Positions 1-64,000 of a DNA stretch of 64,000 nucleotides are shown piece by piece. Where the stretch lies: the NCBI GenBank assembly GCA_965656965.1, contig CBFHMK010000008.1, positions 30,970 to 94,969 of the forward strand. The letters are read 5' to 3'. Each line of letters begins with the position of its first letter. Positions within the stretch are counted from its first letter, which is position 1. The notes under the pieces were generated by a model that was given only the letters and a program-made list of their open reading frames with translations, did no database searches and was not told the DNA's origin. The stretch is from an uncultured Porticoccaceae bacterium (lineage in GTDB: Bacteria > Pseudomonadota > Gammaproteobacteria > Pseudomonadales > Porticoccaceae). Both the position numbers and the translations under genes were made by a program.

Positions 1-635
1 AATACAACCTTGTGGACCAGCTTTTGCGTAAAGAAGTCTTCGTAGAACAGAAACCCGCTAAGTAGAGATAGGGTCAGTAGTATCTCTCCAGCCCAGATCA
101 ACTCAAACAGCAGGGCTTCCATAGTTTGCACGGGAGGGAAGGTGCGCATTAGCAGGTTCTGATGCTTGTGCTTAAGCTGCCAGTCTTGATATCCGGCCAG
201 CAAAGCTTGCAACGCAGCTATAGCAAGCAGGCTGTAGGCAAGTAGAGAAATAAGCACATGGGCCTGTAGGTTGAGAGACATTATTGGCGTAAGAACAGAG
301 CTATCGCTCAATAAAGCTGCCAGCAGGCTGACCACAGAAATTGGAAACAAGAATAGATAGAGACTATAGACCGGCTTTTTTAGGCCGCTAACCCACACCA
401 GACTATTAATGACCAGAGCTAGTAGGGCGAGAATTTTGAGTAAACCCAGATCCAGATTATGCCCTACAAATATCAGATCTATAGCAGCAACCCCATGAAG
501 AGCAATGGCTACAGCCGCAGTTGCCTGCAGCAAAAAGGGTTTAAACTGAGGATCCTGGCGCAACTGCCTCTGGTGTAGGACCCACCCGGCCAGATAGACA
601 GCAATTGCAGTAAAACCCAGTATTGAACTTGTCAT
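1..635 (-). CDS. ypjD: Inner-membrane cytochrome c assembly family protein (YpjD/CcsA-like), 3' end runs off the window
   Basis: Not in the ORF track. Translated by hand from ATG at 635 (MTSSILGFTAIAVYLAGW...QAHVLISLLAYSLLAIAALQALL...PPVQTMEALLFELIWAGEILLTLSLLSGFLF...KLVHKVV), open to the window edge, multi-TM. Divergent from ffh, the conserved position of ypjD. Confidence 0.85.
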   Translation of the reverse strand, partial: MTSSILGFTAIAVYLAGWVLHQRQLRQDPQFKPFLLQATAAVAIALHGVAAIDLIFVGHNLDLGLLKILALLALVINSLVWVSGLKKPVYSLYLFLFPISVVSLLAALLSDSSVLTPIMSLNLQAHVLISLLAYSLLAIAALQALLAGYQDWQLKHKHQNLLMRTFPPVQTMEALLFELIWAGEILLTLSLLSGFLFYEDFFTQKLVHKVV

Positions 636-752
636 TTAAATAAAACGCCGTGAAAGTTTACAGAGTTTGGCATATTCAGAACACAGGGTGAAGAGCAGGG
701 CAAAATTATTGCTATAATGACCGCCTAAATTGATTAGCTGGAAGTCATCTGC

Positions 753-2141
753 ATGGCCATGTTTGAAAATTTGAGTGATCGCCTTTCCCTGAGTTTAAAA
801 AAGATCTCAGGCAAGGCCAGCCTCAGCGAAAATAATATTAAAGAAACTCTACGCGAAGTGCGCATGGCGCTTCTCGAGGCGGACGTGGCTCTGCCGGTAG
901 TAAAAGACTTTGTGGAGCAGGTCAAGCAGCGTGCTGTGGGCAAAGAGGTGAGTAGCAGCCTGAATCCAGGTCAGCAATTCTTAAAAATTGTACAGGCTGA
1001 GCTAGAAGCGGTGATGGGGGAGCAGAACGAATCCTTAAACCTAGCCGCTCAGCCTCCTGCGATTTTATTAATGGCGGGTCTGCAAGGTGCTGGTAAAACC
1101 ACCTCTGTGGCCAAGCTGTCGCGCTATCTGCAGGAGCGTGAGAAGAAAAAAGTAATGGTGGTGTCTGCTGATGTCTACCGTCCAGCCGCGATTGAGCAGT
1201 TAAAAACTCTGGCAGGCGAGGTGGGTGCCGAGTTTTTCCCCAGTGAGACCAGTCAAAAGCCAGTGGCCATTGTTAAAGATGCCATAGCAGCAGCTAAAAC
1301 CAAATTTGTTGATGTGCTTATTGTGGATACTGCTGGTCGCCTCGCCATAGATGGCGAGATGATGGATGAAATTAAAGATGTTCATCGGGTCGCTAATCCA
1401 GTAGAGACATTATTTGTTATCGACGCCATGATTGGTCAGGATGCGGTTAACACGGCCAAAGCCTTCAATGAAGCACTGCCACTGACTGGCGTAATTCTCA
1501 CGAAGGTTGATGGTGATGCTCGCGGCGGTGCCGCATTATCGGTGAGGCACATTACCGGTAAGCCAATTAAATTTCTGGGTGTGGGTGAGAAAACCGATGC
1601 TCTAGAACCCTTCCACCCTGAGCGCATTGCCTCGCGCATACTCGGCATGGGCGATGTGCTTAGTCTGATTGAAGAAGTTGAGCGCAAAGTCGACAAAAAG
1701 AAAGCCGAGCGTCTGGCGAAAAAGGTCATCAAGGGTAAAGGTTTTGATCTGGAAGATCTGCGCGACCAGTTGCAACAGATGAAAAATATGGGTGGCATGT
1801 CGGGTTTGATGGACAAGTTGCCAGGTATGGGGAATATGGCCCAGATGGCCCAGCAAAAAGATGTCACCAGCCAATTTACTCGTATGGAATGTATTATTGA
1901 CTCTATGACGCCCAAAGAGCGCGCCAATCCTGATATTCTCAACGGCTCGCGCAAGAGGCGAATCACAGCAGGCTCTGGCACCAGTATTCAGGATCTTAAC
2001 CGCCTTCTCAAACAGCACAAGCAAATGGGTAAGATGATGAAGAAAATGAAGGGTAAAGGCATGCAGAATATGATGCGTGGCATGGGCGGCATGATGCCTC
2101 CTAGCGGCGGGTTGCCTCCCGGCGGTTTCCCCAAGTTATAA
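753..2141 (+). CDS. ffh: Signal recognition particle protein Ffh
   Basis: MFENLSDRL start, GLQGAGKTT P-loop, DTAGR, TKVDGDARGG, Met-rich M domain. Confidence 0.99.
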   Translation: MAMFENLSDRLSLSLKKISGKASLSENNIKETLREVRMALLEADVALPVVKDFVEQVKQRAVGKEVSSSLNPGQQFLKIVQAELEAVMGEQNESLNLAAQPPAILLMAGLQGAGKTTSVAKLSRYLQEREKKKVMVVSADVYRPAAIEQLKTLAGEVGAEFFPSETSQKPVAIVKDAIAAAKTKFVDVLIVDTAGRLAIDGEMMDEIKDVHRVANPVETLFVIDAMIGQDAVNTAKAFNEALPLTGVILTKVDGDARGGAALSVRHITGKPIKFLGVGEKTDALEPFHPERIASRILGMGDVLSLIEEVERKVDKKKAERLAKKVIKGKGFDLEDLRDQLQQMKNMGGMSGLMDKLPGMGNMAQMAQQKDVTSQFTRMECIIDSMTPKERANPDILNGSRKRRITAGSGTSIQDLNRLLKQHKQMGKMMKKMKGKGMQNMMRGMGGMMPPSGGLPPGGFPKL

Positions 2142-2362
2142 ATTGATGGATCAGCCCTGAATGGCCAGTAAAACCGGCCTTTTTATGTGGCATGCGAAAG
2201 CTGTGTAATTAGCACCAAAAGTAGTTTCCTTTCATCTTCTTTTGACGTAATATACCGCGCCTTTCGGGGGGCTCCGGCTTTAAATGCGTGGGGTTCGCGA
2301 AATTAGAAATTTAAATGCATCAAGTTTGGCGATTAGGCCGCTTGAACACAGGATTACAGTAA

Positions 2363-2614
2363 ATGGTAACAATTAGATTGGCTCGTGGTGGCGCTAAGAA
2401 ACGTCCCTTTTACCACATCACAGTTTCCGATTCGCGTAATGCACGCGATGCTCGATACATTGAGCGCATTGGCTTTTTTAACCCAGTAGCTCGCGGTGCC
2501 GAAGAGCGCCTGCGTGTAGATCTTGAGCGTGCAACCTATTGGCAGGGTCAGGGAGCTCAGGTTAGCGATCGTGTTTCTGCGCTGTTAAAAGAGGCCGCCA
2601 AAGCTGCAGCCTAA
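2363..2614 (+). CDS. rpsP: 30S ribosomal protein S16
   Basis: [29 protein letters not shown] signature; first gene of the trmD operon. Confidence 0.99.
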
Positions 2615-2639
2615 GACTGTGTAGCCCGGGAGTAGTTCT

Positions 2640-3161
2640 TTGGAAACACTTGTAGTTGGGCGTATTACAGCGGTATTTGGTGTGCGTGGATGGGTTAAAG
2701 TGTTTTCGTACACCGAGCAGTTGGAAGCAGTGTTGGATTTTCAGCCCTGGTGGGTTGCCACCGCGGAAGGCCTCAAACAGATTACTGTTGATGATTGGAA
2801 GCGGCATGGCGACGGACTGGTTGTTCATATCGAAGGTATCGACGACCGAGATATAGCGCGAGACTGGTGTCAGCAGGATATTCGTATTGATAAATCTCTG
2901 CTGCCTGATCTTGATATAAAAGATTTTTATTGGCACCAGCTCGAGGGCTTGGTTGTCATTAGCCATTTCGAAGAGCGAGAGGTTCGTCTGGGAGTGGTGA
3001 AGTCGCTGCTAGAGACCGGTGCCAATGACGTACTGGTGATCAAGGGAGATGCAGAGAGCATAGATCGCGAAGAGCGATTAATCCCCTACGCGGAGCAGTT
3101 TGTTAGCAAGATAGACCTTGAGTCACAGCGGATAGACGTGATGTGGGACCCAGATTTTTAG
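2640..3161 (+). CDS. rimM: Ribosome maturation factor RimM
   Basis: VGRITAVFGVRGWVKV, FYWHQLEGL, LLETGANDVLV motifs; TTG start; operon position. Confidence 0.97.
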   Translation: METLVVGRITAVFGVRGWVKVFSYTEQLEAVLDFQPWWVATAEGLKQITVDDWKRHGDGLVVHIEGIDDRDIARDWCQQDIRIDKSLLPDLDIKDFYWHQLEGLVVISHFEEREVRLGVVKSLLETGANDVLVIKGDAESIDREERLIPYAEQFVSKIDLESQRIDVMWDPDF

Positions 3162-3205
3162 GGTTTAGTGGTCGAAAAATAGTATTGGGCACAGAGGTGA
3201 GATGA

Positions 3206-3958
3206 ATGAAAATTGCATTGATTACCCTGTTCCCAGAGATGTTTGCCGCAGTAGCTGACTACGGAATTAGTGGTCGCGCGGTCAAACAGGGGTTGTTGGA
3301 ATTATCTAGCTTTAATCCCAGAGAGTTCACCCAAGACCGTCATGAGACGGTTGATGACCGACCCTATGGCGGTGGGCCTGGCATGGTGATGATGGTTGAG
3401 CCTCTGCGCAAAGCTATAGCCGCCGCCAGAGAATGGGCAGGCCAAGACGCACTGGTGGTTTATCTTTCCCCGCAGGGCAGGGTTTTAAACCAGCAGGCAG
3501 TGAATAGTTTTGCCAAACAGCAGTCTCTAATACTGATTGCTGGTCGCTACGAAGGTATCGACGAGAGATTGATACAGCTGGAAGTCGATGAGGAATGGTC
3601 CATAGGAGACTATGTTCTCAGTGGTGGAGAACTTCCCGCAATGGTGTTGGTGGACGCTTTGATACGCCAGCTACCGGGAGCGTTGGGCCATCAGGACTCG
3701 GCCGATCAAGACTCCTTTGCCGATGGTCTGTTGGACTGCCCGCACTATACGCGGCCAGAAGACTACCAGGGGCAATCGGTTCCAGAGGTTTTACTGTCTG
3801 GCAACCATGAAAAGATTAGACGTTGGCGTTTGCAGCAGTCTCTAGTGCGAACCCAGCAGAGAAGACCAGAATTGATGGACAGCCTGGCGCTCAATAAAGA
3901 GCAGCAGGCTTTACTTAGGGAAGCGAGTGATGCGCTGGCAGATGATGACAATGGATAA
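3206..3958 (+). CDS. trmD: tRNA (guanine37-N1)-methyltransferase
   Basis: [48 protein letters not shown]. Confidence 0.99.
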
Positions 3959-4030
3959 TGGTCATCCTCTCTGTACAGAGCTCTAAAACAGGTGGCATGC
4001 CACCAACCAATGAAAATTGAGGAGCGAGAA

Positions 4031-4387
4031 ATGAGTAACAAAACACCTATTATCGCTGCGCTTGAAAAAGAGCAGATGAGTAAAGAAATCCCTGATTTTA
4101 GCCCTGGTGATACCGTGGTTGTTCAGGTAAAAGTAAAAGAAGGTAGCCGTGAGCGCTTGCAGGCCTTTGAAGGCGTAGTTCTGGCTAAGCGCAACCGTCA
4201 GCTGAACTCAGCATTTACTGTACGCAAAATCTCTAACGGTATCGGCGTTGAGCGTACGTTCCAGACCTATAGCCCGTTGGTTGACAGCATAGAAGTAAAG
4301 CGTCGCGGTGCTGTTCGTCGCGCCAAGCTGTACTACCTGCGCGAGCGTTCAGGTCGATCTGCACGTATCAAGGAAAAGCTGGGCTAA
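4031..4387 (+). CDS. rplS: 50S ribosomal protein L19
   Basis: [23 protein letters not shown]...RRAKLYYLR. True start taken as ATG 4031 after GAGGAG, not 3992. Confidence 0.99.
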
Positions 4388-4412
4388 GCATAATCTGCTT
4401 AACTGGTTACTG

Positions 4413-4442
4413 AAAAAGGCGATCCATAGGGTCGCCTTTTTT
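4413..4442 (+). terminator. Rho-independent terminator of the trmD operon
   Basis: AAAAAGGCGATCC-ATA-GGGTCGCCTTTTTT: GC stem with one G-U pair, U-tract after and A-tract before. Confidence 0.9.
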
Positions 4443-4501
4443 CTTGCCTAGATTTCTTGACTGTCAGCTGCCATGGTCTATCTTTAAAAATGCCAGTGGC
4501 A

Positions 4502-4523
4502 AAATGTGAGCCAGATCACGTTT
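4502..4523. promoter_or_regulatory. CRP/Vfr-type operator
   Basis: AAATGTGAGCCAGATCACGTTT matches the CRP consensus AAATGTGATCTAGATCACATTT at 19/22 positions; intergenic, ~110 bp upstream of the first island gene. Confidence 0.75.
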
Positions 4524-4632
4524 TCCAGCGCTTTCGATTTTCGTAGGGTCGCACACTGGGTTTTGTTGGGGCCAGGCGCTAGAGCACCTAGACCTATAGC
4601 CTCTGACATGGAGAGACGTTCGAGGATGAGCT

Positions 4633-5238
4633 ATGAAAAAGGTATTGTTTTTAACAGCGGTTGTTACCCTCTGTTCATTTTCCGCAACCTCCGCTTTATC
4701 TGACACAGTCGATTTACTGAGCATTTGGGAAGCGGACAAACAAAATAGCTTAGGTGGGGTGGATGTCGACGGAGATGGCAGCATAGATCAAAACTACGGA
4801 GTCTGTGTGCCGAGTTGTCAAGTGACGGTGGGCAGTATTGCGCAGATTACCTCCGCAGCTTTTTGGCAGGGAGGCAGCGCCAATGATCACCCGACGCCGG
4901 ATATGGAAAACATGCTGGCCTTTGAAGGTGTCGCCCTAGGCAGCCTGAGTAAAACCCTTGAAAGCTTTCCATCTAACACCACTAGCCTTCTCTCATCTAT
5001 AGACTTTTCTGGCTATATCACCGTCAAAGCCGCCGGCTCTGTGTGGCTTTATTTTGTCGAAGACGACGATAGCAATGGCGTCGCGATTAGCATTGGCAAT
5101 GCCCTAGATGGAAAGCTTCATGATATCTCCCATTACTCTGAATGGGGAATCGCCGAGGTGCCTTTACCTGCAGCGATATGGTTTTTTGTTATTGGGTTAA
5201 CCGGCCTGTTCGGCCTGCGCTGGCAAAATAGCCTTTAG
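4633..5238 (+). CDS. VPLPA-CTERM (PEP-CTERM family) sorting-domain surface protein
   Basis: Sec signal peptide MKKVLFLTAVVTLCSFSATSALS; C-terminal EVPLPAAIWFFVIGLTGLFGLR motif plus TM helix; an exosortase is encoded in the same block. Confidence 0.92.
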   Translation: MKKVLFLTAVVTLCSFSATSALSDTVDLLSIWEADKQNSLGGVDVDGDGSIDQNYGVCVPSCQVTVGSIAQITSAAFWQGGSANDHPTPDMENMLAFEGVALGSLSKTLESFPSNTTSLLSSIDFSGYITVKAAGSVWLYFVEDDDSNGVAISIGNALDGKLHDISHYSEWGIAEVPLPAAIWFFVIGLTGLFGLRWQNSL

Positions 5239-5284
5239 ATAGCAGACAAAAAGATAACCAATTCTCATTTTTGCTGATAAACAA

Positions 5285-5312
5285 TTCGCACAATAAAAAT
5301 TACGGCTACAAT
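5285..5312 (+). promoter_or_regulatory. Possible sigma70 promoter for the wcaJ operon
   Basis: TTCGCA-16 nt-TACAAT, about 40 bp upstream of the wcaJ ATG; motif match only. Confidence 0.35.
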
Positions 5313-5350
5313 CTTGCTGAGATATCAAAACTCGGCAGTTGTTCTAGTTT

Positions 5351-6763
5351 ATGAAAGACTTATCAAGGATGGTACGTCCCAAGGACGCAAAAATAAATGC
5401 TCTCTCTCGTCTGATAGACGCGGGCATCATTGGCTGTACTCTTGTGGCCCTGGTGTCTGTGCTGCAACTGGATTGGTTACCCAGCTATAACTGGCTTCTG
5501 CTTATAACCATAGTGCTGTTTAGCTACTTTACTGAGTCCAGTCTGAGTTATAAGTCATGGCGTGATATTAGCCTTAGAGCAGAGGTTGCGGCTGTGCTCA
5601 GCAACTGGGGTACCATTGTTCTTATTCTGGTAGTGATCGAGTTTGCCTTCCACCCAATTGATCTTTACAACCGCGAGATGGTTCTGTACTGGTTTGTGCT
5701 AACACCAGTCGAGCTAATTTCCTGGCATTCGATTATGCGGATGGCTTTGCGCCTTTGTCGCGACCAGGGGGTAAATGCACAAAAGGTCGCTATTTATGGC
5801 GCTACGGAGTTAGGTGTTGGGCTCGAAAAGCGAATTCGCTCTATGTCCTGGGCCAGTTACAATTTTGTCGGTTTCTTCGATGACAGGCGTACCAATGGTA
5901 ATCGACGTTTTATTTCCGACCACAGTCTTATTAAAGGCGGTTCCCAGGAGCTTATTAATCGAGCTCGAGCCGGTGAAATAGACACTATTTTTATCACCTT
6001 GCCTCTAGCGGCAGAGGCGCGAATCAAAAAGCTGCTGGATGACCTCTCAGATACCACAGTATCTGCCTATATGATGTTAGATCTATTTAGTTTTGATTTG
6101 CTTAGTGCCAGCTGGCTGGATATTCAGGGTATGCCAGCAGTGAGTATCTTCGAATCACCCCATACAGGACTAGATAACCTTACTAAAAGAATACTGGATG
6201 TCAGTTTCAGTATGATTATTTTAGCTCTGATTGCTCTGCCTATGCTGCTGATTGCCGCGATGATTAAAACAACTTCTAAAGGTCCGGTGATATTTCGTCA
6301 GAAGCGCTATGGCATAGGGGGCGAAGCCATTGATGTCTGGAAGTTTCGGACCATGTTCACTATGGACGCAGGGGATGATGAAGTCATCCAAGCCAGCAAA
6401 GCCGACAATAGAATTACGCCATTTGGTCGCTTCCTGCGCAGAACCTCCCTGGATGAGCTGCCCCAATTTTTTAATGTTATCTCTGGCACCATGTCGATTG
6501 TCGGGCCACGACCCCATGCCGTAACCCACAACGAATTCTATCGAACGGCAATTCATGGCTATATGCTCAGGCATAAGGTCAAGCCAGGCATTACCGGATT
6601 AGCTCAGGTTAAGGGCTATAGAGGTGAAACAAAGGTCCTGGAAAAAATGGAGGGGCGCATAAAATATGATCTGGAATATATCCGCACCTGGTCAATCTGG
6701 TTGGATATTAAGCTGATCTTAATAACGGTGTTTGTAGGCTTTAATAATAAGAACGCTTACTGA
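5351..6763 (+). CDS. wcaJ: Undecaprenyl-phosphate glucose phosphotransferase (priming GT, WcaJ/GumD family)
   Basis: N-terminal TMs; C-terminal Bac_transf motifs KRILD, FRQKRYG, KFRTM, RRTSLDELPQFFNV, VGPRP, KPGITGLAQV. Confidence 0.93.
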   Translation: MKDLSRMVRPKDAKINALSRLIDAGIIGCTLVALVSVLQLDWLPSYNWLLLITIVLFSYFTESSLSYKSWRDISLRAEVAAVLSNWGTIVLILVVIEFAFHPIDLYNREMVLYWFVLTPVELISWHSIMRMALRLCRDQGVNAQKVAIYGATELGVGLEKRIRSMSWASYNFVGFFDDRRTNGNRRFISDHSLIKGGSQELINRARAGEIDTIFITLPLAAEARIKKLLDDLSDTTVSAYMMLDLFSFDLLSASWLDIQGMPAVSIFESPHTGLDNLTKRILDVSFSMIILALIALPMLLIAAMIKTTSKGPVIFRQKRYGIGGEAIDVWKFRTMFTMDAGDDEVIQASKADNRITPFGRFLRRTSLDELPQFFNVISGTMSIVGPRPHAVTHNEFYRTAIHGYMLRHKVKPGITGLAQVKGYRGETKVLEKMEGRIKYDLEYIRTWSIWLDIKLILITVFVGFNNKNAY

Positions 6764-6856
6764 GGTAAAGACAAAGTGCCAGTAAGGCGTCGTAACCCTT
6801 AATTCAGGTCTACAATTAATTGGAATGGACACAACAATACCGAAGGAAAGGTAACC

Positions 6857-7438
6857 ATGAACAGCAAACAGCAAATTATCAGCAGAAGCGCTCTGGGCGT
6901 CTTACTCTTACTCTGCGCCGCACTGGCCAGTATTACGCAATCGGCTCAGGCCGATGAGCCCTATCTTTTAAACCCTGGCGATCAGCTTGAAATATCAGTT
7001 TGGAATGAAGAAACCCTACAAAAAACCATCACGGTGTTGCCCGACGGTATGATTTCATTTCCCTTGGTGGGGCATCTTCACGCCGCTGGCAATAGCGCCG
7101 CTGTATTAGAGGCGGCTATTGCCGAAAAGCTAGATACCTTTATAGCCGACCCAGAGGTCAATGTCACAGTGACGAGTACCAGGGGTAATGTGAGTTATGT
7201 GGTAGGTAAGGTTTTGAAACCTGGGCCAATTGAAATGGTGCAAAAAACCAGCGTTATGCAGGCGTTGGCCATAGCTGGAGGTATCAATGAATTTGCCTCA
7301 GGCAATGCCATCAAGATTATCCGCAGCGCGGGAGAGCAGGAAGTTATCCTAAAGGTGCGTTACTCCGATCTAGAAAAAGGCAGTGATTTGTCTACTAATC
7401 ACAAACTCAAGGCCGGTGACGTACTAGTTATACCCTAA
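6857..7438 (+). CDS. Polysaccharide biosynthesis/export protein (short Wza/OPX-like, Poly_export plus SLBB)
   Basis: YLLNPGDQLEISVW, VLPDGMISFPLVG, VVGKVLKPG, LKAGDVLVIP; signal peptide. Confidence 0.9.
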   Translation: MNSKQQIISRSALGVLLLLCAALASITQSAQADEPYLLNPGDQLEISVWNEETLQKTITVLPDGMISFPLVGHLHAAGNSAAVLEAAIAEKLDTFIADPEVNVTVTSTRGNVSYVVGKVLKPGPIEMVQKTSVMQALAIAGGINEFASGNAIKIIRSAGEQEVILKVRYSDLEKGSDLSTNHKLKAGDVLVIP

Positions 7439-7453
7439 GCCAAGGAGGCCATT

Positions 7454-8593
7454 ATGAAAAAAACAGCCAACTATGCAGCAATACTAACCTCGTCCCTGCT
7501 TATTGCAGTGGCGTCCTACGCAGGAACCTGGGTGCCCGACTGGAGTCTGGACAGCGACGTCAGCTATGAGGATAACTTTTTTATGGATGAAACCACCCAG
7601 GACACTTGGCGCTATAGTATTAGCCCTGAATTGTCTCTGATTTATATGACTCCATCAGTGGAGTCGTCTCTAAATGCTGAAGTCGCCGTGCGCCGCTACT
7701 CTGATTTTGACGAATTCGATAGTCAGGACCCCTCTTTTAGTTGGGACAACAGTCTAATTAGAGAGCGCACCACCTGGACCTTTAATTTTGGCTACGACGA
7801 GTATTCCCAGAGGGACTTTGCTGAGCTGGACACTGGGCAGTTTAATTCCAACACCACTGTAGAAAAGATTTATATGGAGCCAGGAGTTGCCTACCAGTTA
7901 AGCGAAAAAGACAGTATCTCACTATCTCTGGGGCGCGTTGAACGGGACTATGATACCCAAGACTTCGCCGATAATGACAACGACTCTCTAGGCTTTGCCT
8001 GGGAACACCAGGTTAACCAGCGCTGGACTACAGTCCTAAATACCATGATATCTCGCTATCAGGCTGGTAAGCCTGGCATTGATAGGACGGAAACTGATTA
8101 TTCAAATATCACAGCCGGATTTATGTATCAGGCTTCAGAAGCTATGACTCTGGATATCAGTATTGGTTATTTTAATAGCGATCAACAACATAGATTGATG
8201 GTTGGACCTGCGATGATCATCACTGATCAGGAAAACTCCGGCGTACTGATTAGTCTAGGCTTGGTTGGCGATCATCAATTGGATGACTGGCGCCTCGAGT
8301 TTAACAGAGGGCTATACCCCTCGAGCCAGGGCGAAGTAGAAGAACGGGACTCGGTAAATATTTCCTACGAACACCAGCTAACTGAGCGGAGCACAACTGG
8401 TATACGTGCGGCCTATCATGACACCAAGTCAGAAACTAATGCTCGCCAGAGCACAGTGGTAACACCTTTCTACTATTACTATCTATCGCCCAGATTAAGG
8501 CTAGAAACATCCTATAGCTATCGCGACTTTGATCGACAACTGGGAACAGTCGAATCGAATAGAGTTGAGGCTGGATTGCGTTATAGCTTTTGA
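7454..8593 (+). CDS. Outer-membrane beta-barrel protein (EPS/PEP-CTERM system associated)
   Basis: Signal peptide, alternating aromatic strands, C-terminal ...AGLRYSF barrel signature; lies between the OPX and PCP genes. Confidence 0.8.
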   Translation: MKKTANYAAILTSSLLIAVASYAGTWVPDWSLDSDVSYEDNFFMDETTQDTWRYSISPELSLIYMTPSVESSLNAEVAVRRYSDFDEFDSQDPSFSWDNSLIRERTTWTFNFGYDEYSQRDFAELDTGQFNSNTTVEKIYMEPGVAYQLSEKDSISLSLGRVERDYDTQDFADNDNDSLGFAWEHQVNQRWTTVLNTMISRYQAGKPGIDRTETDYSNITAGFMYQASEAMTLDISIGYFNSDQQHRLMVGPAMIITDQENSGVLISLGLVGDHQLDDWRLEFNRGLYPSSQGEVEERDSVNISYEHQLTERSTTGIRAAYHDTKSETNARQSTVVTPFYYYYLSPRLRLETSYSYRDFDRQLGTVESNRVEAGLRYSF

Positions 8594-8635
8594 TAACCAG
8601 CATTTAGATAATAAATTAATCAAGAAGAGATTGGG

Positions 8636-10249
8636 TTGAGCCCTATGACAGTTATGGATGACAGGGAAAAGTCACTGCTGGATTATCTTGAAATTCTACG
8701 CAGGCGCAAGCTCTATATTATTATCACCTTTCCATTGTTGCTGGCTCTTAGTGCAGTCATTACCTTTGCATTGCCGCCAATTTATCAGTCGGAAGGGGTG
8801 ATTCTGATAGAGAGCCAGGAAATACCCAGAGATTTGGTTCGCTCTACAGTAACCAGCTATGCCGAACAACAGATTCAAGTGATTAAACAGCGCATTCTAA
8901 CTACCTCGAGGATTCTTGAGACTGTCGATAAATTTGAGGTCTACAGGGATGAGCGAGAGTCGAGCACCATTTCATTGTTGGTCGAGAAATTTCGCAGCAA
9001 TGTGCAAATAGATATGATCAATGCCAATGTGATTGACCCCACTAGAGGTAGGGCCCAGCGCGCCAGCATTGCTTTTAAAGTCTCATTTATGGACGAAAAC
9101 CCCGCAACTGCGCAGAAGGTAGCCAATGAACTGGTCACGATGTTCTTGGATGAGAATGTCAAAACTCGCACTAATAAAGCGGCTGAGACTGTGTCATTTC
9201 TCACCGATGAAGCCAACAAAATTCAGAAAACAGTTCAGGATTTAGAAGAGCAGATAGCAGGCTTTAAGCTGGAATATGGCGATAGCCTGCCCGAGTTATT
9301 GCAATTTAATCTATCGATGATCGAGAACCTTGAGGAGAAAATTCGCGGGCACCAAACTGAGTCGGTGCGGCTGAGTGACCAGATTCATTTCCTGAGCCTA
9401 GAGCTGGCCAGTATGGACCCCTACGTAGCTAGTAGTGATGGGGTGAATACCCTTAGCGCACCAGTGCGGTTGGCACAGCTAAAAAATGAGTTGAGCAGTA
9501 TGCGTAATAAATATTCTGCTTCTCACCCTGATATCAAACGTATTACGAGAGAGATAGAAGCGCTGGAAAAAGAAGTGGCCGAAGACGCACTGTTTCAGCT
9601 AGAGCAGAATCTTGATGAAATCTCCAATCCCCTCTACCGGCAGATTAAAATCAAAATCGACCTCTCCGAAAAAGAGCTGGCAAGACTGATTAAAGAGCGC
9701 AAAGCCATGCAGGTAGAGGTGGCTGAGTATAATGCGCGGGTGTTGCGTACCCACGAGGTCAAGCGGAGTTATGACGATCTCACCCGAGATTATGAGAACA
9801 CTAAGAAGAAATATCAGGAGCTCAGGGGTAAGCAGCTTGAAGCCGATGTCGCACAAAATCTCGAGTCAGAAAATAAAGCTGAGAGCTTTACACTGATTGA
9901 GCCCCCTCTAAAACCAACTGAAGCGGTAAAGCCAAACCGTCCCAAGCTAATGATGATGGGACTATTCTTGTCAGCGGCTGCTAGTTTCGGGCTAGCGATG
10001 TTTGTGGAAATGATCGATCCCTCTGTCAGAAGTATCAAAGATATTAGCCGCATCACAGGCGCGGAACCCCTAGCCGTGGTGCCACTAATGCTGACCCAGG
10101 CAGACTACAAAAGGCAGGCTAAGGCTCGTAAGAGCCTAATTTTTGTCAGCATCATGCTCTGCATAGTCACAGTTTTCATCGTCCATTATTTCTTTATGAG
10201 CTTGGATATTCTGTGGTTCAAGATACTTAGCAAAATAAATATGTTGTAG
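8636..10249 (+). CDS. Polysaccharide co-polymerase / chain-length determinant (Wzc periplasmic part, GumC-like)
   Basis: N-terminal TM followed by PPIYQSEG, long coiled coil, YSASHPDI motif, LIEPP...KPNR before the second TM, plus a third C-terminal TM. Confidence 0.9.
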   Translation: MSPMTVMDDREKSLLDYLEILRRRKLYIIITFPLLLALSAVITFALPPIYQSEGVILIESQEIPRDLVRSTVTSYAEQQIQVIKQRILTTSRILETVDKFEVYRDERESSTISLLVEKFRSNVQIDMINANVIDPTRGRAQRASIAFKVSFMDENPATAQKVANELVTMFLDENVKTRTNKAAETVSFLTDEANKIQKTVQDLEEQIAGFKLEYGDSLPELLQFNLSMIENLEEKIRGHQTESVRLSDQIHFLSLELASMDPYVASSDGVNTLSAPVRLAQLKNELSSMRNKYSASHPDIKRITREIEALEKEVAEDALFQLEQNLDEISNPLYRQIKIKIDLSEKELARLIKERKAMQVEVAEYNARVLRTHEVKRSYDDLTRDYENTKKKYQELRGKQLEADVAQNLESENKAESFTLIEPPLKPTEAVKPNRPKLMMMGLFLSAAASFGLAMFVEMIDPSVRSIKDISRITGAEPLAVVPLMLTQADYKRQAKARKSLIFVSIMLCIVTVFIVHYFFMSLDILWFKILSKINML

Positions 10250-10258
10250 GTAAATAAT

Positions 10259-11059
10259 ATGTCACGTATTCATAAAGCCCTGCAGAAAGCACGGAATAAG
10301 CGGCAAGAGCAGCAGGCGGCTAATGGTAATAGCTCGCCTTTGGAAAAAATTGTTTATTCCACCAGCAAAGTGATGCCGATAAAAAATAAAGTGTTGGAAA
10401 GCAATCATGTGGTGTCCAGATCCACCAGCGACCCCAGATCGCAAATATTTAGAACCTTACGTACTGACGTGGTCAAAAAAATGCGCGCTAATAACTGGCG
10501 CAGTATAGGTATAACTTCCCCCTCCTATGGTGAGGGGAAGTCTCTTATCGCCAGTAACTTATCTGCGGCCATTGCGATGGAAGTGAACCATACAGCGCTA
10601 TTGGTGGATATGGATCTGCGGACTCCCTGTATCAAAGACTTCTTCTCTATCGATCCCAGTGAGGGGCTGCTGGACTATCTAAAAGGTACCGTTGAAATTG
10701 CAGATCTGTTAGTTAATCCTGGTATGGAGCGTCTATTACTACTGCCAGGTGTAGGCTCTGCGGAGAATTCAGCAGAATGGATCTCAACGCCAAAAATGGT
10801 CTCTCTATTTAACGAGGTCACCCACAGATACAAGTCGCGTCTGGTTGTTTACGACTTGCCTCCGATACTGCCGCGGGATGATGTCATGACCTGTGTCAGC
10901 CACATTGATTGTTTTTTGATGGTTATCGAAGAAGGCAAAAACTCCGAAGTGGAGATTAGAAAAGCTATGCAGACTCTAGAGAACTGTAATCTGATAGGGA
11001 CAGTTGTTAATAAATCTCAGACTGATGATCTAGTTCTCAAGTCACCGGTATTGGCTTAA
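10259..11059 (+). CDS. CpsD/CapB-type BY-kinase (stand-alone cytoplasmic Wzc domain)
   Basis: Walker A SPSYGEGKS, A' LLVDMDLR, B VVYDLPP; directly follows the PCP gene. Confidence 0.88.
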   Translation: MSRIHKALQKARNKRQEQQAANGNSSPLEKIVYSTSKVMPIKNKVLESNHVVSRSTSDPRSQIFRTLRTDVVKKMRANNWRSIGITSPSYGEGKSLIASNLSAAIAMEVNHTALLVDMDLRTPCIKDFFSIDPSEGLLDYLKGTVEIADLLVNPGMERLLLLPGVGSAENSAEWISTPKMVSLFNEVTHRYKSRLVVYDLPPILPRDDVMTCVSHIDCFLMVIEEGKNSEVEIRKAMQTLENCNLIGTVVNKSQTDDLVLKSPVLA

Positions 11060-11104
11060 ACCGCCGTGCGCCTAAAGCGCCATAAATGAAGAGATTAGAC
11101 CAAT

Positions 11105-12019
11105 ATGTACAAAGAGTTTTTTGGGCTTAAGGAAAAGCCGTTTAGTCTGAATCCAGACCCGGCATTTTTATACCTAAGTAAAAACCATATTCGCGCCCAG
11201 ACCATGCTGGAATATGGGTTTCATAGCCAGGCAGGGTTTACAGTAATTACTGGCGATATTGGAGCCGGGAAAACTACGCTAGTTAACTACCTTCTCAGTC
11301 AGGAAGGAGATGATGTGGTGACTGGAGTTATTAATAACACCCATTCTTCATTTGGTAACCTGATGACCTGGGTGTTAGATGCTTTTGATTTAGAAGAGCC
11401 CAGCCCTGAGAGTGCTAAGAAACTGCGCAGGTTTTCCGAGTTTATAATGGATCAATATGCAGAGGGTAAGCGAGTACTGCTAGTGATCGATGAAGCCCAG
11501 AATCTATCTGAAGAAACCCTGGAAGAACTGCGCTTAATTTCCAATATCAATATCACCACAGATATATTTTTGCAGCTTATTTTAGTGGGTCAGCCAGAGC
11601 TAATTGAAAAACTAAACGATCCCAGATTGACCCAGTTCGCACAGCGTATAGGCGTAGATTTCAATCTCCGCCCTATGGACTATGTAGATACGGGCAAATA
11701 TATCCTCCATCGACTCAAGACTGCAGGCTCTAGCAAATCCATATTTACGACAGATGCTATAGCCGCTGTATTTTGTTTCTCTGAAGGTGTACCCAGGCGC
11801 ATTAATACGCTCTGTGATATGGCTCTAGTCTATGCCTTCGCCGATGAACGAAAAAGCATTAATGCTAACCTCATTATTGAGTTGGTCAAAGACCGCAATA
11901 CATCGGCTGTTATCAGACCCACGGCTACCCAGACCAAGGAGGTCATGGAAGTGGCCAACTGGCTTAAGGATGCTAAGGGGATTAATATTTTGGGCATAAT
12001 CCCGCAGTTGGAAAGCTAA
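11105..12019 (+). CDS. ExeA-like AAA ATPase associated with PEP-CTERM/exosortase systems
   Basis: MYKEFFGLKEKPFSLNPDP start, GDIGAGKTT, LLVIDEAQNL, ILVGQPEL, GVPRRINTLCD. Confidence 0.9.
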   Translation: MYKEFFGLKEKPFSLNPDPAFLYLSKNHIRAQTMLEYGFHSQAGFTVITGDIGAGKTTLVNYLLSQEGDDVVTGVINNTHSSFGNLMTWVLDAFDLEEPSPESAKKLRRFSEFIMDQYAEGKRVLLVIDEAQNLSEETLEELRLISNINITTDIFLQLILVGQPELIEKLNDPRLTQFAQRIGVDFNLRPMDYVDTGKYILHRLKTAGSSKSIFTTDAIAAVFCFSEGVPRRINTLCDMALVYAFADERKSINANLIIELVKDRNTSAVIRPTATQTKEVMEVANWLKDAKGINILGIIPQLES

Positions 12020-13068
12020 TGGCGATGAAGGCAATAAAAATAGCCATTGGATTGTTTGCTCACAATGAACAGGACAATCTATTAACTACCCTGCAGAGTG
12101 TGGCTTCTCAGGATATTTTCATTAACTCCATCGACTCTGGTTTATCCGTCAGGCTGGCGGTGATAGCTAATGGCTGCACTGATAAGACCATTGCCATAGC
12201 AAGCCAGTTTCTAAGCAACAGCTCTGTCATTAATGGGCAGGTTATTGAAATTGTAGAGCCTGGCAAAAGTAATGCTTGGAATATATTTGTCCACAATGAT
12301 GCCTATGCTGATATTGATTATTTTTTCTGTATGGACTCAGATATCAGGTTTGGTTCTGACACAGTACTTTCGTCACTTCTTCTTGCTTTGGCCAATTCTC
12401 CAGTAGCCTATTTGGCGGTCGACCAGGCCAAGAAAGATACCTTATTAAAAAAGCACAGGACGTTCTTTGAGAGCCTGTCATTATTATTTTCACAATTGAT
12501 AAATCAGGGGAGTACTGCAGTGGCAGGGTCGCTGTACTGTGCTAAGGCCGAACGCCTGCGCCATATCACCATGCCCAAAGGCCTACCAGTAGAAGACGGC
12601 TTCTTGCGTGCTATGTTAGTGACCGATCTGTTTACCCAGCAAGACAACAATCAACGAATTTTAGTTGTTGAGGATGTTTGCCACTACTTCACTCCAGACC
12701 CATCAATAAAAAGCCTGTTACGCCATGAAGAAAGGTTATTGATCGGCACATTTATCAATTCGGTTATCTACCAATATCTGTGGGCCGAGGTGGCTCGCAC
12801 CGGCAGAGATGCTGGTCAGCTTATCTCGGAAAATAATAGTAATAACCCGGCTTGGGTTGAGAATCTTATTGATCGATATCGCGAGGATAATGATCGACTA
12901 ATACCGCGGCATTTCTACTTAAAATATTGGGTGCGCTGGAAATCACTGTCTGGGCTTAGTCGGGTGATAGCTCTGCCAATAATTGCAGTAGCCTCAGTGG
13001 TGAAATATTTTTTACTTAAAAAAATAGAGCGCCGGTTAGCGACAGAATCCGGTCTTGGATACTGGTGA
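12019..13068 (+). CDS. Glycosyltransferase family 2
   Basis: AHNE, ANGCTDKT, GKSNAWN, DxD (MDSD), ED motif (PVEDGF). Confidence 0.85.
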   Translation: MAMKAIKIAIGLFAHNEQDNLLTTLQSVASQDIFINSIDSGLSVRLAVIANGCTDKTIAIASQFLSNSSVINGQVIEIVEPGKSNAWNIFVHNDAYADIDYFFCMDSDIRFGSDTVLSSLLLALANSPVAYLAVDQAKKDTLLKKHRTFFESLSLLFSQLINQGSTAVAGSLYCAKAERLRHITMPKGLPVEDGFLRAMLVTDLFTQQDNNQRILVVEDVCHYFTPDPSIKSLLRHEERLLIGTFINSVIYQYLWAEVARTGRDAGQLISENNSNNPAWVENLIDRYREDNDRLIPRHFYLKYWVRWKSLSGLSRVIALPIIAVASVVKYFLLKKIERRLATESGLGYW

Positions 13069-13080
13069 TCCCCTTGTTGC

Positions 13081-14511
13081 ATGTCCGGTATCCCAGGGAA
13101 AGTTATGCCAAATAATATCGCCTATCTGGCACTTATCTTATGGCCCTTTATTGCACTCTGGCTATACCGAAGACAGGGAGTTATACCAGCAACATTCTGG
13201 ACTATTGCAGGTGGTTACCTGCTACTACCTGTAGGGGTATCTTTCGACTTTCCGTTGATTCCAGCTCTAAACAAAGAAACTATTCCGGCAATTATGGCCT
13301 TTGTGGGCTGTAGATATGTTGCCAGGCAAAAGATTGGCCTATTGCCTGCAAAAAGCGTTGAGCGAACCCTAATTCTTATCTTTTTCTTCGGCTCAATTGC
13401 TACCGTGCTTACCAATGGTGAATCTATCACCGAGATAGACAGATATCTGCCTGGACTAAGTATCAAGGATATTTTTTCTGTGGCCTCTGGCAAGTACCTT
13501 CTTCTTCTGCCTTTTATTTTGGCACTACAGTTAGTAAAAACCGCCGAGGATCAGGTTCAGCTATTCAAATTGCTGGTTATTGCAGGGTTATTATATTCGG
13601 TTCTTATCATGTTTGAGATTCGCATGAGTCCCCAGCTACATAAATGGATATATGGCTTCTTCCCACATAGTTGGGGGCAGCAGGTTAGATACGGTGGTTT
13701 TAGGCCAGTGGTATTTTTAGGCCATGGCCTATGGGTGTCAATATTTTTGGTTATGGTTGTTGGAGCATCAGTCACATTGTCAAAGCTAAAGATTAGGCTA
13801 AGTAGATTTCCTAATGTGCTGGTGATCGGCTATCTGATTTTACTCTTAGTGCTCTCCAAGGGCTTTGGCTCAATCATACTAGGCGCAGTAATGCTGTTGA
13901 CTATCCTATTTTTGCCCACGCGTGCCATCTATGCTGTCGCATTAGGTATTGGCGCATTAGCTATTGCCTATCCCTTCCTCTGTATTATGGAAATCTTCCC
14001 CCATCAATACATTATTGAGCAGATTAAAATTATCAACTCAGCGCAAGCAGGATCCTTGCAGTTTCGCTTTAACCATGAGCTAGCGTTGCTGGAGCGTGCT
14101 ACCGAAAAGTTGTTATTCGGCTGGGGCGCCTGGGGTCGCAATAGGTTGATTGACTCGGTAGTTGATGGGTACTGGATTGGACTCGTTGGAAGCTATGGTG
14201 TGGTGGGCTTTTCGGCAATTTTCGGGCTGATGTTTACCACCCTATGGAAAGCTGGATTTGGTTTGAAAGTTCTAGTTGATGAAAACGAAAAAACCTTATT
14301 CTCAGCACACTGTTTGATGGTCGCGCTGATTATGCTTGATCAGATACCGAATCATTCTGAGAACCCCTTATTTTGGGTGCTTATTGGCGCGCTGGCTGGG
14401 CGGCAAGCCTATATCAAACAGGGATTAAACAAAGGCCCGGCAACCTCAGATAATCAGCCAGGTATTGCTGAGCCCTCCCAAGTTATGACTCGCGCAGAGA
14501 CAGGGGCATAG
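13081..14511 (+). CDS. Wzy polymerase / O-antigen-ligase-like multi-TM protein
   Basis: About 12 hydrophobic segments, RYGGFRP and SLQFRF loop motifs, FGWG; located next to the flippase. Confidence 0.75.
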   Translation: MSGIPGKVMPNNIAYLALILWPFIALWLYRRQGVIPATFWTIAGGYLLLPVGVSFDFPLIPALNKETIPAIMAFVGCRYVARQKIGLLPAKSVERTLILIFFFGSIATVLTNGESITEIDRYLPGLSIKDIFSVASGKYLLLLPFILALQLVKTAEDQVQLFKLLVIAGLLYSVLIMFEIRMSPQLHKWIYGFFPHSWGQQVRYGGFRPVVFLGHGLWVSIFLVMVVGASVTLSKLKIRLSRFPNVLVIGYLILLLVLSKGFGSIILGAVMLLTILFLPTRAIYAVALGIGALAIAYPFLCIMEIFPHQYIIEQIKIINSAQAGSLQFRFNHELALLERATEKLLFGWGAWGRNRLIDSVVDGYWIGLVGSYGVVGFSAIFGLMFTTLWKAGFGLKVLVDENEKTLFSAHCLMVALIMLDQIPNHSENPLFWVLIGALAGRQAYIKQGLNKGPATSDNQPGIAEPSQVMTRAETGA

Positions 14512-14516
14512 GGTAG

Positions 14517-15845
14517 TTGATTGCAAAATATTTAAAGATTACCGAGCTGGGTAAAAGCCTCGCGGTTAGGGGGTCACTCTGGTCGTCGGTTGGTTTTGGT
14601 GGCAGTCAACTTATCCGCCTCATCAGCAACCTTCTGTTAACGCGATTACTAGCCCCAGAGATTTTTGGTTTGATGGCACTGGTACAGGTGGCACTCCAGG
14701 CTCTAAAAATGATGTCAGATGTTGGTGTCTCGACTGCAGTGATGGTGGGTAAGCATGGTAATGATCTAGATTACTTAAACTCAGCCTGGACCATACAGGT
14801 CATTAGAGGCGGTCTGATATGGGCCCTATGTTGTGTGGCTGCTTATCCTATGTCGCTAGTCTATGAAGCTCCCGAGTTATTATTGTTAATACCTGTGGTG
14901 GGATTCTCCGCAGTATTTCAGGGTTTTACATCACCAGCTGTTTTGACCCTCAAGCGACAAATTGCGATCAAAAAACTACTGTCCTGGCAGATATCTACTC
15001 AGCTGTTAACAACACTGATTACAATTCTTGGGGCCTGGTACCTTCGATCTATTTGGGGTATCGCCTTAGGGGGACTCCTAGGTGCAGCTTTAACCTGCAT
15101 TCTGTCCTACCGATTGGGTGAAAAATCAAAGCTTGTTTTCAAGCTTGATTCCAAGGCAGTGGCAGAAATCGTTCATTTTGGAAAGTGGATTTTTGTTAGT
15201 TCCTTCGTTTCTTTTATCATCAACAAGGGTGATATTTTTATTCTCGGCGTATTCTTAAGCAAAACGGATTTGGGTGTTTTCAGTATTGCCGCCATCTGGT
15301 CGAAGATGGCATTAGAACTGCTAGTTAAGGTCAATCAGGAAGTGATGACACCTCTTTATGCAGCTGCATTCCGAGAAAATCGGGGCAGTGTTAAAGCAAA
15401 AATAAAAAATACTCGTATTATTTTGCTCTCCCTGACACTGCCCGCGATTTGGCTGATGATAATCATTGCACCTGCATTGATAGAGTTTCTTTACGATGAA
15501 AGGTATCTCCAAGCAGGGTGGATGCTACAGATTCTTGCAATAGGTTCGATTGGCGCTGCGGTTACATTAACCTCCAGTAATGCCTTGCTGTCATTTAGTG
15601 ATTCCTTTGGCTATATGGTATTTCAGATTTCTGGTGGATTACTACTTGTGGCCTGTATGTTAATCGGTGGTGCCCAGTTTGGTGTAATTGGTATTATCAC
15701 TGGGGTCGCAGTTGCAAAATTCGCGTCATATCCTGTCATAGCGCTATTAATGCACAGGCACAATATCTGGCTGCCTCAGGTTGATGGCCTTGCTCTTGTA
15801 AGCTCTGCGCTGGTTATAGGTGGCTGGTGGTATCTTAAAGCTTAG
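14517..15845 (+). CDS. wzx: Wzx-type oligosaccharide flippase
   Basis: LLTRLLAPEIFGLMAL, SDVG, LDYLNSAWTIQVIRG, FGKWIF; MOP-family TM pattern. Confidence 0.88.
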   Translation: MIAKYLKITELGKSLAVRGSLWSSVGFGGSQLIRLISNLLLTRLLAPEIFGLMALVQVALQALKMMSDVGVSTAVMVGKHGNDLDYLNSAWTIQVIRGGLIWALCCVAAYPMSLVYEAPELLLLIPVVGFSAVFQGFTSPAVLTLKRQIAIKKLLSWQISTQLLTTLITILGAWYLRSIWGIALGGLLGAALTCILSYRLGEKSKLVFKLDSKAVAEIVHFGKWIFVSSFVSFIINKGDIFILGVFLSKTDLGVFSIAAIWSKMALELLVKVNQEVMTPLYAAAFRENRGSVKAKIKNTRIILLSLTLPAIWLMIIIAPALIEFLYDERYLQAGWMLQILAIGSIGAAVTLTSSNALLSFSDSFGYMVFQISGGLLLVACMLIGGAQFGVIGIITGVAVAKFASYPVIALLMHRHNIWLPQVDGLALVSSALVIGGWWYLKA

Positions 15846-17281
15846 CTATGATTAAGGTGCTGCGCCAAACGCAGGCTCAGTTGAATGATCGGCATAGTGG
15901 GATTGCAGGCACCACCTGTGGAAAACACACTGCTGCCTGAAATATAAAGATTATCAATGCCATGTACCTTACAGTTGCTGTCAACAACGCCATAGGTTGG
16001 TGAATCAGACATGCGGGTTGTGCCCATATGGTGGTTATGATGGCCGAATGGGATATCCAATGACTGGTCGAGAATAAAGTCAGCTAAACGTATATTGCCA
16101 AGACCGGCGTCAGCAAAACCCTTGGCTATGCCGATAGCGGCCTCGCGGATAGTCTTTTTGTCAAAGTCATTGATTTGCCAGTCAAATTTTGCCCTGTTAA
16201 GGCCCATGCTATCAACTTTATTGCTGAGACTAACCCTGCTATCTAAATTGGGAGATTGCTCTACCAGAGTGCCAATAGACCCCATGCCTGGACATTTAAA
16301 GTCACTGATAAACTGCACTCGGTCCTCAATATTCATTTGGCAGGCGATATTTTTAAAGAAGTTCTTAATCTGTTTGGTGCGACCATAGGAGCGAATCTGT
16401 TTAACAATACTCAGGGTGATATTGGATTTACCAATATCTCTAGCATTGCAAAATTTGTCTGAAGTATAAAACTGGAGTTTTCCGAATTGATCTGGGTCTC
16501 TATAGATAAAAGAGCCCATTGGTACATTCAGATGTTCCATAAAACAGCGCCCGACCATGTCGCTATTATTGCCAAGCCCGGTGCTGATTTGGCTATTGCA
16601 GTTCAGGAGAAACCTTGGGTTTTCTATGCCACCCAGGCAAAGAATAAAGCGGTCGGCAGAAATGCTGGTGCGCTGATTATGGTAGTTGCTCAAAACCATC
16701 TGCGTGATCGAACTTTGAGATTGATTTAGAAGCAAATCGACCGCAGTAGCATTGTAGTAGCAGTCTATATTCTCACTATCTGCGATGTCGGACAGATATT
16801 TTTCTTTAAAGCGTGTAGGTGGGCTATGGGCGAAGGCATCAGCATAAAAATCTTTAGGCATAAGCTTGCGATGAAGGGCTCGAAATCCTGTAGCTGGGTT
16901 CAGGTCAACTATCTCCATGGCTTCTTTAAGATAGGGCTCGATAGTACTGTATTCTATGGGCCAGCCCGGTAAGCCATTAATGGTGGGAGAGCTAAAATCT
17001 GACCTATCAAAGGGTCGACATCGACCTGACCAATGATTAGATGTACCACCGAAATATCGCAACCGGGTAAACTGTGGCCAGCCATCGTGACCTACAGACT
17101 CGCATTCATAAAATCCCTGTGATTGGTCCGAATATTCAAGGCCGCCTGCCTCTAATAGGAGGATAGATCGCCCTGCTGCGGCAAGCTTCCTTGCCAAAGT
17201 TATGCCCGCTGGGCCTGTGCCGGCAATACAGATATCGTAATTTTTATCTATAGTTGTCTGTAAGTTAAAGTCCTGCAACAT
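15842..17281 (-). CDS. GMC-family FAD-dependent oxidoreductase
   Basis: DICIAGTGPAG dinucleotide fold, RYFGGTSNHWSG, C-terminal HHMGTTRM and NPT motifs; no signal peptide of its own. Confidence 0.9.
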   Translation of the reverse strand: MLQDFNLQTTIDKNYDICIAGTGPAGITLARKLAAAGRSILLLEAGGLEYSDQSQGFYECESVGHDGWPQFTRLRYFGGTSNHWSGRCRPFDRSDFSSPTINGLPGWPIEYSTIEPYLKEAMEIVDLNPATGFRALHRKLMPKDFYADAFAHSPPTRFKEKYLSDIADSENIDCYYNATAVDLLLNQSQSSITQMVLSNYHNQRTSISADRFILCLGGIENPRFLLNCNSQISTGLGNNSDMVGRCFMEHLNVPMGSFIYRDPDQFGKLQFYTSDKFCNARDIGKSNITLSIVKQIRSYGRTKQIKNFFKNIACQMNIEDRVQFISDFKCPGMGSIGTLVEQSPNLDSRVSLSNKVDSMGLNRAKFDWQINDFDKKTIREAAIGIAKGFADAGLGNIRLADFILDQSLDIPFGHHNHHMGTTRMSDSPTYGVVDSNCKVHGIDNLYISGSSVFSTGGACNPTMPIIQLSLRLAQHLNHS

Positions 17282-17282
17282 A

Positions 17283-17501
17283 CTATAGATCTCCTCGAAT
17301 CAGTCGATTTTTGGGTATAACCCAGCCATCAATGGAGACAAAATGTTCATCAATGGATCTGATCTTTTTCAGAATCAGGGGGTGATTTTTTAATGAGGGC
17401 ATAGTTCCTACGAGCGGTGACCTCTGAACGATAGATAGGGGGTTTGCAGCACTAAATGCCAGGGCATTAAGAAAAATTCTTCTACTGATAGGCTGAGACA
17501 T
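17283..17501 (-). CDS. Small protein with twin-arginine-like signal, probable partner of the GMC oxidoreductase
   Basis: SRRIFL Tat consensus at the N-terminus; stop codon is 1 nt before the GMC ATG and the GMC SD (GAGGAG) lies inside this ORF. Confidence 0.7.
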   Translation of the reverse strand: MSQPISRRIFLNALAFSAANPLSIVQRSPLVGTMPSLKNHPLILKKIRSIDEHFVSIDGWVIPKNRLIRGDL

Positions 17502-17701
17502 ACAATATATCCTTATATTTACAATCTAAGAATAGTTCATAGAGGAGGCGTAGCAAGTCATTGTTTGGAGCCAACTTGTTTTTAGTGAATGTGAGCTATG
17601 TCCTATACCAGGAGAATAATTGAACCCAGGTCACGCATCTGCAATGCGCTCAAAGACAGTGCGGACTCCCACAGTTACTATCGCTTCATTATTGATTCGG
17701 A

Positions 17702-19621
17702 GTGACAATCATGCTGGTAGTTAAACATGTGGTATGGGTATTTTTTCTGCTGTCTGTGGTGGCCTGTAAGACGAGCCCACCCGCTGACCAAAGTTTTGGA
17801 GCCCAAGCCGCCAGCAGTAGTGAGGTTTCGACGAATGCTGAAGTAAAGAGCGAGATTAGTAGTTCAGCCGAAACCGATTCCTCTCCAGATACTCAAGACA
17901 GCGATTACAATGTTCAACCTGGAGAGTTTAATTTATATCCTCGAGAAACCAGCGGCTGGGATGAAACAGGCTGGTCTATTATTACGCCCTCTGAAGACTC
18001 TCGACTAATCTATGTCAGTTCAAGTGCAGGAGATGATGAAAACGCAGAATTTTATGCGCCCCGAGATATTGCTGATATTGAACACCCAGGGTTGATTAAG
18101 CCCTTCAAAACTATTGAGGCAGCCAATCAAAATGCTCGACAGGGGTACCCTGACTGGATTCTGTTGCGAAGAGGAGATGTCTGGGAAGTCGATGGCCCGG
18201 TTCATTTAAACGGGGGTCGATCTATTGAGGAGCGATCAGTATTCACATCCTATGGGCAAAATATCGAACGCCCAATGATTGTCAAAAGTGGCAGCAAAGA
18301 TATATTGAGAATATGGGCAGAGATTAGATATGTGTCTATTGTGGGGATTTCTTTTTACGGCGCAGAGCGCGATCCCTCATCACAAAGATTTGTTGGCTGG
18401 GGTAATGTTCCAGAATTACGCGGTATTTTTATTTACTCGGGTGATGCCCATGAAGAAAGGATGGGATCTATTTTAATTGAAGATAATCGCTTTAACTTTC
18501 TAAGTAAGGCAATTTCAAGTACTGGTGATGCCGAGCATGTCGATTTAGTCATAAGACGCAATGTCATAAGCAATTCATACAACGAACTGGGGCATGCACA
18601 GGGCATGTCGGCCGCCTATACCTCGGCCTTGTTGGAAGAAAATATATTTGATCACAATGGTTGGTTAACTCAGCAAAAGATCAAGGATGGCAAGGAAAAA
18701 TCAGAAGGCCAGGCGACCATGTTTAATCACAATACCTATTTTACAACCGCAATGGATACCATTTTTAGGAATAATATTTTTCTTAGGCCTTCGAGTATCC
18801 ACAACAAATGGACAGCCAATCCCCCAACTGAGACCGATCAGGTTATGTCCCGTAATCTGATAATGGAGAACAATCTCTATGTTGGTGGAGAAATAGGGAT
18901 TAGTGCTGGCGGTAATGATGATAACGATAATGGTCATCGTTGGGAAAACATTAAGATTATCGACAATGTACTGATGGCCATAGGTAGAGATCAGCCTACA
19001 AAAAGAACGCTGGGGTGGAATATAGATGCAACAGACTGGGATAGCGGTTTGATCTGCGGTAATTATCTATTGCATACCGACAATGCAGCGATAACAAATA
19101 TCTATGGGATTAAGCTTTCCGGCCACAGTAAAAATGTTTCTATCAATGAAAATACCATTCATGGTCTGATTACCCCTAACCCCAGTGATATTAATGGAGC
19201 CATTGCCATAGTTGATGGAGCCGCCAAGACGGACATTGCGGTTTCACTAAATAATATCCAGCTTTCAGATAGCAATATGCGCGTTGTTGTCACCGACCAG
19301 TTAGATTCGGTAGAATTTAATGAAAATAAGTATTTCTCAGGCCTAGAAGAAGCCCAATGGTTCGGTTCAGGAGGCAGTGACTATGATATTTCTGCTTGGC
19401 GTTCTATAGCTACAGATACCAGTTCTGAGGTGATTAAGGATGTATTTCTTGAACCGAAGAGAACATTCGAAACTTACCTGCACTCAATTGGCATGGACTC
19501 AATCGATGTTTTTGTGGACTCAATAATGGCACAGTCGATTGGATCTTGGAATGAAAATTTCTCCGCTAAGAAAATCAATAAATACATTCGTGAGGGCTAC
19601 GGAAATATAACCTGCCAATGA
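17702..19621 (+). CDS. Lipoprotein with right-handed parallel beta-helix repeats (polysaccharide-active candidate)
   Basis: Lipobox VVAC, Ser/Thr/Ala/Asp-rich linker, IYVSSSAGDD..PFKTI motif, repeated IEDNxF/IRRNxI/LEENIF/FRNNIF units. Confidence 0.75.
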   Translation: MTIMLVVKHVVWVFFLLSVVACKTSPPADQSFGAQAASSSEVSTNAEVKSEISSSAETDSSPDTQDSDYNVQPGEFNLYPRETSGWDETGWSIITPSEDSRLIYVSSSAGDDENAEFYAPRDIADIEHPGLIKPFKTIEAANQNARQGYPDWILLRRGDVWEVDGPVHLNGGRSIEERSVFTSYGQNIERPMIVKSGSKDILRIWAEIRYVSIVGISFYGAERDPSSQRFVGWGNVPELRGIFIYSGDAHEERMGSILIEDNRFNFLSKAISSTGDAEHVDLVIRRNVISNSYNELGHAQGMSAAYTSALLEENIFDHNGWLTQQKIKDGKEKSEGQATMFNHNTYFTTAMDTIFRNNIFLRPSSIHNKWTANPPTETDQVMSRNLIMENNLYVGGEIGISAGGNDDNDNGHRWENIKIIDNVLMAIGRDQPTKRTLGWNIDATDWDSGLICGNYLLHTDNAAITNIYGIKLSGHSKNVSINENTIHGLITPNPSDINGAIAIVDGAAKTDIAVSLNNIQLSDSNMRVVVTDQLDSVEFNENKYFSGLEEAQWFGSGGSDYDISAWRSIATDTSSEVIKDVFLEPKRTFETYLHSIGMDSIDVFVDSIMAQSIGSWNENFSAKKINKYIREGYGNITCQ

Positions 19622-19720
19622 GCCTTCATCTATATCTTGCATAGCCTGAAAGTAGACTATTATTAGAGACATACTTTGGCATATTTTTGCCTCAGGTAAA
19701 CGATAATAAGAGCTAACGGA

Positions 19721-20941
19721 ATGGCGTCTAAAAAGCAGACAAGCCCCAAAATATTAATGGTAATGAATGGCCCACCCTGGTCACCCTGGACTATGTCTGG
19801 TGTTAGTAAAGGTGTCTGTACAGCATTGTTAAATCGGGGTGCTCTCTACGGGGCAATATCTCATCGCTGTCCAACCTCCAGAAATCTTGTACCTACGCCT
19901 TGGCGACGATTAGAGTCCTTATTCTTCGGATTGGTAACTAGGTTTTTGGGTCAGTCGTCGCCATCTTGGCAGTCTGAGTCATCTCCTGGATTGGCGGCAA
20001 TATTGACCCGCATTCCAGCTTCTACAGCAGTGGTATATACCTATGTCAATCCAGAGTATCAGGAGACCTATGATTTGCAGAGATATAGGTGGATAGGGAT
20101 CTCTGTGTTAGATGCTGCGGAATATCAGGCTTATGGGCATAGAGGTCTCGATAAATCCGCACTCCGAGAAAAGTATCAAGCACAGTATAAAACCATACAT
20201 CAGTCAGAGGCGATTTTTACTCATTCAAGTTATGGTGCGGATTCTATAGCTCGAGACTACAACTATCCCCGAGAAAAAATATTCCCTATTGGCGCAGGTG
20301 CTTCACTCCAGTTTGGGTCAATAAAACGTAGTCGTCCAGATCGCTTCAGACGCTGCAACATCCTATTTATAGGTCGTGATTGGGAGCGTAAAGGTGGTCC
20401 CTTGGTGTATGCGGCATTCAAGCTGCTTCGGGCAGAAATTCCCCATGCAACTCTCACCATTGTTGGCCCGACAGAGCAGCCAGTGTTTGGCCCGGGAGTA
20501 CTGTTTGCGGGCTTTCTTAGAAAGCATAGGTACCGAGAGAGGCGAAAGCTCAAAAAGCTATATTTAAATGCTTCTATTTTCTGTACTCCCTCAGTATGTG
20601 AAACCTGGGGTCTAGTTTATGTGGAGGCCGCAGCAGCAGGGCTGCCCATTGTGGGTACCTATGAATGGGCTATGCCCGACATTGTGCTCAATGGGAAAAC
20701 AGGAGTGCTCTGTAACGAACGATCTCCAGAAGCAATAGCTAAGGCGATGGCCAGTATCTTGGTGGACCCTATTGGCGCAATGAAAATGGGCCAAGAAGCG
20801 GCTAAGTATGTTAGGGATGTGCTGGATTGGCCTCATGTGGCTGACCGGATAATCGCTGCAATTTCTCCAGAGCTACTCAAGGGTCGAAAGCCTATATGGC
20901 TACCCAGAGATATAGTTAGGTCAAAGAAACGGCCACAATGA
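19721..20941 (+). CDS. Glycosyltransferase family 4
   Basis: ILFIGRDWERKGG, ETWGLVYVEAAAAGLP (EX7E motif). Confidence 0.9.
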   Translation: MASKKQTSPKILMVMNGPPWSPWTMSGVSKGVCTALLNRGALYGAISHRCPTSRNLVPTPWRRLESLFFGLVTRFLGQSSPSWQSESSPGLAAILTRIPASTAVVYTYVNPEYQETYDLQRYRWIGISVLDAAEYQAYGHRGLDKSALREKYQAQYKTIHQSEAIFTHSSYGADSIARDYNYPREKIFPIGAGASLQFGSIKRSRPDRFRRCNILFIGRDWERKGGPLVYAAFKLLRAEIPHATLTIVGPTEQPVFGPGVLFAGFLRKHRYRERRKLKKLYLNASIFCTPSVCETWGLVYVEAAAAGLPIVGTYEWAMPDIVLNGKTGVLCNERSPEAIAKAMASILVDPIGAMKMGQEAAKYVRDVLDWPHVADRIIAAISPELLKGRKPIWLPRDIVRSKKRPQ

Positions 20942-21900
20942 TGACCGATTTATCTATTATTATTGTCAACTACAGAACGCCTAAGTTATGTATTGATTGC
21001 CTCTCGTCTTTAATTGAGATTAACGACCTAACGCTTAAAATCATCATTGTAGATAATGCGTCTAATGACGACTCTATAGAGAAAATTCAACAGGCTATTC
21101 ATGATAATCAATGGGCTACAGTCAGATTGATAGGCTCACCAAATAATGACGGGTTTTCTGCTGGAAATAATCTTGGCATTCAAGCCTGTCAATCTGACTA
21201 TGTCCTACTGCTAAACAGTGACACTATTGTTCGCCCTGGAGCCATTAAGATATTACTGAAAACTCTAGAAGACAGCACAGATATGGGCATGGCAAGTCCC
21301 CGACTGGAATGGCCTGACGGCAGCCCTCAAGAGAGCTGTTTTCGCTTTCACCGGCCTATCAATGAATTGATTCGCTCTGCTTGCTCTGGTCCCATTACCA
21401 GGCTGCTTAAAGCTTATGAGGTGCCTCTGAGAGTGACCGACGAGCTATCCTATCCGGAGTGGACTAGCTTTGCCTGTGTTTTGGTTCGCCGCGAGTTATT
21501 TGAGAAAATTGGTCTTCTCGATGAAGAGTTCTTTATGTACTTTGAAGATGTCGATTTCTGTCACCGTGCCCGCGCTGCCGGCTGGCCTATTATTAATAAT
21601 CCGCAGGCCCATGTTGTGCATCTGCGTGGTGGCAGCTCACCGGTCAAGAGTCAGGCGGCCAAAAAGAAGCGCTTGCCGCGTTATTTTTATGAGTCTCGTA
21701 CCAGGTATTACTACAAGTACTTTGGTCGCACTGGTTTATTGATGGCCAATTTATTCTGGCATCTGGGCGCCATAATCGGCAGGGCGCGACAGCTTTTTAG
21801 CGCCAGCTACCCGCCCAATATCTGCGAATCTCAGTGGCGGGATATCTGGACTAATTTCACCCGCCCCAATGCGCCCTATATCCACCCGGACGACTATTAA
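20938..21900 (+). CDS. Glycosyltransferase family 2
   Basis: IIIVNY, IVDNASND, NxGFSAGNN, LLNSDT, FMYFEDVDFC. Confidence 0.92.
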   Translation: MMTDLSIIIVNYRTPKLCIDCLSSLIEINDLTLKIIIVDNASNDDSIEKIQQAIHDNQWATVRLIGSPNNDGFSAGNNLGIQACQSDYVLLLNSDTIVRPGAIKILLKTLEDSTDMGMASPRLEWPDGSPQESCFRFHRPINELIRSACSGPITRLLKAYEVPLRVTDELSYPEWTSFACVLVRRELFEKIGLLDEEFFMYFEDVDFCHRARAAGWPIINNPQAHVVHLRGGSSPVKSQAAKKKRLPRYFYESRTRYYYKYFGRTGLLMANLFWHLGAIIGRARQLFSASYPPNICESQWRDIWTNFTRPNAPYIHPDDY

Positions 21901-21902
21901 CT

Positions 21903-22778
21903 ATGACGCCAAGACTGCCTAGTTTCTTTATTATCGGCGCCATGAAAAGTGCGACCAGCACATTGCATAATCAACTGGCGGCTCAGTCAGGAATTTTTAT
22001 GTCTACCCCCAAGGAGCCTAACTTCTTTAGTGATGACGACCGATATTCCTTGGGTGTGGATTGGTATCAGGGCCTGTTTGCTGCAGCACAAAAGACCGAT
22101 ATCTGCGGAGAGTCCAGCACCCACTACAGCAAACTCCCCGATCACCCCAATACCATCAAGCGCCTAAAGCCATTAATTAATAATCCCAGATTCATCTATG
22201 TGATGCGCCATCCGATAGATCGCCTAGTATCGCACTACATGCATCAGTGGTCTGAGGGAGTTATTTCATGTGATATCAATCAGGCGATTGATACCTATCC
22301 TGAACTGGTTGATTACAGCCGTTACGGGATGCAGATCAGGCCCTATTTAAAGACCTTTGGCGGGGGAGCGGTGCTACCTGTTTTCTTTGAACAACTAAGA
22401 GCGCAGCCGGAACTGACCCTTGGCCAGGTAGGAGACTTTATTGGCTGCTCGAAACCATTGCATTGGTTCCCGGATCTAGCGGCTGACAATGTATCCAACC
22501 AGCGTATTCGAAAATTTCCGGGTTATCAGTGGCTGATTGAATCTCCCGCCATGTCTAGCTTGCGTAGGGCGCTGATACCAAGACAGCTGCGGGATCGAAT
22601 CAAAGATAGTTTGCGCATGCAGCAGCGCCCATCGATCAACTGTTTCCAGCTTAGAAAGCTACAGCAAATTTTTGATAAGGATTTACAGGCGATAACAGAT
22701 TGGCTGGGTTATGAGGTTAGCTGTGATCGCTTTTCTAAGCCCCTCGAATTCAGTGCGGAAAGTGAGCCTTTGATATGA
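21903..22778 (+). CDS. PAPS-dependent sulfotransferase
   Basis: 5'-PSB loop IIGAMKSATSTL, KEPNFF, GESSTHY, 3'-PB RHPIDRLVSHY. Confidence 0.9.
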   Translation: MTPRLPSFFIIGAMKSATSTLHNQLAAQSGIFMSTPKEPNFFSDDDRYSLGVDWYQGLFAAAQKTDICGESSTHYSKLPDHPNTIKRLKPLINNPRFIYVMRHPIDRLVSHYMHQWSEGVISCDINQAIDTYPELVDYSRYGMQIRPYLKTFGGGAVLPVFFEQLRAQPELTLGQVGDFIGCSKPLHWFPDLAADNVSNQRIRKFPGYQWLIESPAMSSLRRALIPRQLRDRIKDSLRMQQRPSINCFQLRKLQQIFDKDLQAITDWLGYEVSCDRFSKPLEFSAESEPLI

Positions 22779-22963
22779 GAAATAGGCTATCTTTTAGGAG
22801 TAAGGCTCAAAATGTGAACCAGTTGGCTTTTTGAGATAAAAGAGGGTCTCATTTTGGTTTTAATATTTCATTATCAATGCCCCACAAGTAAAGTTAATCC
22901 AGAATGAATTTTTTTATCGGTGCAGGCCCAGTTGCTCGAGCCAATAATATATGTAGAGAATAT

Positions 22964-23911
22964 ATGGACGATTCTTACCTGATTATTTCACCCTGCCGCA
23001 ATGAAGCGGAATTTATGTTCAGTACGCTTGATTCTGTTGTTAGTCAGTCAGTGAGGCCTGCCAAATGGATTATTGTTGACGATGGCTCGACAGATGCAAC
23101 CGGCGATATCCTTCGTGAGTACGCCAGTCAGTACGACTTTATTGAAGTTGTTACCAAGCCTGATCGCGGCCATCGTGCCGTGGGTCCCGGTGTTATAGAG
23201 GCTTTTAATCTTGGTTTAGAGTCAACCAATCTTGATGATTATGAGTTTCTCTGCAAGCTAGATTTGGATGTTGATTTACCCCATAGATACTTTGAGATAC
23301 TAATACAGAAAATGCATAAAACGCCGCGTATAGGTACCTGCAGCGGCAAGCCCTACAGCAGGCAGGGTAAATGGTTGCTGAGTGAAAAGCGGGGTGATGA
23401 GATGTCTGTAGGTATGACCAAGTTCTACCGTGTCAGCTGTTATAAACAGATTGGCGGCTTTGTACCCGAGGTTATGTGGGACGCAATAGACTGTCATCGC
23501 TGCCGACAACTGGGTTGGATAGCCTGTAGTTGGGATATCCCTGAGTTACGGTTTGTGCATTTGAGAGCTATGGGTTCCAGCCAAGATAATATCTACGTGG
23601 GCAAGCAGCGCCATGGTTATGGACAGTACTTTATGGGTACAGGGCTTATTTACATGCTGGTTACCTCAGTTTACCGCATGCTTCATCCACCCTATATTTT
23701 AGGCGGCGGCGCCATGTTTCTGGGTTATCTACGCAGTATGGTCACTCGCGTCCCCCGATACTCAGATCAGACACTAAGACGCTTTATTCGGAGCTACCAT
23801 TGGAAATGTCTAATTCTGGGGAAAAAGTACGCAACCAAACTGGTTGATGACAGGCAGGCGTCAATATGGCAGCGCTATCAATCGCGAAAAACTTCGGTAG
23901 TAGCAGGGTAA
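22964..23911 (+). CDS. Glycosyltransferase family 2
   Basis: IISPCRNE, IVDDGSTDAT, KLDLD, GWD-like MWDAID. Start placed at ATG 22964; 22904 is also possible. Confidence 0.88.
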   Translation: MDDSYLIISPCRNEAEFMFSTLDSVVSQSVRPAKWIIVDDGSTDATGDILREYASQYDFIEVVTKPDRGHRAVGPGVIEAFNLGLESTNLDDYEFLCKLDLDVDLPHRYFEILIQKMHKTPRIGTCSGKPYSRQGKWLLSEKRGDEMSVGMTKFYRVSCYKQIGGFVPEVMWDAIDCHRCRQLGWIACSWDIPELRFVHLRAMGSSQDNIYVGKQRHGYGQYFMGTGLIYMLVTSVYRMLHPPYILGGGAMFLGYLRSMVTRVPRYSDQTLRRFIRSYHWKCLILGKKYATKLVDDRQASIWQRYQSRKTSVVAG

Positions 23912-23947
23912 TCCTGGGCCCAACAATAATTTGAAAAGGACTTCCAA

Positions 23948-24547
23948 ATGGATTTTGCAGAATTTGTAGAAGATTACTATCAGCGATATATTCAGGTTAT
24001 TAAAGACTTCGATAAGGCCACTCTCGAGCCTGTATTAGAGATTTTTTTAGCGACCGCTCGCAATAATGGCACACTCTGGGTCGCTGGCAATGGCGGAAGC
24101 GCCGCTATAGGAGATCACACGGTCTGCGACGTTACCAAAGGCACGCATAAACCCGGTCAGCCGAGTATTAAGTCCATTTCATTGTCATCCAATACCGCCA
24201 TGCTGACTGCACTGGGCAATGATATCTCCTATGAAGCGGTGTTTAGCGAGCAGCTAAAATATTATCTGGGCAAGAATGATGCTCTGCTGTTGGTTAGCTC
24301 TAGTGGAAATTCGCCCAATGTAGTTGCTGCCTGCGACTACGCCAATCAGATGGGCGTACCTACCATCGCCTTTGTGGGCTTCAAAGGGGGGAAATTAAAA
24401 GAGATGGCCAAGTATTCTGTATGGATACCGGTGGAAAACTACGGCATGACCGAGGACGCGCACCAGAGTCTAATGCATGTGACCACTCAATATATTATGG
24501 CGCATGCCAAGACCAGAGTAGGCACCGAGGCTGAGGCGCTTAATTAA
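23948..24547 (+). CDS. gmhA: Sedoheptulose-7-phosphate isomerase (SIS domain, GmhA-like)
   Basis: GNGGSAA, TALGNDISYEAVFSEQL, SSSGNSPNV, EDAH motifs. Confidence 0.88.
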   Translation: MDFAEFVEDYYQRYIQVIKDFDKATLEPVLEIFLATARNNGTLWVAGNGGSAAIGDHTVCDVTKGTHKPGQPSIKSISLSSNTAMLTALGNDISYEAVFSEQLKYYLGKNDALLLVSSSGNSPNVVAACDYANQMGVPTIAFVGFKGGKLKEMAKYSVWIPVENYGMTEDAHQSLMHVTTQYIMAHAKTRVGTEAEALN

Positions 24548-25602
24548 TGTCTCTGTCGCAACAGGTAGGTGCTGTGGTTATAGGTCGCAATGAGGGCGAG
24601 CGATTGAAGCGCTGTTTGTCCTCGCTGCAGACGCAGCATCAGGGGCCTATAGTGTATGTGGATTCTGGTTCCACCGATAGCAGTGTGGAATATGCTCAAT
24701 CCGTTGGTATTGATCTGGTTAATCTGGAGATGAGCAGGCCTTTTACCATGGCTCGGGCCAGAAATGCGGGGCTTTGGTACCTCCAAGAAAAATATCCCAA
24801 GACTGCATTTGTACAGTTTATTGATGGAGACTGCGAACTCAACGACCACTGGCTCTCTTCTGCCTATAATTTTTTACTTGCACATCAGAACATAGTTTGT
24901 GTCTGTGGCCATCGACGTGAACGTTTTCCTAACATCAGTCTTTATAACAATCTTATTGATATGGAATGGCAGCGCGAAGTAGGCGAAATTGACGCCTGTG
25001 GCGGCGATGCTATGTATCGCATAGATGCGCTGCAAAAAGTGAAAGCCTTTAACGAGATTATGATTGCTGGTGAAGAGGGCGAGCTCTGTTGGCGACTGCG
25101 TCTTAATGGCGGAGGCATAGTAAGACTAGACCAGCCCATGACCTTACATGACGCCAACATGCATTGCCTCTCACAATGGTGGATGCGATCGGTGAGATGT
25201 GGCCACGCCTACGCGCAGGGCTATGACTTACAGAGACGGAGTTCGAGGTATCAAAAACCAGCTTATAAACAGCATCAGATGTTAAGTAGTCTGTTTTATG
25301 GTGCAGTAGTGCCGGCTCTGCTGTTGGTATTTGCGGCAATATTGATAAGTCTTAGCCTACCCAGCATCTGGATTCTTTTTGTGGGTTGGGCCATGGTTTT
25401 TTTAGTCTTTTTCTATGCCCCTATTATTCATAAGTCAGCGGCCTCCAGACTGCCCCAGAAATATAGTGTAAAAAACCGTTATCTCTATGCATGTTTTGTT
25501 GCTCTGGGGAAATTCCCCGAGGCTCAGGGCGTTTTGAGATATTACAAAAACAAATTATTTGGCAAGACTGCCAGAATTATTGAATACAGACGAAATTTGT
25601 AG
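24547..25602 (+). CDS. Glycosyltransferase family 2
   Basis: VVIGRNEGERLKRCL, YVDSGSTD, ARARNAG, FIDGDC, GEEGELC. Confidence 0.9.
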   Translation: MSLSQQVGAVVIGRNEGERLKRCLSSLQTQHQGPIVYVDSGSTDSSVEYAQSVGIDLVNLEMSRPFTMARARNAGLWYLQEKYPKTAFVQFIDGDCELNDHWLSSAYNFLLAHQNIVCVCGHRRERFPNISLYNNLIDMEWQREVGEIDACGGDAMYRIDALQKVKAFNEIMIAGEEGELCWRLRLNGGGIVRLDQPMTLHDANMHCLSQWWMRSVRCGHAYAQGYDLQRRSSRYQKPAYKQHQMLSSLFYGAVVPALLLVFAAILISLSLPSIWILFVGWAMVFLVFFYAPIIHKSAASRLPQKYSVKNRYLYACFVALGKFPEAQGVLRYYKNKLFGKTARIIEYRRNL

Positions 25603-25625
25603 CTGTATTTAGCTAAAGGATTAGC

Positions 25626-26846
25626 ATGATTCATTATATAACCAGCAATGGTGTCGGTAATGCTTGGGTTGGCAACGAGTTAATGGCACTGTCAAAACAG
25701 AGTCTGGACTTTGCATTACATTCATTGCATCGACCTGCGACTAGCTATTTTAAATCTCAGACGGTAGCAGAGATCAATCAGCAGACCCACTTTATATATC
25801 CGTTACCGCTATCTCAGGTAATTTCTGAGGTCTGCAAAGCGCCATTTTGTTTTGGGCGACGTTTTTGGTTTGCATTGCTTAATGCTGTGTTTGGTCGCAA
25901 AGAATCTTTTACGGTGAGGCTTAAGTCTGTGTTGCACTTCTCAGTGGCCTGCGTATGGGCAAGATATCTAGCGACACAAAGGGTTTCCCACATCCATTCT
26001 CAGTGGATCAACTCCTGTGGCACTGTCGGCATGTATGCGGCCTGGCTGCTCGATAAACCCTTTAGTTTTACCGGCCATGCGGCAGATCTATTTCGCGAGC
26101 GCTGCGCTCTAAAAGATAAAATCATCAGAGCAAAATTTATTGTCTGTATCTCCAGTTTTCATAGAGACTTCTATATAGAGCAAGGGGCAGATCCAGCCCA
26201 ACTCATTGTTGCCTATTGCGGCATAGACACTAGCCTTTTTAAACCCAAAAAACCAACGCATAACGCGGGGCCTGTGCATATTGTTTCAGCCGCTCGGCTG
26301 GTAGAAAAAAAGGGTTTGATGTATTTAATTGATGCCTGTGAACAATTAAAAACTGTTCTGGACTTTCGCTGCACCATTGCCGGCGATGGGCCGTTGTTGT
26401 CCGAGTTGCAGCAGCGAATAGACGGCAGAGGTTTATCTGATCTAGTGACACTTACCGGCGAGCCCCTGCTGCAGGAGGATATCCCAGATTTTATGGCAGC
26501 CGGTGATATTTACTGTCTGCCCTGTGTCTGGGCAGAAGATGGCGATGTGGATGGTCTGCCTCAGATGCTAATGGAAGCAATGGCCTGTGCTGTACCCGTT
26601 ATTTCAACCCAGTTAGTAGGCATCCCGGATTTAGTTGAGGATGGCCAGACTGGATTATTGGTAGCACCCAAGGACTCTGCAGGCCTGGCCGAAGCAATAT
26701 CTAAGCTGGCCCAGGATAGCCATTTGCGTCAGCATCTGGCGGCCCAGGGTAGACAAAGAGTGATCGATACGTTTTCTATTGATAAGTCGCTGCAACCTTT
26801 AATTTATCAGTTTAAGCAACAGATTGATCAAGGATTGGCGCAATGA
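25626..26846 (+). CDS. Glycosyltransferase family 4 (WcaL-like)
   Basis: HIHSQW, FTGHAAD, AARLVEKKG, DGLPQMLMEAMA. Confidence 0.9.
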   Translation: MIHYITSNGVGNAWVGNELMALSKQSLDFALHSLHRPATSYFKSQTVAEINQQTHFIYPLPLSQVISEVCKAPFCFGRRFWFALLNAVFGRKESFTVRLKSVLHFSVACVWARYLATQRVSHIHSQWINSCGTVGMYAAWLLDKPFSFTGHAADLFRERCALKDKIIRAKFIVCISSFHRDFYIEQGADPAQLIVAYCGIDTSLFKPKKPTHNAGPVHIVSAARLVEKKGLMYLIDACEQLKTVLDFRCTIAGDGPLLSELQQRIDGRGLSDLVTLTGEPLLQEDIPDFMAAGDIYCLPCVWAEDGDVDGLPQMLMEAMACAVPVISTQLVGIPDLVEDGQTGLLVAPKDSAGLAEAISKLAQDSHLRQHLAAQGRQRVIDTFSIDKSLQPLIYQFKQQIDQGLAQ

Positions 26847-27832
26847 TTATTTCGCAAACACCCTACAGAGTGAGCTTTGCTGGTGGCGGAACTGACCTAC
26901 CTTCATTTTATGAAAAAGAGATGGGTGCAGTCTTATCTGTCGGCTTAAATCAGCACATGTATGTGACGGTAAGTCCGCGCTTTGAGGCCTCCACCCGTAT
27001 TGCTTACACCAAGACTGAGATTGCCGATTCTATTGATGAGATTCAGCACACCATTGCAAGGGAAGTGCTGCGCATGACTGGGTTGGGAAAACATTTGGAA
27101 ATTACCACCATTGGCGATGTGCCCTCGGGCACAGGTCTGGGGTCCAGTAGCAGCCTCGCTGTAGGTCTTCTCAATGCGCTGTATGCCTTCAAAGGCCGGC
27201 TTACCAGCGCCCAGCAACTTGCAGAGCAGGCCTGTCAGGTTGAGATTGATCTATTGCATAAACCCATTGGCAAGCAGGATCAATATGCCGCTGCCTATGG
27301 TTCTCTTAACTATATTGCCTTTAATCCAGATGGCACAGTCAATGTAGAGCCTGTGCCCTATAAGCCCGATACCTTGAGGGAATTGGAGTCGCGAACCCTA
27401 TTGCTGTACACGGCACAACAGCGCAGTGCCGATGATATTTTAGTCAAGCAAAGTGCCGGCACCAGAGAGGCTGATAAGTTTAGTATTCTTAGACAGATGC
27501 GGGATCTGGCCATTGAGATGAAAGGGATTATTTCTAATCAGGGCAGCATTGATGAGTTTGCTAGGCTACTTCATGAAGGCTGGTTACTTAAAAAATCTCT
27601 GGGTTTTGGGATTTCAAATAGTGCCATAGATGATTGGTATGAAGCCGCAATAAAAGCAGGTGCTCAGGGGGGTAAATTGTTGGGTGCTGGCGGCGGCGGG
27701 TTTTTGCTGTTAGTCGCACCGCCAGAAAAGCATCAGGCAATCCGCGACGCACTGGGTAATCCCCGCGAAATTCCTTTTGAGATAGATCGTCGAGGCAGCA
27801 GAATTATCTTTATCAGTGATCGATATAAATAG
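26843..27832 (+). CDS. hddA: GHMP kinase, D-glycero-alpha-D-manno-heptose-7-phosphate kinase-like
   Basis: TPYRVSFAGGGTD, PSGTGLGSSS, IGKQDQY, GGKLLGAGGGG; gmhA and an NTP-transferase are in the same block. Confidence 0.85.
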   Translation: MIISQTPYRVSFAGGGTDLPSFYEKEMGAVLSVGLNQHMYVTVSPRFEASTRIAYTKTEIADSIDEIQHTIAREVLRMTGLGKHLEITTIGDVPSGTGLGSSSSLAVGLLNALYAFKGRLTSAQQLAEQACQVEIDLLHKPIGKQDQYAAAYGSLNYIAFNPDGTVNVEPVPYKPDTLRELESRTLLLYTAQQRSADDILVKQSAGTREADKFSILRQMRDLAIEMKGIISNQGSIDEFARLLHEGWLLKKSLGFGISNSAIDDWYEAAIKAGAQGGKLLGAGGGGFLLLVAPPEKHQAIRDALGNPREIPFEIDRRGSRIIFISDRYK

Positions 27833-27884
27833 CTTTTAGAACACTAAAAGTTAAGGACAGAGGAAAAATGACAAGGAGTGTTTG

Positions 27885-28871
27885 GTGAAAATTTTACTAA
27901 CGGGCGGTGCAGGCTATGTGGGTAGTGCCTGTTTAAGACATTTATTAGAGTGCGGCCATAGGCCTGTTGCCTATGATAATTTAGTAGAGGGTCATTCTGC
28001 AGCGGTCAATGGAGCGCCCCTAGTAGTAGGTGATATCCGCAATACAGACTTACTGAAAAAAACTCTTCGCGATTATCAAATTGAGGCAGTAATGCACTTT
28101 GCGGCAGCCACTAATGTAGGGGAATCGGTAATAAACCCCGCTTACCACTACGACAATAATATTGCTGGCACCCTGTCACTTCTCAATGCCATGGTAGCGG
28201 CAGATGTTAAAAAAATACTCTTTTCAAGCACCTGTGCTACCTATGGTTTAAACCCCAAAAGCCCCATGGCAGAGGATGCTGATCAGGCCCCCTGCAGCCC
28301 CTATGCTCGCACTAAGTTGGCAGTGGAGTGGATGATCAAAGACTTTGCCCACGTGCATAAAATGGGTTACAGCCTGCTGCGGTACTTCAATGCGGCCGGA
28401 GCATCCGAGGATGGCCAGTTTGGTGAATATCACCATCCCGAAACTCATCTTATTCCTCTGGTTTTGGACAATATCTTACAGGGCAGCAGCGAACTCAGGG
28501 TGTTTGGCACTGACTACCCGACAGTAGATGGCACCTGCATACGTGACTATGTGCATATCAACGATCTCGCCAGCGCCCATCTCTTGGCTATGCAGGCAAC
28601 CACTGAGTCTACCGCTGAGGTGTTTAACATAGGCACCGGAAACGGTCAGTCGGTGCTAGATATTATTCGAGCCTGCGAAAAGGTATCTGGGCACAGGGTT
28701 GATTACCAGGTGGTCGAACGGCGCCCGGGAGACGCACCTGAATTGGTGGCTAAAGCGGATAAATTAAAGTCGCAGCTCGGTTGGCAACCTCAATATACCG
28801 ATATTGTAGACACAGTGCGTACCGCCTGGACCTGGCATAAATTAAAACCTCAGGGCTATGGTCCGCGATAG
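27885..28871 (+). CDS. galE: UDP-glucose 4-epimerase
   Basis: TGGAGYVGS, HFAA, FSSTCATYG, YxxxK, LRYFNAAGA, THLIP, DGTCIRDYVH. GTG start 6 nt after AGGAG. Confidence 0.92.
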   Translation: MKILLTGGAGYVGSACLRHLLECGHRPVAYDNLVEGHSAAVNGAPLVVGDIRNTDLLKKTLRDYQIEAVMHFAAATNVGESVINPAYHYDNNIAGTLSLLNAMVAADVKKILFSSTCATYGLNPKSPMAEDADQAPCSPYARTKLAVEWMIKDFAHVHKMGYSLLRYFNAAGASEDGQFGEYHHPETHLIPLVLDNILQGSSELRVFGTDYPTVDGTCIRDYVHINDLASAHLLAMQATTESTAEVFNIGTGNGQSVLDIIRACEKVSGHRVDYQVVERRPGDAPELVAKADKLKSQLGWQPQYTDIVDTVRTAWTWHKLKPQGYGPR

Positions 28872-28899
28872 TGAACAGACAGCAGACAAGGAAGTATTA

Positions 28900-30027
28900 A
28901 TGAAAATTTTGGTCACCGGGGGCGCTGGCTTTATTGGCTCTCATACAGTGGATCGCCTGGTTACAGAGGGTCATCAGGTGCGCATTTTGGACTGCCTAAA
29001 AAAACCTGTACACCTAAGAGGGCTGCCGGATTGGATAAACCCCGAGGCAGAATTTTTGCTGGGAGATGTGCGCAACAAAGTTGATCTAGAAAAGGCTATG
29101 CGGGGTGTTGATGCTATTTATCATTTGGCTGCCTATCAAGATTATCTGCCAGACTTTTCTGCCTTTATTCACACCAATGGGGTTAGTACCGCACTGATTT
29201 ATGAAATTATTGTTGAGCAAAAACTCCCCATCCAAAAAGTTGTCGTTGCCAGCAGTCAATTTGTGCAGGGCGAGGGCCGTTATATTTGTTCTCAATGCGC
29301 CGCGGATGTTTCGCCTCTTATGCGTGACGAAAGCCATTTATTAAAGGGTCAATGGCAACATCAATGCGCTGACTGTGGTGGACAGTTAGACTGGTGTTGG
29401 ACCAGTGAAGAACATATTGCTCCACCCAACGCCTACGCACTATCCAAGCACTCTCAGGAGCAGCAAGCAATCACATTTGGTCGGCGCTATGGCATACCCT
29501 CTGTAGCATTGCGATACTCGATAGTTCAGGGTGCCCGACAGTCCTTTTTTAATGCCTACAGCGGCGCCTGCAGGATTTTTTGTTTAAATTATTATTTTGC
29601 CAAGGCACCAACGCTCTACGAAGACGGCAATCAATGTCGAGATTTTGTCAATATCCATGATGTGGTTGAGGCCAATCTGTTGGCGCTTCACAGTACCCAG
29701 ATGGATGGCCAGGTATTTAACGTCGGTGGGGGAACCGCGTACAGTCTTGCCGATTTTGCTGAAATCGTTCGCAGTGCGGTGCAGCCTCATCATACTGATT
29801 TGCTTCCCACTCCAAGTATCCCCGGAGCTTACAGATTCGGTGATACTCGCAATGCCTGTTCCAATATAGATAAGCTCAGAGCCATAGGATGGCAGCCTAA
29901 GTTCTCGCCAGAAAATTCTGTGGCGGAGTATGTTGACTGGCTCTACGCACAGGAGAATGTTGAAGATATTCTTAATTATGCTGAACAAACCATGAAGAAA
30001 TTAAATGTGGTTAGGCAGAGCGCCTAA
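28900..30027 (+). CDS. Extended SDR NAD-dependent epimerase/dehydratase with CxxC...CxxC insert (WbiB-like)
   Basis: TGGAGFIGS, VASS, YALSK, RDFVNIHD; insert GEGRYICSQC...HQCADC. Start at ATG 28900. Confidence 0.8.
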   Translation: MKILVTGGAGFIGSHTVDRLVTEGHQVRILDCLKKPVHLRGLPDWINPEAEFLLGDVRNKVDLEKAMRGVDAIYHLAAYQDYLPDFSAFIHTNGVSTALIYEIIVEQKLPIQKVVVASSQFVQGEGRYICSQCAADVSPLMRDESHLLKGQWQHQCADCGGQLDWCWTSEEHIAPPNAYALSKHSQEQQAITFGRRYGIPSVALRYSIVQGARQSFFNAYSGACRIFCLNYYFAKAPTLYEDGNQCRDFVNIHDVVEANLLALHSTQMDGQVFNVGGGTAYSLADFAEIVRSAVQPHHTDLLPTPSIPGAYRFGDTRNACSNIDKLRAIGWQPKFSPENSVAEYVDWLYAQENVEDILNYAEQTMKKLNVVRQSA

Positions 30028-30056
30028 TTTAATTAGAACAACAAAGGATTGTTGAA

Positions 30057-30638
30057 ATGAACTGGTACTTTATGCGCCATGGACAGATTAATTCAAATCT
30101 TAACCATGTTTATTCAGGCCGTAGCGATGAACCCCTAAATAACTGTGGGGTAGAGCAGGCCCATGAGGCTGCCGAGTTAGTTAGTAAAGCGCCTATCGAT
30201 CGCATTATCTGTAGTCCATTAGTTAGAGCTACTCAGACATCCAATATTATTTCTATAGCTAATGACATTGGTTATGAGACGGATGATGCGTTTATAGAAA
30301 TGAAGTTTGGCCCCTGGGAAGGCAGGTCGGAATCCTGGGTCAAACAGCACTACCCCATTGAATGGGCGCTATGGAACAGAGCACCTCATCAACTCCAGCT
30401 TCCAAGGCGTGAGACATTGCTGGAACTGCAGAATAGGGTTATTAGTCGCATGCATAAGATTGCTATCGCTAAACCTGTGGAGAATATTTTAGTGGTTTCT
30501 CATGTAGCGGTTATTCGAGTGGTATTACTGCATTCCCAGAGGCGGCCTTTGTCAGACTATAAGCTAGTTGAGGTGGATAACTGCGCCCTATTTCAGGTCA
30601 ACTTGCAGGCTGCGCCGCACTGGGAGTCCTGTCTATGA
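30057..30638 (+). CDS. Histidine phosphatase (phosphoglycerate mutase superfamily)
   Basis: RHG catalytic motif, SPLVRA, EMKFGPWEG, VVSH; ATGA overlap with the next gene. Confidence 0.9.
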   Translation: MNWYFMRHGQINSNLNHVYSGRSDEPLNNCGVEQAHEAAELVSKAPIDRIICSPLVRATQTSNIISIANDIGYETDDAFIEMKFGPWEGRSESWVKQHYPIEWALWNRAPHQLQLPRRETLLELQNRVISRMHKIAIAKPVENILVVSHVAVIRVVLLHSQRRPLSDYKLVEVDNCALFQVNLQAAPHWESCL

Positions 30639-31345
30639 AGGCGATACTTCTTGTCGCTGGTTTGGGGTCAAGGCTGCGTCCTATGACTCATAAAATACCA
30701 AAGTGTTTGCTGCCAATTAATAGCCAGCCACTGCTGGGTATCTGGTTTAAAAAATTAGCCAGTGCTGGTGTTACTGAGGTATTGGTAAATACCCATTGGC
30801 TCGCCGATCAGGTAGAGGACTATGTTGCGCAAAACACACCCTCTGGGCTAACAGTTAGGCTGTTTGATGAGCCTGAACTTTTAGGCAGTGCTGGGACCCT
30901 GCTGGCCAACCAAGATTATCTGGGTAAACAGACTTTTTTTGTTATCTATGGCGACAATCTGTCTGATGTGAATTTGTCAGATATGTACCAGTCACATTTG
31001 CGCCATCGGCCAATACTCACTCTGGGGACTTTCAGTGCAGACAGTCCTCAGACATGTGGTATTGCCGAAATTGATGACCAAGGCTGGGTGCAGAGTTTTA
31101 TTGAAAAGCCCAGTAACCCAGTTTCTAACTGCGCCGCTGCGGGAATCTATGTGGTGGAGCCGGAGGTCTTTGATTACTTTCCTCAGCCAGATATCAATGG
31201 GCAACTGGATCTTGGCTTTGATGTCATCCCCAAATTAGTCGGCAATATGCATCATTACCCGATTAATTTATTGATAGATATTGGTACGCCTGACAGTTAT
31301 CGCCGAGCTCAGGATGCTCAGATCGATGCCCTGTTGGATATTTAA
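30635..31345 (+). CDS. hddC: Sugar-1-phosphate nucleotidyltransferase, heptose-1-phosphate guanylyltransferase-like
   Basis: LLVAGLGSRLRP..PK, ELLGSAG, YGDN, EKP, DIGTP. The hddC assignment rests on context with gmhA/hddA. Confidence 0.7.
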   Translation: MKAILLVAGLGSRLRPMTHKIPKCLLPINSQPLLGIWFKKLASAGVTEVLVNTHWLADQVEDYVAQNTPSGLTVRLFDEPELLGSAGTLLANQDYLGKQTFFVIYGDNLSDVNLSDMYQSHLRHRPILTLGTFSADSPQTCGIAEIDDQGWVQSFIEKPSNPVSNCAAAGIYVVEPEVFDYFPQPDINGQLDLGFDVIPKLVGNMHHYPINLLIDIGTPDSYRRAQDAQIDALLDI

Positions 31346-31365
31346 TCTAATGGAAGGATGGAACC

Positions 31366-32472
31366 GTGACTGGATTAACCCTAGCTGAACGCAACCTCTG
31401 GACCGTTTTGGGGTTGCCATTTGACCGAGTAAACAGGGAGGAGGCTGTTGCTCTGATTGAGCAATGTATTCGGACAGGGAGTCGCTGTTTTCTATCGACG
31501 CCAAACTTAAATTTTGTTGTACAGGCATACAGGGACAAGGCGTTCTATCGTTCGGTGCTCGAGAGCGATCTGGTGGTAGCAGATGGTATGCCGATTATAT
31601 GGGTGGCAAGGTTGCTAGGCATTCCTTTGCCAGAGCGAGTAGCCGGTTCATGTCTTTTTGAAAGCCTAGAACAGCAGAAGCCTGATAGGCCGATCCGAGT
31701 GTTCTTTTTTGGTGGTCAGGGTGATGCCGCAGAAAAGGCCGCTGCCAATCTTGCAGAGACCAGCCAGAGCATGGAGTGCTGCGGGTTTTTAAACCCCGGC
31801 CTGGGGACTGTAGATTCCATGAGTACTGATAAGATTATCCAGCAGATTAATAGGGCTCGGGCAGATTTTTTATTAGTGGCTCTTGGCGCCAAAAAAGGTC
31901 AGCACTGGATTCAGCATAATCGCTCTAGACTTGAAGCACCTGTAATCAGCCATCTAGGAGCAGTGATAAATTTTGTGGCTGGTGATGTTGAGCGTGCCCC
32001 TAAGTTATGGCAAAGATTGGGTGTTGAGTGGCTTTGGCGTGTTAAGCAAGAGCCTGGCCTGATGCGACGGTATATTTCAGATGGTCTGTGGTTTATCTAT
32101 TTATTAGTAGCTCGGGTATTTCCGTTGGCAATATATGACTCCATATTACAGCTGACAGCAGGTCCCCGACGGCCCCTCAAAATCAGCAGCAATCAGATTG
32201 ACCACTGTCTTGAACTGGCACTGGTTGGGTCGGCGACGGCGACAAATTGTCGACAGCTTAAGCTGGTCTGTGAAAAAGCGCTGAGTCAGCCATGTACTAT
32301 ACTCAGGCATGTGCAAATTGATTGCTCTGAGTTGGTTTATATCGATAGCGCGGCGGTGGCGGTACTTTTGATATTTGAAGCAACTCTGACACAAAGAGGG
32401 CAGAGCCTGACATTTCTACATATTAATGGACGTATTAAAAGGTTAATTGGGTTGCAGGCGTTGCATCGTTAG
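31366..32472 (+). CDS. WecB/TagA/CpsF family glycosyltransferase fused to a C-terminal STAS domain
   Basis: TPNLNF, ADGMPI, ERVAGS, VALGAKK, RAP..WQRLGVEWLWR; C-terminal IDCSELVYIDSAAVAVLL STAS motif. Confidence 0.85.
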   Translation: MTGLTLAERNLWTVLGLPFDRVNREEAVALIEQCIRTGSRCFLSTPNLNFVVQAYRDKAFYRSVLESDLVVADGMPIIWVARLLGIPLPERVAGSCLFESLEQQKPDRPIRVFFFGGQGDAAEKAAANLAETSQSMECCGFLNPGLGTVDSMSTDKIIQQINRARADFLLVALGAKKGQHWIQHNRSRLEAPVISHLGAVINFVAGDVERAPKLWQRLGVEWLWRVKQEPGLMRRYISDGLWFIYLLVARVFPLAIYDSILQLTAGPRRPLKISSNQIDHCLELALVGSATATNCRQLKLVCEKALSQPCTILRHVQIDCSELVYIDSAAVAVLLIFEATLTQRGQSLTFLHINGRIKRLIGLQALHR

Positions 32473-32496
32473 TTTTTTCTCTGAATGCTGTCTGTC

Positions 32497-32661
32497 GCTT
32501 AGGGCTCTTTATAGCTGAGGGCTCTTTATGGCTGAGGGCTCTTTATAGCTGAGGGCTCTTTATAGCTGAGGGCTCTTTATAGCTGAGGGCTCTTTATAGC
32601 TGAGGGCTCTTTATAGCTGAGGGCTCTTTATAGCTGAGGGCTCTCATGGCTGAGGGCTCTT
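32497..32661. repeat. 17-bp tandem repeat (GCTGAGGGCTCTTTATA), about 9.8 copies
   Basis: Units start at 32497, 32514, 32531, 32548, 32565, 32582, 32599, 32616, 32633 (16 bp variant) and 32649 (partial). Six central units are identical; no spacers. Confidence 0.98.
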
Positions 32662-32670
32662 GGCAAAAAA

Positions 32671-34302
32671 ATGGAGTTGAATCAGGAAATGGATTTTAAG
32701 GATAGTACTGCAGCTGTGCCGTCGCCGGAAAAATTTTATGCATTAGCTGAGTTGTTAGCTAAACCTGGATTTTGGGTAGGCATCGGCGCGATTTTGGTTG
32801 GTCTATGGCTTTATTGGGATGGTTTAGCTGAGGCGGTTCTGCGCTGGGAAAGGCAGGCAGAATACAGTCACGGCTACCTAATTCCTCTGGTGTCTCTATT
32901 TATCCTCTGGGAGAAGCGCTTTGAGATTATTGCCGGTTATCGTCGTCCTTCCTGGTGGGGCTTGCCAGTCATTATTCTGGCCCTGATTGTTCTGGTTGTT
33001 GGCGAGATCAGCGCGTTGTTTGTGCTGATTCATTATTCCTTTATTTTGTTTCTGTTTGGTCTATCTCTGGCATGGCTGGGCAGTGCAGCCAGGCATACCT
33101 GGGTACCTATTCTACTGCTGGGCTTTGCTGTGCCTTTGCCCTATTTTATTGAGGTGATTCTCACCGCAAAGTTGCAGTTGGTTTCTTCTCAGTTGGGTGT
33201 TGACATTATCCGCCTGTGTGGGATTCCGGTATTTCTCAGCGGCAACATTATTGATCTGGGTGATTACCAATTACAGGTGGTAGAGGCCTGTAGTGGCTTG
33301 CGCTATTTATTTCCCCTCATGAGTCTTGGTTTTATTGCCGCCTATCTGTATCAGGCTGCTTGGTGGAAACGGGTCTTACTATTTATTTCAACTGTACCTA
33401 TCACCATCTTTATGAATAGTTTTCGCATCGCGGTGACTGGGCTCTTGGTAGACAACTGGGGCACCCAGATGGCCGAGGGATTTCTGCATGATTTTGAAGG
33501 CTGGTTAATCTTTATGGCCTGTGGCTGTTTGATGCTATTAGAAATTATGTTGATGGAGCGCTTCACCAGCAGGCAGAAAATCCATCAGGCATTTGCGGTG
33601 CCTGTGCAAATTGGAGCAGCAGGTCTGCACAACAAAAAGCCGACTGAGCTAATTATCTCCCGACCACTGCTGATAGCTATTCCATTATTACTCATAGCGG
33701 TTATATTTTTGTATTCTGTGAAGGCACGACAGGAACCTGCGCTGGCGACCAATGGCGCATTAATTGATTATCCAATCCGACTGGGGGACTGGAATGGCGT
33801 GCATGACAGTATCGATACTCTGGTCGCTGAGAAGCTCGGCTTTACTGACTATGTGATGCTTAACTATACCAATCTCGAGCACCAGCCAATCAATTTCTAT
33901 GTTGCTTACTATGCTTCTCAGCGCAAAGGGCTCTCACCCCATTCACCCAAGGTCTGTATTCCGGGTGGCGGCTGGGAAATAGCAGATTTTCGCCGTACTC
34001 AGGTGGACGATATACCGGTTAATCGGGCATTGATTCGCAAAGGTAATCAAGACCAAATTGTTTACTACTGGTTTGAAGAGCGCGGAGTTGCTGTGGCCAA
34101 CGAGTATTTAAAAAAATGGATGTTGTTTAAAGATGCACTATTTCTCAATCGAACTGATGGCTCTCTGGTGAGAGTCACCACGCCTGTATTAAGCCATGAG
34201 TCAATGGAGGACGCAGATCAAAGAGCTCGTGGATTTATTCGTATTTCACACAATCAATTATCGCAACTTTTACCAAGTCATAACTTGGAGGGAACAAAAT
34301 GA
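32671..34302 (+). CDS. xrtD: Exosortase (EpsH domain) fused to an EpsI domain, VPLPA-CTERM-specific XrtD-like
   Basis: EYSHGYLIP, catalytic Cys in VVEACSGLRY, Arg in NSFRI, His in LHDFEGW, EpsI motif HSPKVCIPGGGWEI. Subfamily inferred from the VPLPA target in the block. Confidence 0.85.
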   Translation: MELNQEMDFKDSTAAVPSPEKFYALAELLAKPGFWVGIGAILVGLWLYWDGLAEAVLRWERQAEYSHGYLIPLVSLFILWEKRFEIIAGYRRPSWWGLPVIILALIVLVVGEISALFVLIHYSFILFLFGLSLAWLGSAARHTWVPILLLGFAVPLPYFIEVILTAKLQLVSSQLGVDIIRLCGIPVFLSGNIIDLGDYQLQVVEACSGLRYLFPLMSLGFIAAYLYQAAWWKRVLLFISTVPITIFMNSFRIAVTGLLVDNWGTQMAEGFLHDFEGWLIFMACGCLMLLEIMLMERFTSRQKIHQAFAVPVQIGAAGLHNKKPTELIISRPLLIAIPLLLIAVIFLYSVKARQEPALATNGALIDYPIRLGDWNGVHDSIDTLVAEKLGFTDYVMLNYTNLEHQPINFYVAYYASQRKGLSPHSPKVCIPGGGWEIADFRRTQVDDIPVNRALIRKGNQDQIVYYWFEERGVAVANEYLKKWMLFKDALFLNRTDGSLVRVTTPVLSHESMEDADQRARGFIRISHNQLSQLLPSHNLEGTK

Positions 34303-36695
34303 GCGGCATAGCTATAAAGACTATTTGTAAGATTTTAACCCTGAGTATATTTGTATTTGCTGTCTCAGCTTGTAGCAGCTCAAAGGAAGAGGCGGCAAAT
34401 AAATATCTCAACAGTGGCATCCAGTTATTTGAGGATGAAAAATTATCTAAAGCCAGTGTTGAATTGCGCAATGCGTTGCAGATTGATCCAAAGTTAGCCC
34501 AGGCATACTTCTATTTGGCATTGATCTCTGAGCAGGAGCAAAACTGGAAGTCGATGTTCAAAAATTTAACCAGAGTGGAGCAGCTTGATAAGGCCCATAT
34601 TGATGCAAGGGTAAAACTTGGCTATCTAATGTTAATGGCCAACCAGTTTGATTCGGCTATTGAAAAGGCAGATGCGGTGTTATTGCTACAGAGAGATAAT
34701 GCCGACGGCTACCTAATTAAAGCTTCGGCCTTTCTGGGCAAGGGTCTGCTGGATGTAGCTATGACCTATGTAACAAAGGCCTCCGAAGCTGAGGGAGACT
34801 TTATTGAGATCTCTACAATTCAGGCCTCGATACTGCATAGGCAAGGGAAGTCGGCCGAGGCGCTAGAGATTTTAGCTAATGTTATAGCTCAAGAAGAAGA
34901 GGATTTGCATCTTGTGCTGTTGCGCACTGAGATCAATCAGGATCTCGATGACGTGCAGGCCATCGAAGCAGACTACCGGCGAATAATTCAAGCCTACCCC
35001 TCGGAGAGAAGCTTTCACTTAAAATTGGTCGCTTTACTGCGCGACGAGGGCCGTTGGCAAGAGGCTCAGGCTGCTTTAGAGCAATACCTGCGCCGTTATC
35101 CACAGGATACTGAGGTGCGGATGGCCTTGGTGCAGCTGATAGCTGATAGCGATCAGCAGCAAGCTGCTGCCCTGCTAAATCGCTATATCAGTCAGGAGCC
35201 GCAGAATGCTGAGTTGCTGTTTTTCCGCATTAACAGAATGTTATCAGCAGGCGCCGAGCAGGAGGCTTTGGCTGAGTTAGAGTCTGTTAGTAGCGCAGAT
35301 TTTGACGATCAGCAAATATTCCGTGCCCTTGCCATGCAGGCTGAAATCAAATTATCTGCCGATCAGCGCGACCAGGCGCTTACTCTTCTCAGTAGGGTCT
35401 TGGAGTTAGATGGTCACTTTGAGCAGGCCCTGTTAGCCAGAGCTCGATACTATCTTATGGCAGAAGATATAGACTCTGCAGTGACGGATCTGCGTGTGGT
35501 GCTGCGCAATAATCCGGAGTCGGAAAGGGCTCTAGTGATGCTGGCTAACGCCTATATTAGTTCTGGCTCACAACAGTTGGCTGACGACACCTTTAGAAAG
35601 GTTTTGGATATTAATCCGGGTAATATCCAGGCGGCTGTCCCAGTAATTAAAGGCCTGTTGGAGAAACATGACTCCGATCGATCTGAGCGTATCATTGAAA
35701 ATGCATTGGCTCACTCACCAGACAATGACGTATTGCTGTCCATTCTTGCGCAAATCAAACTTTCTAATCAGGATCTAGAGGGAAGCCAGAAGGTAATTTC
35801 CAAGATTAAGTCAGCAGGACGCAACCCAGCTTTTGGTTATTATCTATCTGGTCGAGCGCAGCAGGCTCAGGGTAAGTACAGGCAGGCTGTTGAGAGTTAC
35901 AAGCAGGCCCTAGCACTAAATCCTGAGTTGACTCGAGCGCTTGAAAGCTTGGCTCAGTCCTACGGTCGTCTTAATAAACAGCAGGAGTTATTAGACTACC
36001 TTGTAAAATTTAGTCAGGAACATACTGACAACCTGTCCGCCTTTTCCGTCATGGCGACCATTCAGCGCCAGCTAAAGGATTACTCTGGTGCTATCAAAAC
36101 CATTGAGCTGGGCCTTGAGCGAGAGCCGTCTTGGGTAGGTGGCTACAGTGCACTCGCTGGTAATCATATTTCCATGGCTAACTATGAACTGGCTGTGGAG
36201 GCTTATCAAAGAGGGTTGAGTGCCGTCCCAGATAGCAGTCTATTGAAAATGTTGCTGGCATCATCCTATGAGAGATTAGAAGATTTTGATCGAGCCAGGT
36301 CACTCTATGAGCAGGTATTGGAGATCAATCCTAATCACCATACCGTAATTAATAACCTTGCCAGCCTACTGACGGATCGCTTTGCCTCTACTGACAATAT
36401 CAGGCGTGCTGTCACTTTAACAGAGCGTTTTGCTGATTCTGAACAGCCTTTCTTTGTAGATACCTATGCCTGGGCGCTGTTAAAGTCCGGGCTTCCCCAG
36501 GTGGCTGAACCGCTTTTCGATCGGGTTACTACAATGGCTCCAGATGTTGCAATCTTTCATTACCACCGCGGTGTTGGTCTTAAGCTGATGGGTAAATTTG
36601 ATGAAGCAAAAACTGTTTTAACTGAAGCTCGCGATAAAGTGGGAACTAACGCCTCGTTAAAGGCCCAGATAGAAAGGGAGCTGGCAAGTCTCTAG
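34299..36695 (+). CDS. TPR-repeat lipoprotein, PrsT-like
   Basis: Lipobox AVSAC, many TPRs (NALQIDP, VLDINP, ALALNP), NNLA...DTYAW C-terminal motif; overlaps the exosortase stop. Confidence 0.85.
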   Translation: MSGIAIKTICKILTLSIFVFAVSACSSSKEEAANKYLNSGIQLFEDEKLSKASVELRNALQIDPKLAQAYFYLALISEQEQNWKSMFKNLTRVEQLDKAHIDARVKLGYLMLMANQFDSAIEKADAVLLLQRDNADGYLIKASAFLGKGLLDVAMTYVTKASEAEGDFIEISTIQASILHRQGKSAEALEILANVIAQEEEDLHLVLLRTEINQDLDDVQAIEADYRRIIQAYPSERSFHLKLVALLRDEGRWQEAQAALEQYLRRYPQDTEVRMALVQLIADSDQQQAAALLNRYISQEPQNAELLFFRINRMLSAGAEQEALAELESVSSADFDDQQIFRALAMQAEIKLSADQRDQALTLLSRVLELDGHFEQALLARARYYLMAEDIDSAVTDLRVVLRNNPESERALVMLANAYISSGSQQLADDTFRKVLDINPGNIQAAVPVIKGLLEKHDSDRSERIIENALAHSPDNDVLLSILAQIKLSNQDLEGSQKVISKIKSAGRNPAFGYYLSGRAQQAQGKYRQAVESYKQALALNPELTRALESLAQSYGRLNKQQELLDYLVKFSQEHTDNLSAFSVMATIQRQLKDYSGAIKTIELGLEREPSWVGGYSALAGNHISMANYELAVEAYQRGLSAVPDSSLLKMLLASSYERLEDFDRARSLYEQVLEINPNHHTVINNLASLLTDRFASTDNIRRAVTLTERFADSEQPFFVDTYAWALLKSGLPQVAEPLFDRVTTMAPDVAIFHYHRGVGLKLMGKFDEAKTVLTEARDKVGTNASLKAQIERELASL

Positions 36696-36745
36696 ACCCC
36701 TGGCAAGTCTAAAAACCCGCAAAAATCCAACAAAATCCTCTCTAA

Positions 36746-36769
36746 TGCCCTACAGTTTCAAGTAGGGCA
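36746..36769. promoter_or_regulatory. Perfect inverted repeat TGCCCTAC-N8-GTAGGGCA (operator or hairpin)
   Basis: Intergenic, between the prsT-like gene and the response regulator; no U-tract follows on either strand. Confidence 0.45.
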
Positions 36770-36918
36770 AAAGCACCCTGCTTATTTGCTATGCTTACTC
36801 GTATATGCCAAGCTCCGTCTAGTGATTGTTAGAGTTTTCGGCGGCATTTTGCAGCAGTTACGGGCTAGCATAGCTTGACTGACCCCTTCAGGCCGGAAGT
36901 GAACCAAGGATTGAAATT

Positions 36919-37596
36919 ATGCACGTTCTTATTGTTGATGATCATGCTTTCGTCTGTGTTGGTCTCAAGGCGACATTAAGCGAAGAGTTTGAAAATATTC
37001 AGGTTACCACCACCGACCATGGTGACGATGCACTGACCATTTTGGCAAAAAATGAAATAGATCTAGCCATCGTGGATTTATTTATGCCTGGAGGGGCCGG
37101 TGGCTTTAACTTTATTGAAATGCTTTGCGAAAGCTATCCTAAACTCCCATTAATTGTATTATCGGCGTCAGAAAATCCTGCACATATACGTAAGTGTCTC
37201 GATTTTGGTGTGGCGGGGTTCGTAACCAAATCAGCACCAAAAGATGCCTTGTTTGAGGCCATATCTAAGGCATTGTCAGGTGAGCGATATGTCCCTGAAT
37301 CATTAATAGAATCCATGCCAGAAGTAGCGCGAGTAATCGATGAGGTCGATTCCGGTGCGGACGTTGATATTATTTCAGGTCTGGTCACTGATCGGCAGAT
37401 GGATATATTGCGCAGGATTACTCAGGGGCGCTCCAATAAGCAAATTGCCCGTGAGCTGGATCTCTCTGAAAACACAGTTAAGGTCCATGTTAGTGCAATG
37501 TTAAGAGCATTGGGGCTTAGCAATAGAACTCAAGCGGGAATTCTCGGGCAGAAACTGGGCCTATCAGAACCCTCAGATACTCATAAATACCCCTGA
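36919..37596 (+). CDS. NarL/LuxR-family response regulator
   Basis: LIVDDH, AIVDLFMP phospho-Asp, LSAS, VTKS, LuxR HTH GRSNKQIARELDLSENTVKVHVS. Confidence 0.95.
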   Translation: MHVLIVDDHAFVCVGLKATLSEEFENIQVTTTDHGDDALTILAKNEIDLAIVDLFMPGGAGGFNFIEMLCESYPKLPLIVLSASENPAHIRKCLDFGVAGFVTKSAPKDALFEAISKALSGERYVPESLIESMPEVARVIDEVDSGADVDIISGLVTDRQMDILRRITQGRSNKQIARELDLSENTVKVHVSAMLRALGLSNRTQAGILGQKLGLSEPSDTHKYP

Positions 37597-37627
37597 GCTA
37601 GAATCTCAGAAAATAAAGAGACCTTAA

Positions 37628-39676
37628 ATGATTAAAAATAGAAATAATATCTGCATTTTTCTGATGCTAATTCCTGCACTATCGGCATCCAGCCTCGCAG
37701 ATATTGTGGTCACAGAGGATGATCTGCTTGCAGATATTCATCTGGTCTCTAGTGTGACCCATATGAATCAGCCTCAAAGCCAGACTCCTGCGGCAGTGAC
37801 CATTATTGATCGAAGAACTATCGATGCCTCTGCAGCTGTTGATGTGTTGGATTTATTTCGTCTAGTGCCAGGATTTCGGACTTACTTCGTTAATGCTAAC
37901 GCACCTAGCTTGAGCTACCATTCTGTGGGTGAAAGTTACCCTCGTCGATTAGAGGTAAAAATCGATGGTCGCTCTGTTTATGAGTCTATTTTTTCATCCG
38001 TAGAGTGGAACACCCTGGGGGTGGAGCTCGAGGATATTGATTATATCGAAATAGTGAGGGGAGGTAATGCCCCCGCGGACGGGAGCAACGCATTTCTAGC
38101 TTCAATTAATATAGTGACTCGGTCACCATTGCTGGACAGTGGCTGGAATCTGCGCGCCCAATTTGGCAGCGATAATATTCGCAATAGGTCGATAACATAT
38201 TCAGGCAAGCTGGGGGAGATCGACCATCGCACTACGTTGCGGCATAGGTCCAATGATGGGTTCAGAGACTTTTCTGGTGAGTATAGAGGTCAGCAGAGAG
38301 ATATTAGTCTTGACGATGGCACAGAGACCATAACCCTGGGTTTTAAGGGACTCTGGACACCCAGAGCATCGGACAGTGTTGAACTGCAGTTTGGTTTCAA
38401 TGACAGTGAGGTGGGTATCGGGGAGAGGGAATATCAGCTGCAAGAGACCGATTACCAATACCAGCACCTTGCCTGGTCCCATAGTGGCAATGGCAGCAAC
38501 CAATATGAGTTGATTGTTTATCATAATAAATTTGATATTAACCAGGCTCAGGACCCGCTAACATTCTATCAAGCATTAACTTTTTTTCCTGAGGGGCCAA
38601 CCAAACTGGCACTATCGCAGCTGCCAGATAAGTTAATTATTGAACCTGAAAGTATTATAGTCTCCGAGCGATGGGACGCGGAATTTAGAGCAAATTTTGA
38701 GGCCACAGACTCTATCCGTGGTGTCTATGGTGTAGCTGCTAGGAAAGACCGGGTTTCGAGCAACACACTTTTTGATATGAGTGGCTCTGCCAGTCAAGAG
38801 TCCTATCGGAGTTACTTAAACCTGGAATGGAGAGCTCTGAATAATATTAGCTTTAATGCTGGATTTATTTCTGAATACCGAAATAAAAGTAGAAACGTCA
38901 ATTCCTACCGAATCGCCAACAACTACCAGGTCTCGGAGGATCACAGTATAAGACTGGCCTATAATCGAGGTTACCGAGCTCCCACGATGTTGGAAAGCCA
39001 GCAGAACACTACTGTTCGTTACAATGAGAACTTAATTCTTGATGCGTCAATACAGTCTGATGCGAATGTTGAACCTGAGTTATTGTCTAGCTCTGAGCTA
39101 GGCTACTCTGGGTTTTTCCTAAACCAAACTCTAAATGTTGATGTGCGTCTATACAGAGAGCGGATGTCTGATCTAATCGGTGAGCGTCGAGAAAGTTATC
39201 CAGACTTCGACGGTCAGCTAAATATTCGCGACAATATAGGTAGCGCTGAAGTAACGGGGATCGAGTGGCAGGTTCAGTACAGGCCCGACAATCACTGGCT
39301 GGTGCACGCTAATTACAGTTATACGGATTTGCAGCAGGACTACCTTTACCGATCTAGTCCAGAGATCGAAATTCGCGATTTTAGTAGGCTTAATCCCCAT
39401 CACCTGGGCGGGCTGTTGATCAGCTATCTAACAGAAGACAACCTTAGCTTTAGCACTATGGTTAATCACCAAAGCAGGATTCACCATTTTTCAGGTGTTG
39501 ATGATGAGGGATATACCCGTGTTGATTTTAAGCTGGCCAAAAAGTGGCGGGCGAAGCAGCGAGATGCAGAATTATCTTTGACCGTACAAAACATTGGCTC
39601 TGACTACAGAGAGTTCTATTTTTTCAACCAGTTTAAAACCAGATATGTTCTGGGTTTGCAAATTGGGTTTCCTTAG
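37628..39676 (+). CDS. TonB-dependent receptor
   Basis: Signal peptide, plug motifs PAAVTII, DLFRLVPG, KIDGRSVY, IEIVRGG..GSNAF..INIVT; C-terminal LGLQIGFP. Confidence 0.92.
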   Translation: MIKNRNNICIFLMLIPALSASSLADIVVTEDDLLADIHLVSSVTHMNQPQSQTPAAVTIIDRRTIDASAAVDVLDLFRLVPGFRTYFVNANAPSLSYHSVGESYPRRLEVKIDGRSVYESIFSSVEWNTLGVELEDIDYIEIVRGGNAPADGSNAFLASINIVTRSPLLDSGWNLRAQFGSDNIRNRSITYSGKLGEIDHRTTLRHRSNDGFRDFSGEYRGQQRDISLDDGTETITLGFKGLWTPRASDSVELQFGFNDSEVGIGEREYQLQETDYQYQHLAWSHSGNGSNQYELIVYHNKFDINQAQDPLTFYQALTFFPEGPTKLALSQLPDKLIIEPESIIVSERWDAEFRANFEATDSIRGVYGVAARKDRVSSNTLFDMSGSASQESYRSYLNLEWRALNNISFNAGFISEYRNKSRNVNSYRIANNYQVSEDHSIRLAYNRGYRAPTMLESQQNTTVRYNENLILDASIQSDANVEPELLSSSELGYSGFFLNQTLNVDVRLYRERMSDLIGERRESYPDFDGQLNIRDNIGSAEVTGIEWQVQYRPDNHWLVHANYSYTDLQQDYLYRSSPEIEIRDFSRLNPHHLGGLLISYLTEDNLSFSTMVNHQSRIHHFSGVDDEGYTRVDFKLAKKWRAKQRDAELSLTVQNIGSDYREFYFFNQFKTRYVLGLQIGFP

Positions 39677-39723
39677 AAACTGAGATGCGAGTCCCCCGTT
39701 AATAGCAAAATATTTAACTTATT

Positions 39724-40710
39724 ATGACTATATCGGCCATGCAATCAGAATCCTATAGCTCGATTAAATATTGGGCCCTGTTCCTTTGCGTGACTTTTTT
39801 GTTCTATCTGGCACCAGCGATTGCTCTAGAGACTCAAGCCTCCCAGAGTATACTCTTTATTATGAGCAAGGACGCTCCTGCATATTCGCAGGTGGTAGAT
39901 TTTGTTGAGTCAAATTTAAGTGCTACTAGGCGGTCCTATTCTTTTCGTAGGCTGCTAAAAAACGACAGCTCCGAGCTTGCCGAGCGTCTGAAAGATGCCG
40001 ATATTATTGTGACTGTGGGTGCGGGAGCTACCGAAACTGCGATGAAGGAAAAGCCCGTACAGCCGCTTATAGCGGCGTTGATTACCGATAGTGCATTTTC
40101 GGCATTGGCTAATAATTACTATGGTTCTACACCTCAAGCGCTAGCTGCTAGAGTTTCTGTTATCTGTTTGGACCAGCCGGTCCAGCGCAGTATTAAACTG
40201 GCCAAGCTTCTTGTTCCTTCAGCCTCGAGTACCGGTTTGATGCTAGGTCCAGCATCACAGGGTAGGGGGGAAGAGTTTTCTCAGTATGCCTCTGAGGTTG
40301 GTCTAACAGCCAATCTAGTAAATATTGAGTCCAGTGATAACCCTATTTTGGCTATTGAGCCGGTGCTAGCGAAAAGCGATGTGTTTATCCCAGTACCAGA
40401 CAGCAGGCTTATTAATATTGCTTCTGCGAAGTGGATATTGCAGTTGAGTTATAGATATCGAATTCCAGTTATTGCCTATTCAAAGACTTATCTCAATGCA
40501 GGTGCCCTGGCAGCAATTTATTCATCACCAGAAAACGTAGGCCGACAGACCTCAGAGTTAATACTAAATCAGTCGACGGACATCACTAGCAAAGGTGGGG
40601 CTCATATGCCCGCTTATTTCTCAGTTCAGTTTAATACAACCGTTGCCGGGCATTTAAGAATCCCGTTAGAGGAAACGCAGTTTTATATAGATCGGCTGCT
40701 GGATAATTAA
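39724..40710 (+). CDS. Periplasmic ABC-type substrate-binding protein (no permease or ATPase nearby)
   Basis: Signal peptide, IIVTVGAGA, DQPVQR, IPVIAYSKTYLNAGALAAIYSSPE (ABC_sub_bind-like). Confidence 0.8.
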   Translation: MTISAMQSESYSSIKYWALFLCVTFLFYLAPAIALETQASQSILFIMSKDAPAYSQVVDFVESNLSATRRSYSFRRLLKNDSSELAERLKDADIIVTVGAGATETAMKEKPVQPLIAALITDSAFSALANNYYGSTPQALAARVSVICLDQPVQRSIKLAKLLVPSASSTGLMLGPASQGRGEEFSQYASEVGLTANLVNIESSDNPILAIEPVLAKSDVFIPVPDSRLINIASAKWILQLSYRYRIPVIAYSKTYLNAGALAAIYSSPENVGRQTSELILNQSTDITSKGGAHMPAYFSVQFNTTVAGHLRIPLEETQFYIDRLLDN

Positions 40711-40711
40711 G

Positions 40712-42961
40712 ATGCTAAAAAACCGCGACTACAACAGTATTCATACGAGACTTCTTATTACAGGCTTAATCCCCCTAGCCCTGCTAAGTCTAGTCTTGGG
40801 CTGGTATATGATCTCTACGCAGAGCTCTGAACTATTATCCAATATGCATGATACGGGCAGAGTCGCGACTAACCAGATGGCCTCCAACGCAGAGTTTGCT
40901 CTGTACTCCGGTAATGAGGAAATGCTGGAAACATTGGGGTACTCAATTCTGGATATTCCCTCGGTGTCGGGGATCCTTTTTTATAATACTGTTGATGATC
41001 GCACCGTAAGGATTGGCGATATCGACTTTGCGACTCAGCGAATGCCAGACAACTTTGATCTGGGCCCTCCATTTTTTAGAGACAACCAGTGGTATTTTTA
41101 TTCAAAGATCACGCTAAACCGAGGTCTCACCGAAGACTATGATGAATTTGGTCAGGCTGAGTCAGAAGTCATAGGTTGGGTTCTGGTGTCCCTGACTAAT
41201 GAAATCCTGATACAAAAACAGCGGCAGGCTATATTTGGTGCCCTGATCGTAATCAGTCTTGGTTTGTTGGTTGCTGCCTGGATATCCATGCGTATAGGCC
41301 GAAGTATTTCCAAGCCATTAGAAAATTTAACTCAGGTTGTTGAGGTGATGGAGACCGGGGAGTTAGATTCTCTGGCTAGTGAAGAGGGGCCGCTGGAATT
41401 ACGCAAGCTAGCTTACGACATTAACCAATTAGCCACTAGCGTTCGTCAATCTAACGTCCGTATGCAAAGTGAAATCGCTCGCGCTACCGCGCAGTTACAG
41501 ATTACCCTAATCGAACTTGAAGAGGCTATGGAGGCACAGGATCAGTTTTTGGCTCGAATGAGCCATGAGCTTCGTACCCCGCTAACGGCGGTTATTGGGT
41601 TCTCAAGATTGTTGTTCACCGAGCTAGATAGCGGCAAGAGAAATGAGCATTTGCGAGTCATTGAACGCTCATCAACCATGCTACTGACCATGATTGACGA
41701 TATTCTCGAGTTCTCAAAAGCTCATGATGGGGGTTTTACTCTAGAGCAAATCAACTTCGATATACGTCAGTGGATGAGTGACCTGATGGAAATTCACCGC
41801 CAGCGCGCCGAGGAGAAAGATTTACAGTTTACCTACGAAATTTCCTCAGATGTTCCAGAAAAACTCTGTGGTGATCCGGTGCGGTTATCTCAGGTGGTTG
41901 CTAACTTAATCAACAACGCAATCAAGTTTACCGAGAAGGGTTTTGTTCACCTGCAGATAGAAAGTCTGTCCAATAAAGATGGCATTATTAATCTGCAGTG
42001 CTCCGTCTCTGATTCCGGCAAGGGTATTGCCCAAGACAAAATTGCCGGTTTATTTGAACCCTTTTCACAGGAAGACACCTCGATCAATCGGCGCTATGGC
42101 GGCACTGGGTTGGGCCTCTCGATCTGTAAGCGACTGGCGGAGACAATGGGCGGAGACGTGACTATTGAGAGTAGGGAGAGCCATGGCTCTACCATCAGTT
42201 TTACCTGCTGCCTATCTGAGGTTGACCCAGCGTATTCAATGGCAATGGCTGATCAGATCGCTGTTGAGCCGGAACCACTGCTATCGGGATTAATCATATT
42301 AATTGCCGAAGACAACCCTTTTAATCAGAAGCTGATTTTGAAGCTATTAGAGGCCTATGGAGCCACCTGTATGCTCGCCAATAATGGTCAGGAGGCTATA
42401 GAATTGGCAGGCGAATTACATGTTGACGCGGTGCTTATGGATATTCATATGCCAGTGGTTGATGGCGTGACCGCCTGTGAGACTATTATGCAGCAGTCAG
42501 GTGAGAGCCCGCCAATTATCGGGCTCACGGCAGATATTACCCAGGCTGAGCATCAGAGAATGATGTCAGCTGGGGCTATCAGTATTCAATCCAAGCCGCT
42601 TGAGGAAGTAAATCTAGTGAATGCTATTCTCAGTGCTCTAAGTGACCAGCGAGAACTCTCCGAGCAGTCCTCCGAAGGTCTGTTATCTTCAGTTATTCCT
42701 GCACAGGAGCTCAAGGCGGCACTAATTGATAATCTACATTTGCTGGAGCAACAGCTAACTGCTAATGAGAAAGCTAGCCTCCGACAAATCATTCATGATC
42801 TCATGGGCCTTTGCGGGCTATATGGCATGTTTGAGTTGCGTGAGCTAGTGCTGACGTTTAGAGCCACTTACAGCTCTTTGACTGTGGCTGAAAACCTCAA
42901 AAAGGTGCAGATTATCCGTCAACATATTGAAGATTCTTTTAGGGGAAAATCCTCCAACTAA
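40712..42961 (+). CDS. Hybrid sensor histidine kinase, BarA/GacS-like (periplasmic sensor, HAMP, HisKA, HATPase, REC, Hpt)
   Basis: H-box ARMSHELRTPL, N-box NLINNAIKFT, DSGKGI, GGTGLGL, REC LIAEDN...LMDIHMP...KP, C-terminal HDLMG Hpt-like His. N-terminal TM and sensor layout resembles GacS/BarA. Confidence 0.9.
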   Translation: MLKNRDYNSIHTRLLITGLIPLALLSLVLGWYMISTQSSELLSNMHDTGRVATNQMASNAEFALYSGNEEMLETLGYSILDIPSVSGILFYNTVDDRTVRIGDIDFATQRMPDNFDLGPPFFRDNQWYFYSKITLNRGLTEDYDEFGQAESEVIGWVLVSLTNEILIQKQRQAIFGALIVISLGLLVAAWISMRIGRSISKPLENLTQVVEVMETGELDSLASEEGPLELRKLAYDINQLATSVRQSNVRMQSEIARATAQLQITLIELEEAMEAQDQFLARMSHELRTPLTAVIGFSRLLFTELDSGKRNEHLRVIERSSTMLLTMIDDILEFSKAHDGGFTLEQINFDIRQWMSDLMEIHRQRAEEKDLQFTYEISSDVPEKLCGDPVRLSQVVANLINNAIKFTEKGFVHLQIESLSNKDGIINLQCSVSDSGKGIAQDKIAGLFEPFSQEDTSINRRYGGTGLGLSICKRLAETMGGDVTIESRESHGSTISFTCCLSEVDPAYSMAMADQIAVEPEPLLSGLIILIAEDNPFNQKLILKLLEAYGATCMLANNGQEAIELAGELHVDAVLMDIHMPVVDGVTACETIMQQSGESPPIIGLTADITQAEHQRMMSAGAISIQSKPLEEVNLVNAILSALSDQRELSEQSSEGLLSSVIPAQELKAALIDNLHLLEQQLTANEKASLRQIIHDLMGLCGLYGMFELRELVLTFRATYSSLTVAENLKKVQIIRQHIEDSFRGKSSN

Positions 42962-43035
42962 TACTTTTGTATTAACTCGTCAGTGTAATTTATTTATCCC
43001 GAAAAATTCCGTATCTTACAACCTAGCATTGACTC

Positions 43036-43343
43036 CTTGGCATGAAGCTTTGACAGGGACTTTACTGGTAAAAATACACAGACCTACACTGCTGTAAGAA
43101 AGACAACACTGATAAATAGGAAGTTTAAGAGCTAAGTTGACAGGGAGTTGACTTCAAAGGATAGACGCTCAATCAGTTGTTATATTTCGTTTGCTACCAG
43201 TTGTGCGGTATAGACGACTTGGATGTCGTGCGCCATGGAAGGCGCGGGTCAATCTTTAGATTGCTAACACGTTTCGCGTTGTTTTGGGTTCCCCACTTTA
43301 TAACCTTATAGATATCCTAAGCCCAAGGGCTTAGGTTTTTTTT
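43036..43343 (+). ncRNA. Candidate CsrB/RsmY/RsmZ-type CsrA-titrating small RNA (5' end uncertain, 43036-43110)
   Basis: Four hairpins with GGA in the loop (43113-43127, 43134-43154, 43214-43229, 43230-43245), two more GGA motifs (43057, 43159), no ORF in the six-frame track, and a strong intrinsic terminator at the end. Confidence 0.7.
43316..43343 (+). terminator. Rho-independent terminator
   Basis: CCTAAGCC-CAAG-GGCTTAGG-TTTTTTTT: perfect 8-bp stem followed by 8 T. Confidence 0.93.
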
Positions 43344-43472
43344 GCCTGACTATTTCATATTATGACTAGCCTACTTGCTACTGCCCAGAGACCTGTTGAT
43401 AAGAATTACTTTTACTCTCAGGGCTTTAGGCCATAGACTGGAGCCATTCAAGCCTCAAGTCTAAAAGACCCT

Positions 43473-45959
43473 ATGTCAAAAAAAACCAAACAGATAGATC
43501 CTTTCGCCAGTAGAGAAGCCGCTAACTATCAGCGGCCTATCCCAAGTCGTGAGTTTGTGCTCGACTATCTCAGCGAAAGTGTTGGCCCTGTAACCCACGA
43601 AGAGATCTGCGCAGCCCTTCAGTTAACTGATGAAGTTCAGGTCGAAGCAATGCGTCGTCGTCTCAGGGCGATGGAGCGAGATGGCCAGGTGGCCCGCAAT
43701 CGTCGCGGTGGTTATGGCACCTTGGATAAACTAAATTTGGTAAAGGGAAGAGTGATAGGCCATCCCGAAGGCTATGGGTTTGTCTCGCCAGTACAGGGTG
43801 ATGGGCAGGATATTTATCTCTCTAGTGCGCAGATGAGGCGTGTTTTTGATGGCGATATTGTGCTTGTCAGAATTGCCGGATGGGATCGCCGTGGGCGACC
43901 TGAGGGTAGTTTGGTGGATGTGGTTGAGCGCAAAACCACACAGCTAGTCGGGCGCTTTTTCTGTGAAAGCGGCATCAATTTTGTACGCCCTGATAATCCG
44001 CGTATTAGCCAAGATATCCTGATACCTGCAGATAAGCGCTTAAATGCTACCTCGGGGCAGATAGTGGTAGTGGAAATATCCGAGCCACCATCCCGTAATA
44101 GTCTGCCCGTCGGTTATATTTCTGAGGTGCTGGGCGAGCATCTGGATCCCGGCCTAGAAATTGATATGTCTATCCGCAACTACGGCATTCCCCATCAATG
44201 GAATGATCAGGTGTTGGAGGAAACAGCTGCAATCCCGGATCAGGTTGAGGACAGCGGTCTGCGAGTGGACTTACGCAATACACCGCTGATTACCATTGAT
44301 GGCGAAGATGCTCGAGACTTTGATGATGCGGTTTACTGCCAGCCCAAACCCCGAGGAGGCTGGTCTCTAATTGTTGCTATCGCGGATGTATCTCATTATG
44401 TCAGCGCGGGCTCAGCGCTGGATACCGAGGCCTTCCATCGGGGCAACTCCGTATATTTCCCCAATCACGTAGTACCCATGCTGCCAGAAAAGCTTTCCAA
44501 TGGCCTGTGCTCGTTAAATCCCGCTGAAGATCGCCTCTGTATGGTTTGTGAGATGCAGATCAGTGCCGAGGGTGATGTAAGCCGCTACCAATTTTATGAA
44601 GGCATAATGCACTCTCACGCCAGAACCACCTACACTCAGGTGGCGCAAATTATTGCAGATAGGGTTCAGGAGAATCGCTCTGGTGTGCGCAAACAGTTCT
44701 CCTCCATTTTGCCCCAGGTTGATGCGCTGCATGATTTATACAAAGTACTGCACAGGCGCAGAACCAAACGGGGAGCCATTGACTTTGATAGCCAAGAAAC
44801 CCGAATTCTCTTCGATAGTCAGCGCAAAATTAGTCAGATTATTCCCGTTGATCGTACCGAGGCCCATCGTCTAATTGAAGAGTGTATGCTCTGCGCTAAT
44901 GTCTGTGCTGCTGAGTTTTTAGAAAAAGTTAAAATCCCCGCTTTGTTTCGTGTCCATGAAGGCCCCAGCGAAGAGAGGCTGTCCTCTGTTCGTGACTTTC
45001 TGGGTGAGCTTGGTATTGGCCTGGGGGGTGGAGATGACCCTCAACCCGAAGACTATCAGCGTGTCCTGCGGGCTGTAAAAGGCCGTGATGATGCTGCGAT
45101 TATTCAGTCAGTCATGCTGCGTTCGATGAGCCAGGCTATGTATCAGCCGGAGAATATGGGACATTTCGGACTAGCATTTGATGCCTATAGCCACTTTACA
45201 TCACCGATACGTCGCTATGCAGATCTGCTTGTTCACAGAGCCATTCGAAGTGTTATAAGGAGTAAGAAAAAGACCTCTGCAGTGCAGCGGGTGCCTGGGG
45301 CGACGCTGCTCGAACTACAAACTATTTATCCCTATGACCTGGGTCGCCTAGACGAGACTGGCGAGCATCTCTCGGTCACCGAGCGTCGTGCCGACGAGGC
45401 GACTAGGGACGTGGTCAACTGGCTCAAGTGCGAATATCTCATGGATAGAGTGGGCGAACAGTATTCTGGCGTCGTCAGTGCTGTGACTGGTTTTGGTTTG
45501 TTTGTCATGCTTGATGATCTCTATGTCGAGGGGTTAATACATGTTACTGGGCTACCCAAAGATTACTATTATCATGAAGCCTCCCACCACCGTATGGTGG
45601 GCGAACGTACCGGGCGAGTGTTTCGACTGGGTCAGAAGCTGCGGGTCAAAGTAGTTCGTGTTAATTTAGAAGAGCGTAAAATAGACTTTGAACTGCTGGA
45701 TGGCACCAACTCAGAAACTCCCGGCAAAGCATCTAAAGGGCGCGGCAAGAGTGGTGGTGGCGAGAGGCCTCGAGTGTCTTCGAGAGCAGCCGAAATGGCA
45801 TCAGAGCATGAGAAAAAACGCAGTACTCGTGGCAAGGGAGCCAATAAGAAAGCTGCTGCCGGCAAGAAAAAGCCGATTTCTAAAAGGCGCAAAAACAAAC
45901 CCGCGTCAGGGGCTGCTGGAAAATCCTCTGTGGGTAAAAGAAAAAAGACTCGCAGTTAA
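43473..45959 (+). CDS. rnr: Ribonuclease R
   Basis: GHPEGYGF cold-shock domain, ITIDGEDARDFDDAV, HFTSPIRRYADL, S1 domain, basic C-terminal tail. Confidence 0.98.
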   Translation: MSKKTKQIDPFASREAANYQRPIPSREFVLDYLSESVGPVTHEEICAALQLTDEVQVEAMRRRLRAMERDGQVARNRRGGYGTLDKLNLVKGRVIGHPEGYGFVSPVQGDGQDIYLSSAQMRRVFDGDIVLVRIAGWDRRGRPEGSLVDVVERKTTQLVGRFFCESGINFVRPDNPRISQDILIPADKRLNATSGQIVVVEISEPPSRNSLPVGYISEVLGEHLDPGLEIDMSIRNYGIPHQWNDQVLEETAAIPDQVEDSGLRVDLRNTPLITIDGEDARDFDDAVYCQPKPRGGWSLIVAIADVSHYVSAGSALDTEAFHRGNSVYFPNHVVPMLPEKLSNGLCSLNPAEDRLCMVCEMQISAEGDVSRYQFYEGIMHSHARTTYTQVAQIIADRVQENRSGVRKQFSSILPQVDALHDLYKVLHRRRTKRGAIDFDSQETRILFDSQRKISQIIPVDRTEAHRLIEECMLCANVCAAEFLEKVKIPALFRVHEGPSEERLSSVRDFLGELGIGLGGGDDPQPEDYQRVLRAVKGRDDAAIIQSVMLRSMSQAMYQPENMGHFGLAFDAYSHFTSPIRRYADLLVHRAIRSVIRSKKKTSAVQRVPGATLLELQTIYPYDLGRLDETGEHLSVTERRADEATRDVVNWLKCEYLMDRVGEQYSGVVSAVTGFGLFVMLDDLYVEGLIHVTGLPKDYYYHEASHHRMVGERTGRVFRLGQKLRVKVVRVNLEERKIDFELLDGTNSETPGKASKGRGKSGGGERPRVSSRAAEMASEHEKKRSTRGKGANKKAAAGKKKPISKRRKNKPASGAAGKSSVGKRKKTRS

Positions 45960-45989
45960 GATAGCCTGTTTTACACTGATCTGGATCGC

Positions 45990-46670
45990 TTAGCTCAGAT
46001 GCTTGGGCAAAACTCGGTTGAGTACTTCCGAGATATAACTCAAAAACAGAGTACCCATGCTGCTTTTATAAAAATTGGGATCCGCATTGCCTAGGGCCAA
46101 AATGCCGTAGAGATTGTTGTAACGCAGAGGCACGGCCGCCACAGATCCTACTTGCAGACCTTTTTCGCCAAATAGAAAGGTCATTTCCTCTTCGCGCAGC
46201 ACACCGCACACCGCTCGGTTAGAGCCCAGTAGCGTGCCCACCTGTTCGTTGGCTTTTTCAAGGCTTGCTACGCGAGCCAGGGTGCGAGGCAGCACTGCTT
46301 CGTCACCTAGGAGAGTCAGGCTATAAAAATCTATAGCAAAGTCTTTACCCAGACTATCGTAAAGAATTTCTACCATTGCCGGCAGAGTTTTTGCATCCAA
46401 TAAATTCAATACCAATCGTTTGGTTTTTTCAAACAGCAGATCATTGTCATGAGCTGTTGCCAACATATTATCCAGGCGTCCGCGCATCTCTTTAATACGA
46501 TCACGCATTACACCCACCTGCCGTTCAACTAGAGAGACAGCACTGCCGCTATTATGGGGTAGTGTCAGAATCTCGAGAATATCAGGGTTTTTATCTAAAA
46601 AATCTGAGTTGTCGCGAAGGAATTCACGCACCATTTCTTCCGTTGAGTCGATCTGCTTTTCTTCACTCAT
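45990..46670 (-). CDS. DUF484 family protein (YigA-like)
   Basis: LPHNSGSAVSLVERQ, MGTLFLSYI; downstream of dapF. Confidence 0.92.
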   Translation of the reverse strand: MSEEKQIDSTEEMVREFLRDNSDFLDKNPDILEILTLPHNSGSAVSLVERQVGVMRDRIKEMRGRLDNMLATAHDNDLLFEKTKRLVLNLLDAKTLPAMVEILYDSLGKDFAIDFYSLTLLGDEAVLPRTLARVASLEKANEQVGTLLGSNRAVCGVLREEEMTFLFGEKGLQVGSVAAVPLRYNNLYGILALGNADPNFYKSSMGTLFLSYISEVLNRVLPKHLS

Positions 46671-47497
46671 ATTCGTATTCGCCCATGAAAAACACTGACT
46701 GCTGGTCCAGTCATCAATAGTGGCTCACTGCCACCTGGCCAGTCGATGCACAGGTCGCCACCAGTTAGATGTACCCTCACTGAAGAGTCTACCAGGTCCT
46801 GCTGTATCGCTGCCACTGCAGCGGCACAGGCACCAGAGCCACAGGCGCGAGTTTCGCCAACACCGCGCTCGAACACTCTCAGGTTAATATTTTGACGGTC
46901 GACAATCTCCATAAACCCCACATTAACCCTTTCGGGGAATCTGGGGTGTGCTTCTAGTTTAGCGCCAAGCTGAGCCACCGGGGCCTGTTCAATATCATCC
47001 ACCTGGAGCACAGCATGGGGATTACCCATCGAGACTGGGGCAATATTGTAGCTGATGCCGTCCACTTCAATGGGGTATAGCACTGCCTGTTGTTCCGCTT
47101 GAAAGGGAATTTTATCGGGCTGTAGCTGAGGAACGCCAATATCGACTTTGACCATCTTATTAGCGTTTAGCTCGAGCGTCATCACTCGATTCATGGTTTT
47201 TACCCGAATCGGGTTTTTGCCAGTCAGCTGACGATCCTGCACATAGCGAGCCAGGCACCGCGCGCCATTGCCACATTGCTCGACCTCGCCGCCATCCTGA
47301 TTAAAGATACGATAGTTAAAATCGATGCTGGGATCTGAGGGCGGTTCAATCACCAGTACCTGATCGCAGCCAATTCCCAGCGAACGATTGGCCAGGCGCT
47401 TGACCATAGAGGCCGAGACACGCACATTTTGGGTCACAGCATCTATGACAACAAAGTCATTACCCAGGCCATGCATTTTGGTAAATTTCATCAGCAT
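46667..47497 (-). CDS. dapF: Diaminopimelate epimerase
   Basis: FTKMHGLGNDF, EQCGNGARC, SMGNPH, ERGVGETRACGSG. Start at ATG 47497. Confidence 0.98.
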   Translation of the reverse strand: MLMKFTKMHGLGNDFVVIDAVTQNVRVSASMVKRLANRSLGIGCDQVLVIEPPSDPSIDFNYRIFNQDGGEVEQCGNGARCLARYVQDRQLTGKNPIRVKTMNRVMTLELNANKMVKVDIGVPQLQPDKIPFQAEQQAVLYPIEVDGISYNIAPVSMGNPHAVLQVDDIEQAPVAQLGAKLEAHPRFPERVNVGFMEIVDRQNINLRVFERGVGETRACGSGACAAAVAAIQQDLVDSSVRVHLTGGDLCIDWPGGSEPLLMTGPAVSVFHGRIRI

Positions 47498-47498
47498 A

Positions 47499-48767
47499 CT
47501 ATTGGCCCTGAGAGTTCGCTGGCAGCAGATGCTCACCCCGAACCAGATCGTCGAAAGTCTCACGAGCTCTTATGACATGGGTTTGATCACCAACTACCAT
47601 CAGTTCTGCGGCTCGGCCGCGGCTGTTGTAGTTAGAACTCATCACAAAACCGTAAGCGCCGGCAGAGAACAGAGCAAGAAAATCACCTGCCGCGATTGCT
47701 AGATTGCGATCTTTGCCTAAAAAATCCCCGGTCTCGCATACGGGTCCAACCACGTCGTACTGCAGCTTGGCGGCCGAGCTATAGGTGCTAAGCGGCTGAA
47801 TATCCATCCAGGCCTGATAAAGTGCCGGCCGCAGCATGTCATTCATGGCCGCATCCACTATGGCAAAATTCTTATCGCCATTGTTTTTAATAAACTGCAC
47901 CTGAGTCAGCAGTAGACCTGCATTGGCAGTAAGCGACCGCCCTGGCTCCAACACCAAACTCTCCTGTCGGCCCTCAAGACGAGGCAGTAGCTGCGTCATA
48001 TAGTCAGCTACTGAGGGAACATTTTCGTCTTGATAGCGCACACCTAAGCCGCCACCTATGTCTATATGATCCAAGTGAATACCCTGGTCTTTAAGCTGGT
48101 CCACTAACAACAGTAAGCGATCCATGGCGTCGATAAAGGGTTTGATCTCGGTGATCTGCGAGCCAATATGGCAGTCGACGCCAATCACAGAAATGTTGTC
48201 CATCTCCGCGGCGCTCTGGTATATCTGTGGTGCCAGATTAATATCTACCCCAAACTTATTCTCTTTAAGTCCAGTAGAAATATAGGGATGTGTTTTGGCG
48301 TCGACATCCGGATTAACGCGCATAGAGACTGAGGCAATACAGTTTTGCTCGGCTGCTGTTTTATTTAGCAGTTCCAATTCGGCTTCTGATTCCACATTAA
48401 AGCAGTGGATACCCACCTCTAGACCTCGGCGCATTTCATCGGCAGTTTTGGCAACTCCGGAAAATACGATTTTAGCGGGATCACCGCCGGCCATCAAAAC
48501 ACGTTCTAACTCACCTGCAGAGACGATATCAAAGCCAGCACCCAGGTTGGCCAGGGTTTGCAATACAGCGATATTAGAATTGGCCTTTACCGCGTAACAG
48601 ATTAAATGTTCTTGGTTACCTATGGCGGCTTGATAGGCCTGAAAGTTTTTTATCAGTGCAGCTTTACTGTAGACATAGCAGGGCGTACCAAACTGGTTGG
48701 CAATATCCTCAAGCGCAACATCTTCGAGATAGAGTCTGTGATTTTGAGTTGTAACTGTGTTGTGCAT
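47499..48767 (-). CDS. lysA: Diaminopimelate decarboxylase
   Basis: YAVKANSN PLP-Lys, DCHIGSQ, DIGGG, EPGRS, GPVCETGD. Confidence 0.98.
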   Translation of the reverse strand: MHNTVTTQNHRLYLEDVALEDIANQFGTPCYVYSKAALIKNFQAYQAAIGNQEHLICYAVKANSNIAVLQTLANLGAGFDIVSAGELERVLMAGGDPAKIVFSGVAKTADEMRRGLEVGIHCFNVESEAELELLNKTAAEQNCIASVSMRVNPDVDAKTHPYISTGLKENKFGVDINLAPQIYQSAAEMDNISVIGVDCHIGSQITEIKPFIDAMDRLLLLVDQLKDQGIHLDHIDIGGGLGVRYQDENVPSVADYMTQLLPRLEGRQESLVLEPGRSLTANAGLLLTQVQFIKNNGDKNFAIVDAAMNDMLRPALYQAWMDIQPLSTYSSAAKLQYDVVGPVCETGDFLGKDRNLAIAAGDFLALFSAGAYGFVMSSNYNSRGRAAELMVVGDQTHVIRARETFDDLVRGEHLLPANSQGQ

Positions 48768-48773
48768 GGAATC

Positions 48774-48905
48774 CTAGCTGTCTGTGTCAATTGTCTGGGT
48801 AGTCCCCTGATCGTCGGGAAGATATAAATCGCCTGTGTTGCCGCATCCGGTTAGACCGCCAAGCAGCAGCGAACAAGCTATAAACAGGTTAATTTGGCGA
48901 AACAT
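48774..48905 (-). CDS. lptM: Small outer-membrane lipoprotein LptM/YifL (LppL)
   Basis: LTGCGNTGDLYLP lipobox motif; conserved position upstream of lysA. Start at ATG 48905. Confidence 0.88.
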   Translation of the reverse strand: MFRQINLFIACSLLLGGLTGCGNTGDLYLPDDQGTTQTIDTDS

Positions 48906-48996
48906 GAGGGACCACCGCAAAAAATGTAAGTATAGCTGGACTGGTAGATCACAACCAAACAATTATACTGCGCACCTATAATTTGGGGAAAAGCGA

Positions 48997-49329
48997 ATGA
49001 ATGAAGCGGAATTTAACCAAACAGTCGATGATTTGATGTTTTCTATTGAAGAGGCTATCGACGACAGTGGCGCAGATCTGGACTATGAAAACAGCGCCGG
49101 TATGCTGACCATCACCTGTGAGGCCAATGGCTCGCAAATCATCCTGTCGCGGCAGCCCGCAATGTCTGAAATATGGCTGGCCGCGCGCTCTGGAGGTTTT
49201 CATTTTAAATTGACCTCTGAGCAGGGTGCCGAACGCTGGCGCAATACAGTGACTGGTGAACTCCTGTCAGAGATGCTCAACGGCGCCTGTCTGGCTCAGT
49301 CTGGAGAAACCCTTAACTTCGGCTTTTAA
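48997..49329 (+). CDS. cyaY: Iron donor protein CyaY (frataxin)
   Basis: [30 protein letters not shown]. Confidence 0.96.
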
Positions 49330-50743
49330 GCCGCTGCAATGCTCTGCCAGCAGCAGCGCGCACCTGCTCTGGCGCTGTTCCGCCTAAATGGTTGCGGGCG
49401 GCTACAGACCCCTCAAGAGTAAGAATATCGAATACATCCTGATCAATCTGGTCGGAGAATTGTTGCAGCTCCTCAAGGGTCATTTCTGAGAGATCCCTGT
49501 TCTGTTCAATCCCATAGGCAACGGACTTGCCAACAATTTCATGGGAGTCACGGAAAGCAATACCTTTGCCGACCAAATAATCCGCTAAATCTGTGGCCGT
49601 AGAGAAACCTCGGCGTGCTGCTTCGTACATGGACTGTCTATTGGCCTGAATCGCAGGAACCATATCGCCGAAAGCTCGAAGACAGTCCATCACGGTATCC
49701 ACCGCGTCAAACAACGGTTCTTTATCTTCTTGATTATCTTTGTTGTAGGCTAGCGGTTGAGATTTCATCAGCGTCAGTAAGGCAATTAGATGACCATTGA
49801 CGCGGCCGGTCTTGCCGCGCACCAGCTCTGGCACATCAGGGTTTTTCTTCTGCGGCATAATAGAGGAGCCAGTGCAAAAGCGATCGGGTAGATTAACAAA
49901 CTGGAACTGTGCGGAGGTCCAGAGAACCAGCTCTTCGGACATGCGCGACATATGGGTCATCAGCATGCTGGAAAAGGCGCAAAATTCTATGGCGAAATCG
50001 CGGTCGCTGACAGAGTCTAGAGAGTTTTCTGTGGGCTTATCGAATCTCAGCTCGGCTGCTGTAAATTCGCGATTAATTGGATAGGTAGTTCCGGCCAGCG
50101 CCGCAGCGCCCAAGGGGCTTTGATTGAGTCGTTTTCGACAGTCCAGCAGACGACCATAGTCACGCTCTAGCATTTCATTCCAAGCCAGTAAATGATGGCC
50201 AAAGGTGACTGGCTGTGCAGTCTGGAGATGGGTAAAGCCGGGCATAATGCTATCTGCCTCAGCTACTGCCAGCTCCACCATGCCCTGTTGCAAATGAGTT
50301 AATAATGGCTGGATGGCGTCTATTTTGTCGCGCAACCAGAGACGAATATCAGTGGCGACCTGATCGTTTCTCGAGCGCCCGGTATGAAGTTTTTTGCCGA
50401 CAATACCAATACGATCTGTGAGTGCCGCCTCGATATTCATATGGACATCTTCTAGCTCCACAGACCAGATAAAGTCGCCGGCTTTAATCTGTTGGCCTAT
50501 CTCCTGCAAACCACTGGTAATCAAATCTAGCTCCTTTGAATCCAGCACACCGGCTGCGGCCAGCATTTTTGCATGAGCGAGAGAGCCTTGAATATCTTGA
50601 TGAGCTAATCTTTGATCGAAGTTAACCGACGCGGTAAAGCGAGCCACAAAGGCATCTACTGGCTCATTAAAGCGCCCACCCCAAGATTGATTGGTCTCCT
50701 CGACTTCAGGCGTTTTCGAACTATTTTTGTCAGAATTACTCAT
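49313..50743 (-). CDS. argH: Argininosuccinate lyase
   Basis: [41 protein letters not shown]. Confidence 0.99.
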
Positions 50744-50867
50744 CGACGGGCTTACCCAGTTGTTTAAAGCGTGTCGAATTATAGCTAATCAGAGCCCTCA
50801 GGGGTAAAACTTCATGTTTAAAATAGGTATGATGGCCGAGCTCGAGTAAAACCCAAGGAGGGTAAGT

Positions 50868-51590
50868 ATGATCAAGGTATTGATCGTTGACGACGAGCTG
50901 ATAATGGGGTGTCACTTAGAGGGTCTGATATCAGCTTTAGAAAATATTGAAATCGTTGGTATGGTTACTGGGAGCTGTGAGGCCATCGCCTTGGCCGGCC
51001 AACAGAAACCAGATGTCTTACTGATAAAACTTCCTGCGCCAACCCTAGACGGAATCCCAATTGTCGATCTTCTGCAACAGACTGACTGCAATCCAGTAAT
51101 AATATTCTGTCCATCTTTTGAAAAATTTAGCCCTAGGTCTGAGGCTACTAAGCGATCAGCATCCTATAGAATGACGCTAATTTATCCTGAAGATTTATTG
51201 CCAGCCTTGTTAGCCGCCTGCAAGCTGATCCACAATAGGCGCCGAGAGCAAAGTGTCGAGCCGAGGCGCCATCTTTATGTATACTCCTACCTAGGCATCG
51301 AAAAAATCCCTGTTGAGAAAATCCTTTTGCTGAGGGCAGATCAGAAGTATGTCAAAGCCTATCTGGCTGACGCGGTATTCACCATTAACGATAGTCTGCA
51401 GAGTCTTGAAAAAGAATTTAAGCAGCGGTTTTTCAGAATTCATCGCAATGCTCTGGTGGCCATGGATGCGATCGAAGGATTGATCAATTCTGAGGGCTCT
51501 CTGCGGGTCAGTATTGAAGGTTTATCTGTTCAACCCTTAGTGAGTCGACGCAGAGCATCAAAATTACGACAATTATTGCGGCTTCTCTGA
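50868..51590 (+). CDS. algR: AlgR-like LytTR regulator with degenerate (pseudo-)receiver domain
   Basis: Positioned before hemC; LytTR motifs ADQKYV, RIHRNALV, VSRR. The receiver has Lys at the phospho-Asp position and lacks the conserved Thr and Lys-Pro. Confidence 0.75.
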   Translation: MIKVLIVDDELIMGCHLEGLISALENIEIVGMVTGSCEAIALAGQQKPDVLLIKLPAPTLDGIPIVDLLQQTDCNPVIIFCPSFEKFSPRSEATKRSASYRMTLIYPEDLLPALLAACKLIHNRRREQSVEPRRHLYVYSYLGIEKIPVEKILLLRADQKYVKAYLADAVFTINDSLQSLEKEFKQRFFRIHRNALVAMDAIEGLINSEGSLRVSIEGLSVQPLVSRRRASKLRQLLRLL

Positions 51591-51628
51591 CAATAGAGTT
51601 CAAATCGTCGATAATGTCTAACTAGACA

Positions 51629-52579
51629 TTGATTCAGGTTGATAATGTGACCCACACAATTCGTATAGCAACAAGAAAGAGCCCCCTGGCCCTATGGCAG
51701 GCCGAATATGTCAAGGCGCAGCTGCTGCTCCATCATCCGGCTATTGAGGTAGAGCTGGTCGCCATGAGTACTAGAGGCGATAAGTTGCTAGACACACCCT
51801 TGGCGAAAGTAGGCGGCAAAGGTCTGTTTGTTAAAGAGCTAGAGGTCGCTATGTTAGAGGGCAGAGCGGATATTGCTGTGCACTCGATGAAAGACGTGCC
51901 TATGGAATTTCCTGATGGTTTGGCGCTAGCAGTTATCTGCGAACGTGAAAATCCGTTGGACGCCTTTGTCTCCAATCATTACCAAAGTCTGGATCAGTTA
52001 CCCCAGGGCGCTGTAGTTGGTACATCTAGCCTGCGCCGTCAATGCCAGGTAAGAGCCAACTTTCCCAGCCTGCAAATCAAAGAGTTGCGTGGCAATGTCA
52101 ACACTAGGTTAGGTAAATTAGATGCCGGTGAATACGATGCTATTATTCTTGCTAGCGCCGGTCTGATTCGTTTGCAGATGGGCCATAGGATTGCCTCCTC
52201 GTTACCCTCGCAGTTATCTCTCCCCGCTGGCGGCCAGGGCGCTGTAGGCATCGAGTGTCGGACAGATGATCTGGATACCCTGGCTCTGTTGGCACCTTTG
52301 CACCACAGAGACACTGCTAGCTGCGTGCTCGCAGAGCGCGCAACTAACCGGCATTTACAGGGGGGCTGTCAGGTGCCTATCGCCTGCTTCGCTGAGCTTG
52401 ATTCCAATGGCCAAACTCTGGCGCTGCGCGGTCTGGTGGGAAGCGTAGATGGCGCAACCATATTGCGAGCCGATATTCAGGGTGCCCGGGAAAATGCCGA
52501 ACAGCTGGGGGTGCAAGTAGCCGAGCAGTTGTTGGCTGCTGGTGCTGGCGAAATTCTGGCTGAGGTCTATGGAAGCTAA
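51629..52579 (+). CDS. hemC: Hydroxymethylbilane synthase
   Basis: [39 protein letters not shown]. Start may be GTG 51647. Confidence 0.98.
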
Positions 52580-53336
52580 TCCTGCAAGACCTCAATCTGT
52601 CCTAGTGGTGAGGCCATTACGACAGCAAGATGCATTTTTGCAGCTGCTTGAGCGGGCGCATATTGATTATCAATACAGACCGATTATGCGTATCCAGCCG
52701 ATTGTTGAGGGGGAGCCGGAGGCAGAGCTAGTTAAAAATTTGGTACTGCGCTTTGCTGAATTCGATCAGGCTATTTTTATCAGCGCCAATGCGGCGGAAT
52801 TAGCCATCAACTGGCTGGATGAATACTGGCCCATGTTACCTTCGGGTATAGACTATTTTGCGGTGGGCCAACAGACAGCACAGATACTTAATCAGTACGG
52901 TTGTCAGGTCTTGGCTCCGCAGCAGCAAAACACCGAAGGCCTGTTGCAGGAAATGCCACAGTTACAAAAGCTTAAGAATAAATCGGTGATTATTTTTCGT
53001 GGCGGTGGTGGTCGCACCACATTGGGAGAAACCCTGGAAAGCCGCGGCGCTTCCGTAAGCTATTGTGAGTTATACCAACGAATCATAGAGCCAGATAAGG
53101 TTTTGGAGGCTCAGGCATTGCTGCCGGAAACCGGCTGCATAGTCGCGCATAGTGGCGAGTTATTGCAGGCTCTGGGTTTATCTAGCTGCTCTTCTACCGC
53201 ACTAGTAGTACCCAGTCAGCGGGTGGCCGAAATGGCCTGCGATTTAAATTATCAGAATATCCATATCGCCGAAAATGCCTTGCCTGAATCGATGTTTAAA
53301 GCAGTACAGATTGCGTTGGCCCAGTCTGTCTTTTAA
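52569..53336 (+). CDS. hemD: Uroporphyrinogen-III synthase
   Basis: [32 protein letters not shown]; after hemC. Start at ATG 52569. Confidence 0.92.
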
Positions 53337-53407
53337 TCTAAGATCATATTAGTCTAGGCAGCAGGCACAAACGTCTTGTGAATGGCAACAGTAGTAGAGG
53401 TCAGATA

Positions 53408-54556
53408 GTGACGGAAAAAAACAAGCAGACGGAAACTCCATCAAAGCCCGATGATACGGCTAAGGCCAAGACTCAGCAGGCCAAGCCAAAAGTTGCCGCT
53501 GCAAAACCTGATTCTAAGCCCTCTTTTGGTTTTCAGGGTATCTTAAGGCTTCTACTTACATTGTTTGTTCTGACTATTCTGGGCGCAGTGGGCTGGGTTG
53601 GTTGGATGCAGTGGCAGGAAGGTATGACAGAGATAAATGCTAGTAGCATCGAACTGTCTAGGCTGGAAGGGACCATAAACAAACTAGAGAAGCAGCGCCG
53701 TCAGGATCAGGACCGCCAGGCCGTGCAGATGCAAATTATCCAGCAAATGCAGCAGGACCTCACAGACCTGCAGTTGCGGACCAATAGTCTCGGTGCCCGC
53801 CTCGCAGAACTGGGGTCCACCACGCGCAGCGATTGGTTGCTTGCTGAGGCTCTCAATCTTGCCCGCTTGGCCAATCATCGACTGCAAACAGAGCGCAGTA
53901 CGAGAAATCCTCTGGCGCTGTTAGAGAGCGTGGATAAGATTCTTCAGGAGTTAGATGATCCGCAGCTACTGCCGGTGCGAAGTGCCGTGATGGCTGATAT
54001 GAGTGCCCTGCGCCTCGTAGATCAGGTAGACCTCGAGGGTATTTTTCTCGAGCTGGGTATTCTGATTAAGGCCATTGAACGTCTAGAGATACAGGGCGCC
54101 TATGGTAAGTCTCCAATACCAAAAGAGTCTTCTGAGCTGCAGCAGGATCAGCCTAAAAAACTCAATGAATTAGCGGTTGGTTTCACCGAAAAACTCAGTC
54201 AGTTGATCACCATAAGGCATCGAGAGCAGACCATAGAGCCTCTTTTGCAGCCCACTGAAGAAGCCCTGCTGAGACAAAACTTGCGGCTGATGCTTGAGCA
54301 ATCACAGGCTGCCCTATTGCGTGAGCAGCAGGCTGTTTACAGCGAAAGCCTGAGCAAGGCGCAGAGCTGGTTGGCAAGCTACTTTCAGCATAATCCCAAT
54401 GCCCGTCTAGTGGAGCAACAGCTTGCCGATCTGGTAGAGGTCAAGATTGTGCAGCAATTACCGCCAATAAATGGCTCGCTTGCAGCGCTCGAAAATTACC
54501 TATTGATACGCCAAAGCCGTCTGTCAGATCCCGCTGAACCGGAGTCCCTTCAGTGA
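53408..54556 (+). CDS. hemX: HemX family membrane protein
   Basis: N-terminal TM, coiled coil, DWLLAEA..LARLA, LRQNLRLMLEQ. GTG start 53408. Confidence 0.9.
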   Translation: MTEKNKQTETPSKPDDTAKAKTQQAKPKVAAAKPDSKPSFGFQGILRLLLTLFVLTILGAVGWVGWMQWQEGMTEINASSIELSRLEGTINKLEKQRRQDQDRQAVQMQIIQQMQQDLTDLQLRTNSLGARLAELGSTTRSDWLLAEALNLARLANHRLQTERSTRNPLALLESVDKILQELDDPQLLPVRSAVMADMSALRLVDQVDLEGIFLELGILIKAIERLEIQGAYGKSPIPKESSELQQDQPKKLNELAVGFTEKLSQLITIRHREQTIEPLLQPTEEALLRQNLRLMLEQSQAALLREQQAVYSESLSKAQSWLASYFQHNPNARLVEQQLADLVEVKIVQQLPPINGSLAALENYLLIRQSRLSDPAEPESLQ

Positions 54557-55767
54557 GAAAACTCCTCCTGATAATAGTTCTGGCGCTGCTTATTGGCGCA
54601 GCCAGCATCTGGCTACTGCAACAGGGCAGCGGCTATGTGCTAATTGTTTTTGCTGACACCAGTATTGAAATGAGCGTTTGGGTCGGGGTCGCGATTTATC
54701 TGCTACTAACCGGGCTACTTATCTGGCTATTGCTGGCTATCCGCTGGCTTGTGGCAGCTGGAGGTATTCGCCAGTGGTGGGCTGAACGGCGCAATAGTAA
54801 ACAGGTCAGCAAAACTGTCCAGGGGCTGTTGCTGTACACAGATCAGGATTGGCAAAAGGCCAGCATAGTTCTCTCTCAGTCAGCCGATCGCTCCTCTATG
54901 CCGGTGGTAAATTTATTATTTGCCGCCCGTGCTGCGATAGAAAATCACAAGCTTACTGCGGCAAGGCAGTTGCTGGAGCGCCTTAAGCTAAATTATCCCA
55001 AGGCGCGCCTGCTTGCTGACAAAGCATTGGCCGAGCTGTTGATAATGACAGAAGATTTCGACCAGGCTATAGAAATACTAAAGCCCCTGCATCGTGCGAA
55101 ACCTAGTGATACTGGTGTGTTACGCCTTTTAGTTGACACCTATTGTCTGCAGTTGGACTGGGGGTCTGCACAAAAACTGCTTTACGACATCAAGTATTAT
55201 GGAGCGCTTGACAAGCAGGACTTAACGCTGCTTGAAGCAGATGTTTATAGTCATCTGATTGGCGACTTCGTCGCCGACCCAGAGCTTAATCAGTATGAGC
55301 AACAGAATCAGTTGGTGGAACTCTGGGAGCTACTGCCTCGCTCTCTGCGCAAGATGCCAGAACTGGTGGCCCAATATGCTGATGCACTGGCAAAGGTTGA
55401 TGCCAAAGATAAATTACAGCCCCTGTTAACTAAGGCGCTAAGTCACAACTGGCACCCTGAGCTAGTTGAACGATTTGGCCTTTTAGAGACAGCGGCGCCA
55501 GAGAAGCAGTTGGCTCTGGCCGAAAAGTGGTTGCCGAGCCATAAAGACGATGCCGGGTTACTACTGGCTCTGGGGCGTATTTGTCGACGCCTGGGTTTTA
55601 TGGGTAAAGCCAAAGATTATTTTAGCAGTACCATTGGACTAGATCCCTGCCCCCAGAGCTATCTTGAAATGGCGGATATCCTTAAGGAAATGGGGGATAT
55701 CTCCGGCAGTGCAAAAGCCAGTCGCGCAGGCCTCGAGGCAGGGCTTAATTTTGCAGATGAGCAATAG
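54553..55767 (+). CDS. hemY: HemY family TPR membrane protein
   Basis: GYVLI..IEMS, TPRs, LLALGRIC; follows hemX. Confidence 0.9.
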   Translation: MRKLLLIIVLALLIGAASIWLLQQGSGYVLIVFADTSIEMSVWVGVAIYLLLTGLLIWLLLAIRWLVAAGGIRQWWAERRNSKQVSKTVQGLLLYTDQDWQKASIVLSQSADRSSMPVVNLLFAARAAIENHKLTAARQLLERLKLNYPKARLLADKALAELLIMTEDFDQAIEILKPLHRAKPSDTGVLRLLVDTYCLQLDWGSAQKLLYDIKYYGALDKQDLTLLEADVYSHLIGDFVADPELNQYEQQNQLVELWELLPRSLRKMPELVAQYADALAKVDAKDKLQPLLTKALSHNWHPELVERFGLLETAAPEKQLALAEKWLPSHKDDAGLLLALGRICRRLGFMGKAKDYFSSTIGLDPCPQSYLEMADILKEMGDISGSAKASRAGLEAGLNFADEQ

Positions 55768-55770
55768 TCG

Positions 55771-57033
55771 CTAAACGCGTTTCTTCTTTAAATCGCGGAT
55801 AATAAATCGAGCTGGGTGCATGGCCAGGCGCAGCTCCTGATCTAGCGGCGGCTCCTCGCCGGCAATTTCAGTGGCCAGCAACTCTGAGGTCAATGGCGCA
55901 TAGCTGAGGCCCCGAGACCCCATGCCGCAATTGACATAGAGATTTGGCCAGTAACTACCCCCAGACAAGATATCCGCCCGGGCGTCCCGGCGCAGCGAAG
56001 CGAAGTCCTCTATAAATTCACTGAGTTCCGGAACAGCTCCCACGATAGGCAGATAGTCTTTGGTCGTGCAGCGGTAATTAGCTCGGCCCTGCATTTTATC
56101 TAGGGGCTGAGCGCCCAGTAGAGCGCCTAGGCCGGCATCTGTAGCCTCTATTTGCTCCAGGTTGCTCTGATGATCTTCGTCTCTTAGCTCAGTGGTAAAA
56201 AGGCCTTTATTGTAGGTTGCACCGCAGCTGTGGCGACCTGCTTGCTGGGGGGTAATATAGCCTTGCCCACAGATGACTGTCTTAAGCCTGCTGCTAGTGG
56301 AACTGGCTGCCAGCTCAGTAACCTGGCCACGTAGCTGGGTCACTGGCAAAAAAGCCGTCTCGGAGAGCTGTTGGCAGCCATAGGCATTGGCGATAACCAG
56401 TGTCTCAGCGGCACTAACCAGCTGGCCCTCTGCATTGAAAAGCTGCCAAGATTGGCCATCATGTTTCAACTGATGAATATCTGCGCTCAGCAATGGAATC
56501 TCCTGCTGTGCTAGGAGTTGCTGACATATTTTTCCTGGGGGAAGCCAGCCAAGTTTGGGAAAATATAGCCCAAGTTCGGCCTCCAGACTAAGCCCGGCGA
56601 GCTCGCACAGCTGGGCATTTTCCAGCAGCTGAACTAACTCGGGTTGATTATGAAAACGCTGGCCAATAGTTTTGAAATCTGCACTGACTCTGGCGTTTTC
56701 CGGCAGTACCATAACGCCACATTGCTCCCCCAGACCCTGCTGCCAAAAAGGCCGATAGTAATTGCTGGCGAATTGCATAGCCGCAAGATTTACTCTGGGC
56801 AGTAGATCGTCTCTAGGTGATAATTTTGGGTAAACAATTGCCTGTCGGTTGCCAGACCCTTCGCAACCAGGGGTGCTGTGACGGTCGACAACCCTTACGT
56901 TAAAGCCCCGACGTCCCAGTGCGGCGGCCGTTGTGCATCCAGCAATACCAGCGCCCAATACCAGCACATCTTTAGTGCTTCTCGGGGTGGGCGACTTATT
57001 GATGTGCCATCGCTGCACGGCCTCTCTAGCCAT
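55771..57033 (-). CDS. mnmC: Stand-alone MnmC FAD-dependent oxidoreductase domain (no N-terminal methyltransferase)
   Basis: [50 protein letters not shown]. Start placed at ATG 57033, overlapping the fldB stop. Confidence 0.85.
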
Positions 57034-57568
57034 CCGCTCGCAATCCGAATTCTTGTAGAATTTGATTACACCATTTATCAATATAGTCGTCAGTCAGGTC
57101 TAGCTGGTTTTCATCATCAAGGGGCAGGCCAACAAAAAACTTGCCATCTCCGGTTAAGGCTTTTGACTGTTCGAAGCTATAGCCCTGATTAGGCCAGGCC
57201 CCAACGGCATGGGCACCCTGATTAACCATCTTGGCCCACAGATAGCCGAGAGCATCCTGAAACCATTCGGGATATCCTACCTGATCACCAAGCCCATAAA
57301 TGGCGACCTGAGCATTGGTTAAATCTAAGTCATCCAGACTATCCCAATGAGACTCCCAGTCTTCCTGCAGTTCGCCGTAGTCCCAGGTAGGTATGCCGAG
57401 AATAAGGTAACTGTAGTCGGTCATTAAGTGCACTGAATCCGAGGCGATATTGTGTAACTGGACAGTATCACTACCCATTATGTTATCGATGGCATCGCGG
57501 ATTTTTTCTCCCGCCATTTCCGTGTAGCAGGTGGAGCTGCCATAGAATAAGCCGATGGTTGCGGTCAT
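57026..57568 (-). CDS. fldB: Long-chain flavodoxin FldB
   Basis: [42 protein letters not shown]. Confidence 0.93.
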
Positions 57569-57617
57569 TATTTTTTGCTGTCCTCGCGAATAATGGTTGG
57601 GCCTGTGATGTGCCTAT

Positions 57618-58079
57618 TCAACTGCCTGCGAACCCAAGCTGTCGCCAGGCTTCATAGGCGACTATGGAGACTGTATTAGAGAGATTCAAGCTGCGGCTGT
57701 CGGGCTGCATAGGCAGCCTTAATACATTAACCATTCCAACCTCTGAGCGTATTGCTTCCGGTAGCCCCCTAGTCTCAGGGCCAAATAGCAGCGTATCCCC
57801 GGGCTGATACTGGACTGCAGAATAGCATTGGGTGCCCTTGGTGCTCAGGGCATAGATATTGCTGGGTTTTACCTGCTGCTGATAGCTGGGCCAGCTGCTA
57901 TGGACCTGCAGTGATTGAAATTCTCGATAATCAAGCCCAGCACGGCGAAGCTTTTTATCATCCAGATCAAAACCCAGAGGCTCAATAAGATGCAGTTGGA
58001 AACCTGTATTGGCGCAGAGACGAATAATATTGCCTGTGTTTGGGGGAATCTCTGGCTGATGGAGCACTATATTGAGCAT
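57618..58079 (-). CDS. trmL: tRNA (cytidine/uridine34-2'-O)-methyltransferase
   Basis: [37 protein letters not shown]. Confidence 0.97.
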
Positions 58080-58203
58080 AATAACTGACTCGACTTGAAA
58101 GCTGGTTATTATCGCACTAATTTATGGCACTGTTGTAGGCTGATCGGCTAGTATCCACAGGCAAATTAAAAAACTCTAAAGTATCTATACAGGGGAAAAG
58201 GCA

Positions 58204-58980
58204 ATGCAGTTTTTCAGATTATCCAGATTGTTACTCGTTGGCATTACATTGCTAATGACGTCCTATGCCTTAGCAGAGCGCAGTGCCGCCAATATGGCTC
58301 GCGATGAATTTCGTCACCCTATTGAGACCTTAGATTTCTTTGGGATAAATGCTGCTATGGATGTGGTCGAAATCACCCCGGGAGGTGGTTGGTATACCGA
58401 GATTTTAGCGGAAAAAATTCAAGGTACTCTGTATGCGGCGCATTTTAATCTCCAGGCCAAAAGTGCCTATTACCGCAATTCCAGAACCAAGTTCGAGCAG
58501 ATGATTACTGCTACCCCATCACTTTACAGTAATGTCGAATTGCACACCTTTGATTCAGGTGCTCAGCTACTGACTACGCCTGACAATAGCGCAGATGCAG
58601 TGCTTACCTTTCGCAATGTGCACAACTGGATGAGATCCAGTAAAGAAGCCTCGTCGTTTGAGTTGTTTTTCAAGACTCTCAAACCTGGTGGTGTGCTGGG
58701 CGTAGTGGAGCATAGAGCCAAGCCAGGGACCAATCTTCAGGCCATGATTAAAAGTGGTTATGTGACTCAGAGCTATGTGATTGAGCTTGCTGAACGAGCT
58801 GGATTTATCTTTGAGGCCTCCTCAGAAATCAACGCCAATCCAGCGGATACCGCGGATCATCCGAAAGGTGTTTGGACATTGCCACCTAGCTTGCGCCTTG
58901 GGGACGAGGACCGCGATCGCTATCTGGCTATTGGCGAGAGCGATCGTATGACCCTGCGCTTTAGGAAACCGTTAAAGTGA
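58204..58980 (+). CDS. Signal-peptide-bearing class I SAM-dependent methyltransferase-like protein
   Basis: RHPIETLDFFG, VVEITPGGGWYTEIL, LTFRNVHNW, LKPGGVLGVVEHRA, ESDRMTLRF. Confidence 0.8.
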   Translation: MQFFRLSRLLLVGITLLMTSYALAERSAANMARDEFRHPIETLDFFGINAAMDVVEITPGGGWYTEILAEKIQGTLYAAHFNLQAKSAYYRNSRTKFEQMITATPSLYSNVELHTFDSGAQLLTTPDNSADAVLTFRNVHNWMRSSKEASSFELFFKTLKPGGVLGVVEHRAKPGTNLQAMIKSGYVTQSYVIELAERAGFIFEASSEINANPADTADHPKGVWTLPPSLRLGDEDRDRYLAIGESDRMTLRFRKPLK

Positions 58981-59307
58981 TTGAAATCCCTCCTGAGCGA
59001 TTAACTGCTGAAGTTTTAGAGGCTGTTATTCAGGAATTTATCCTGCGTGAAGGCACGGATTATGGCGCCCAGGAAGCTGGTTTAGAGGCCAAGATAGACC
59101 AGGTGCGACGCCAGTTGGCGCGCGGTGATACGGTGATTACTTTCGACCCGGCAACGGAAAACTGCACCTTGCTGACCCGCCATCAATTTAGGCGTTTTAT
59201 TGCTGAGGAAGCCACAGCTGCAGCACCGCCCTCCGATATCAATCAGGATAAATCTCAGGCGACGATTGCCGCTTACGAGGACTATTCTCAGGATCCAGGT
59301 AATAGTA

Positions 59308-59315
<8 letters not shown>
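58977..59315 (+). CDS. yheU: YheU (UPF0270) family protein with C-terminal extension
   Basis: MIEIP...IQEFILREGTDYG...KIDQVRRQL signature. Confidence 0.88.
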
Positions 59316-63308
<3,993 letters not shown>

Positions 63309-63399
63309 GGATATTGTAGGCTATCTCGGCTGCAACTAAGTTTTGCGCAACCTTTTTCTTCTTTGAACTGTTTCTTAACCACCAAATTGGAGTCACTAA

Positions 63400-64000
<601 letters not shown>

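Follow-up and report, generated by a model that had tools for sequence, protein, structure and literature searches.

Known Csr/Rsm sites and the layout of this locus

The sites of CsrA and RsmE, as described by SELEX and NMR, present a GGA in the loop of a short stem with the consensus RUACARGGAUGU (PMC7652899). [quoted passage not shown] CsrA sites in hairpin loops act as high-affinity anchors in pgaABCD (poly-GlcNAc) and glgC of E. coli (PMC7652899). There, polysaccharide synthesis is repressed through GGA sites, one of which overlaps the SD, with six sites in pgaA and four in glgC, each set in a single leader. Many well-studied CsrA targets use two GGA sites, and CsrA sites at almost all cistrons of one operon are unusual. 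The sponge sRNAs CsrB, CsrC, RsmX, RsmY, and RsmZ are non-coding, end in a terminator, and carry several looped or unpaired GGA motifs.

We analysed a window of 64,000 nt (the whole stretch of DNA studied, with all features described below on its + strand) from an uncultured Porticoccaceae bacterium. Part of exopolysaccharide (EPS) synthesis in this marine SAR92-type bacterium is probably subject to a translational switch of the CsrA/Rsm type, as conserved GGA hairpins are found at six adjacent genes (gmhA, GT4, HddA-like kinase, galE, second epimerase, and histidine phosphatase; hereafter the sub-block) and at algR, and a multi-hairpin sRNA candidate lies nearby. The sub-block is predicted to encode a GDP-heptose-like pathway. 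An earlier note on this DNA had proposed a CsrA/RsmA regulon spanning 6.8-50.9 kb; site architecture, the restricted gene set, and the sRNA candidate sustain this idea for a much narrower set of genes, and the ortholog comparison places the signal at gmhA-to-phosphatase and at algR, not across the whole span.

Judging from the sequences compared, we lean slightly towards the view that the hairpins at the six adjacent genes and algR are binding sites of a CsrA/RsmA-family protein, whose repression a sponge sRNA would relieve. The protein would bind at each of the six sub-block genes, with OPX as a possible seventh site, and at algR; a dimer on the RNA would prevent access of the 30S subunit and thereby repress the cistron, lowering the synthesis of a GDP-heptose-like sugar for a PEP-CTERM/exosortase exopolysaccharide as well as that of AlgR. 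When transcribed, plausibly under the control of the adjacent two-component system, the sRNA from the kinase-rnr spacer would titrate the protein with its four or five GGA loops and so relieve repression.

As in pslA and hcnA, the GGA is looped in a short SD-overlapping hairpin, here a predicted one, and Pseudomonas belongs to the same broad order in GTDB as the organism studied here. Unlike in these systems, the sites are distributed over six successive cistrons inside a cluster instead of one long leader, most carry a single GGA, and the protein was not found in the sequence searched. SD-overlapping GGA sites repressing polysaccharide synthesis, as in pgaABCD and glgC, are also proposed here, but the layout differs from multiple sites in a single leader, nothing points to a Rho-dependent component, and the target is the nucleotide-sugar branch and not the synthase.

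GGA hairpins across Porticoccaceae and SAR92 loci

The sites were compared with those of 12-18 related Porticoccaceae/SAR92 loci. The eight gene families named from the window carry stems of at least 4 bp in 29 of 51 distinct ortholog contexts from other genomes, compared to ~8.5% expected, and the addition of orthologous loci thus makes the pattern clearly non-random. For distinct ortholog contexts of the sub-block, stems of at least 4 bp occur at 35 of 62 SD-GGAs (56%) and stems of at least 5 bp at 22 of 62, whereas stems of at least 4 bp are found at 8 of 60 sites in other EPS genes, at 5 of 74 in non-EPS genes without algR (housekeeping genes, 7%), and at 8.5% of any GGAs. With one genome per deep clade (the window, L004, and L008), 11 of 18 sites carry such stems (binomial p = 3e-8), although sub-block p-values are optimistic because its limits were set after the data had been seen. 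Stems of at least 5 bp number 0-4 per locus in 12 loci (~0.2 expected from shuffles). The Boltzmann probability (P) that the GGA is found in a hairpin loop averages 0.79 at algR and 0.38 across the sub-block, compared to 0.18 for the other EPS genes and 0.07 for the remaining genes (sub-block vs. rest, Mann-Whitney p = 4.5e-10). Stem sequences differ among genes and species, and compensatory changes are present; as far as these sequences indicate, it is the structure that is conserved and not the sequence.

The best-supported site of all is the hairpin CAACAA/AGGA/UUGUUG at the ribosome-binding site (RBS) of the histidine phosphatase gene (30039-30054), which ends 2 nt before the ATG at 30057. 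Its energy is -2.9 kcal/mol at 37 °C and -5.6 kcal/mol at 15 °C, with P = 0.96. It is kept in nine genomes, with 90.7% of cells paired and two pairs changed on both sides; 5 of 500 shuffles reach its conservation, and slid controls give 18-45%. The GT4 glycosyltransferase hairpin GCUAA/AGGA/UUAGC (25612-25625; -2.4 kcal/mol, P = 0.55) abuts the ATG at 25626; of 12 distinct ortholog contexts, 8 retain a 4-5 bp stem.

In the window genome, just two of the six sub-block sites have stems of at least 4 bp. The gmhA (SIS isomerase) site GAA/AAGGAC/UUC (23933-23944) is degenerate there (+1.6 kcal/mol, P = 0.04), while its orthologs have stems of 4-7 bp at the same place (L002, tttcaaa/AGGAA/tttgaaa; L004, aatc/AGGGA/gatt; L007, taca/AAAAAGGA/tgta). 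The site of the HddA-like GHMP kinase, CAA/GGA/UUG (CAAGGATTG; 26829-26837), which the earlier note had overlooked, is weak in the window; gctaa/AGGAA/ttagc is found in 6 of 11 relatives, and 5 of 11 distinct GGA contexts have a stem of at least 5 bp. The galE leader, whose start is likely the GTG at 27885, contains three GGA motifs (27855-27881), with an SD-proximal ACA/AGGAG/UGU that resembles the SELEX core. Alone, this stem does not fold in the window (+1.6 kcal/mol), but in relatives the SD has a 4-5 bp stem and a second GGA hairpin lies further upstream (for example tttcaa/GGA/ttgaaa in L004). Similarly, the second epimerase site GACAAGGAAGU (28885-28895) has only 2 bp in the window genome, whereas seven relatives have stems of 5-6 bp, e.g. 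ataaca/AGGACC/tgttat, with the 3' arm reaching the AUG, and 6 of 9 distinct GGA contexts have a stem of at least 5 bp. The number of GGA motifs per leader is 2-4 for gmhA, 1-3 for galE, 1-3 for GT4, and 0-5 for WecG, and in gmhA, galE, and some GT4 leaders with 2-4 motifs, part of these lie in a second hairpin. The phosphatase, kinase, and second epimerase leaders mostly contain one GGA, and a single GGA at each of these sites speaks against the CsrA reading.

Among the non-EPS families, only algR, encoding a LytTR response regulator, has a recurrent hairpin. Its ACCC/AAGGA/GGGU (50851-50863; -4.1 kcal/mol, P = 1.0) uses part of a strong SD, AAGGAGG, as the 3' arm, and relatives have aacc/ATTGGAG/ggtt (L028 and L029), ccc/AAGGA/ggg (L030), or aattcc/ATTGGAG/ggaatt (L031), the last with an A-U to U-A flip indicating covariation. 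The OPX (Poly_export) hairpin UACC/GAAGGAAA/GGUA (6838-6853; -3.1 kcal/mol, P = 0.73) is a weak candidate site, with its stem present in SAR92 H231 (L025, tacc/ACAGGAAC/ggta) and absent in L026 and L027. At the NarL/LuxR-type response regulator gene, CAA/GGA/UUG (36905-36913), with a second conserved GGA 13 nt upstream, has an energy of +2.9 kcal/mol and P = 0.01 and is a borderline site; of the two orthologs available, L002 has tcaa/GGA/ttga and L003 only 2 bp. Thus, hairpins with a looped GGA at the SD or start codon are found at the phosphatase, GT4, OPX, and algR genes of the window genome and, across relatives, in all six sub-block families and algR.

The surviving hairpins have the GGA in a loop of 4-7 nt, a stem of 4-6 bp, an overlap with the SD, and an ANGGA core, and several stems read ACA...UGU. 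Stem length, loop size, and these arms match the SELEX/NMR description of CsrA/RsmE sites (PMC7652899). A GGA SD is present in 62 of 65 sub-block genes, compared to ~50% elsewhere. All 62 sub-block contexts have an A at -2 of the GGA, vs. 31-35% in other genes, while the base at -1 varies even inside one gene family (A 73%, G 19%, U 8%). An invariant A at -2 next to a variable -1 fits ANGGA recognition better than anti-SD pairing, although AAGGA is also simply a good SD, and the motif evidence is therefore not fully independent of ribosome binding.

The stems might instead act without a protein, setting or insulating the rate of initiation at each cistron of a long operon or, in a bacterium of cold water, adding temperature dependence, with the nearby RNA being unrelated. 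Consistent with this, the stems have little stability at 37 °C (-2.4 to -4.1 kcal/mol) and gain about twofold at 15 °C, they are located at internal cistrons whose spacers are short, several of the sites contain just one GGA, and the sub-block SDs are nearly always strong. We nevertheless regard such tuning as unlikely, as it does not account for an A that never changes at -2 while -1 varies, for GGA and no other SD core being looped in every case, for the confinement of the hairpins to one pathway plus algR, or for the adjacent conserved RNA with the same kind of loop. Classical RNA thermometers moreover pair the SD, whereas the GGA is unpaired here. The hairpins resemble ROSE and fourU elements in being weak RBS structures whose stability approximately doubles from 37 to 15 °C, but membership in these classes was rejected, since the GGA is looped in all conserved hairpins and only its flanks are paired; in algR alone, the 3' arm uses the GG of GGAGG.

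Recognition by something other than a CsrA-family protein, either an endoribonuclease or other RNA-binding protein with a role in processing or stabilising the polycistronic mRNA between cistrons, or a transcription factor binding the palindromes as DNA, appears improbable. A location between cistrons is one that processing or stabiliser sites could well have, and some arms are alike (UAACA...UGUUA and GCUAA...UUAGC, each at two genes). However, the GGA lies at a fixed -8 to -12 from the start codon, which points to translation initiation, the arms are otherwise unrelated among genes, which argues against a DNA operator, and the loop motif is the known CsrA motif.

A candidate sponge sRNA beside a BarA-like kinase gene

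The BarA-like kinase gene is separated from rnr by a 512-nt spacer, which contains a candidate Csr/Rsm-type sponge sRNA at about 43050-43345 (5' end approximate), so designated because of its covarying GGA hairpins, its terminator, and the metatranscriptome contigs covering it, albeit without an Rfam match. Six GGA motifs lie between 43057 and 43239, with GGA-loop hairpins at 43114-43126, 43134-43154, 43214-43229, and 43230-43245 and unpaired GGA motifs at 43052-43060 and 43156-43164, and a terminator scan identified an intrinsic terminator at 43316-43345. The element is conserved in L024 and L028-L031, although AlgR identity there is only 42-72%. Over six sequences, the four hairpins are 97% paired with five pairs changed on both sides; none of 500 shuffles reaches this conservation, and slid controls give 28-50%. 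One loop reads UNGGA instead of ANGGA, and one GGA is GGU in L028. By eye in the alignment, each relative's element ends in its own hairpin and T-run of differing sequence. Metatranscriptome contigs, which are unstranded and come from libraries that may contain DNA, cover 43073-43292, and in run X27 the depth of these unstranded and possibly DNA-derived contigs is 89 over the element and 10.5 over the kinase gene.

Like CsrB, CsrC, RsmX, RsmY, and RsmZ, the candidate is non-coding and terminator-ended with several looped or unpaired GGA motifs, its stems covary while the loop flanks vary, and it adjoins a BarA/GacS-like kinase gene. It differs in having only about 5-6 GGA motifs and no Rfam match: no family, including these five, reached its gathering score in the window, and a search of 42900-43500 at E up to 10 returned no Csr/Rsm family but three unrelated weak matches. 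In addition, visual inspection of the conserved block upstream (42962-42989) revealed no GacA/UvrY box, and the response regulator encoded nearby is NarL/ErdR-like and not a GacA equivalog (UvrY/GacA model, 82 bits vs. a cut-off of 280). The hybrid histidine kinase gene directly upstream (40712-42961) encodes HAMP, HisKA, HATPase, and REC domains, with no Hpt domain detected. Its best NCBIfam match is BarA (GacS family) with 423 bits, below the cut-off of 890, followed by LetS with 286 bits. The gene order kinase-sRNA-rnr is kept in L028-L031.

A tblastn search of the window and 31 loci (644 kb, little compared to a genome of some 2.2 Mb or more), with CsrA of E. coli and RsmA of P. aeruginosa as queries, gave no csrA/rsmA match; the protein database search returned P. 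aeruginosa variants only, and the literature search found no paper connecting CsrA with SAR92 or Porticoccaceae. As no csrA was located in the sequence searched, the CsrA reading is supported in its narrower form but not proven. We infer a CsrA-family protein in the window genome from general knowledge of the Gammaproteobacteria, in which CsrA is common (PMC13443453).

More tentatively, a BarA-like kinase, a sponge sRNA of an undescribed family, and CsrA could form a self-contained Csr/Rsm module beside the PEP-CTERM cluster of SAR92/Porticoccaceae bacteria, with CsrA gating each independently translated cistron of the GDP-heptose-like sugar branch, as well as algR, through separate ANGGA hairpins. 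If true, CsrA control of a single nucleotide-sugar pathway at each cistron would be an unusual layout and a natural test of CsrA action inside operons, and the sRNA, if a sponge, would represent a new Csr/Rsm sponge family. Abundant in the coastal bacterioplankton, SAR92/Porticoccaceae are difficult to investigate genetically, and the exopolysaccharides they make are relevant to particle formation and carbon export. A sequence-defined post-transcriptional switch consisting of seven or eight hairpins, one sRNA, and one kinase would be the first EPS regulatory handle in this clade, and such a module could govern when coastal SAR92 bacteria decorate or produce exopolymer.

In-window stems and chance expectation

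The eight stem/loop strings listed in the earlier note are all present at the positions given there, each just 5' of a start codon, yet as a set they barely exceed chance. Watson-Crick stems flanking any window GGA with a loop of 3-8 nt occur at 28.8% (at least 3 bp), 8.5% (at least 4 bp), 2.5% (at least 5 bp), and 0.44% (at least 6 bp) of GGAs. In a shuffle test of SD-position GGAs with the GGA held fixed, stems of at least 3 bp were marginally enriched in the EPS block (9 observed vs. 5.1 in shuffles, p = 0.049) and in the span originally proposed (12 vs. 7.0, p = 0.036), with block and parameters picked after looking, but not in the whole window (13 vs. 10.7, p = 0.26). Folding divides the eight: the OPX, GT4, phosphatase, and algR hairpins have negative energies and P of 0.55-1.0, whereas for the gmhA, galE, and LuxR stems the energies are positive and P in context is ≤ 0.04, and the barrel-protein stem does not form in context either.

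That chance and composition account for everything, with GGA as the SD core, A/T-rich spacers, and frequent short palindromes producing nothing functional, would agree with the background of 3-bp stems, the marginal enrichment, and the four of eight stems unfolded in context, but is very improbable and is refuted at algR and from gmhA to the phosphatase gene: there, 4-7 bp stems reappear in place in many genomes with differing sequences and compensatory pairs, and stems of at least 5 bp are enriched about tenfold over shuffles in nearly every locus. The chance reading probably holds for the 3-bp stems in the window genome, and it stands for the barrel-protein site GCC/AAGGA/GGC (7439-7449), which was rejected as a conserved hairpin (-2.5 kcal/mol in isolation, P = 0.03 in context, absent in L025-L027); in all likelihood, this stem arose by chance around a strong SD. 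Eyeballed 3-bp stems around GGA in a single genome are thus at chance level, and real sites are told from noise only through comparative analysis.

The stems at the barrel protein, kdsA, cyaY, and other genes look like chance; at kdsA, where no stem had been seen before, there is a 4-bp stem, taag/GGAATCAG/ctta. Stems equal to or better than those listed had also been overlooked at the GHMP kinase, GMC oxidoreductase, TPR lipoprotein, and cyaY genes.

Gene content and ribosome-binding-site hairpins in the window

The window is a gammaproteobacterial segment whose nearest genomes are SAR92/Porticoccaceae, and sequence identical to it was found in marine metagenome assemblies only. According to Pfam and NCBIfam annotation, it encodes ffh-rpsP-rimM-trmD-rplS (753-4387) and a PEP-CTERM/exosortase exopolysaccharide (EPS) cluster (5351-36695) with Bac_transf, Poly_export and Wzz-like proteins, glycosyltransferases, a flippase, the exosortase EpsH, and a TPR lipoprotein. 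Genes for a NarL/LuxR-type response regulator, TonB receptor, binding protein, and BarA-like hybrid kinase follow at 36919-42961. Downstream of the kinase gene lie, in order, rnr, dapF, lysA, cyaY, argH, a LytTR regulator occupying the algR position, hemCDXY, tilS, pyrG, and kdsA.

An earlier note had listed eight hairpins presenting the Shine-Dalgarno (SD) GGA between 6838 and 50863 as a putative CsrA/RsmA regulon, and all eight strings occur exactly where it placed them. As structures, they hold up only in part. The hairpins at OPX, GT4, the histidine phosphatase, and algR are populated (-2.4 to -4.1 kcal/mol; Boltzmann probability P of the GGA sitting in a hairpin loop 0.55-1.0 in context), but those at gmhA, galE, and the LuxR regulator (positive energies, P <=0.04) and at the barrel gene (-2.5 kcal/mol in isolation, P=0.03 in context) do not fold in context. 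Contrary to the same note, kdsA does have a 4-bp stem around its SD GGA (taag/GGAATCAG/ctta, 62446-62456), which is unpopulated in folding (P=0.01) and consistent with the chance rate. Stems not listed before are present at the GHMP kinase, GMC oxidoreductase, TPR protein, and cyaY genes.

The background rate was determined from perfect stems around a 3-8 nt GGA-containing loop at every GGA on both strands of the window (n=1370), of which 28.8% have at least 3 bp, 8.5% at least 4 bp, 2.5% at least 5 bp, and 0.44% at least 6 bp. Starts were curated for 55 window genes, consistent with gene calls on public contigs, and 32 of these genes have a GGA at -20 to -5. Stems of at least 3 bp occur at 9/15 GGA-bearing genes of the EPS block vs. 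4/17 of the other genes. When flanks were permuted with the GGA and start codon held fixed, such stems were enriched in the EPS block (9 vs. 5.1 expected, p=0.049) and in the span of the earlier note (12 vs. 7.0, p=0.036), but not over all genes (13 vs. 10.7, p=0.26); P >=0.5 was reached by six window genes vs. 2.3 expected from shuffles. On window evidence alone the pattern is thus marginal, and half of the stems listed do not represent real structures.

Raw GGA density did not discriminate; it peaks at the WecG start, in mostly coding sequence. This cluster (31332-31481, +) has 10 GGA in 150 nt, five of them at -45 to +12 of the WecG/TagA-STAS fusion gene (AATGGAAGGATGGAACC-GTG). Among relatives, the GGA count at this start ranges from 0 to 3, and in the syntenic locus L001 it has a 7-bp hairpin (ataatag/AAGGAAA/ctattat).

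Conservation and gene specificity of the hairpins

When genomes were scanned for the GT4 protein, Porticoccaceae yielded 12 syntenic loci (L001-L011, L019), and Rhodobacterales/Methylibium yielded seven loci with part of the cassette. With window starts projected onto these loci, we found hairpins with the SD GGA in the loop to recur at the same genes in relatives with differing arms. The phosphatase has caacaa/AGGA/ttgttg, agac/GAGGGAAT/gtct, taacaa/TGGA/ttgtta, and ttaaca/ATGGAA/tgttaa; the second epimerase ataaca/AGGACC/tgttat and taaca/GGGATT/tgtta; GT4 and the kinase gctaa/AGGA(A)/ttagc; gmhA tttcaaa/AGGAA/tttgaaa and aatc/AGGGA/gatt; and galE gttca/AGGAGAA/tgaac and tatc/AAGGAGA/gata. 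For the phosphatase hairpin in nine genomes, 90.7% of cells are paired and both sides changed in two pairs; only 5/500 shuffles matched the observed values, and slid registers gave 18-45%. Stems of at least 5 bp number 0-4 per locus vs. ~0.2 from shuffles.

For algR, the metagenome scan returned one locus (L024), which is too near the window for covariation, and orthologs were taken from a protein search and contig look-ups. The algR hairpins, whose pairs were read by hand since MAFFT aligned them one base off, take the forms accc/AAGGA/gggt (the window form), aacc/ATTGGAG/ggtt, and aattcc/ATTGGAG/ggaatt; in the third, an A-U pair is flipped to U-A. Among three relatives (L025-L027), the OPX stem is kept in SAR92 H231 only and the barrel stem is not conserved; for the LuxR regulator, orthologs are too few for judgement.

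Gene specificity was assessed on distinct upstream sequences only, with three controls: the first half of the EPS cluster plus the ribosomal-gene flank in L025-L027, the algR-hem housekeeping region in five relatives (L024, L028-L031), and 10 kb past the window (L020). The six adjacent families gmhA, GT4, HddA-like kinase, galE, second epimerase, and histidine phosphatase (hereafter the sub-block) have stems of at least 4 bp in 35/62 contexts and of at least 5 bp in 22/62, vs. 8/60 and 3/60 for 23 other EPS families and 5/74 and 0/74 for 52 non-EPS families without algR. The latter two groups are indistinguishable from the 8.5% background, the sole exception among non-EPS genes being algR (at least 4 bp in 5/6 contexts). 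With one genome per deep clade, the sub-block still reaches 11/18 (p=3e-8), and mean P ranks alike (sub-block 0.38, other EPS 0.18, elsewhere 0.07, algR 0.79). The sub-block limits were drawn post hoc, yet four of the six genes had been named beforehand, and the eight families first listed have stems of at least 4 bp in 29/51 ortholog contexts from other genomes. A single regulon spanning OPX to algR, as originally drawn, is rejected, since stems are at background level in housekeeping genes and in the EPS genes of the cluster's first half.

A GGA lies within 20 nt of the start in 62/65 sub-block contexts; outside the sub-block this holds for only about half of the genes, and in many housekeeping genes the SD is weak or missing. 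The GT2d and nucleotidyltransferase genes of the sub-block region lack the hairpin and start at or within the preceding gene's stop codon; they are presumably translationally coupled to that gene. The closest NCBIfam models for the sub-block genes and these coupled neighbours are GmhA, HddA (heptose-7-phosphate kinase), a heptose-type epimerase, and HddC, every score being below the equivalog cut-off, and the annotation suggests a GDP-heptose-like nucleotide-sugar branch with a GT4 transferase.

The gmhA/GT4/HddA-like kinase/galE/epimerase/nucleotidyltransferase cassette (23948-31345) is also found in similar order on Rhodobacterales (Tateyamaria, Octadecabacter, Roseicyclus) and Methylibium contigs (L012-L018), at a protein identity of 50-69%. 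These GC-rich versions lack the hairpins, suggesting a horizontally shared sugar cassette. The window algR (50868-51590), whose receiver domain has a weak Pfam score (32 bits), stands alone after divergent argH, as in L030 and L031. In the L028/L029 clade, a FimS/AlgZ-type His_kinase gene lies directly upstream of algR (L028 8940-9998, L029 8934-9998), the same arrangement as in Pseudomonas.

The ANGGA core and a putative protein binder

In the sub-block, base -2 of the GGA is A in 62/62 contexts vs. 31-35% elsewhere, and base -1 is variable (A, G, U), even inside the phosphatase family. Conservation of -2 over -1 is unlike anti-SD pairing, which would not conserve the bases in this way. RsmE contacts an ANGGA core, and SELEX gave the consensus RUACARGGAUGU, whose GGA sits in a small loop on a stem of mostly <=4 pairs (PMC7652899). 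The pattern ACA(A)-NGGA-(U)UGU is seen at the phosphatase, epimerase, and galE sites. Furthermore, a four-base AGGA loop closed by A-U pairs allows no anti-SD pairing unless the stem melts, so these stems are not devices that present the SD to the ribosome. The gmhA and galE leaders, which have longer preceding spacers, contain two to four GGA motifs, at times in a second hairpin. The -2 A, the non-SD-presenting loop, and the multi-GGA leaders speak for a CsrA/RsmA-type protein rather than structure alone.

Such a protein would act at the ANGGA hairpins of the sub-block and algR; we infer both its binding and the direction of control. The initial observation is thus partly confirmed, and its interpretation finds partial support once narrowed: the CsrA/RsmA reading fits the GDP-heptose-like branch and algR and does not extend to the whole block or the barrel gene. 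We lean slightly towards a Csr/Rsm-type circuit that includes a new candidate sponge sRNA and acts on this EPS branch and algR. CsrA is widespread among Gammaproteobacteria in general (PMC13443453). Searches with tblastn using E. coli CsrA and P. aeruginosa RsmA gave no csrA match in the window and 31 loci (644 kb in all), a protein search with P. aeruginosa RsmA gave only P. aeruginosa variants and no Porticoccaceae CsrA among the 120 matches listed, and the literature search returned nothing linking CsrA with Porticoccaceae or SAR92. For CsrA targets, sites with a single GGA and placement cistron by cistron, as in the sub-block, are atypical.

The main rival is protein-free tuning of translation or temperature-sensitive hairpins, in keeping with stems about twice as stable at 15 C, but this leaves the ANGGA signature, the gene specificity, and the neighbouring sRNA candidate unexplained. 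Chance accounts for the barrel and 3-bp stems as present in the window genome but fails for the conserved hairpin set.

An sRNA candidate between the kinase gene and rnr

The hybrid histidine kinase (40712-42961, +, 749 aa) has BarA as its best NCBIfam model (also LetS), matching from residue 9 on with a score below the cut-off, and no Hpt domain was detected in it. BarA is the sensor driving CsrB/Rsm sRNA synthesis in other Gammaproteobacteria. The regulator near the kinase is NarL/ErdR-like and not a GacA equivalog.

In L024 and L028-L031, the 512-nt stretch separating the kinase gene from rnr shows striking conservation despite an AlgR identity of only 42-72%, and the order kinase-sRNA-rnr is kept in four relatives. 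RNAalifold and direct pair counts identified four GGA-loop hairpins in the candidate (~43050-43345, +), at 43114-26, 43134-54, 43214-29, and 43230-45 (+), which are 97% paired with both sides changed in five pairs, a level reached by 0/500 shuffles, with slid registers at 28-50%. In the loops the GGA is constant and the flanks vary, e.g. A[U/A/C]GGA[A/C/U/G] in GCGCC/.../GGCGC, with GCACC/GGUGC in two genomes, and unpaired GGA motifs are also present. The candidate would serve as a sponge in the putative circuit. Its link to the kinase we likewise infer, and its ends and promoter are putative.

Metatranscriptome-derived contigs cover 43073-43292, with a depth of 89 vs. 10.5 on the kinase gene in one run, although contigs are unstranded and libraries may contain DNA. 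A scan placed an intrinsic terminator in the window sequence, and relatives each have their own downstream hairpin and T-run of different sequence. Rfam at gathering and relaxed thresholds returned no known RNA family for the candidate, and a consensus scan found no promoter on the + strand; a TTGACA at 43050 was rejected as it is not conserved in L028 or L029. Scanning for clusters of at least three GGA hairpins as a route to further sRNAs was too noisy.

A strongly conserved block at the upstream edge of the element (42962-42989, +, TACTTTTGTATTAACTCGTCAGTGTAAT) may be a regulator binding site. In L029 (~1040-1250), a CAGGGAG hairpin segment of the sRNA region is internally duplicated, giving 13 GGA motifs in 641 nt, a repeat expansion of the kind seen in Csr/Rsm sponge RNAs. 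Finally, a conserved TTTTACTC...CATAGACTG stretch 5' of rnr (43410-43440, +) contains a promoter-like pair, TTTACT-17 nt-TAGACT, read by eye; as it lies past the sRNA terminator, rnr probably has its own promoter.

Follow-up and report, generated by a model that had tools for sequence, protein, structure and literature searches.

A histidine phosphatase as a putative replacement for GmhB in a predicted NDP-heptose cassette of exosortase-linked exopolysaccharide loci

Our analysis of a 64,000-nucleotide stretch of DNA from a marine SAR92 bacterium (hereafter the window) indicates that a 193-amino-acid histidine phosphatase encoded in it is quite probably a sugar-bisphosphate phosphatase of an NDP-heptose pathway feeding an exosortase-linked exopolysaccharide (EPS). 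Judged by sequence comparison, the protein would stand in for GmhB as a non-homologous isofunctional replacement. With less confidence, we also favor on balance a broader reading, in which the protein represents an unrecognized family of metal-independent heptose-1,7-bisphosphate phosphatases with a histidine nucleophile that has displaced GmhB several times in a cross-phylum NDP-heptose cassette, the product of which may be a modified, undescribed heptose nucleotide. The cassette is composed of an isomerase, a GT4 glycosyltransferase, a GHMP kinase, an insert-bearing short-chain dehydrogenase/reductase (SDR), a nucleotidyltransferase and GalE, and feeds exosortase-linked exopolysaccharides. 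We refer below to loci as HisPhos-type when they carry the histidine phosphatase and as HAD-type when they carry a GmhB-type HAD phosphatase.

Gene content of the SAR92 operon

SAR92 bacteria are abundant in the sea. All of the genes described here lie on the forward strand of the window. A SIS-domain sugar-phosphate isomerase resembling GmhA is encoded at 23948-24547 (Pfam SIS_2, 3e-16) and is predicted to convert sedoheptulose-7-phosphate to heptose-7-phosphate. Among NCBIfam models it is matched best by gmhA TIGR00441, with a score of 92.8 bits where the cut-off is 209, and the top matches in a PDB search are all the phosphoheptose isomerase GmhA (7.6e-24). The His/Glu/His positions of GmhA are kept, with Asp in place of the catalytic Glu and Glu in place of Gln, and the protein shares 62% identity with its SIS counterpart in the HAD-type cassette L093. 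Between the isomerase and the GT4 gene lies a GT2 glycosyltransferase (24547-25602; Pfam Glycos_transf_2, 1.8e-13), which is kept in SAR92 loci. The GT4 glycosyltransferase itself (25626-26846; Pfam Glycos_transf_1, 3.1e-34) is a candidate heptosyltransferase; its stop codon overlaps the start of the kinase gene at 26843-26846, it is always found directly upstream of the kinase, and the GT4-GHMP pair is kept in HisPhos-type and HAD-type loci alike, at 51-55% identity.

The GHMP kinase (26843-27832; Pfam GHMP_kinases_N and GHMP_kinases_C) resembles HddA and is predicted to phosphorylate the anomeric position of heptose-7-phosphate, giving the 1,7-bisphosphate. In NCBIfam it comes closest to HddA NF049969, reaching 155 bits where 600 are required, and its best PDB matches are the heptose kinases 3k85, 4usk (WcbL) and 4n3o (8.5e-43 to 7.6e-35). 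The kinase is 68-78% identical across phyla and 68-75% identical in orthologous HAD-type cassettes. It is followed by a UDP-glucose 4-epimerase, GalE (27882-28871), which exceeds its family cut-off (TIGR01179 galE, 399 bits against 262), is a conserved member of the cassette, and is 64-67% identical in HAD-type cassettes. The next gene (28858-30027) encodes an extended SDR of the NDP-sugar epimerase/dehydratase kind, matched by Pfam Epimerase in two stretches and predicted to modify the NDP-heptose. It has an insertion of about 35 amino acids that carries a CxxC...CxxC motif in the SAR92 lineage; conservation extends to the insertion but not to its cysteines. PDB matches for this protein are to generic SDRs only, and it is kept in the cassette across many phyla at 48-67% identity.

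Downstream of the SDR gene, the histidine phosphatase and a sugar-1-phosphate nucleotidyltransferase (30635-31345; 236 amino acids, Pfam NTP_transferase, 1e-34) with an HddC-like role share a four-base ATGA stop/start overlap at 30635-30638, read from the sequence as translational coupling. The open reading frames at 30057-30638 and 30635-31345 thus bear out the original prediction of an RHG-motif histidine phosphatase overlapping an hddC-like gene. The same four-base overlap is present in L001, L020-L025 and L034, and an equivalent overlap joins the nucleotidyltransferase and HAD genes in the HAD-type locus L092. The nucleotidyltransferase is below the NCBIfam cut-offs for both mannose-1-phosphate guanylyltransferase (118 bits) and HddC (76 bits, cut-off 300); in PDB searches UGPase and GMPP score above HddC (6jq8), and GMPP, UGPase and RmlA-type enzymes equal or exceed it. 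It is 43-44% identical to its counterpart in HAD-type cassettes. Further downstream are a fusion of a WecG/TagA-family glycosyltransferase with a STAS domain (31366-32472; Glyco_tran_WecG, 1.8e-49; STAS_2, 6.6e-11), which is syntenic in SAR92 loci, and an XrtD exosortase with an EpsI domain (32671-34302; TIGR04152, 538 bits, above the cut-off of 400), which identifies this as an EPS locus of the exosortase-linked kind.

The block had been credited with three of the four steps of GDP-heptose synthesis. Genes resembling those for GmhA, HddA and HddC are indeed present in the operon, but their products score far under the corresponding equivalog cut-offs, so that the three are divergent relatives of the known enzymes; the nucleotide is probably GDP but might be another, and a related ketose or aldose phosphate might be involved in place of the heptose. 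Public sequencing runs that match the stretch are of marine metagenome DNA only, and no RNA run holds it.

Fold, catalytic residues and family of the phosphatase

The phosphatase gene (30057-30638) encodes a protein that starts MNWYFMRHGQ and is predicted to be a heptose-1,7-bisphosphate 7-phosphatase, a functional analogue of GmhB. It matches Pfam His_Phos_1 (PF00300) over residues 4-184 at 155.8 bits (threshold 21.7, E = 1.4e-45). The catalytic residues are intact: alignments A1, A2 and A4 show no variation at R7-H8-G9, R57, E81 and H149, nor is any seen among 34 members of the clade in the fetched loci. For the pattern scan, alignment A1, which includes two distant homologues, was too diverse and alignment A2 was used instead. 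No signal peptide is evident at the N-terminus, MNWYFMRHG, and the protein appears to be of the soluble cytoplasmic type.

The AF2 model of the protein (pLDDT 94.3, pTM 0.90) has an alpha/beta phosphoglycerate-mutase-like fold, and Foldseek matched it to PspA, PhoE and CobC with a probability of 1.00 and TM scores of 0.82-0.89. The best superposition was on PspA 4ij6 (TM 0.89, rmsd 1.6, 25% identity), and the other top matches were PhoE, CobC, GpgP Rv2419c and the fructose-2,6-bisphosphatase domain. Since the rmsd was 1.6-1.8 on small phosphatases as against about 5 on mutases, the modeled fold resembles that of a phosphatase rather than that of a mutase.

The nearest curated family is CobC (TIGR03162), for which the protein scores 134.1 bits, under the cut-off of 162.9; cob genes are absent from the 64-kb window and from the related loci, and CobC identity was rejected. 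The NCBIfam PspA model gives 86.8 bits against a cut-off of 350. All dPGM models are far under their cut-offs, the best reaching 69 bits against 225, and identity as a dPGM-type mutase was rejected on this score, on the shortness of the protein and on its poor superposition on mutases. Ais was likewise rejected, as BLASTP against E. coli Ais gave E = 0.014 over 28 residues. In the source databases the homologues are currently named PhoE, alpha-ribazole phosphatase or phosphoglycerate mutase.

The statement that no HAD-family gmhB lies in the block can be extended to the whole window: tblastn with E. coli GmhB found nothing better than E = 0.26, a scan for HAD motif I gave no match, and Pfam scans of the open reading frames of at least 150 amino acids revealed no HAD domain. 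Members of GmhB have a HAD fold with a DxDxT motif I and match TIGR00213, NF006506 or TIGR01656. No HAD model is among the NCBIfam matches of the histidine phosphatase, nor does it have any similarity to the GmhB-type HAD of L092. By these sequence measures it is not a member of GmhB, and our claim is one of functional analogy only.

Linkage of the phosphatase clade to the predicted heptose cassette across phyla

In at least six phyla, members of the phosphatase clade occur alongside this set of isomerase, kinase, nucleotidyltransferase and insert-bearing SDR, and the five genes often form a compact cassette. Homologues with 35-45% identity that occur together with SIS, GHMP, nucleotidyltransferase and SDR genes were found in Nitrospirota, Thermodesulfovibrio, Deferribacteres, Desulfobulbales, Desulfobacterium, Gemmatimonadales and Sulfuritalea, and in L035 and L036 the five genes form a block in the order SDR-NTP-GHMP-SIS-HisPhos. 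Among the genomes with a HisPhos-type cassette are those of SAR92 H455 (CP103416.1), SAR92 H231 (JAOALC01), Sulfuritalea (JAFLDR01) and Desulfobacterium (LT984854.1). The cassette-linked homologues fall in one clade of an unbootstrapped neighbor-joining tree. A sister group (L039-L042 and L065) shows no linkage to the pathway. At least one pathway partner was present in the fetched locus for 16 of the 18 clade members from outside SAR92, as against none of 43 other His_Phos loci (Fisher p = 7.5e-13, with lineages that are not independent). In 20 of the 41 clade loci the phosphatase is coupled to or adjoins the nucleotidyltransferase.

In Sulfuritalea-type loci the phosphatase lies 5-9 kb from the kinase, beside an RmlD-like SDR and sulfotransferases, and the positional evidence is weaker there because of this distance. 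A different arrangement is seen in L034, where a GHMP-HisPhos-NTP block stands beside a divergent operon with a transaldolase, a PfkB kinase, cytidylyltransferase-like genes, a GT9 heptosyltransferase and a small HAD. Among 1.84 billion representatives, a search for fusions yielded none that joined the phosphatase to a SIS, GHMP or nucleotidyltransferase domain; the long matches that it returned were tandem His_Phos proteins or class-I tRNA-synthetases joined to His_Phos, unrelated to heptose.

Alternation and mutual exclusion with GmhB

In Myxococcales, Piscinibacter and many metagenome contigs, the place of the histidine phosphatase in orthologous cassettes is taken by a GmhB-type HAD that adjoins the nucleotidyltransferase. 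The order is GT4-GHMP-SDR-NTP-HAD-GalE in the Myxococcales locus L092, with a kinase 75% identical to that of SAR92, and SDR-NTP-HAD-GalE in L093; the HADs of these two loci are 38-39% identical to GmhB, which is also their best NCBIfam model. In the Piscinibacter locus L177 the cassette is the same, and its HAD shares 45% identity with E. coli GmhB (E = 9e-47). Piscinibacter sp. HJYY11 is a HAD-type organism that can be cultured. Among 83 loci selected by their kinase, 37 carried a GmhB-type HAD, three the histidine phosphatase and none both, and a GmhB-type HAD was found in none of the 41 loci of the histidine phosphatase clade. Mutual exclusion with gmhB, which the original prediction had proposed to look for in homologous loci, is therefore what these data show: a cassette has either the HAD or the histidine phosphatase, and both enzymes occur together in none of about 120 loci, many of them on short contigs.

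In the Sulfuritalea locus L175 and in L176, the nucleotidyltransferase and GalE genes overlap by ATGA, which means that the slot of the HAD is empty; in L175 the histidine phosphatase is found 9 kb upstream in the same locus, and for L176 it is encoded in L007, an overlapping locus of the same contig. The SDR is 84% identical between Sulfuritalea, with the histidine phosphatase, and Piscinibacter, with GmhB, so that close relatives are of different types. In an unbootstrapped neighbor-joining tree, the kinases of HisPhos-type loci intermingle with those of HAD-type loci at four places or more. As far as sequence comparison can tell, the two phosphatases have been swapped in situ, beside the nucleotidyltransferase, and repeatedly so. 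It is this alternation in orthologous cassettes, together with the wider comparative genomics, that supports the idea of a structurally unrelated replacement for GmhB.

Two open reading frames were considered as exceptions. A 125-amino-acid HAD-IIIA-like protein in L034 was rejected as an example of both enzymes in one cassette, because it belongs to the divergent operon of a separate, HldE-like heptose route. As the histidine phosphatase coexists in L034 with the HAD of that route, the family probably serves the alpha (GHMP-kinase) route specifically. The other, a HAD-UbiA membrane fusion in L176, has no similarity to GmhB.

Proposed route and alternative explanations

We infer the substrate, regiochemistry, anomer, nucleotide and order of steps of the route as follows. 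The SIS isomerase would convert sedoheptulose-7-phosphate to D-glycero-D-manno-heptose-7-phosphate, and the HddA-like GHMP kinase would phosphorylate C1 to give the alpha-1,7-bisphosphate. The histidine phosphatase would then remove the 7-phosphate via a phospho-His8 intermediate, with Arg7, Arg57 and His149 binding the phosphate and Glu81 serving as the acid, and it would need no metal. The coupled nucleotidyltransferase would form an NDP-heptose, probably GDP-heptose, which the insert-bearing SDR may modify and the kinase-adjacent GT4 may transfer. We read the cassette phosphatase, from its sequence relationships, as a new variant within the known heptose-nucleotide pathway.

It is unlikely that the cassette makes another sugar by the same logic, for example from a hexose or octose 1,n-bisphosphate on which the histidine phosphatase would act. 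The scores of the SIS, GHMP and nucleotidyltransferase proteins, far under the curated GmhA, HddA and HddC cut-offs, would fit this reading, as would the closer similarity of the nucleotidyltransferase to GMPP and UGPase than to HddC and the Asp in place of the catalytic Glu of GmhA; however, the isomerase, the kinase and the alternative HAD all match heptose enzymes best (GmhA, HddA/WcbL and GmhB, respectively), and the genes in L034 adjoin a transaldolase and a GT9 heptosyltransferase. We consider it distinctly less probable still that the enzyme works in the pathway at a different step, on NDP-heptose-7-phosphate once the nucleotide has been added or on a phosphorylated sugar that has been passed to a lipid carrier or polymer. 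The order of steps cannot be fixed from sequence, and in Sulfuritalea-type loci the phosphatase is separated from both the kinase and the nucleotidyltransferase and has glycosyltransferases and sulfotransferases around it. Against this stand its alternation with GmhB, the established substrate of which is the free 1,7-bisphosphate, its coupling or adjacency to the nucleotidyltransferase in the same 20 of 41 loci, and its character as a soluble cytoplasmic-type protein with no evident signal peptide.

An unrelated substrate, with a CobC-like, phosphoserine, PhoE-type or sulfotransferase-linked activity, would leave the phosphatase as a mere resident of EPS loci with a GmhB encoded elsewhere in the genome, which we regard as highly improbable. 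CobC is the best curated family (134 bits), the homologues bear names such as PhoE, alpha-ribazole phosphatase and phosphoglycerate mutase, sulfotransferases are present in several loci, and the search for GmhB in SAR92 covered the 64-kb window. Yet the score is under the CobC cut-off with no cob genes nearby, the compact five-gene cassettes of other phyla have no sulfotransferase in the block, and the complementarity with the GmhB-type HAD is strict, the HAD slot being empty exactly where the histidine phosphatase is present. Finally, the superfamily includes cofactor-dependent mutases with bisphosphate intermediates, and the cassette yields such a bisphosphate, so that a dPGM-like phosphomutase interconverting heptose-7-phosphate and heptose-1-phosphate, with the kinase-made 1,7-bisphosphate only as a cofactor, can be envisaged. 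This is barely credible for a protein of 193 amino acids without the mutase C-terminal tail that fits phosphatases (rmsd 1.6-1.8) far better than mutases (about 5), scores far under the cut-offs of all dPGM models and alternates with GmhB, a pure phosphatase. A heptose-bisphosphate phosphatase replacing GmhB thus remains the reading that we prefer.

Comparison with known systems

GmhB (HAD-IIIA; TIGR00213, NF006506, NF050049) agrees with the histidine phosphatase in predicted reaction and in operon position, but the two have no sequence similarity and different folds. HAD enzymes such as GmhB use an Asp nucleophile with Mg2+, and histidine phosphatases a His nucleophile without metal. The GmhA-HddA-GmhB-HddC pathway is known from Aneurinibacillus thermoaerophilus, Campylobacter, Yersinia and the Burkholderia capsule. 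Its assignment to the synthesis of GDP-D-glycero-alpha-D-manno-heptose reportedly goes back to Kneidinger et al. in 2001 and later work. The SAR92 cassette shares with it the four-step logic and the isomerase, GHMP kinase and nucleotidyltransferase families, whereas the phosphatase family is replaced, the other three enzymes are divergent and below equivalog cut-offs, the insert-bearing SDR and GalE are fixed members, and the setting is an exosortase EPS locus.

The closest structural match is PspA/iPSP, the metal-independent phosphoserine phosphatase of Hydrogenobacter thermophilus (4ij5/4ij6), which differs in substrate and genomic context. As iPSP is an enzyme of histidine phosphatase fold that does the job usually done by the HAD enzyme SerB, it offers a precedent for a displacement of the kind proposed here. 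GpgP Rv2419c (4pz9/4qih) and a histidine family phosphatase of the riboflavin pathway (9mmh) share the fold (TM 0.83-0.85), and each is a small histidine phosphatase co-opted for a dedicated dephosphorylation step in biosynthesis, although they are only about 20-24% identical and have other substrates and gene neighborhoods. CobC (TIGR03162), the nearest curated sequence family (PDB 6e4b and 6nru at 1.6e-14), differs at the clade-specific residues S13, Y19, S23, E92, R118, V150, Y168 and K169, of which R118 and K169 are predicted to bind the second phosphate. Ais/PmrG, the LPS core heptose(II)-phosphate phosphatase of E. coli and Salmonella, is of the histidine phosphatase superfamily and carries a heptose-phosphate annotation, but has no detectable sequence similarity to the protein studied here. 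Ais acts on assembled LPS and not on a nucleotide-sugar precursor.

No description of an enzyme of this kind was found among the curated models or in the literature outside subscription journals. If the assignment is true, it would provide a second, structurally unrelated family for heptose 7-dephosphorylation (EC 3.1.3.82/83), add a case to the known histidine phosphatases that stand in for HAD phosphatases (iPSP, GpgP), and correct the annotation of proteins labeled PhoE, alpha-ribazole phosphatase and phosphoglycerate mutase. It would also explain some apparent gaps, as pathway-reconstruction tools call heptose synthesis incomplete without gmhB, and would mean that the exosortase EPS loci of marine SAR92, floc-forming Burkholderiales, sulfate reducers and Nitrospirota share a conserved heptose cassette. 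It is an old observation that E. coli gmhB mutants retain some heptose in their LPS, and the histidine phosphatases would be a candidate type of enzyme for this residual heptose.

The histidine phosphatase and its operon

The 193-aa histidine phosphatase (HisPhos; 30057-30638, + strand; N-terminus MNWYFMRHGQ) is preceded by an AAAGGA ribosome-binding site about 10 bases 5′ of its ORF, and reading of the sequence confirmed that its stop codon and the start of the nucleotidyltransferase gene (NTP; 30635-31345, 236 aa; Pfam NTP_transferase, 1e-34) share an ATGA at 30635-30638. Both lie in a plus-strand operon that also encodes a SIS isomerase (23948-24547), GT2 (24547-25602) and GT4 (25626-26846) glycosyltransferases, a GHMP kinase (26843-27832), GalE (27882-28871), an SDR with an internal insertion (28858-30027), a WecG-STAS glycosyltransferase (31366-32472), the XrtD exosortase (32671-34302) and, last, a TPR protein. 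Upstream, 5351-23911 holds a priming sugar transferase, Wza- and Wzz-like export genes, a flippase, further glycosyltransferases and a sulfotransferase; together with the XrtD operon, these genes therefore define the setting as an exosortase-linked exopolysaccharide locus. The names given to close homologues put the organism in the SAR92 clade of Porticoccaceae, and window DNA was matched in marine plankton metagenomes.

The region 5351-36695 is a single XrtD locus throughout, with an AAA ATPase and at least six glycosyltransferases beside the priming, export and flippase genes, the sulfotransferase at 21903-22778 and an antisense GMC oxidoreductase at 15842-17281; its ORFs without a Pfam match include 4633-5238, 10259-11059, 13081-14511 and 17702-19621. 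The STAS (anti-sigma-antagonist-like) domain fused to the C-terminus of the WecG/TagA-family glycosyltransferase, a fusion kept in the SAR92 loci and in the fetched loci L007/L176, may be regulatory.

All of the best PDB matches of the SIS protein are to the phosphoheptose isomerase GmhA (7.6e-24), whose active-site His/Glu/His pattern it retains with conservative changes, while the GHMP protein best matches the heptose kinases 3k85, WcbL and 4n3o (8.5e-43). The original prediction of three of four GDP-heptose steps thus stood as to relatives of the isomerase, kinase and nucleotidyltransferase. These are divergent, scoring far below the NCBI equivalog cut-offs (GmhA, 93 bits against 209; HddA, 155 against 600; HddC, 76 against 300), and in PDB comparison the NTP is no nearer to HddC than to mannose-1-P guanylyltransferases or UGPases; "GDP-heptose" is thus a reasonable label for the cassette product, not an established one. 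The lack of a HAD-fold gmhB noted for the block held throughout the 64-kb window, where tblastn with E. coli GmhB gave a best E of 0.26, a HAD motif scan returned zero matches, and a Pfam scan of all ORFs of at least 150 aa found no HAD domain.

Features of the phosphatase

Homology places the protein in the histidine phosphatase superfamily, as its RHG motif had indicated: it matches Pfam His_Phos_1 at 1.4e-45, and the catalytic residues R7, H8, R57, E81 and H149 are invariant among homologues. Its closest curated NCBIfam family is CobC, an assignment rejected on score (134 bits, under the cut-off of 163), and membership of the Ais or GmhB families was rejected on sequence comparison. No NCBIfam model was found for the clade of linked homologues, which source databases name generically or wrongly. 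The AlphaFold model (pLDDT 94.3) superposes best on small dedicated phosphatases, with the closest predicted fold likeness to PspA, a metal-independent phosphoserine phosphatase (TM 0.89, rmsd 1.6); PhoE, CobC, a riboflavin-pathway histidine phosphatase, mycobacterial GpgP and the fructose-2,6-bisphosphatase domain also match well. Residues conserved in the clade and not in other His_Phos proteins of the fetched loci are S13, Y19, S23, E25, S91, E92, R118, V150, Y168 and K169, of which the basic R118 and K169 are candidate second-phosphate binders. Histidine phosphatases standing in for a HAD enzyme have precedents in iPSP, for SerB, and in GpgP.

The top profile-search matches include many proteins of about 410 aa with two His_Phos domains in tandem, and in two further ones, P0208 (1161 aa) and P0252 (1007 aa), three or four His_Phos_1 domains accompany a class-I aminoacyl-tRNA-synthetase catalytic domain.

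Linkage to pathway genes across phyla

A HisPhos alignment searched against one genome per GTDB species gave 80 loci, whose ORFs were compared with the window proteins and E. coli GmhB. The window gene order was retained in 15 Porticoccaceae loci, and homologues of 35-45% identity in distant phyla lie with the same partners: GalE-SDR-NTP-GHMP-SIS-HisPhos in Nitrospirae (L027), SDR-NTP-GHMP-SIS-HisPhos in Thermodesulfovibrio (L035) and Deferribacteres (L036), NTP-GHMP-SIS-HisPhos in L038 and L045, GHMP-SDR-HisPhos-NTP-SIS in Desulfobulbales (L026), HisPhos-NTP-SIS in Desulfobacterium (L028), GHMP-HisPhos-NTP in L034, and HisPhos-NTP-GHMP..SIS in Gemmatimonadales (L044). The pathway-linked proteins formed one clade by neighbour-joining (all trees unbootstrapped), and the partners were absent beside other His_Phos proteins (L047-L090); linkage was found in 16 of 18 non-SAR92 clade loci against 0 of 43 outside the clade (p = 7.5e-13). 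NTP directly adjoins HisPhos in 20 of the 41 clade loci, and a GmhB-type HAD occurs in none of them.

A sister group (L039-L042 and L065; about 35% identity; Thermodesulfobacteriota and Eubacteriales) had no linked pathway partner and would mark the boundary of the predicted function. HisPhos is split or truncated at L046:10001-10614, as is NTP at L019:10612-11317 (MAG assemblies OX044363.1 and CALSQH01), probably through assembly frameshift errors and not as pseudogenes.

Alternation with GmhB

Three conserved GHMP kinases from other taxa (70-78% identical across phyla) were chosen for locus inspection. The Myxococcales locus L092 reads GT4-GHMP-SDR-NTP-HAD-GalE-exosortase, the HAD start overlapping the NTP stop, and in L093 the order is SDR-NTP-HAD-GalE, SIS and GT4-GHMP being close by. 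Identity to the window is 72-75% for GHMP, 66-67% for GalE, 62% for SIS, 53-55% for GT4, 50-52% for SDR and 43% for NTP; the HADs share 38-39% identity with E. coli GmhB (E ~3e-30), and GmhB is their best NCBIfam model. A metagenome scan with a kinase alignment added 80 loci; of the resulting 83, 37 carried a GmhB-type HAD and three, all SAR92-type, HisPhos, and many of the rest are short contigs. The two never occurred together, either in these 83 or in the 41 clade loci, so the proposed mutual exclusion held among the loci fetched. The sole apparent exception, L034, is explained by a separate HldE-like operon owning the HAD: GT4-GHMP-HisPhos-NTP (7766-11253, +) adjoins an operon of the opposite strand (11262-18642, -) encoding transaldolase, an enzyme that produces sedoheptulose-7-P, together with a PfkB kinase, two cytidylyltransferase-like proteins, a SIS isomerase, a GT9 heptosyltransferase and a 125-aa HAD-IIIA-like protein. 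This looks like a beta route with its own HAD beside a GHMP-type alpha route with HisPhos, and the neighbourhood supports heptose chemistry. The minus-strand operon also holds a class II aldolase and an RpiB-cytidylyltransferase fusion.

Sulfuritalea-type loci were extended because the first fetched stretches ended short of the HAD slot. In both L175 and L176 the stop of NTP overlaps the start of GalE (ATGA), so the slot is empty, and tblastn found no GmhB-like sequence in either locus. HisPhos belongs to the same locus in each case, 9 kb upstream in L175 and, for L176, within L007, an overlapping stretch of the L176 contig. In Piscinibacter sp. HJYY11, whose SDR and the Sulfuritalea one share 84% identity, the same cassette carries a HAD right after GalE (45% identical to E. 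coli GmhB), and there is no histidine phosphatase. On the kinase tree, HisPhos- and HAD-type loci are interleaved in at least four places, which implies repeated replacement or transfer. Directly after GalE, L176 encodes a 488-aa membrane protein (12913-14379) with an N-terminal SerB-like HAD domain (DLDGT) fused to a UbiA prenyltransferase domain and without GmhB similarity.

Proposed pathway and alternatives

Linkage, in-situ swap and mutual exclusion support the predicted displacement, and HisPhos probably replaces GmhB in the heptose cassette as a functional analogue; a full-text literature search found no paper tying a histidine phosphatase to the heptose-1,7-bisphosphate 7-phosphatase step. 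In our scheme, whose substrate, regiochemistry, anomer, nucleotide and step order we infer, the SIS isomerase would form heptose-7-P, the GHMP kinase the alpha-1,7-bisphosphate, and HisPhos would strip the 7-phosphate via phospho-His8; the coupled NTP would then activate heptose 1-phosphate, the SDR modify the nucleotide sugar, and GT4 transfer the product. It builds directly on the gene content and linkage, the catalytic residues and fold of HisPhos, and its alternation with GmhB.

The same logic applied to a different sugar is unlikely: the sub-cut-off partner scores would allow it, and the heptose-enzyme PDB matches and the L034 neighbourhood speak for heptose. Action of HisPhos elsewhere in the pathway is improbable, given the alternation with GmhB. 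Still less probable is a phosphatase with an unrelated substrate, the heptose step being performed by a gmhB elsewhere in the genome; the alternation with a GmhB-type HAD in orthologous cassettes argues against it. A mutase is hardly credible, and the dPGM assignment was rejected: mutases superpose on the model, but worse (rmsd about 5), and all NCBIfam mutase models score far under CobC.

Turning to the cassette's other members, the SDR carries, after its SSQ..GEG motif, an insertion of about 35 residues kept in all orthologues (alignment A5), which in the window reads CSQC...C-ADCGG and is zinc-ribbon-like; its cysteines occur in the window, L026 and L033 and in part in L027 and L035, and L092, L093 and L031 lack them. 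JGI names SDR relatives "dTDP-L-rhamnose 4-epimerase". Between Gammaproteobacteria, Myxococcota, Planctomycetota and Desulfobacterota the GHMP kinase (the window protein and P0084-P0203) keeps 70-78% identity, its operon partners being much less conserved (NTP 43%, SDR 50%), which points to strong constraint or to recent lateral spread of GHMP together with GT4.

Follow-up and report, generated by a model that had tools for sequence, protein, structure and literature searches.

A compact set of signalling genes lies within 36919-43343 of the window, the 64,000-nucleotide stretch of an uncultured Porticoccaceae genome analysed here, with all five of its elements (5/5) on the + strand (Table 1). 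The cassette comprises genes for a NarL/GerE-type response regulator, a TonB-dependent receptor, a periplasmic binding protein and a hybrid histidine kinase, followed by a small RNA (sRNA) gene. A preliminary description had recognized the five co-oriented, close-set elements just 3' of xrtD-prsT, all of which are present, although it placed the regulator fourth in an order that it in fact opens. The intergenic gaps of 31, 47 and 1 nt make the cassette genes operon-like. The sRNA gene is contained in the 511-bp interval between the kinase gene and rnr, and the promoter-like box of rnr itself is retained also in L070 and L074, relatives in which this interval lacks the sRNA. As the preliminary description had stated, no ABC permease or ATPase, tonB, exbB, PrsK or PrsR occurs among the window ORFs of at least 150 aa, nearly all of which were scanned, or in the syntenic loci; no sigma or anti-sigma genes were found near the cassette.

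Table 1. Elements of the cassette and its 3' flank, in window positions.
Feature	Position	Strand	Basis or conservation
NarL/GerE-type response regulator, 225 aa	36919..37596	+	Pfam Response_reg + GerE; first gene of operon
TonB-dependent outer-membrane receptor, 682 aa	37628..39676	+	Pfam Plug (residues 50-155) + TonB_dep_Rec_b-barrel
Periplasmic PF04392 (ABC_sub_bind) binding protein, 328 aa	39724..40710	+	Pfam 42.5 bits vs cutoff 25.9
BarA/GacS-lineage unorthodox hybrid histidine kinase, 749 aa	40712..42961	+	Pfam domains, BarA model
Box: palindrome TAATAC-N4-GTATTA (42960-42975) + AGTGTAAT (42982-42989)	42958..42989	+	Conserved in alignments
-10-like hexamer TATCTT	43012..43017	+	TAnnnT in all relatives (alignments)
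sRNA gene, ~320 nt	43024..43343	+	Conservation, covariation, terminator
Conserved structured core of sRNA	43028-43256	+	Followed by variable spacer, intrinsic terminator
Unpaired GGA (ACAGGGAC)	43057-43059	+	Kept 28/28
Unpaired GGA (AUAGGAAG)	43119-43121	+	Kept 23/28
Hairpin AGUUGAC-AGGGA-GUUGACU, GGA 43144-43146	43135..43153	+	7 pairs, 3 compensatory; loop invariant 28/28
Unpaired GGA (AAAGGAU)	43159-43161	+	Kept 27/28
Hairpin ACGAC-UUGGAU-GUCGU, GGA 43221-43223	43214..43229	+	5 pairs; GGA in 27/28
Hairpin GCGCC-AUGGAA-GGCGC, GGA 43237-43239	43230..43245	+	5 pairs; GGA in 28/28
Strong intrinsic terminator, long U tail	43316-43343	+	Ends sRNA
Promoter-like box of rnr (TTTACT, 17 nt, TAGACT)	43411..43439	+	Kept in all loci; outside sRNA

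The regulator contains both a receiver (REC) domain and a LuxR/GerE helix-turn-helix (Pfam Response_reg 77.7 bits, GerE 64.6 bits), with ErdR (122 bits) and NarL (110 bits) as its top NCBIfam models, and is 68-96% identical across Porticoccaceae. It had been presented as NarL-type and similar to UvrY/GacA. The NarL type is sustained, whereas the likeness goes no further than the common NarL fold: the UvrY/SirA/GacA model scores 81.7 bits against a cutoff of 280, compared with 451 bits for the E. coli UvrY control, and identity to E. coli UvrY is 27%. Orthology with GacA/UvrY was rejected on these values.

The kinase passes from a transmembrane segment through a periplasmic sCache_4-like domain, a second transmembrane segment, HAMP, HisKA, HATPase and REC to an Hpt-like tail. 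BarA is its best model by about 100 bits, scoring 422.7 bits against an equivalog cutoff of 890; its closest relatives of about 900 aa reach just 518-541 bits, indicating a threshold fitted to the enteric protein. Over residues 9-497 the kinase is 33% identical to E. coli BarA. HAMP (29.7 bits) lies above its Pfam cutoff and HisKA, HATPase_c and Response_reg well above theirs, whereas sCache_4 (DUF2222; 19.1 bits against 22.1, E=0.0012) and Hpt (18.2 against 24.6, E=0.0029) are sub-cutoff. The Hpt-like motif IIHDLMGLCGLYG aligns with LIHKLHGSCGYSG of E. coli BarA, which we take to contain Hpt His861, with IIHDLMGLCG opposite LIHKLHGSCG, and an Hpt histidine in the tail is therefore probable. 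By these sequence comparisons the kinase is a member of the BarA/GacS lineage, as first assigned.

The receptor is of the plain transporter type, with Plug from residue 50 and a barrel only, and the Pfam search found no STN signalling domain in it. It falls short of all NCBIfam receptor-family cutoffs and is 40-65% identical across the family. Most likely, this co-encoded receptor admits the ligand to the periplasm. Separately, the receptor could be the system's output instead of its input. The binding protein is an orphan, with no ABC components to serve, and a single base separates its gene from the kinase start codon, the two genes overlapping in relatives; it is most likely the ligand-sensing co-receptor of the kinase. 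To our knowledge, and from a literature search, the PF04392 family has not been described in such a role. The closest solved structures are 3lkv and 3lft, and among the homologue matches listed, every one with an organism name comes from Porticoccaceae. Solved members of PF04392 bind Trp, Tyr or Phe (PMC10443332).

The interval downstream of the kinase gene holds a genuine non-coding RNA gene of a new structured family, as attested by its conservation across species, its covariation and its six near-invariant, unpaired GGA sites. The sRNA is present in every Porticoccaceae locus reaching it, with one copy degenerate and one short, and nhmmer places a single copy per locus, always on the + strand, with tandem extra copies in some species. 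RNAalifold yields 45 base pairs, 19 of them compensatory; 97.7% of alignment cells are paired, against 28-40% with partners slid, and the covariation score was attained by none of 500 shuffles. A covariance model, R1, recovers the divergent versions of clade B, and the G-U pairs in the helices are compatible with + strand transcription only. In metatranscriptome contigs, depth is 89 and 30 on the sRNA versus 3-10 on flanking genes, which serves as a rough expression proxy. Rfam gave no match in the window at the gathering threshold, and even with an E limit of 10 none of its Csr/Rsm models matched in 42800-43600.

All six conserved GGA fall in unpaired columns of this covariation-backed structure, three of them in the loops of hairpins (AGGGA, UNGGAN and ANGGAN, with C-G closure), and are near-invariant, compared with a mean identity of 74% in the other unpaired columns. 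The last of these hairpins (loop ANGGAN, C-G closed) contains two compensatory pairs (GCACC/GGUGC, GCGCU/AGCGC), and L059, from outside the family, has a hairpin similar to the second, CGGC-UGGAU-GUCG. Hairpins of the form C-(A/U)NGGAN-G or C-AGGGA-G match the CsrA/RsmE consensus. The sRNA most likely sequesters a CsrA/RsmA protein. The earlier label of "GGA-rich" was overstated: the 239-nt core holds 6 GGA where dinucleotide shuffling predicts 4.7 (P ~0.3), and 4 ANGGA where it predicts 1.3 (P ~0.03). One GGA per 40-50 nt is far below the density in CsrB and RsmY/Z.

This unenriched density also suits a different account, in which the sRNA is real and regulated and acts not as a CsrA sponge but by base-pairing with mRNAs (Hfq/ProQ) or through another protein partner of the GGA loops. 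The missing Rfam Csr match fits it as well, as do the RNAs that follow the box in L060 and L077, outside the family, which are not GGA-rich, and the long U-tailed terminator, which would generally suit an Hfq-dependent sRNA. Clade B agrees too: GGA is absent from two conserved 3' hairpin loops, which read AGGGUA and AUAGAY (GGU and AGA for GGA), with the structure retained overall. Against this stand the six invariant unpaired sites with their consensus-type hairpins, and the counterpart in L061. There, an sRNA adjoining a homologous regulator-kinase pair is unmistakably GGA-rich, with 15 GGA against 6.7 +/- 1.9 expected (shuffle maximum 13, n=1000) and 0 on the opposite strand; it is preceded by the palindrome box, the spacing to AGTGTAAT being the same as in the window, and by a -10-like element. 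The tandem copies in some species likewise speak for titration, such amplification being a sponge-like trait, as in RsmX. Action without sequestration is accordingly rather unlikely in our judgement, if a serious contender, and CsrA/RsmA sequestration is the function carried forward here.

Expression of the sRNA would depend on the box upstream. Transcription is predicted to start at about 43023-43024, one end of a close relative's metatranscriptome contig falls at 43023, at the predicted sRNA start, and the palindrome is centred about 56 bp upstream of this start; the promoter scan did not call the sRNA promoter, with no good -35 present. The palindrome box occurs once in the window. Of 44 Porticoccaceae loci, 39 carry it just 3' of the kinase gene, with no other site in 790 kb of family loci, and it also stands beside the homologous cassettes of L059, L061 (twice), L063, L066 and L077. 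This restriction to the sRNA promoter supports a link from the regulator to the RNA, and so does the identical box before the GGA-rich RNA of L061. The regulators of L059, L061 and L063, 42-48% identical to that of the window, have nearly the same recognition-helix region. The palindrome is probably the binding site of the regulator, judging from these sequence patterns.

Adjacency alone would be weak evidence for this link, since the regional gene order (ffh-rpsP-rimM-trmD-rplS ... rnr-DUF484-dapF-lysA-argH) is conserved family-wide. Control of the sRNA could lie with a canonical GacS/GacA pair or a different regulator whose genes are elsewhere, the place of the sRNA next to the operon being inherited synteny with no functional meaning. 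The box, however, differs from the GacA box, which we take to be TGTAAG-N6-CTTACA, and it accompanies the regulator family in L059, L061, L063 and L077, among other neighbours and with rnr absent. In L070 and L074, moreover, sRNA and box are missing together. Control from elsewhere is very unlikely on this evidence, and the co-encoded regulator remains the preferred driver of the sRNA.

In a survey of 45 species-representative Porticoccaceae loci, the four cassette genes were colinear in every locus long enough. Outside the family, the same regulator family, PF04392 proteins and TonB receptors stand beside related BarA-like kinases in shuffled orders: regulator-receptor-binding protein-kinase in L059 and L075, regulator-binding protein-kinase-receptor in L063, regulator-binding protein-receptor-receptor-kinase in L077, and receptor-x-binding-protein-like-kinase in L058 (Motiliproteus). 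The binding-protein and kinase genes abut or overlap, and their pairing is retained in the shuffled arrangements. The module belongs to the SAR92/Porticoccaceae lineage and has relatives in other marine Gammaproteobacteria; it is a genuine conserved unit, its four genes being colinear in the family and regrouped in unrelated contigs.

Relatives with regulator and kinase and without binding protein or receptor also exist (L061, L070, L071 and L074), so that the latter two are accessory. Such pairs are what would be expected if receptor and binding protein were outputs, the two-component system sensing directly through its sCache-like domain and inducing an uptake route. The placement of the palindrome box between the divergent receptor and regulator genes of L061 points the same way, and in L061, L059 and L066 the box is additionally found upstream of the regulator operon. 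In Porticoccaceae, by contrast, the four-gene operon has no box in front of it. A binding protein without permease or ATPase would, in addition, be unable to complete uptake, and its gene, wherever present, is coupled to that of the kinase. An output role for both proteins is therefore unlikely, and we retain them as the input side of the pathway.

The genes upstream had suggested a target for the circuit. XrtD (TIGR04152, 538 bits against a cutoff of 400) lies directly upstream of the cassette together with a PrsT-like TPR protein (276 bits against 312, sub-cutoff), and about 17 species of the family, besides the window, have XrtD-PrsT in this position. The preliminary description proposed that the module serves to regulate the neighbouring XrtD/EPS surface-layer genes via CsrA; that clade B, which lacks the GGA in its 3' loops, is also island-less would agree. 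The proposed linkage proved not to be general. In about 18 of some 35 informative Porticoccaceae species, the cassette, with its sRNA, follows trmD-rplS directly and the EPS island is absent; L001 carries only remnants of a deleted island; no exosortase was seen near the cassette relatives outside the family; and the exosortase/EPS island contains no palindrome box. The XrtD/EPS island is a variable neighbour and not a defined target, which corrects the tempting inference of a dedicated exosortase/EPS regulator, and the surface-layer model is distinctly unlikely.

Taken together, the evidence suggests a self-contained Gac/Csr-like signalling module. One operon encodes the NarL-type regulator, the TonB-dependent receptor, the PF04392 binding protein and the BarA/GacS-lineage hybrid kinase. 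A ligand would enter the periplasm through the co-encoded receptor and be taken up by the binding protein, acting as kinase co-receptor in the manner of LuxP for LuxQ or TorT for TorS. A His-Asp-His relay in the kinase would then pass phosphate to the adjacent regulator, which would act on TAATAC-N4-GTATTA and switch on the neighbouring sRNA gene. The resulting RNA of about 320 nt, a closed multi-hairpin with six single-stranded GGA, would sequester CsrA/RsmA. For this mechanism in full, from operon to CsrA titration, we consider the chances evenly balanced. More tentatively, and with somewhat less than even confidence, we propose an undescribed marine gammaproteobacterial Gac-like pathway, in which a receptor-loaded PF04392 protein signals to a BarA/GacS-family kinase whose non-GacA NarL partner mainly targets the adjacent gene of a new-family CsrA-titrating sRNA.

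The signals sensed by GacS/BarA-type kinases are reportedly largely unresolved, according to the review "The Evanescent GacS Signal". A BarA-lineage kinase in genetic linkage with a binding protein and an outer-membrane importer offers a concrete candidate ligand route via one soluble protein. With kinase, regulator, box and sRNA contiguous, a Gac/Csr-like circuit could be moved or dissected as one fragment of about 6.4 kb. The sRNA is abundant in marine metatranscriptomes of SAR92, as far as contig depth, a rough proxy, indicates, and SAR92 is a major polysaccharide-degrading clade.

Several known systems share parts of this arrangement. Like PEP-CTERM/exosortase loci with PrsK/PrsR, the window has XrtD, a PrsT-like TPR protein and a set of EPS genes directly upstream; PrsK/PrsR are absent here, however, and the cassette is kept without the island and found elsewhere without exosortases. 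FecA-FecR-FecI transducers differ in that the cassette has no STN domain, anti-sigma factor or ECF sigma factor, and signalling here would run via the imported ligand, not the receptor itself. In LuxP-LuxQ, TorT-TorS, ChvE-VirA and AioX-AioS, as here, an ABC-less binding protein stands beside a hybrid kinase with a periplasmic sensor domain, whereas the present cassette has a PF04392 protein and a dedicated TonB receptor, the interaction being predicted. The closest resemblance is to GacS/GacA-RsmXYZ, BarA/UvrY-CsrB/C, VarS/VarA-CsrBCD and LetS/LetA-RsmYZ: a BarA-type kinase (sCache_4-like, HAMP, His-Asp-His relay), a NarL-type regulator, a palindromic box before an sRNA gene with GGA hairpin loops and an intrinsic terminator, and an sRNA promoter that is apparently the sole local target. 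In contrast to these cascades, the regulator is no orthologue of GacA/UvrY, the box sequence differs, and the sRNA, matched by no Rfam model, has a much lower GGA density. We know of no binding-protein or TonB-receptor partners for the GacS, BarA, VarS or LetS systems, whereas both are co-encoded here, and the kinase, regulator and sRNA genes, scattered in the named systems, are contiguous in this cassette.

Four plus-strand ORFs follow one another within 36919-42961, at intervals of 31, 47 and 1 nt, and are succeeded by a predicted sRNA gene of ~320 nt. All five elements named in the preliminary description are present, but in an order other than the one it stated: the regulator comes first, followed by the receptor, the binding protein and the kinase. 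XrtD, which exceeds its cutoff with 538 bits, and a PrsT-like TPR protein lie immediately upstream. The window opens with ffh, rimM and trmD (rplS was assigned by synteny), continues with a glycosyltransferase/Wzx/Wzz/XrtD island of ~32 kb (4.6-36.7 kb) and the cassette, and proceeds through RNase R (rnr), DUF484, dapF, lysA, argH, a LytTR regulator, hemCDXY, tilS, pyrG and kdsA. No ABC permease or ATPase, TonB, ExbB, PrsK or PrsR was found among the scanned window ORFs of at least 150 aa (nearly all such ORFs), bearing out the absences claimed earlier.

Positions of the cassette genes, the sRNA gene and neighbouring elements in the window
Feature	Position	Strand	Characteristics
XrtD/EPS island	4633-36695		between rplS and the regulator gene
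Response regulator	36919-37596	+	receiver and GerE/LuxR domains
TonB-dependent receptor	37628-39676	+	Plug and barrel domains, without STN signalling extension
PF04392 (ABC_sub_bind) binding protein	39724-40710	+
Hybrid kinase	40712-42961	+	HAMP, HisKA, HATPase and receiver domains
Palindromic box	42960-42975		TAATAC-N4-GTATTA
sRNA gene	43024-43343	+	intrinsic terminator at 43316-43343
rnr promoter-like box	43411-43439		TTTACT, 17 nt, TAGACT
RNase R (rnr)	43473-45959

The kinase, described beforehand as having BarA/GacS architecture, essentially conforms to it. BarA is its best curated model (423 bits, ~100 above the next model and below the enteric-tuned cutoff of 890), residues 9-497 share 33% identity with E. 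coli BarA with the periplasmic domain covered, and its C-terminal IIHDLMGLCGLYG aligns with LIHKLHGSCGYSG of E. coli BarA, which we take to be the Hpt histidine motif. The Hpt and sCache_4 domains are sub-threshold in Pfam alone. The likeness of the regulator to UvrY/GacA holds at the level of the fold only: it is a generic NarL-type protein, with 82 bits on the UvrY/SirA/GacA model against a cutoff of 280 (UvrY control, 451) and 27% identity to UvrY. The binding-protein homologues with an organism name are all from Porticoccaceae. Members of PF04392 with solved structures bind Trp, Tyr or Phe (PMC10443332), which serves as a first guess for ligand screening of the binding protein and nothing more. 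The match of the receptor to the TOL_0244 family, which is alkane-induced in Thalassolituus (PMC6304351), is weak and far under the cutoff, so no ligand can be deduced from it.

The gap before rnr contains a real RNA gene, and the sRNA claimed to follow the kinase is borne out by conservation, covariation and a terminator. A one-genome-per-species scan yielded 45 loci, all from SAR92/Porticoccaceae; those long enough all carry the regulator, receptor, binding protein, kinase, a gap of 420-1000 bp, rnr and DUF484. The gap comprises a conserved box, a TAnnnT element, a strongly conserved block of ~230 nt, a variable spacer and the intrinsic terminator. A profile search detects one sRNA copy per locus, always on the plus strand; the L019 copy is degenerate and the L030 copy short (L numbers denote comparison loci). 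Extra tandem copies, full or partial, are present in L004, L028, L034, L039 and L042; this amplification in some species is sponge-like. L004 has two copies (7005-7472) and L005 one (4271-4502), their encoded binding proteins being identical; L034 (13225-13981) holds one full and three partial copies, and L028 (13201-13668) is another site of copy-number variation.

RNAalifold predicts 45 pairs in 28 sequences, 19 of them with compensatory changes. In the predicted helices the paired fraction of cells is 97.7%, against 28-40% with slid partners, and the observed covariation was reached by none of 500 shuffles; numerous G-U pairs are compatible with the plus strand only. The 5' end (43028-43035) is predicted to pair with 43246-43253; this helix closes a multi-branched domain. 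A covariance model from one clade detects the sRNA of the distant Porticoccaceae clade at full length and in place, with E values of 1e-5 to 1e-10. It is covariation that carries the structure, because single-sequence folding energy is unremarkable (z = -0.40). Rfam returned no relevant match in the window at the gathering threshold, in the intergenic region at E up to 10, or in L059-L063. In metatranscriptome assemblies, contig depth, a rough measure, is 89 and ~30 over the sRNA versus 3-10 on the kinase gene and rnr, and a contig of a close relative stops at 43023, 7 bases past the -10-like TATCTT. Both observations fit an abundant independent transcript.

In this RNA, GGA motifs at 43057, 43119, 43144, 43159, 43221 and 43237 are kept in 28, 23, 28, 27, 27 and 28 of the 28 sequences, respectively; all six are unpaired, and the remaining unpaired columns average 74% identity. 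Three of them occupy the hairpin loops C-AGGGA-G, C-UUGGAU-G and C-AUGGAA-G, which match what we take to be the CsrA/RsmE hairpin consensus. The window sRNA's count of six is not above chance (4.7 expected from dinucleotide shuffles), its ANGGA enrichment is only marginal, and both 3' loops of the distant clade are conserved in forms that contain no GGA. With conserved unpaired GGA sites on one side and an unenriched count and GGA-less loops on the other, a CsrA sponge is the likeliest single function, with roughly an even chance of being correct. In the distant clade (L008, L038, L040 and L043-L051; for example L008 6951-7159) the 3' hairpin stems are retained and the loops are strictly AGGGUA and AUAGAY, a pattern that suggests an altered or different binding partner. 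The 5' leader of the regulator gene (36889-36921), ACGGAAGUGAAC-CAAGGAUUGAAAUUAUG (CAAGGAAUG in most relatives), contains two GGA motifs, one of them in the Shine-Dalgarno sequence; it is conserved in the clade with GGA-loop sRNA and absent from the clade without GGA in the loops. Feedback of CsrA on the regulator would agree with this pattern, but one motif is simply the ribosome-binding site.

Across 790 kb of Porticoccaceae loci, the palindromic box is confined to the position directly after the kinase gene, where 39 of 44 loci have it and the remaining five have a more degenerate version. Neither the region upstream of the regulator gene nor the EPS island of the window contains it. The sRNA promoter lacks a -35 element and was not picked up in a sigma-70 scan. 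A sigma-54 reading of TGGCATGAAGC at 43039 was rejected, since half of the relatives have AG (TAGCATGATGC) in place of its GG and the segment is part of the conserved RNA. The GacA box is TGTAAG-N6-CTTACA; here 25 nt separate TGTAAT (42984) from CTTACA (43015), which is not conserved, and this reading was also discarded. The rnr promoter-like box, inside AATTnCTTTTACTC...ATAGACTG, is common to all Porticoccaceae loci and to L070 and L074, and persists in sRNA-less relatives; in L070 and L074, which have none of the sRNA, palindromic box, receptor and binding protein, it directly follows the regulator and kinase genes. A different palindrome-like motif, the semi-conserved TATGC-N6-GCATA, precedes the regulator operon (36790-36815) and is seen in part of the family at aligned positions of L011, L012, L014, L017, L018 and L053; it may be bound by another regulator.

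The kinase was used as a query against 1.8 billion representatives, and beyond its Porticoccaceae orthologues the relatives are kinases of ~750-770 aa and 900-917 aa, with 36-40% identity and 480-540 bits on the BarA model. Their neighbourhoods hold the regulator, receptor, PF04392 protein and kinase (911 aa) in L059; receptor, PF04392 protein and kinase in L060; regulator, PF04392 protein, kinase and receptor in L063; regulator, receptor, binding protein and kinase in L075; and regulator, binding protein, two receptors and kinase in L077. L058 (Motiliproteus sp. SC1-56) has a receptor, DJ-1, a binding-protein-like ORF overlapping the kinase start and the kinase, and L061 and L062 have a divergent receptor, then regulator and kinase. 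The association survives reshuffled gene order and is therefore good evidence of functional coupling.

The box co-occurs with this NarL-type regulator family. Regulators outside Porticoccaceae are 42-48% identical to that of the window, and their recognition-helix region is almost identical to it, unlike that of UvrY. In L059, L061 and L077 the kinase gene is followed by TAATAC-N4-GTATTA, present in two copies in L077; in L063 it is the receptor gene that precedes the palindrome. The regulator operons of L059, L061 and L066 have it on their upstream side, and L060 has a more degenerate box after the kinase. In L061, AGTGTAAT and the spacing are identical to those of the window, and the RNA of ~280 nt after the box contains 15 GGA, where 6.7 +/- 1.9 are expected and 1000 shuffles reach at most 13. 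It has a terminator and lacks TCC; judged by its sequence, it is Csr-type by any count. The short RNA of L059 has a CGGC-UGGAU-GUCG hairpin similar to the window's and GGA in its terminator loop, and the small transcripts predicted behind the box in L060 and L077 lack GGA. Two tandem repeats stand after the kinase gene of L077 (10300-10740). In both, TTTCGTAAATACGGCAT precedes the palindromic box, and a short stretch resembling a transcript, not rich in GGA, comes next; on the opposite strand there is then a tRNA-like sequence.

The proposed attachment to an exosortase locus fails as a general property. Upstream of the regulator, XrtD-PrsT or a shortened island is found in ~17 family species and trmD-rplS directly in ~18, and no exosortase occurs near the outside-family cassettes, findings named beforehand as speaking against the claim. 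Comparison of the window with L001 (5683-6881), L011, L014 and L041 shows the island present, shortened or absent depending on the Porticoccaceae species. All that remains of it in L001 and L002 is an ORF of 182 aa together with a truncated CoA_binding_3 fragment; these match the first two genes of the island and indicate its deletion. Being patchy in the family, without exosortases near outside cassettes and without an internal box, the island is a variable neighbour of the cassette, and the chromosomal site is conserved; a lineage-specific regulatory link of the cassette to EPS through CsrA is conceivable. Just upstream of xrtD, 31366-32472 encodes a WecB/TagA/CpsF-type glycosyltransferase with a fused C-terminal STAS/anti-sigma-antagonist-like domain (residues 271-366).

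The proposed interpretation is supported in part: the cascade logic itself holds, and the attachment to EPS falls away. Literature searches returned no account of Csr systems in SAR92 or of these genes in combination. The main interest of the locus is that a kinase of BarA/GacS lineage is tied to an identifiable ligand route, with the whole circuit packed in one place. By analogy with the established systems LuxPQ and TorTS, the TonB receptor would admit a ligand and the binding protein would act as co-receptor of the kinase; as in BarA/UvrY-CsrB and GacS/GacA-Rsm, a phosphorelay would then pass from the kinase to the adjacent regulator, which would activate the sRNA promoter, and the sRNA would titrate CsrA. 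The cassette and its sRNA are best classed with systems of the Gac/Csr kind, in which the sRNA represents a new family.

Follow-up and report, generated by a model that had tools for sequence, protein, structure and literature searches.

What occupies the 511-nt gap between a hybrid sensor kinase gene (40712–42961, + strand) and rnr (43473–45959, + strand) in the genome of an uncultured Porticoccaceae bacterium? The stretch of DNA analysed here, called the window throughout, is 64 000 nucleotides long, and an earlier reading of its letters (hereafter the sequence-only reading) had proposed that this gap holds an unannotated small RNA (sRNA) resembling CsrB and RsmY. As far as the RNA itself is concerned, that proposal holds: a structured RNA lies between the kinase gene and rnr, on the + strand, with covarying hairpins, a terminator of its own and abundant expression in metatranscriptomes. 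Judging from sequence comparison, we regard it as a real sRNA that probably represents a new Csr/Rsm-type family, predicted to titrate CsrA/RsmA.

The host is placed in the SAR92 clade of the Porticoccaceae (Cellvibrionales/Pseudomonadales, Gammaproteobacteria); the RNase R encoded in the window shows 82–85% identity to that of Porticoccaceae metagenome-assembled genomes and SAR92 strain H921, and 74% to that of HTCC2207. Few cultivable oligotrophic gammaproteobacterial clades of coastal seawater are as abundant as SAR92. To our knowledge, almost nothing is known of post-transcriptional regulation in this clade, and we found no literature linking SAR92, HTCC2207, Porticoccaceae or Cellvibrionales to CsrA, Rsm or small RNAs. 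If the RNA acts as a CsrA sponge, it would open a way to study the global switch of carbon and lifestyle in SAR92, add a Csr/Rsm family missed by current covariance models, and give a case in which such an RNA is physically linked to the two-component system presumed to drive it. The importance of the locus rests on the abundance of the host, on the high expression of the RNA and on the sensor system and exopolysaccharide island to which it is linked.

The gene cluster upstream of rnr

The sRNA follows four genes on the same strand, and the features of this part of the window are as follows.

36919..37596, + strand: NarL/LuxR-type response regulator (REC and GerE HTH; Pfam Response_reg, GerE)
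37628..39676, + strand: TonB-dependent receptor (Pfam Plug, TonB_dep_Rec_b-barrel), synteny conserved
39724..40710, + strand: periplasmic substrate-binding protein (ABC_sub_bind, Pfam PF04392), directly 5' of the kinase gene, synteny conserved
40712..42961, + strand: BarA/GacS-like hybrid sensor kinase, HAMP-HisKA-HATPase-REC with a weak C-terminal HPt (Pfam)
511-nt gap between the kinase gene and rnr: holds the sRNA
43473..45959, + strand: rnr

The order regulator, TonB-dependent receptor, substrate-binding protein, kinase, RNA and rnr is kept in relatives and in metagenome contigs, and a BarA-like kinase gene lies immediately upstream of the sRNA in every homologue. Among NCBIfam models the kinase is best matched by BarA, with 422.7 bits against a cut-off of 890 (residues 9–504 aligned to positions 5–521 of the profile, an alignment that reaches from the N-terminus across the catalytic domain). 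Its HPt match is weak (E = 0.003), and the protein has 749 amino acids versus about 920 for BarA. Among proteins of solved structure, those closest to it in sequence are unnamed histidine or hybrid kinases, then RetS. The regulator, which is the first gene of the RR-TBDR-SBP-HK cluster, scores 121.7 bits with the ErdR model, 109.9 with NarL and 81.7 with the UvrY/GacA family, all below the respective cut-offs; for UvrY/SirA/GacA the cut-off is 280 bits, and both ErdR and NarL score higher. Its counterparts in two relatives (L124 and L161) are 81–83% identical to it. In three other genomes (L012, L019 and L039), the regulator gene is found directly upstream of the kinase gene, which argues that the two form a cognate pair; no RNA lies between the kinase gene and rnr in these genomes.

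In three further genomes (L006, L021 and L053), rnr is located directly 3' of rimM-trmD-rplS, and thus the segment from 4450 to 43400 of the window (~39 kbp) represents a variable island. This exopolysaccharide island contains genes for a sugar transferase, a WecG/TagA-family glycosyltransferase with a STAS domain, the exosortase EpsH and a TPR protein, as well as the two-component cluster, and the sRNA sits at its right edge.

Fold and GGA motifs of the RNA

SAR92/Porticoccaceae genomes and metagenomes of marine origin yielded 17 homologues of the RNA. Over the first ~297 nt of the gap, conservation is 79–88% in close relatives and 67–70% in more distant SAR92 genomes, and the next ~145 nt are not conserved. 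A metagenome scan with a 14-base invariant pattern gave 120 matches, five of which were true homologues and the others mostly chance matches. The window contains no second copy of the RNA. Alignments of 13 sequences (A1) and then of 17 (A2) were both folded with RNAalifold, and from A2 a model (R1) was built here with which the RNA can be annotated in marine genomes and metatranscriptomes. The parts of the RNA are as follows, in order along the window.

43024..43343, + strand: predicted sRNA transcript of about 320 nt, comprising the core (43028–43253), a variable spacer and the terminator; 5' end inferred
43028..43035 with 43246..43253, + strand: closing helix P1, 5' strand ATTGACTC, 3' strand GGGTCAAT (RNAalifold)
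43053..43059, + strand: GGA site 1, ACAGGGA, single-stranded; GGA in 17 of 17 homologues, unpaired in the consensus
43066..43070 with 43192–43196, + strand: helix P2, TGGTA/TACCA; 98.8% paired, one pair being AU in 9 sequences and GC in 6
43075..43096, + strand: hairpin (helix 4) with an invariant 7-nt loop, ACCUACA (43082–43088), within the invariant ACAGNCCTACACTGC
43108..43112 with 43173–43177, + strand: helix P3, ACTGA/TCAGT, enclosing GGA sites 2–4
43113..43127, + strand: GGA site 2, hairpin TAAAT/AGGAA/GTTTA; stem covaries (AU in 9, GC in 6), GGA in 15 of 17
43129–43132 with 43167–43170: extra 4-bp helix
43134..43154, + strand: GGA site 3, hairpin AAGTTGAC/AGGGA/GTTGACTT with two G-U pairs
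43156..43161, + strand: GGA site 4, AAAGGA, unpaired, 15 nt past site 3; conserved
43214..43229, + strand: GGA site 5, hairpin ACGAC/UUGGAU/GUCGU (helix 9); GGA in 16 of 17, loop UAGGAA in most relatives
43230..43245, + strand: GGA site 6, hairpin GCGCC/AUGGAA/GGCGC (helix 10); one compensatory pair (GC in 10, AU in 7), GGA in 17 of 17
43254..43315, + strand: spacer between core and terminator, not conserved; no similarity beyond about 43258, transcribed in relatives
43316..43343, + strand: intrinsic terminator CCTAAGCC-CAAG-GGCTTAGG followed by U8, found by a terminator scan; stem 43316–43335

With 13 and then with 17 sequences, RNAalifold yielded one closed multi-helix fold that includes the four hairpins with GGA loops. 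Together with the extra 4-bp helix, the consensus comprises 51 pairs, and 96.1% of the alignment cells at these positions can pair, compared with 27–44% when the 3' partners are slid by one to three columns. Covariation among relatives, which the sequence-only reading had named as a check, is seen at 15 pairs with compensatory changes across the 17 sequences, and none of 500 shuffled alignments reached the observed covariation score. These changes are spread over eight of the ten helices; many of them separate two sub-clades, and the number of independent events per pair is therefore small. Helix P1 is 97.8% paired with two compensatory pairs, P3 has two (GC in 10 and AU in 7; AU in 7 and GC in 7), and in helix 8, the hairpin of site 3, GACAGGGAGTT is invariant, 98.3% of cells are paired, three pairs show compensatory changes and one G-U pair is invariant.

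The strand of the RNA is also evident from the alignment. On the + strand 96.9% of cells pair versus 84.8% on the – strand, and there are 84 G-U cells versus 9 A-C cells; these G-U pairs, together with a terminator whose U-run exists on the + strand only, place the RNA on that strand. As a single sequence, the + strand has a folding energy that is not unusual compared with shuffled sequence (z = –0.14). An RNA on the – strand, for which z is –2.7, was ruled out by the G-U and A-C counts and by the terminator, and that z value reflects base composition. A further local hairpin that had been listed, CAATC/TTTA/GATTG, is present at 43250–43263 but is not conserved, and GGGTCAAT pairs with ATTGACTC instead.

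Two short open reading frames in the mechanical list (42927–43097 and 43177–43311) could suggest a small protein as the product of the gap. Indels of 1, 2 and 4 nt in the alignment leave no reading frame conserved, the second frame spans the spacer that is not conserved, and the pattern of conservation is that of paired stems and loops; a coding function is hardly credible.

The GGA triplets begin at 43057, 43119, 43144, 43159, 43221 and 43237. All six belong to A/U-N-GGA motifs; hairpin loops hold four of them and single-stranded linkers the other two, and all are unpaired in the consensus. They are kept in 12–13 of the 13 sequences of A1 and in nearly all of the 17 of A2, and the two apparent losses at site 4 are alignment shifts. 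The 18 columns occupied by these triplets have an identity of 0.977, compared with 0.707 in the other unpaired columns (permutation p < 1e-5). Site 6 reads CCAAGGAUGG in relatives, close to the CsrA SELEX consensus, and ACAGGGA of site 1 likewise resembles the CsrA consensus. GGA in the loops of hairpins is the defining anatomy of Csr/Rsm sponge RNAs, and a spacing of 15–25 nt between GGA triplets suits dual-site binding by CsrA dimers. The spacings within the three close pairs of the RNA, 25, 15 and 16 nt, fit such binding as established for CsrA. Counted in the single sequence, GGA density is only about twice the background: six GGA in 233 nt are reached by 8% of + strand windows of the same size, and four A.GGA by 0.8%. 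It is the comparison with relatives that makes the feature real, the GGA count of one sequence being unremarkable by itself.

Two relatives carry more than one copy of the 3' module. In L050 there are two modules, and in L009 the module with five GGA sites is repeated four times in tandem, giving 21 GGA with one promoter region and one terminator, a number of sites that reaches that of CsrB. It is exactly the GGA-bearing part that has been amplified in L009, as expected of a titrating RNA. In a sister clade of five genomes (L016–L018, L020 and L049), the kinase and the promoter elements described below (palindrome, box, 22-nt spacing and –10-like hexamer) are the same and the RNA has diverged. 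Model R1 aligns to the sister-clade RNA over its full length (E about 1e-6 to 1e-4); the closing helix and the C.UACAC loop are kept, only three to five GGA are present, and GGGUA and AGAU stand in place of two of the loop GGA. The fold thus predates the complete set of GGA sites, which speaks for caution about a pure sponge model, and the sponge signature is accordingly strongest in the sub-clade of the window.

The longest invariant stretch of the RNA, ACAGNCCTACACTGC, includes a loop without GGA, ACCUACA, which could serve as a base-pairing seed or a protein contact, and the invariance of this loop hints at an additional or different function. The RNA might thus be a trans-acting base-pairing sRNA that acts through ACCUACA, with the GGA loops secondary or intended for another protein, and such a role would agree both with the retention of the C.UACAC core in the sister clade despite its GGA losses and with the U-tailed terminator, as found in Hfq-dependent sRNAs. 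We consider this unlikely: six separate GGA triplets are as invariant as the ACCUACA loop, L009 and L050 have duplicated the GGA module and not the 5' domain that carries the loop, and the complement of the loop, GTGTAGG, occurs at chance frequency in the window and at no start codon.

Promoter, terminator and expression

Upstream of the RNA, three conserved elements were recognized.

42959..42974: 16-bp palindrome TAATAC-N4-GTATTA (consensus TARTMC-N4-GTAYTA), overlapping the kinase stop codon
42978..42989: invariant box CGTCAGTGTAAT (columns 20–31 of A1), at a fixed 22 nt from the –10-like hexamer
43012..43017, + strand: –10-like hexamer TATCTT (TATTAT, TAACTT and TAATCT in relatives)

The palindrome is conserved in all homologues and in the sister clade, about 50–65 bp upstream of the inferred start. 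Since its variation is non-compensatory, the palindrome is a site in the DNA and not a hairpin of the RNA, putatively one for a dimeric HTH regulator. It is unique in the window at up to one mismatch, and neither a second palindrome nor a second CGTCAGTGTAAT box was found elsewhere in the window. The box and its 22-nt spacing also occur in the sister clade. None of the 13 sequences of A1 departs from the hexamer at T1, A2 or T6, and the sRNA probably starts near 43024, three or four nucleotides before P1, rather than at 43036.

The hairpins, GGA motifs, half-sites, TAGCAT hexamer (43024–43029) and terminator on which the sequence-only reading was based are all found in the sequence where it had placed them, and several of its promoter assignments can now be revised. 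TAGCAT, taken for a possible –10 element, is not kept in all homologues, and TATCTT at 43012–43017 is the better candidate. The absence of a –35 element was borne out, no recognizable –35 and no match being found by a consensus promoter scan of the + strand, as was the absence of a full GacA box: neither TGTAAG-N6-CTTACA nor the 18-bp UvrY palindrome is present, only isolated look-alikes of half-sites. One of these, CTTACA at 43015–43020, overlaps the –10 and is not conserved; the other, CCTACA-N4-TGTAAG at 43083–43098, is part of the RNA, where it forms the loop and 3' strand of a conserved hairpin, and is not a promoter element.

The terminator begins 355 nt past the kinase stop codon (42961). 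Every homologue has a different hairpin with a T-run, 45–150 nt 3' of the core.

Expression was assessed from metatranscriptome and RNA-seq contigs, which are strandless and derive from mixed-strain samples. In four metatranscriptomes the word depth over 43048–43213 is 58–89, 70, 10 and 30, with 0–10 for the kinase gene and 0–9 for rnr; in the case with the highest depth, 58–89 stand against 4–10 in the flanking genes. Across these metatranscriptomes the RNA exceeds the flanking genes about 8-fold or more. Three further RNA-seq runs each contain one contig (210–340 nt) in a 1-kbp stretch in which the kinase gene and rnr are uncovered.

Contig X29: 285 nt, 43023–43279 plus about 27 nt more (to about 43306)
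Contig X31: 210 nt, 43043–43251
Contig X42: 340 nt, 43023–43239 with extensions at both ends

For the homologue in strain H921 (L003), four other runs have contigs that reach about 80 nt beyond the core in the direction of the terminator, and the kinase gene is uncovered in three of the four. The RNA recurs in metatranscriptomes of many separate studies, and its coverage is far above that of the kinase gene and rnr in those examined. DNA contamination was considered as the source of the coverage and rejected, as it cannot give such a pattern. The ends of the contigs were likewise rejected as transcript ends, because, in these mixed-strain samples, they fall where conserved sequence gives way to variable sequence. 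A discrete transcript of 230–310 nt had been named as a check; single discrete contigs of 210–340 nt cover only this region in the three runs above. Other contigs reach further upstream, to the promoter or as far as the kinase gene (X25 record 2, X28 record 20, X42 and X51 record 6), and low-level read-through from the kinase gene therefore occurs.

These upstream contigs, some of them continuous with the 3' end of the kinase gene or covering the promoter region, would also be expected if the RNA belonged to the kinase mRNA as its 3' UTR, whether as a stable processed fragment or by read-through, with no promoter of its own and with the upstream boxes serving something else. The lack of a –35 and of any match in the consensus promoter scan points in the same direction. 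In seven RNA runs, however, the RNA was assembled and the kinase gene is uncovered, and elsewhere the ratio between them is about 8-fold or more; moreover, T1, A2 and T6 of the –10 are kept, and its distance to the invariant box and the palindrome is constant. An origin as a 3' UTR is thus quite improbable, and as it concerns the biogenesis of the RNA, a processed 3' UTR could still be a CsrA sponge.

The position of the RNA, directly upstream of rnr on the same strand in all homologues, might suggest a cis-acting leader or attenuator of that gene. This possibility is very remote and we regard it as already largely refuted: a strong terminator and about 130 nt more precede rnr; a conserved promoter-like leader of its own (TTTACT...CATAGACT) accompanies rnr regardless of the upstream neighbour; in relatives where this neighbour is rplS or the kinase gene and the RNA is missing, rnr is intact; and the contigs of rnr are separate from those of the RNA, with a much lower depth.

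Predicted function and comparison with known systems

An RNA of the Csr/Rsm type that titrates CsrA fits all of these observations: its anatomy, GGA triplets under selection, amplified modules, high abundance, a terminator and a promoter of the activator type. In keeping with this class, several GGA are exposed in loops and linkers; the GGA are under purifying selection while the surrounding stems vary and covary; and a discrete, abundant non-coding transcript ends at an intrinsic terminator, as judged from strandless contigs. An upstream activating sequence of the GacA/UvrY type was not found. The Csr/Rsm-like reading given earlier therefore stands for the GGA-in-loop hairpins, which are conserved and supported by covariation. 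As that reading had noted, a canonical GacA box is lacking, and by NCBIfam the regulator does not qualify as an orthologue of GacA.

At the gathering score, Rfam gave nothing in the window or in eight relatives, and the Csr/Rsm models that the sequence-only reading had singled out for an Infernal search, CsrB (RF00018), CsrC (RF00084), PrrB_RsmZ (RF00166), RsmY (RF00195) and RsmX, gave no match, as predicted. At E <= 10, three spurious matches only (mir-879, FTX_4 and SSRC8_2) were obtained on the gap. A csrA gene was found by tblastn neither in the window nor in 200 fetched loci, and an RsmA query against 5.8 billion proteins returned only P. aeruginosa variants and is silent on SAR92.

We propose that the segment from about 43024 to 43343 is a stand-alone regulatory RNA gene on the + strand. 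Transcription would proceed from a promoter with a good –10 (TATCTT) and no –35, probably activated through the TAATAC-N4-GTATTA palindrome and the CGTCAGTGTAAT box, and would terminate at the intrinsic terminator. The adjacent BarA-like two-component system, which is encoded together with the TonB receptor and the periplasmic binding protein at the edge of the exopolysaccharide island, probably supplies the activator, namely its NarL-type response regulator. Each pair of GGA would bind one CsrA/RsmA dimer, and the abundant RNA would therefore titrate CsrA off mRNAs, as CsrB, RsmY and RsmZ do. A wider and more tentative possibility, which we hold to be rather doubtful, is an island-borne module leading from sensor to sponge: signals would pass from the TonB receptor and substrate-binding protein to the BarA-like kinase, to the NarL-type regulator on the palindrome, to the CsrA-titrating RNA and on to the neighbouring PEP-CTERM/exosortase exopolysaccharide genes, in a choice between free-living and particle-attached lifestyles, and strains would differ in sponge capacity according to how many modules (1, 2 or 4) they carry.

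Among known systems, RsmY, RsmZ and RsmX of Pseudomonas, from a related gammaproteobacterial order, share with this RNA short hairpins with ANGGA loops together with single-stranded GGA, adjacent sites 15–25 nt apart, a Rho-independent terminator, a –10 without a –35 and a conserved upstream palindrome. In contrast, the RNA has no detectable sequence or covariance-model similarity to them; it is about 320 nt long versus 110–130 nt, its sites are enclosed by the long-range helices P1–P3, its palindrome is TAATAC-N4-GTATTA and not TGTAAG-N6-CTTACA, and its gene is linked to a sensor kinase gene. In size (about 250–370 nt) and in having repeated GGA stem-loop units it resembles CsrB and CsrC of Enterobacteria and CsrB1-4 of Vibrio; like CsrB/CsrC it is presumably driven by a BarA-type two-component system, and the relative with four modules and 21 GGA matches the site number of CsrB. 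The copy in the window, however, has six sites in one closed fold and is not a string of imperfect repeats, and it has no UvrY box and no match to RF00018 or RF00084. CrcZ, the Hfq/Crc sponge of Pseudomonas encoded just 3' of cbrB, is likewise a protein-titrating RNA whose gene lies directly after the two-component system presumed to drive it, but CrcZ has A-rich (AANAANAA) motifs and a sigma-54 promoter; inspection of A1 and A2 by eye revealed neither conserved A-rich repeats nor a GG-N10-GC element of the CrcZ/CrcY type. Thus the RNA, absent from Rfam, probably constitutes a new sequence and structure family within the Csr/Rsm class.

Variable island between rplS and rnr

In the relatives L006, L021 and L053, rimM-trmD-rplS is followed directly by rnr. 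Because rplS and rnr are adjacent in these three loci, the roughly 39 kb that separate them in the window (4450-43400) represent a variable island, with the contents listed below.

Contents of the variable island (all within window 4450-43400)
Sugar transferase
WecG/TagA-family glycosyltransferase with a STAS domain
Exosortase EpsH/DUF3485 protein
Large TPR protein
Cluster of NarL-type response regulator (36919..37596), TonB receptor (37628..39676), binding protein (39724..40710) and BarA-like sensor kinase (40712..42961), plus the small RNA (43024-43343, + strand, 5' end inferred), a candidate CsrA sponge

The rnr gene is preceded by its own promoter-like conserved leader (43399-43440: TTTACT ... 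CATAGACT), whose consensus is TTTCTTTTACTC-N-ATAAGACATAGACT, and this leader was found 5' of rnr in all SAR92 loci, irrespective of the upstream gene.

Two features are of note 5' of the response-regulator gene (36865-36913). The sequence CTAGCAT...TTGACT (36865-36880) is similar to the 5' end of the small RNA, CTAGCATTGACT (43023-43034), and the ribosome-binding site, CCAAGGAUUG, has a GGA at 36908-36910, 9 nt 5' of the AUG. Judged by its sequence, this ribosome-binding site looks like a candidate CsrA site that would permit feedback; either resemblance could be due to chance.

Module multiplication and apparent loss of the small RNA in relatives

In L021, where rplS lies directly upstream of rnr, all that is retained of the RNA is the final ~90 nt of the form seen in the sister clade (the diverged homolog that follows the same kinase in L016-L018, L020 and L049) together with the terminator (3777-3900); the fragment looks like a remnant from loss of the island. 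In the SAR92 relatives L012, L019 and L039 (about 930-3870), the regulator adjoins the kinase without an intervening TonB receptor or binding protein, and no small RNA was found between kinase and rnr. Since the rnr leader comes directly after the kinase in these loci, the RNA is either located elsewhere or absent. Two other relatives carry the 3' GGA-bearing module of the RNA in tandem, with four modules and 21 GGA in L009 (3046-3925) and two modules in L050 (3390-3925), in each case with one promoter before the array and one terminator after it.

Transcript recovery and the sister-clade 3' element

The RNA of strain H921 (L003, 3551-3814) is also present in oligo-dT-primed, eukaryote-targeted libraries (runs X49, X52, X55 and X57), a recovery that points to a very abundant transcript, to polyadenylation, or to internal priming at the A-rich stretch. 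After the sister-clade RNA, just 5' of the terminator (about 3870-3915), all five loci have a conserved UUAUUUACUCCCUCUUU stretch. This CUCCCUC motif is anti-Shine-Dalgarno-like and may act as a seed for base pairing.
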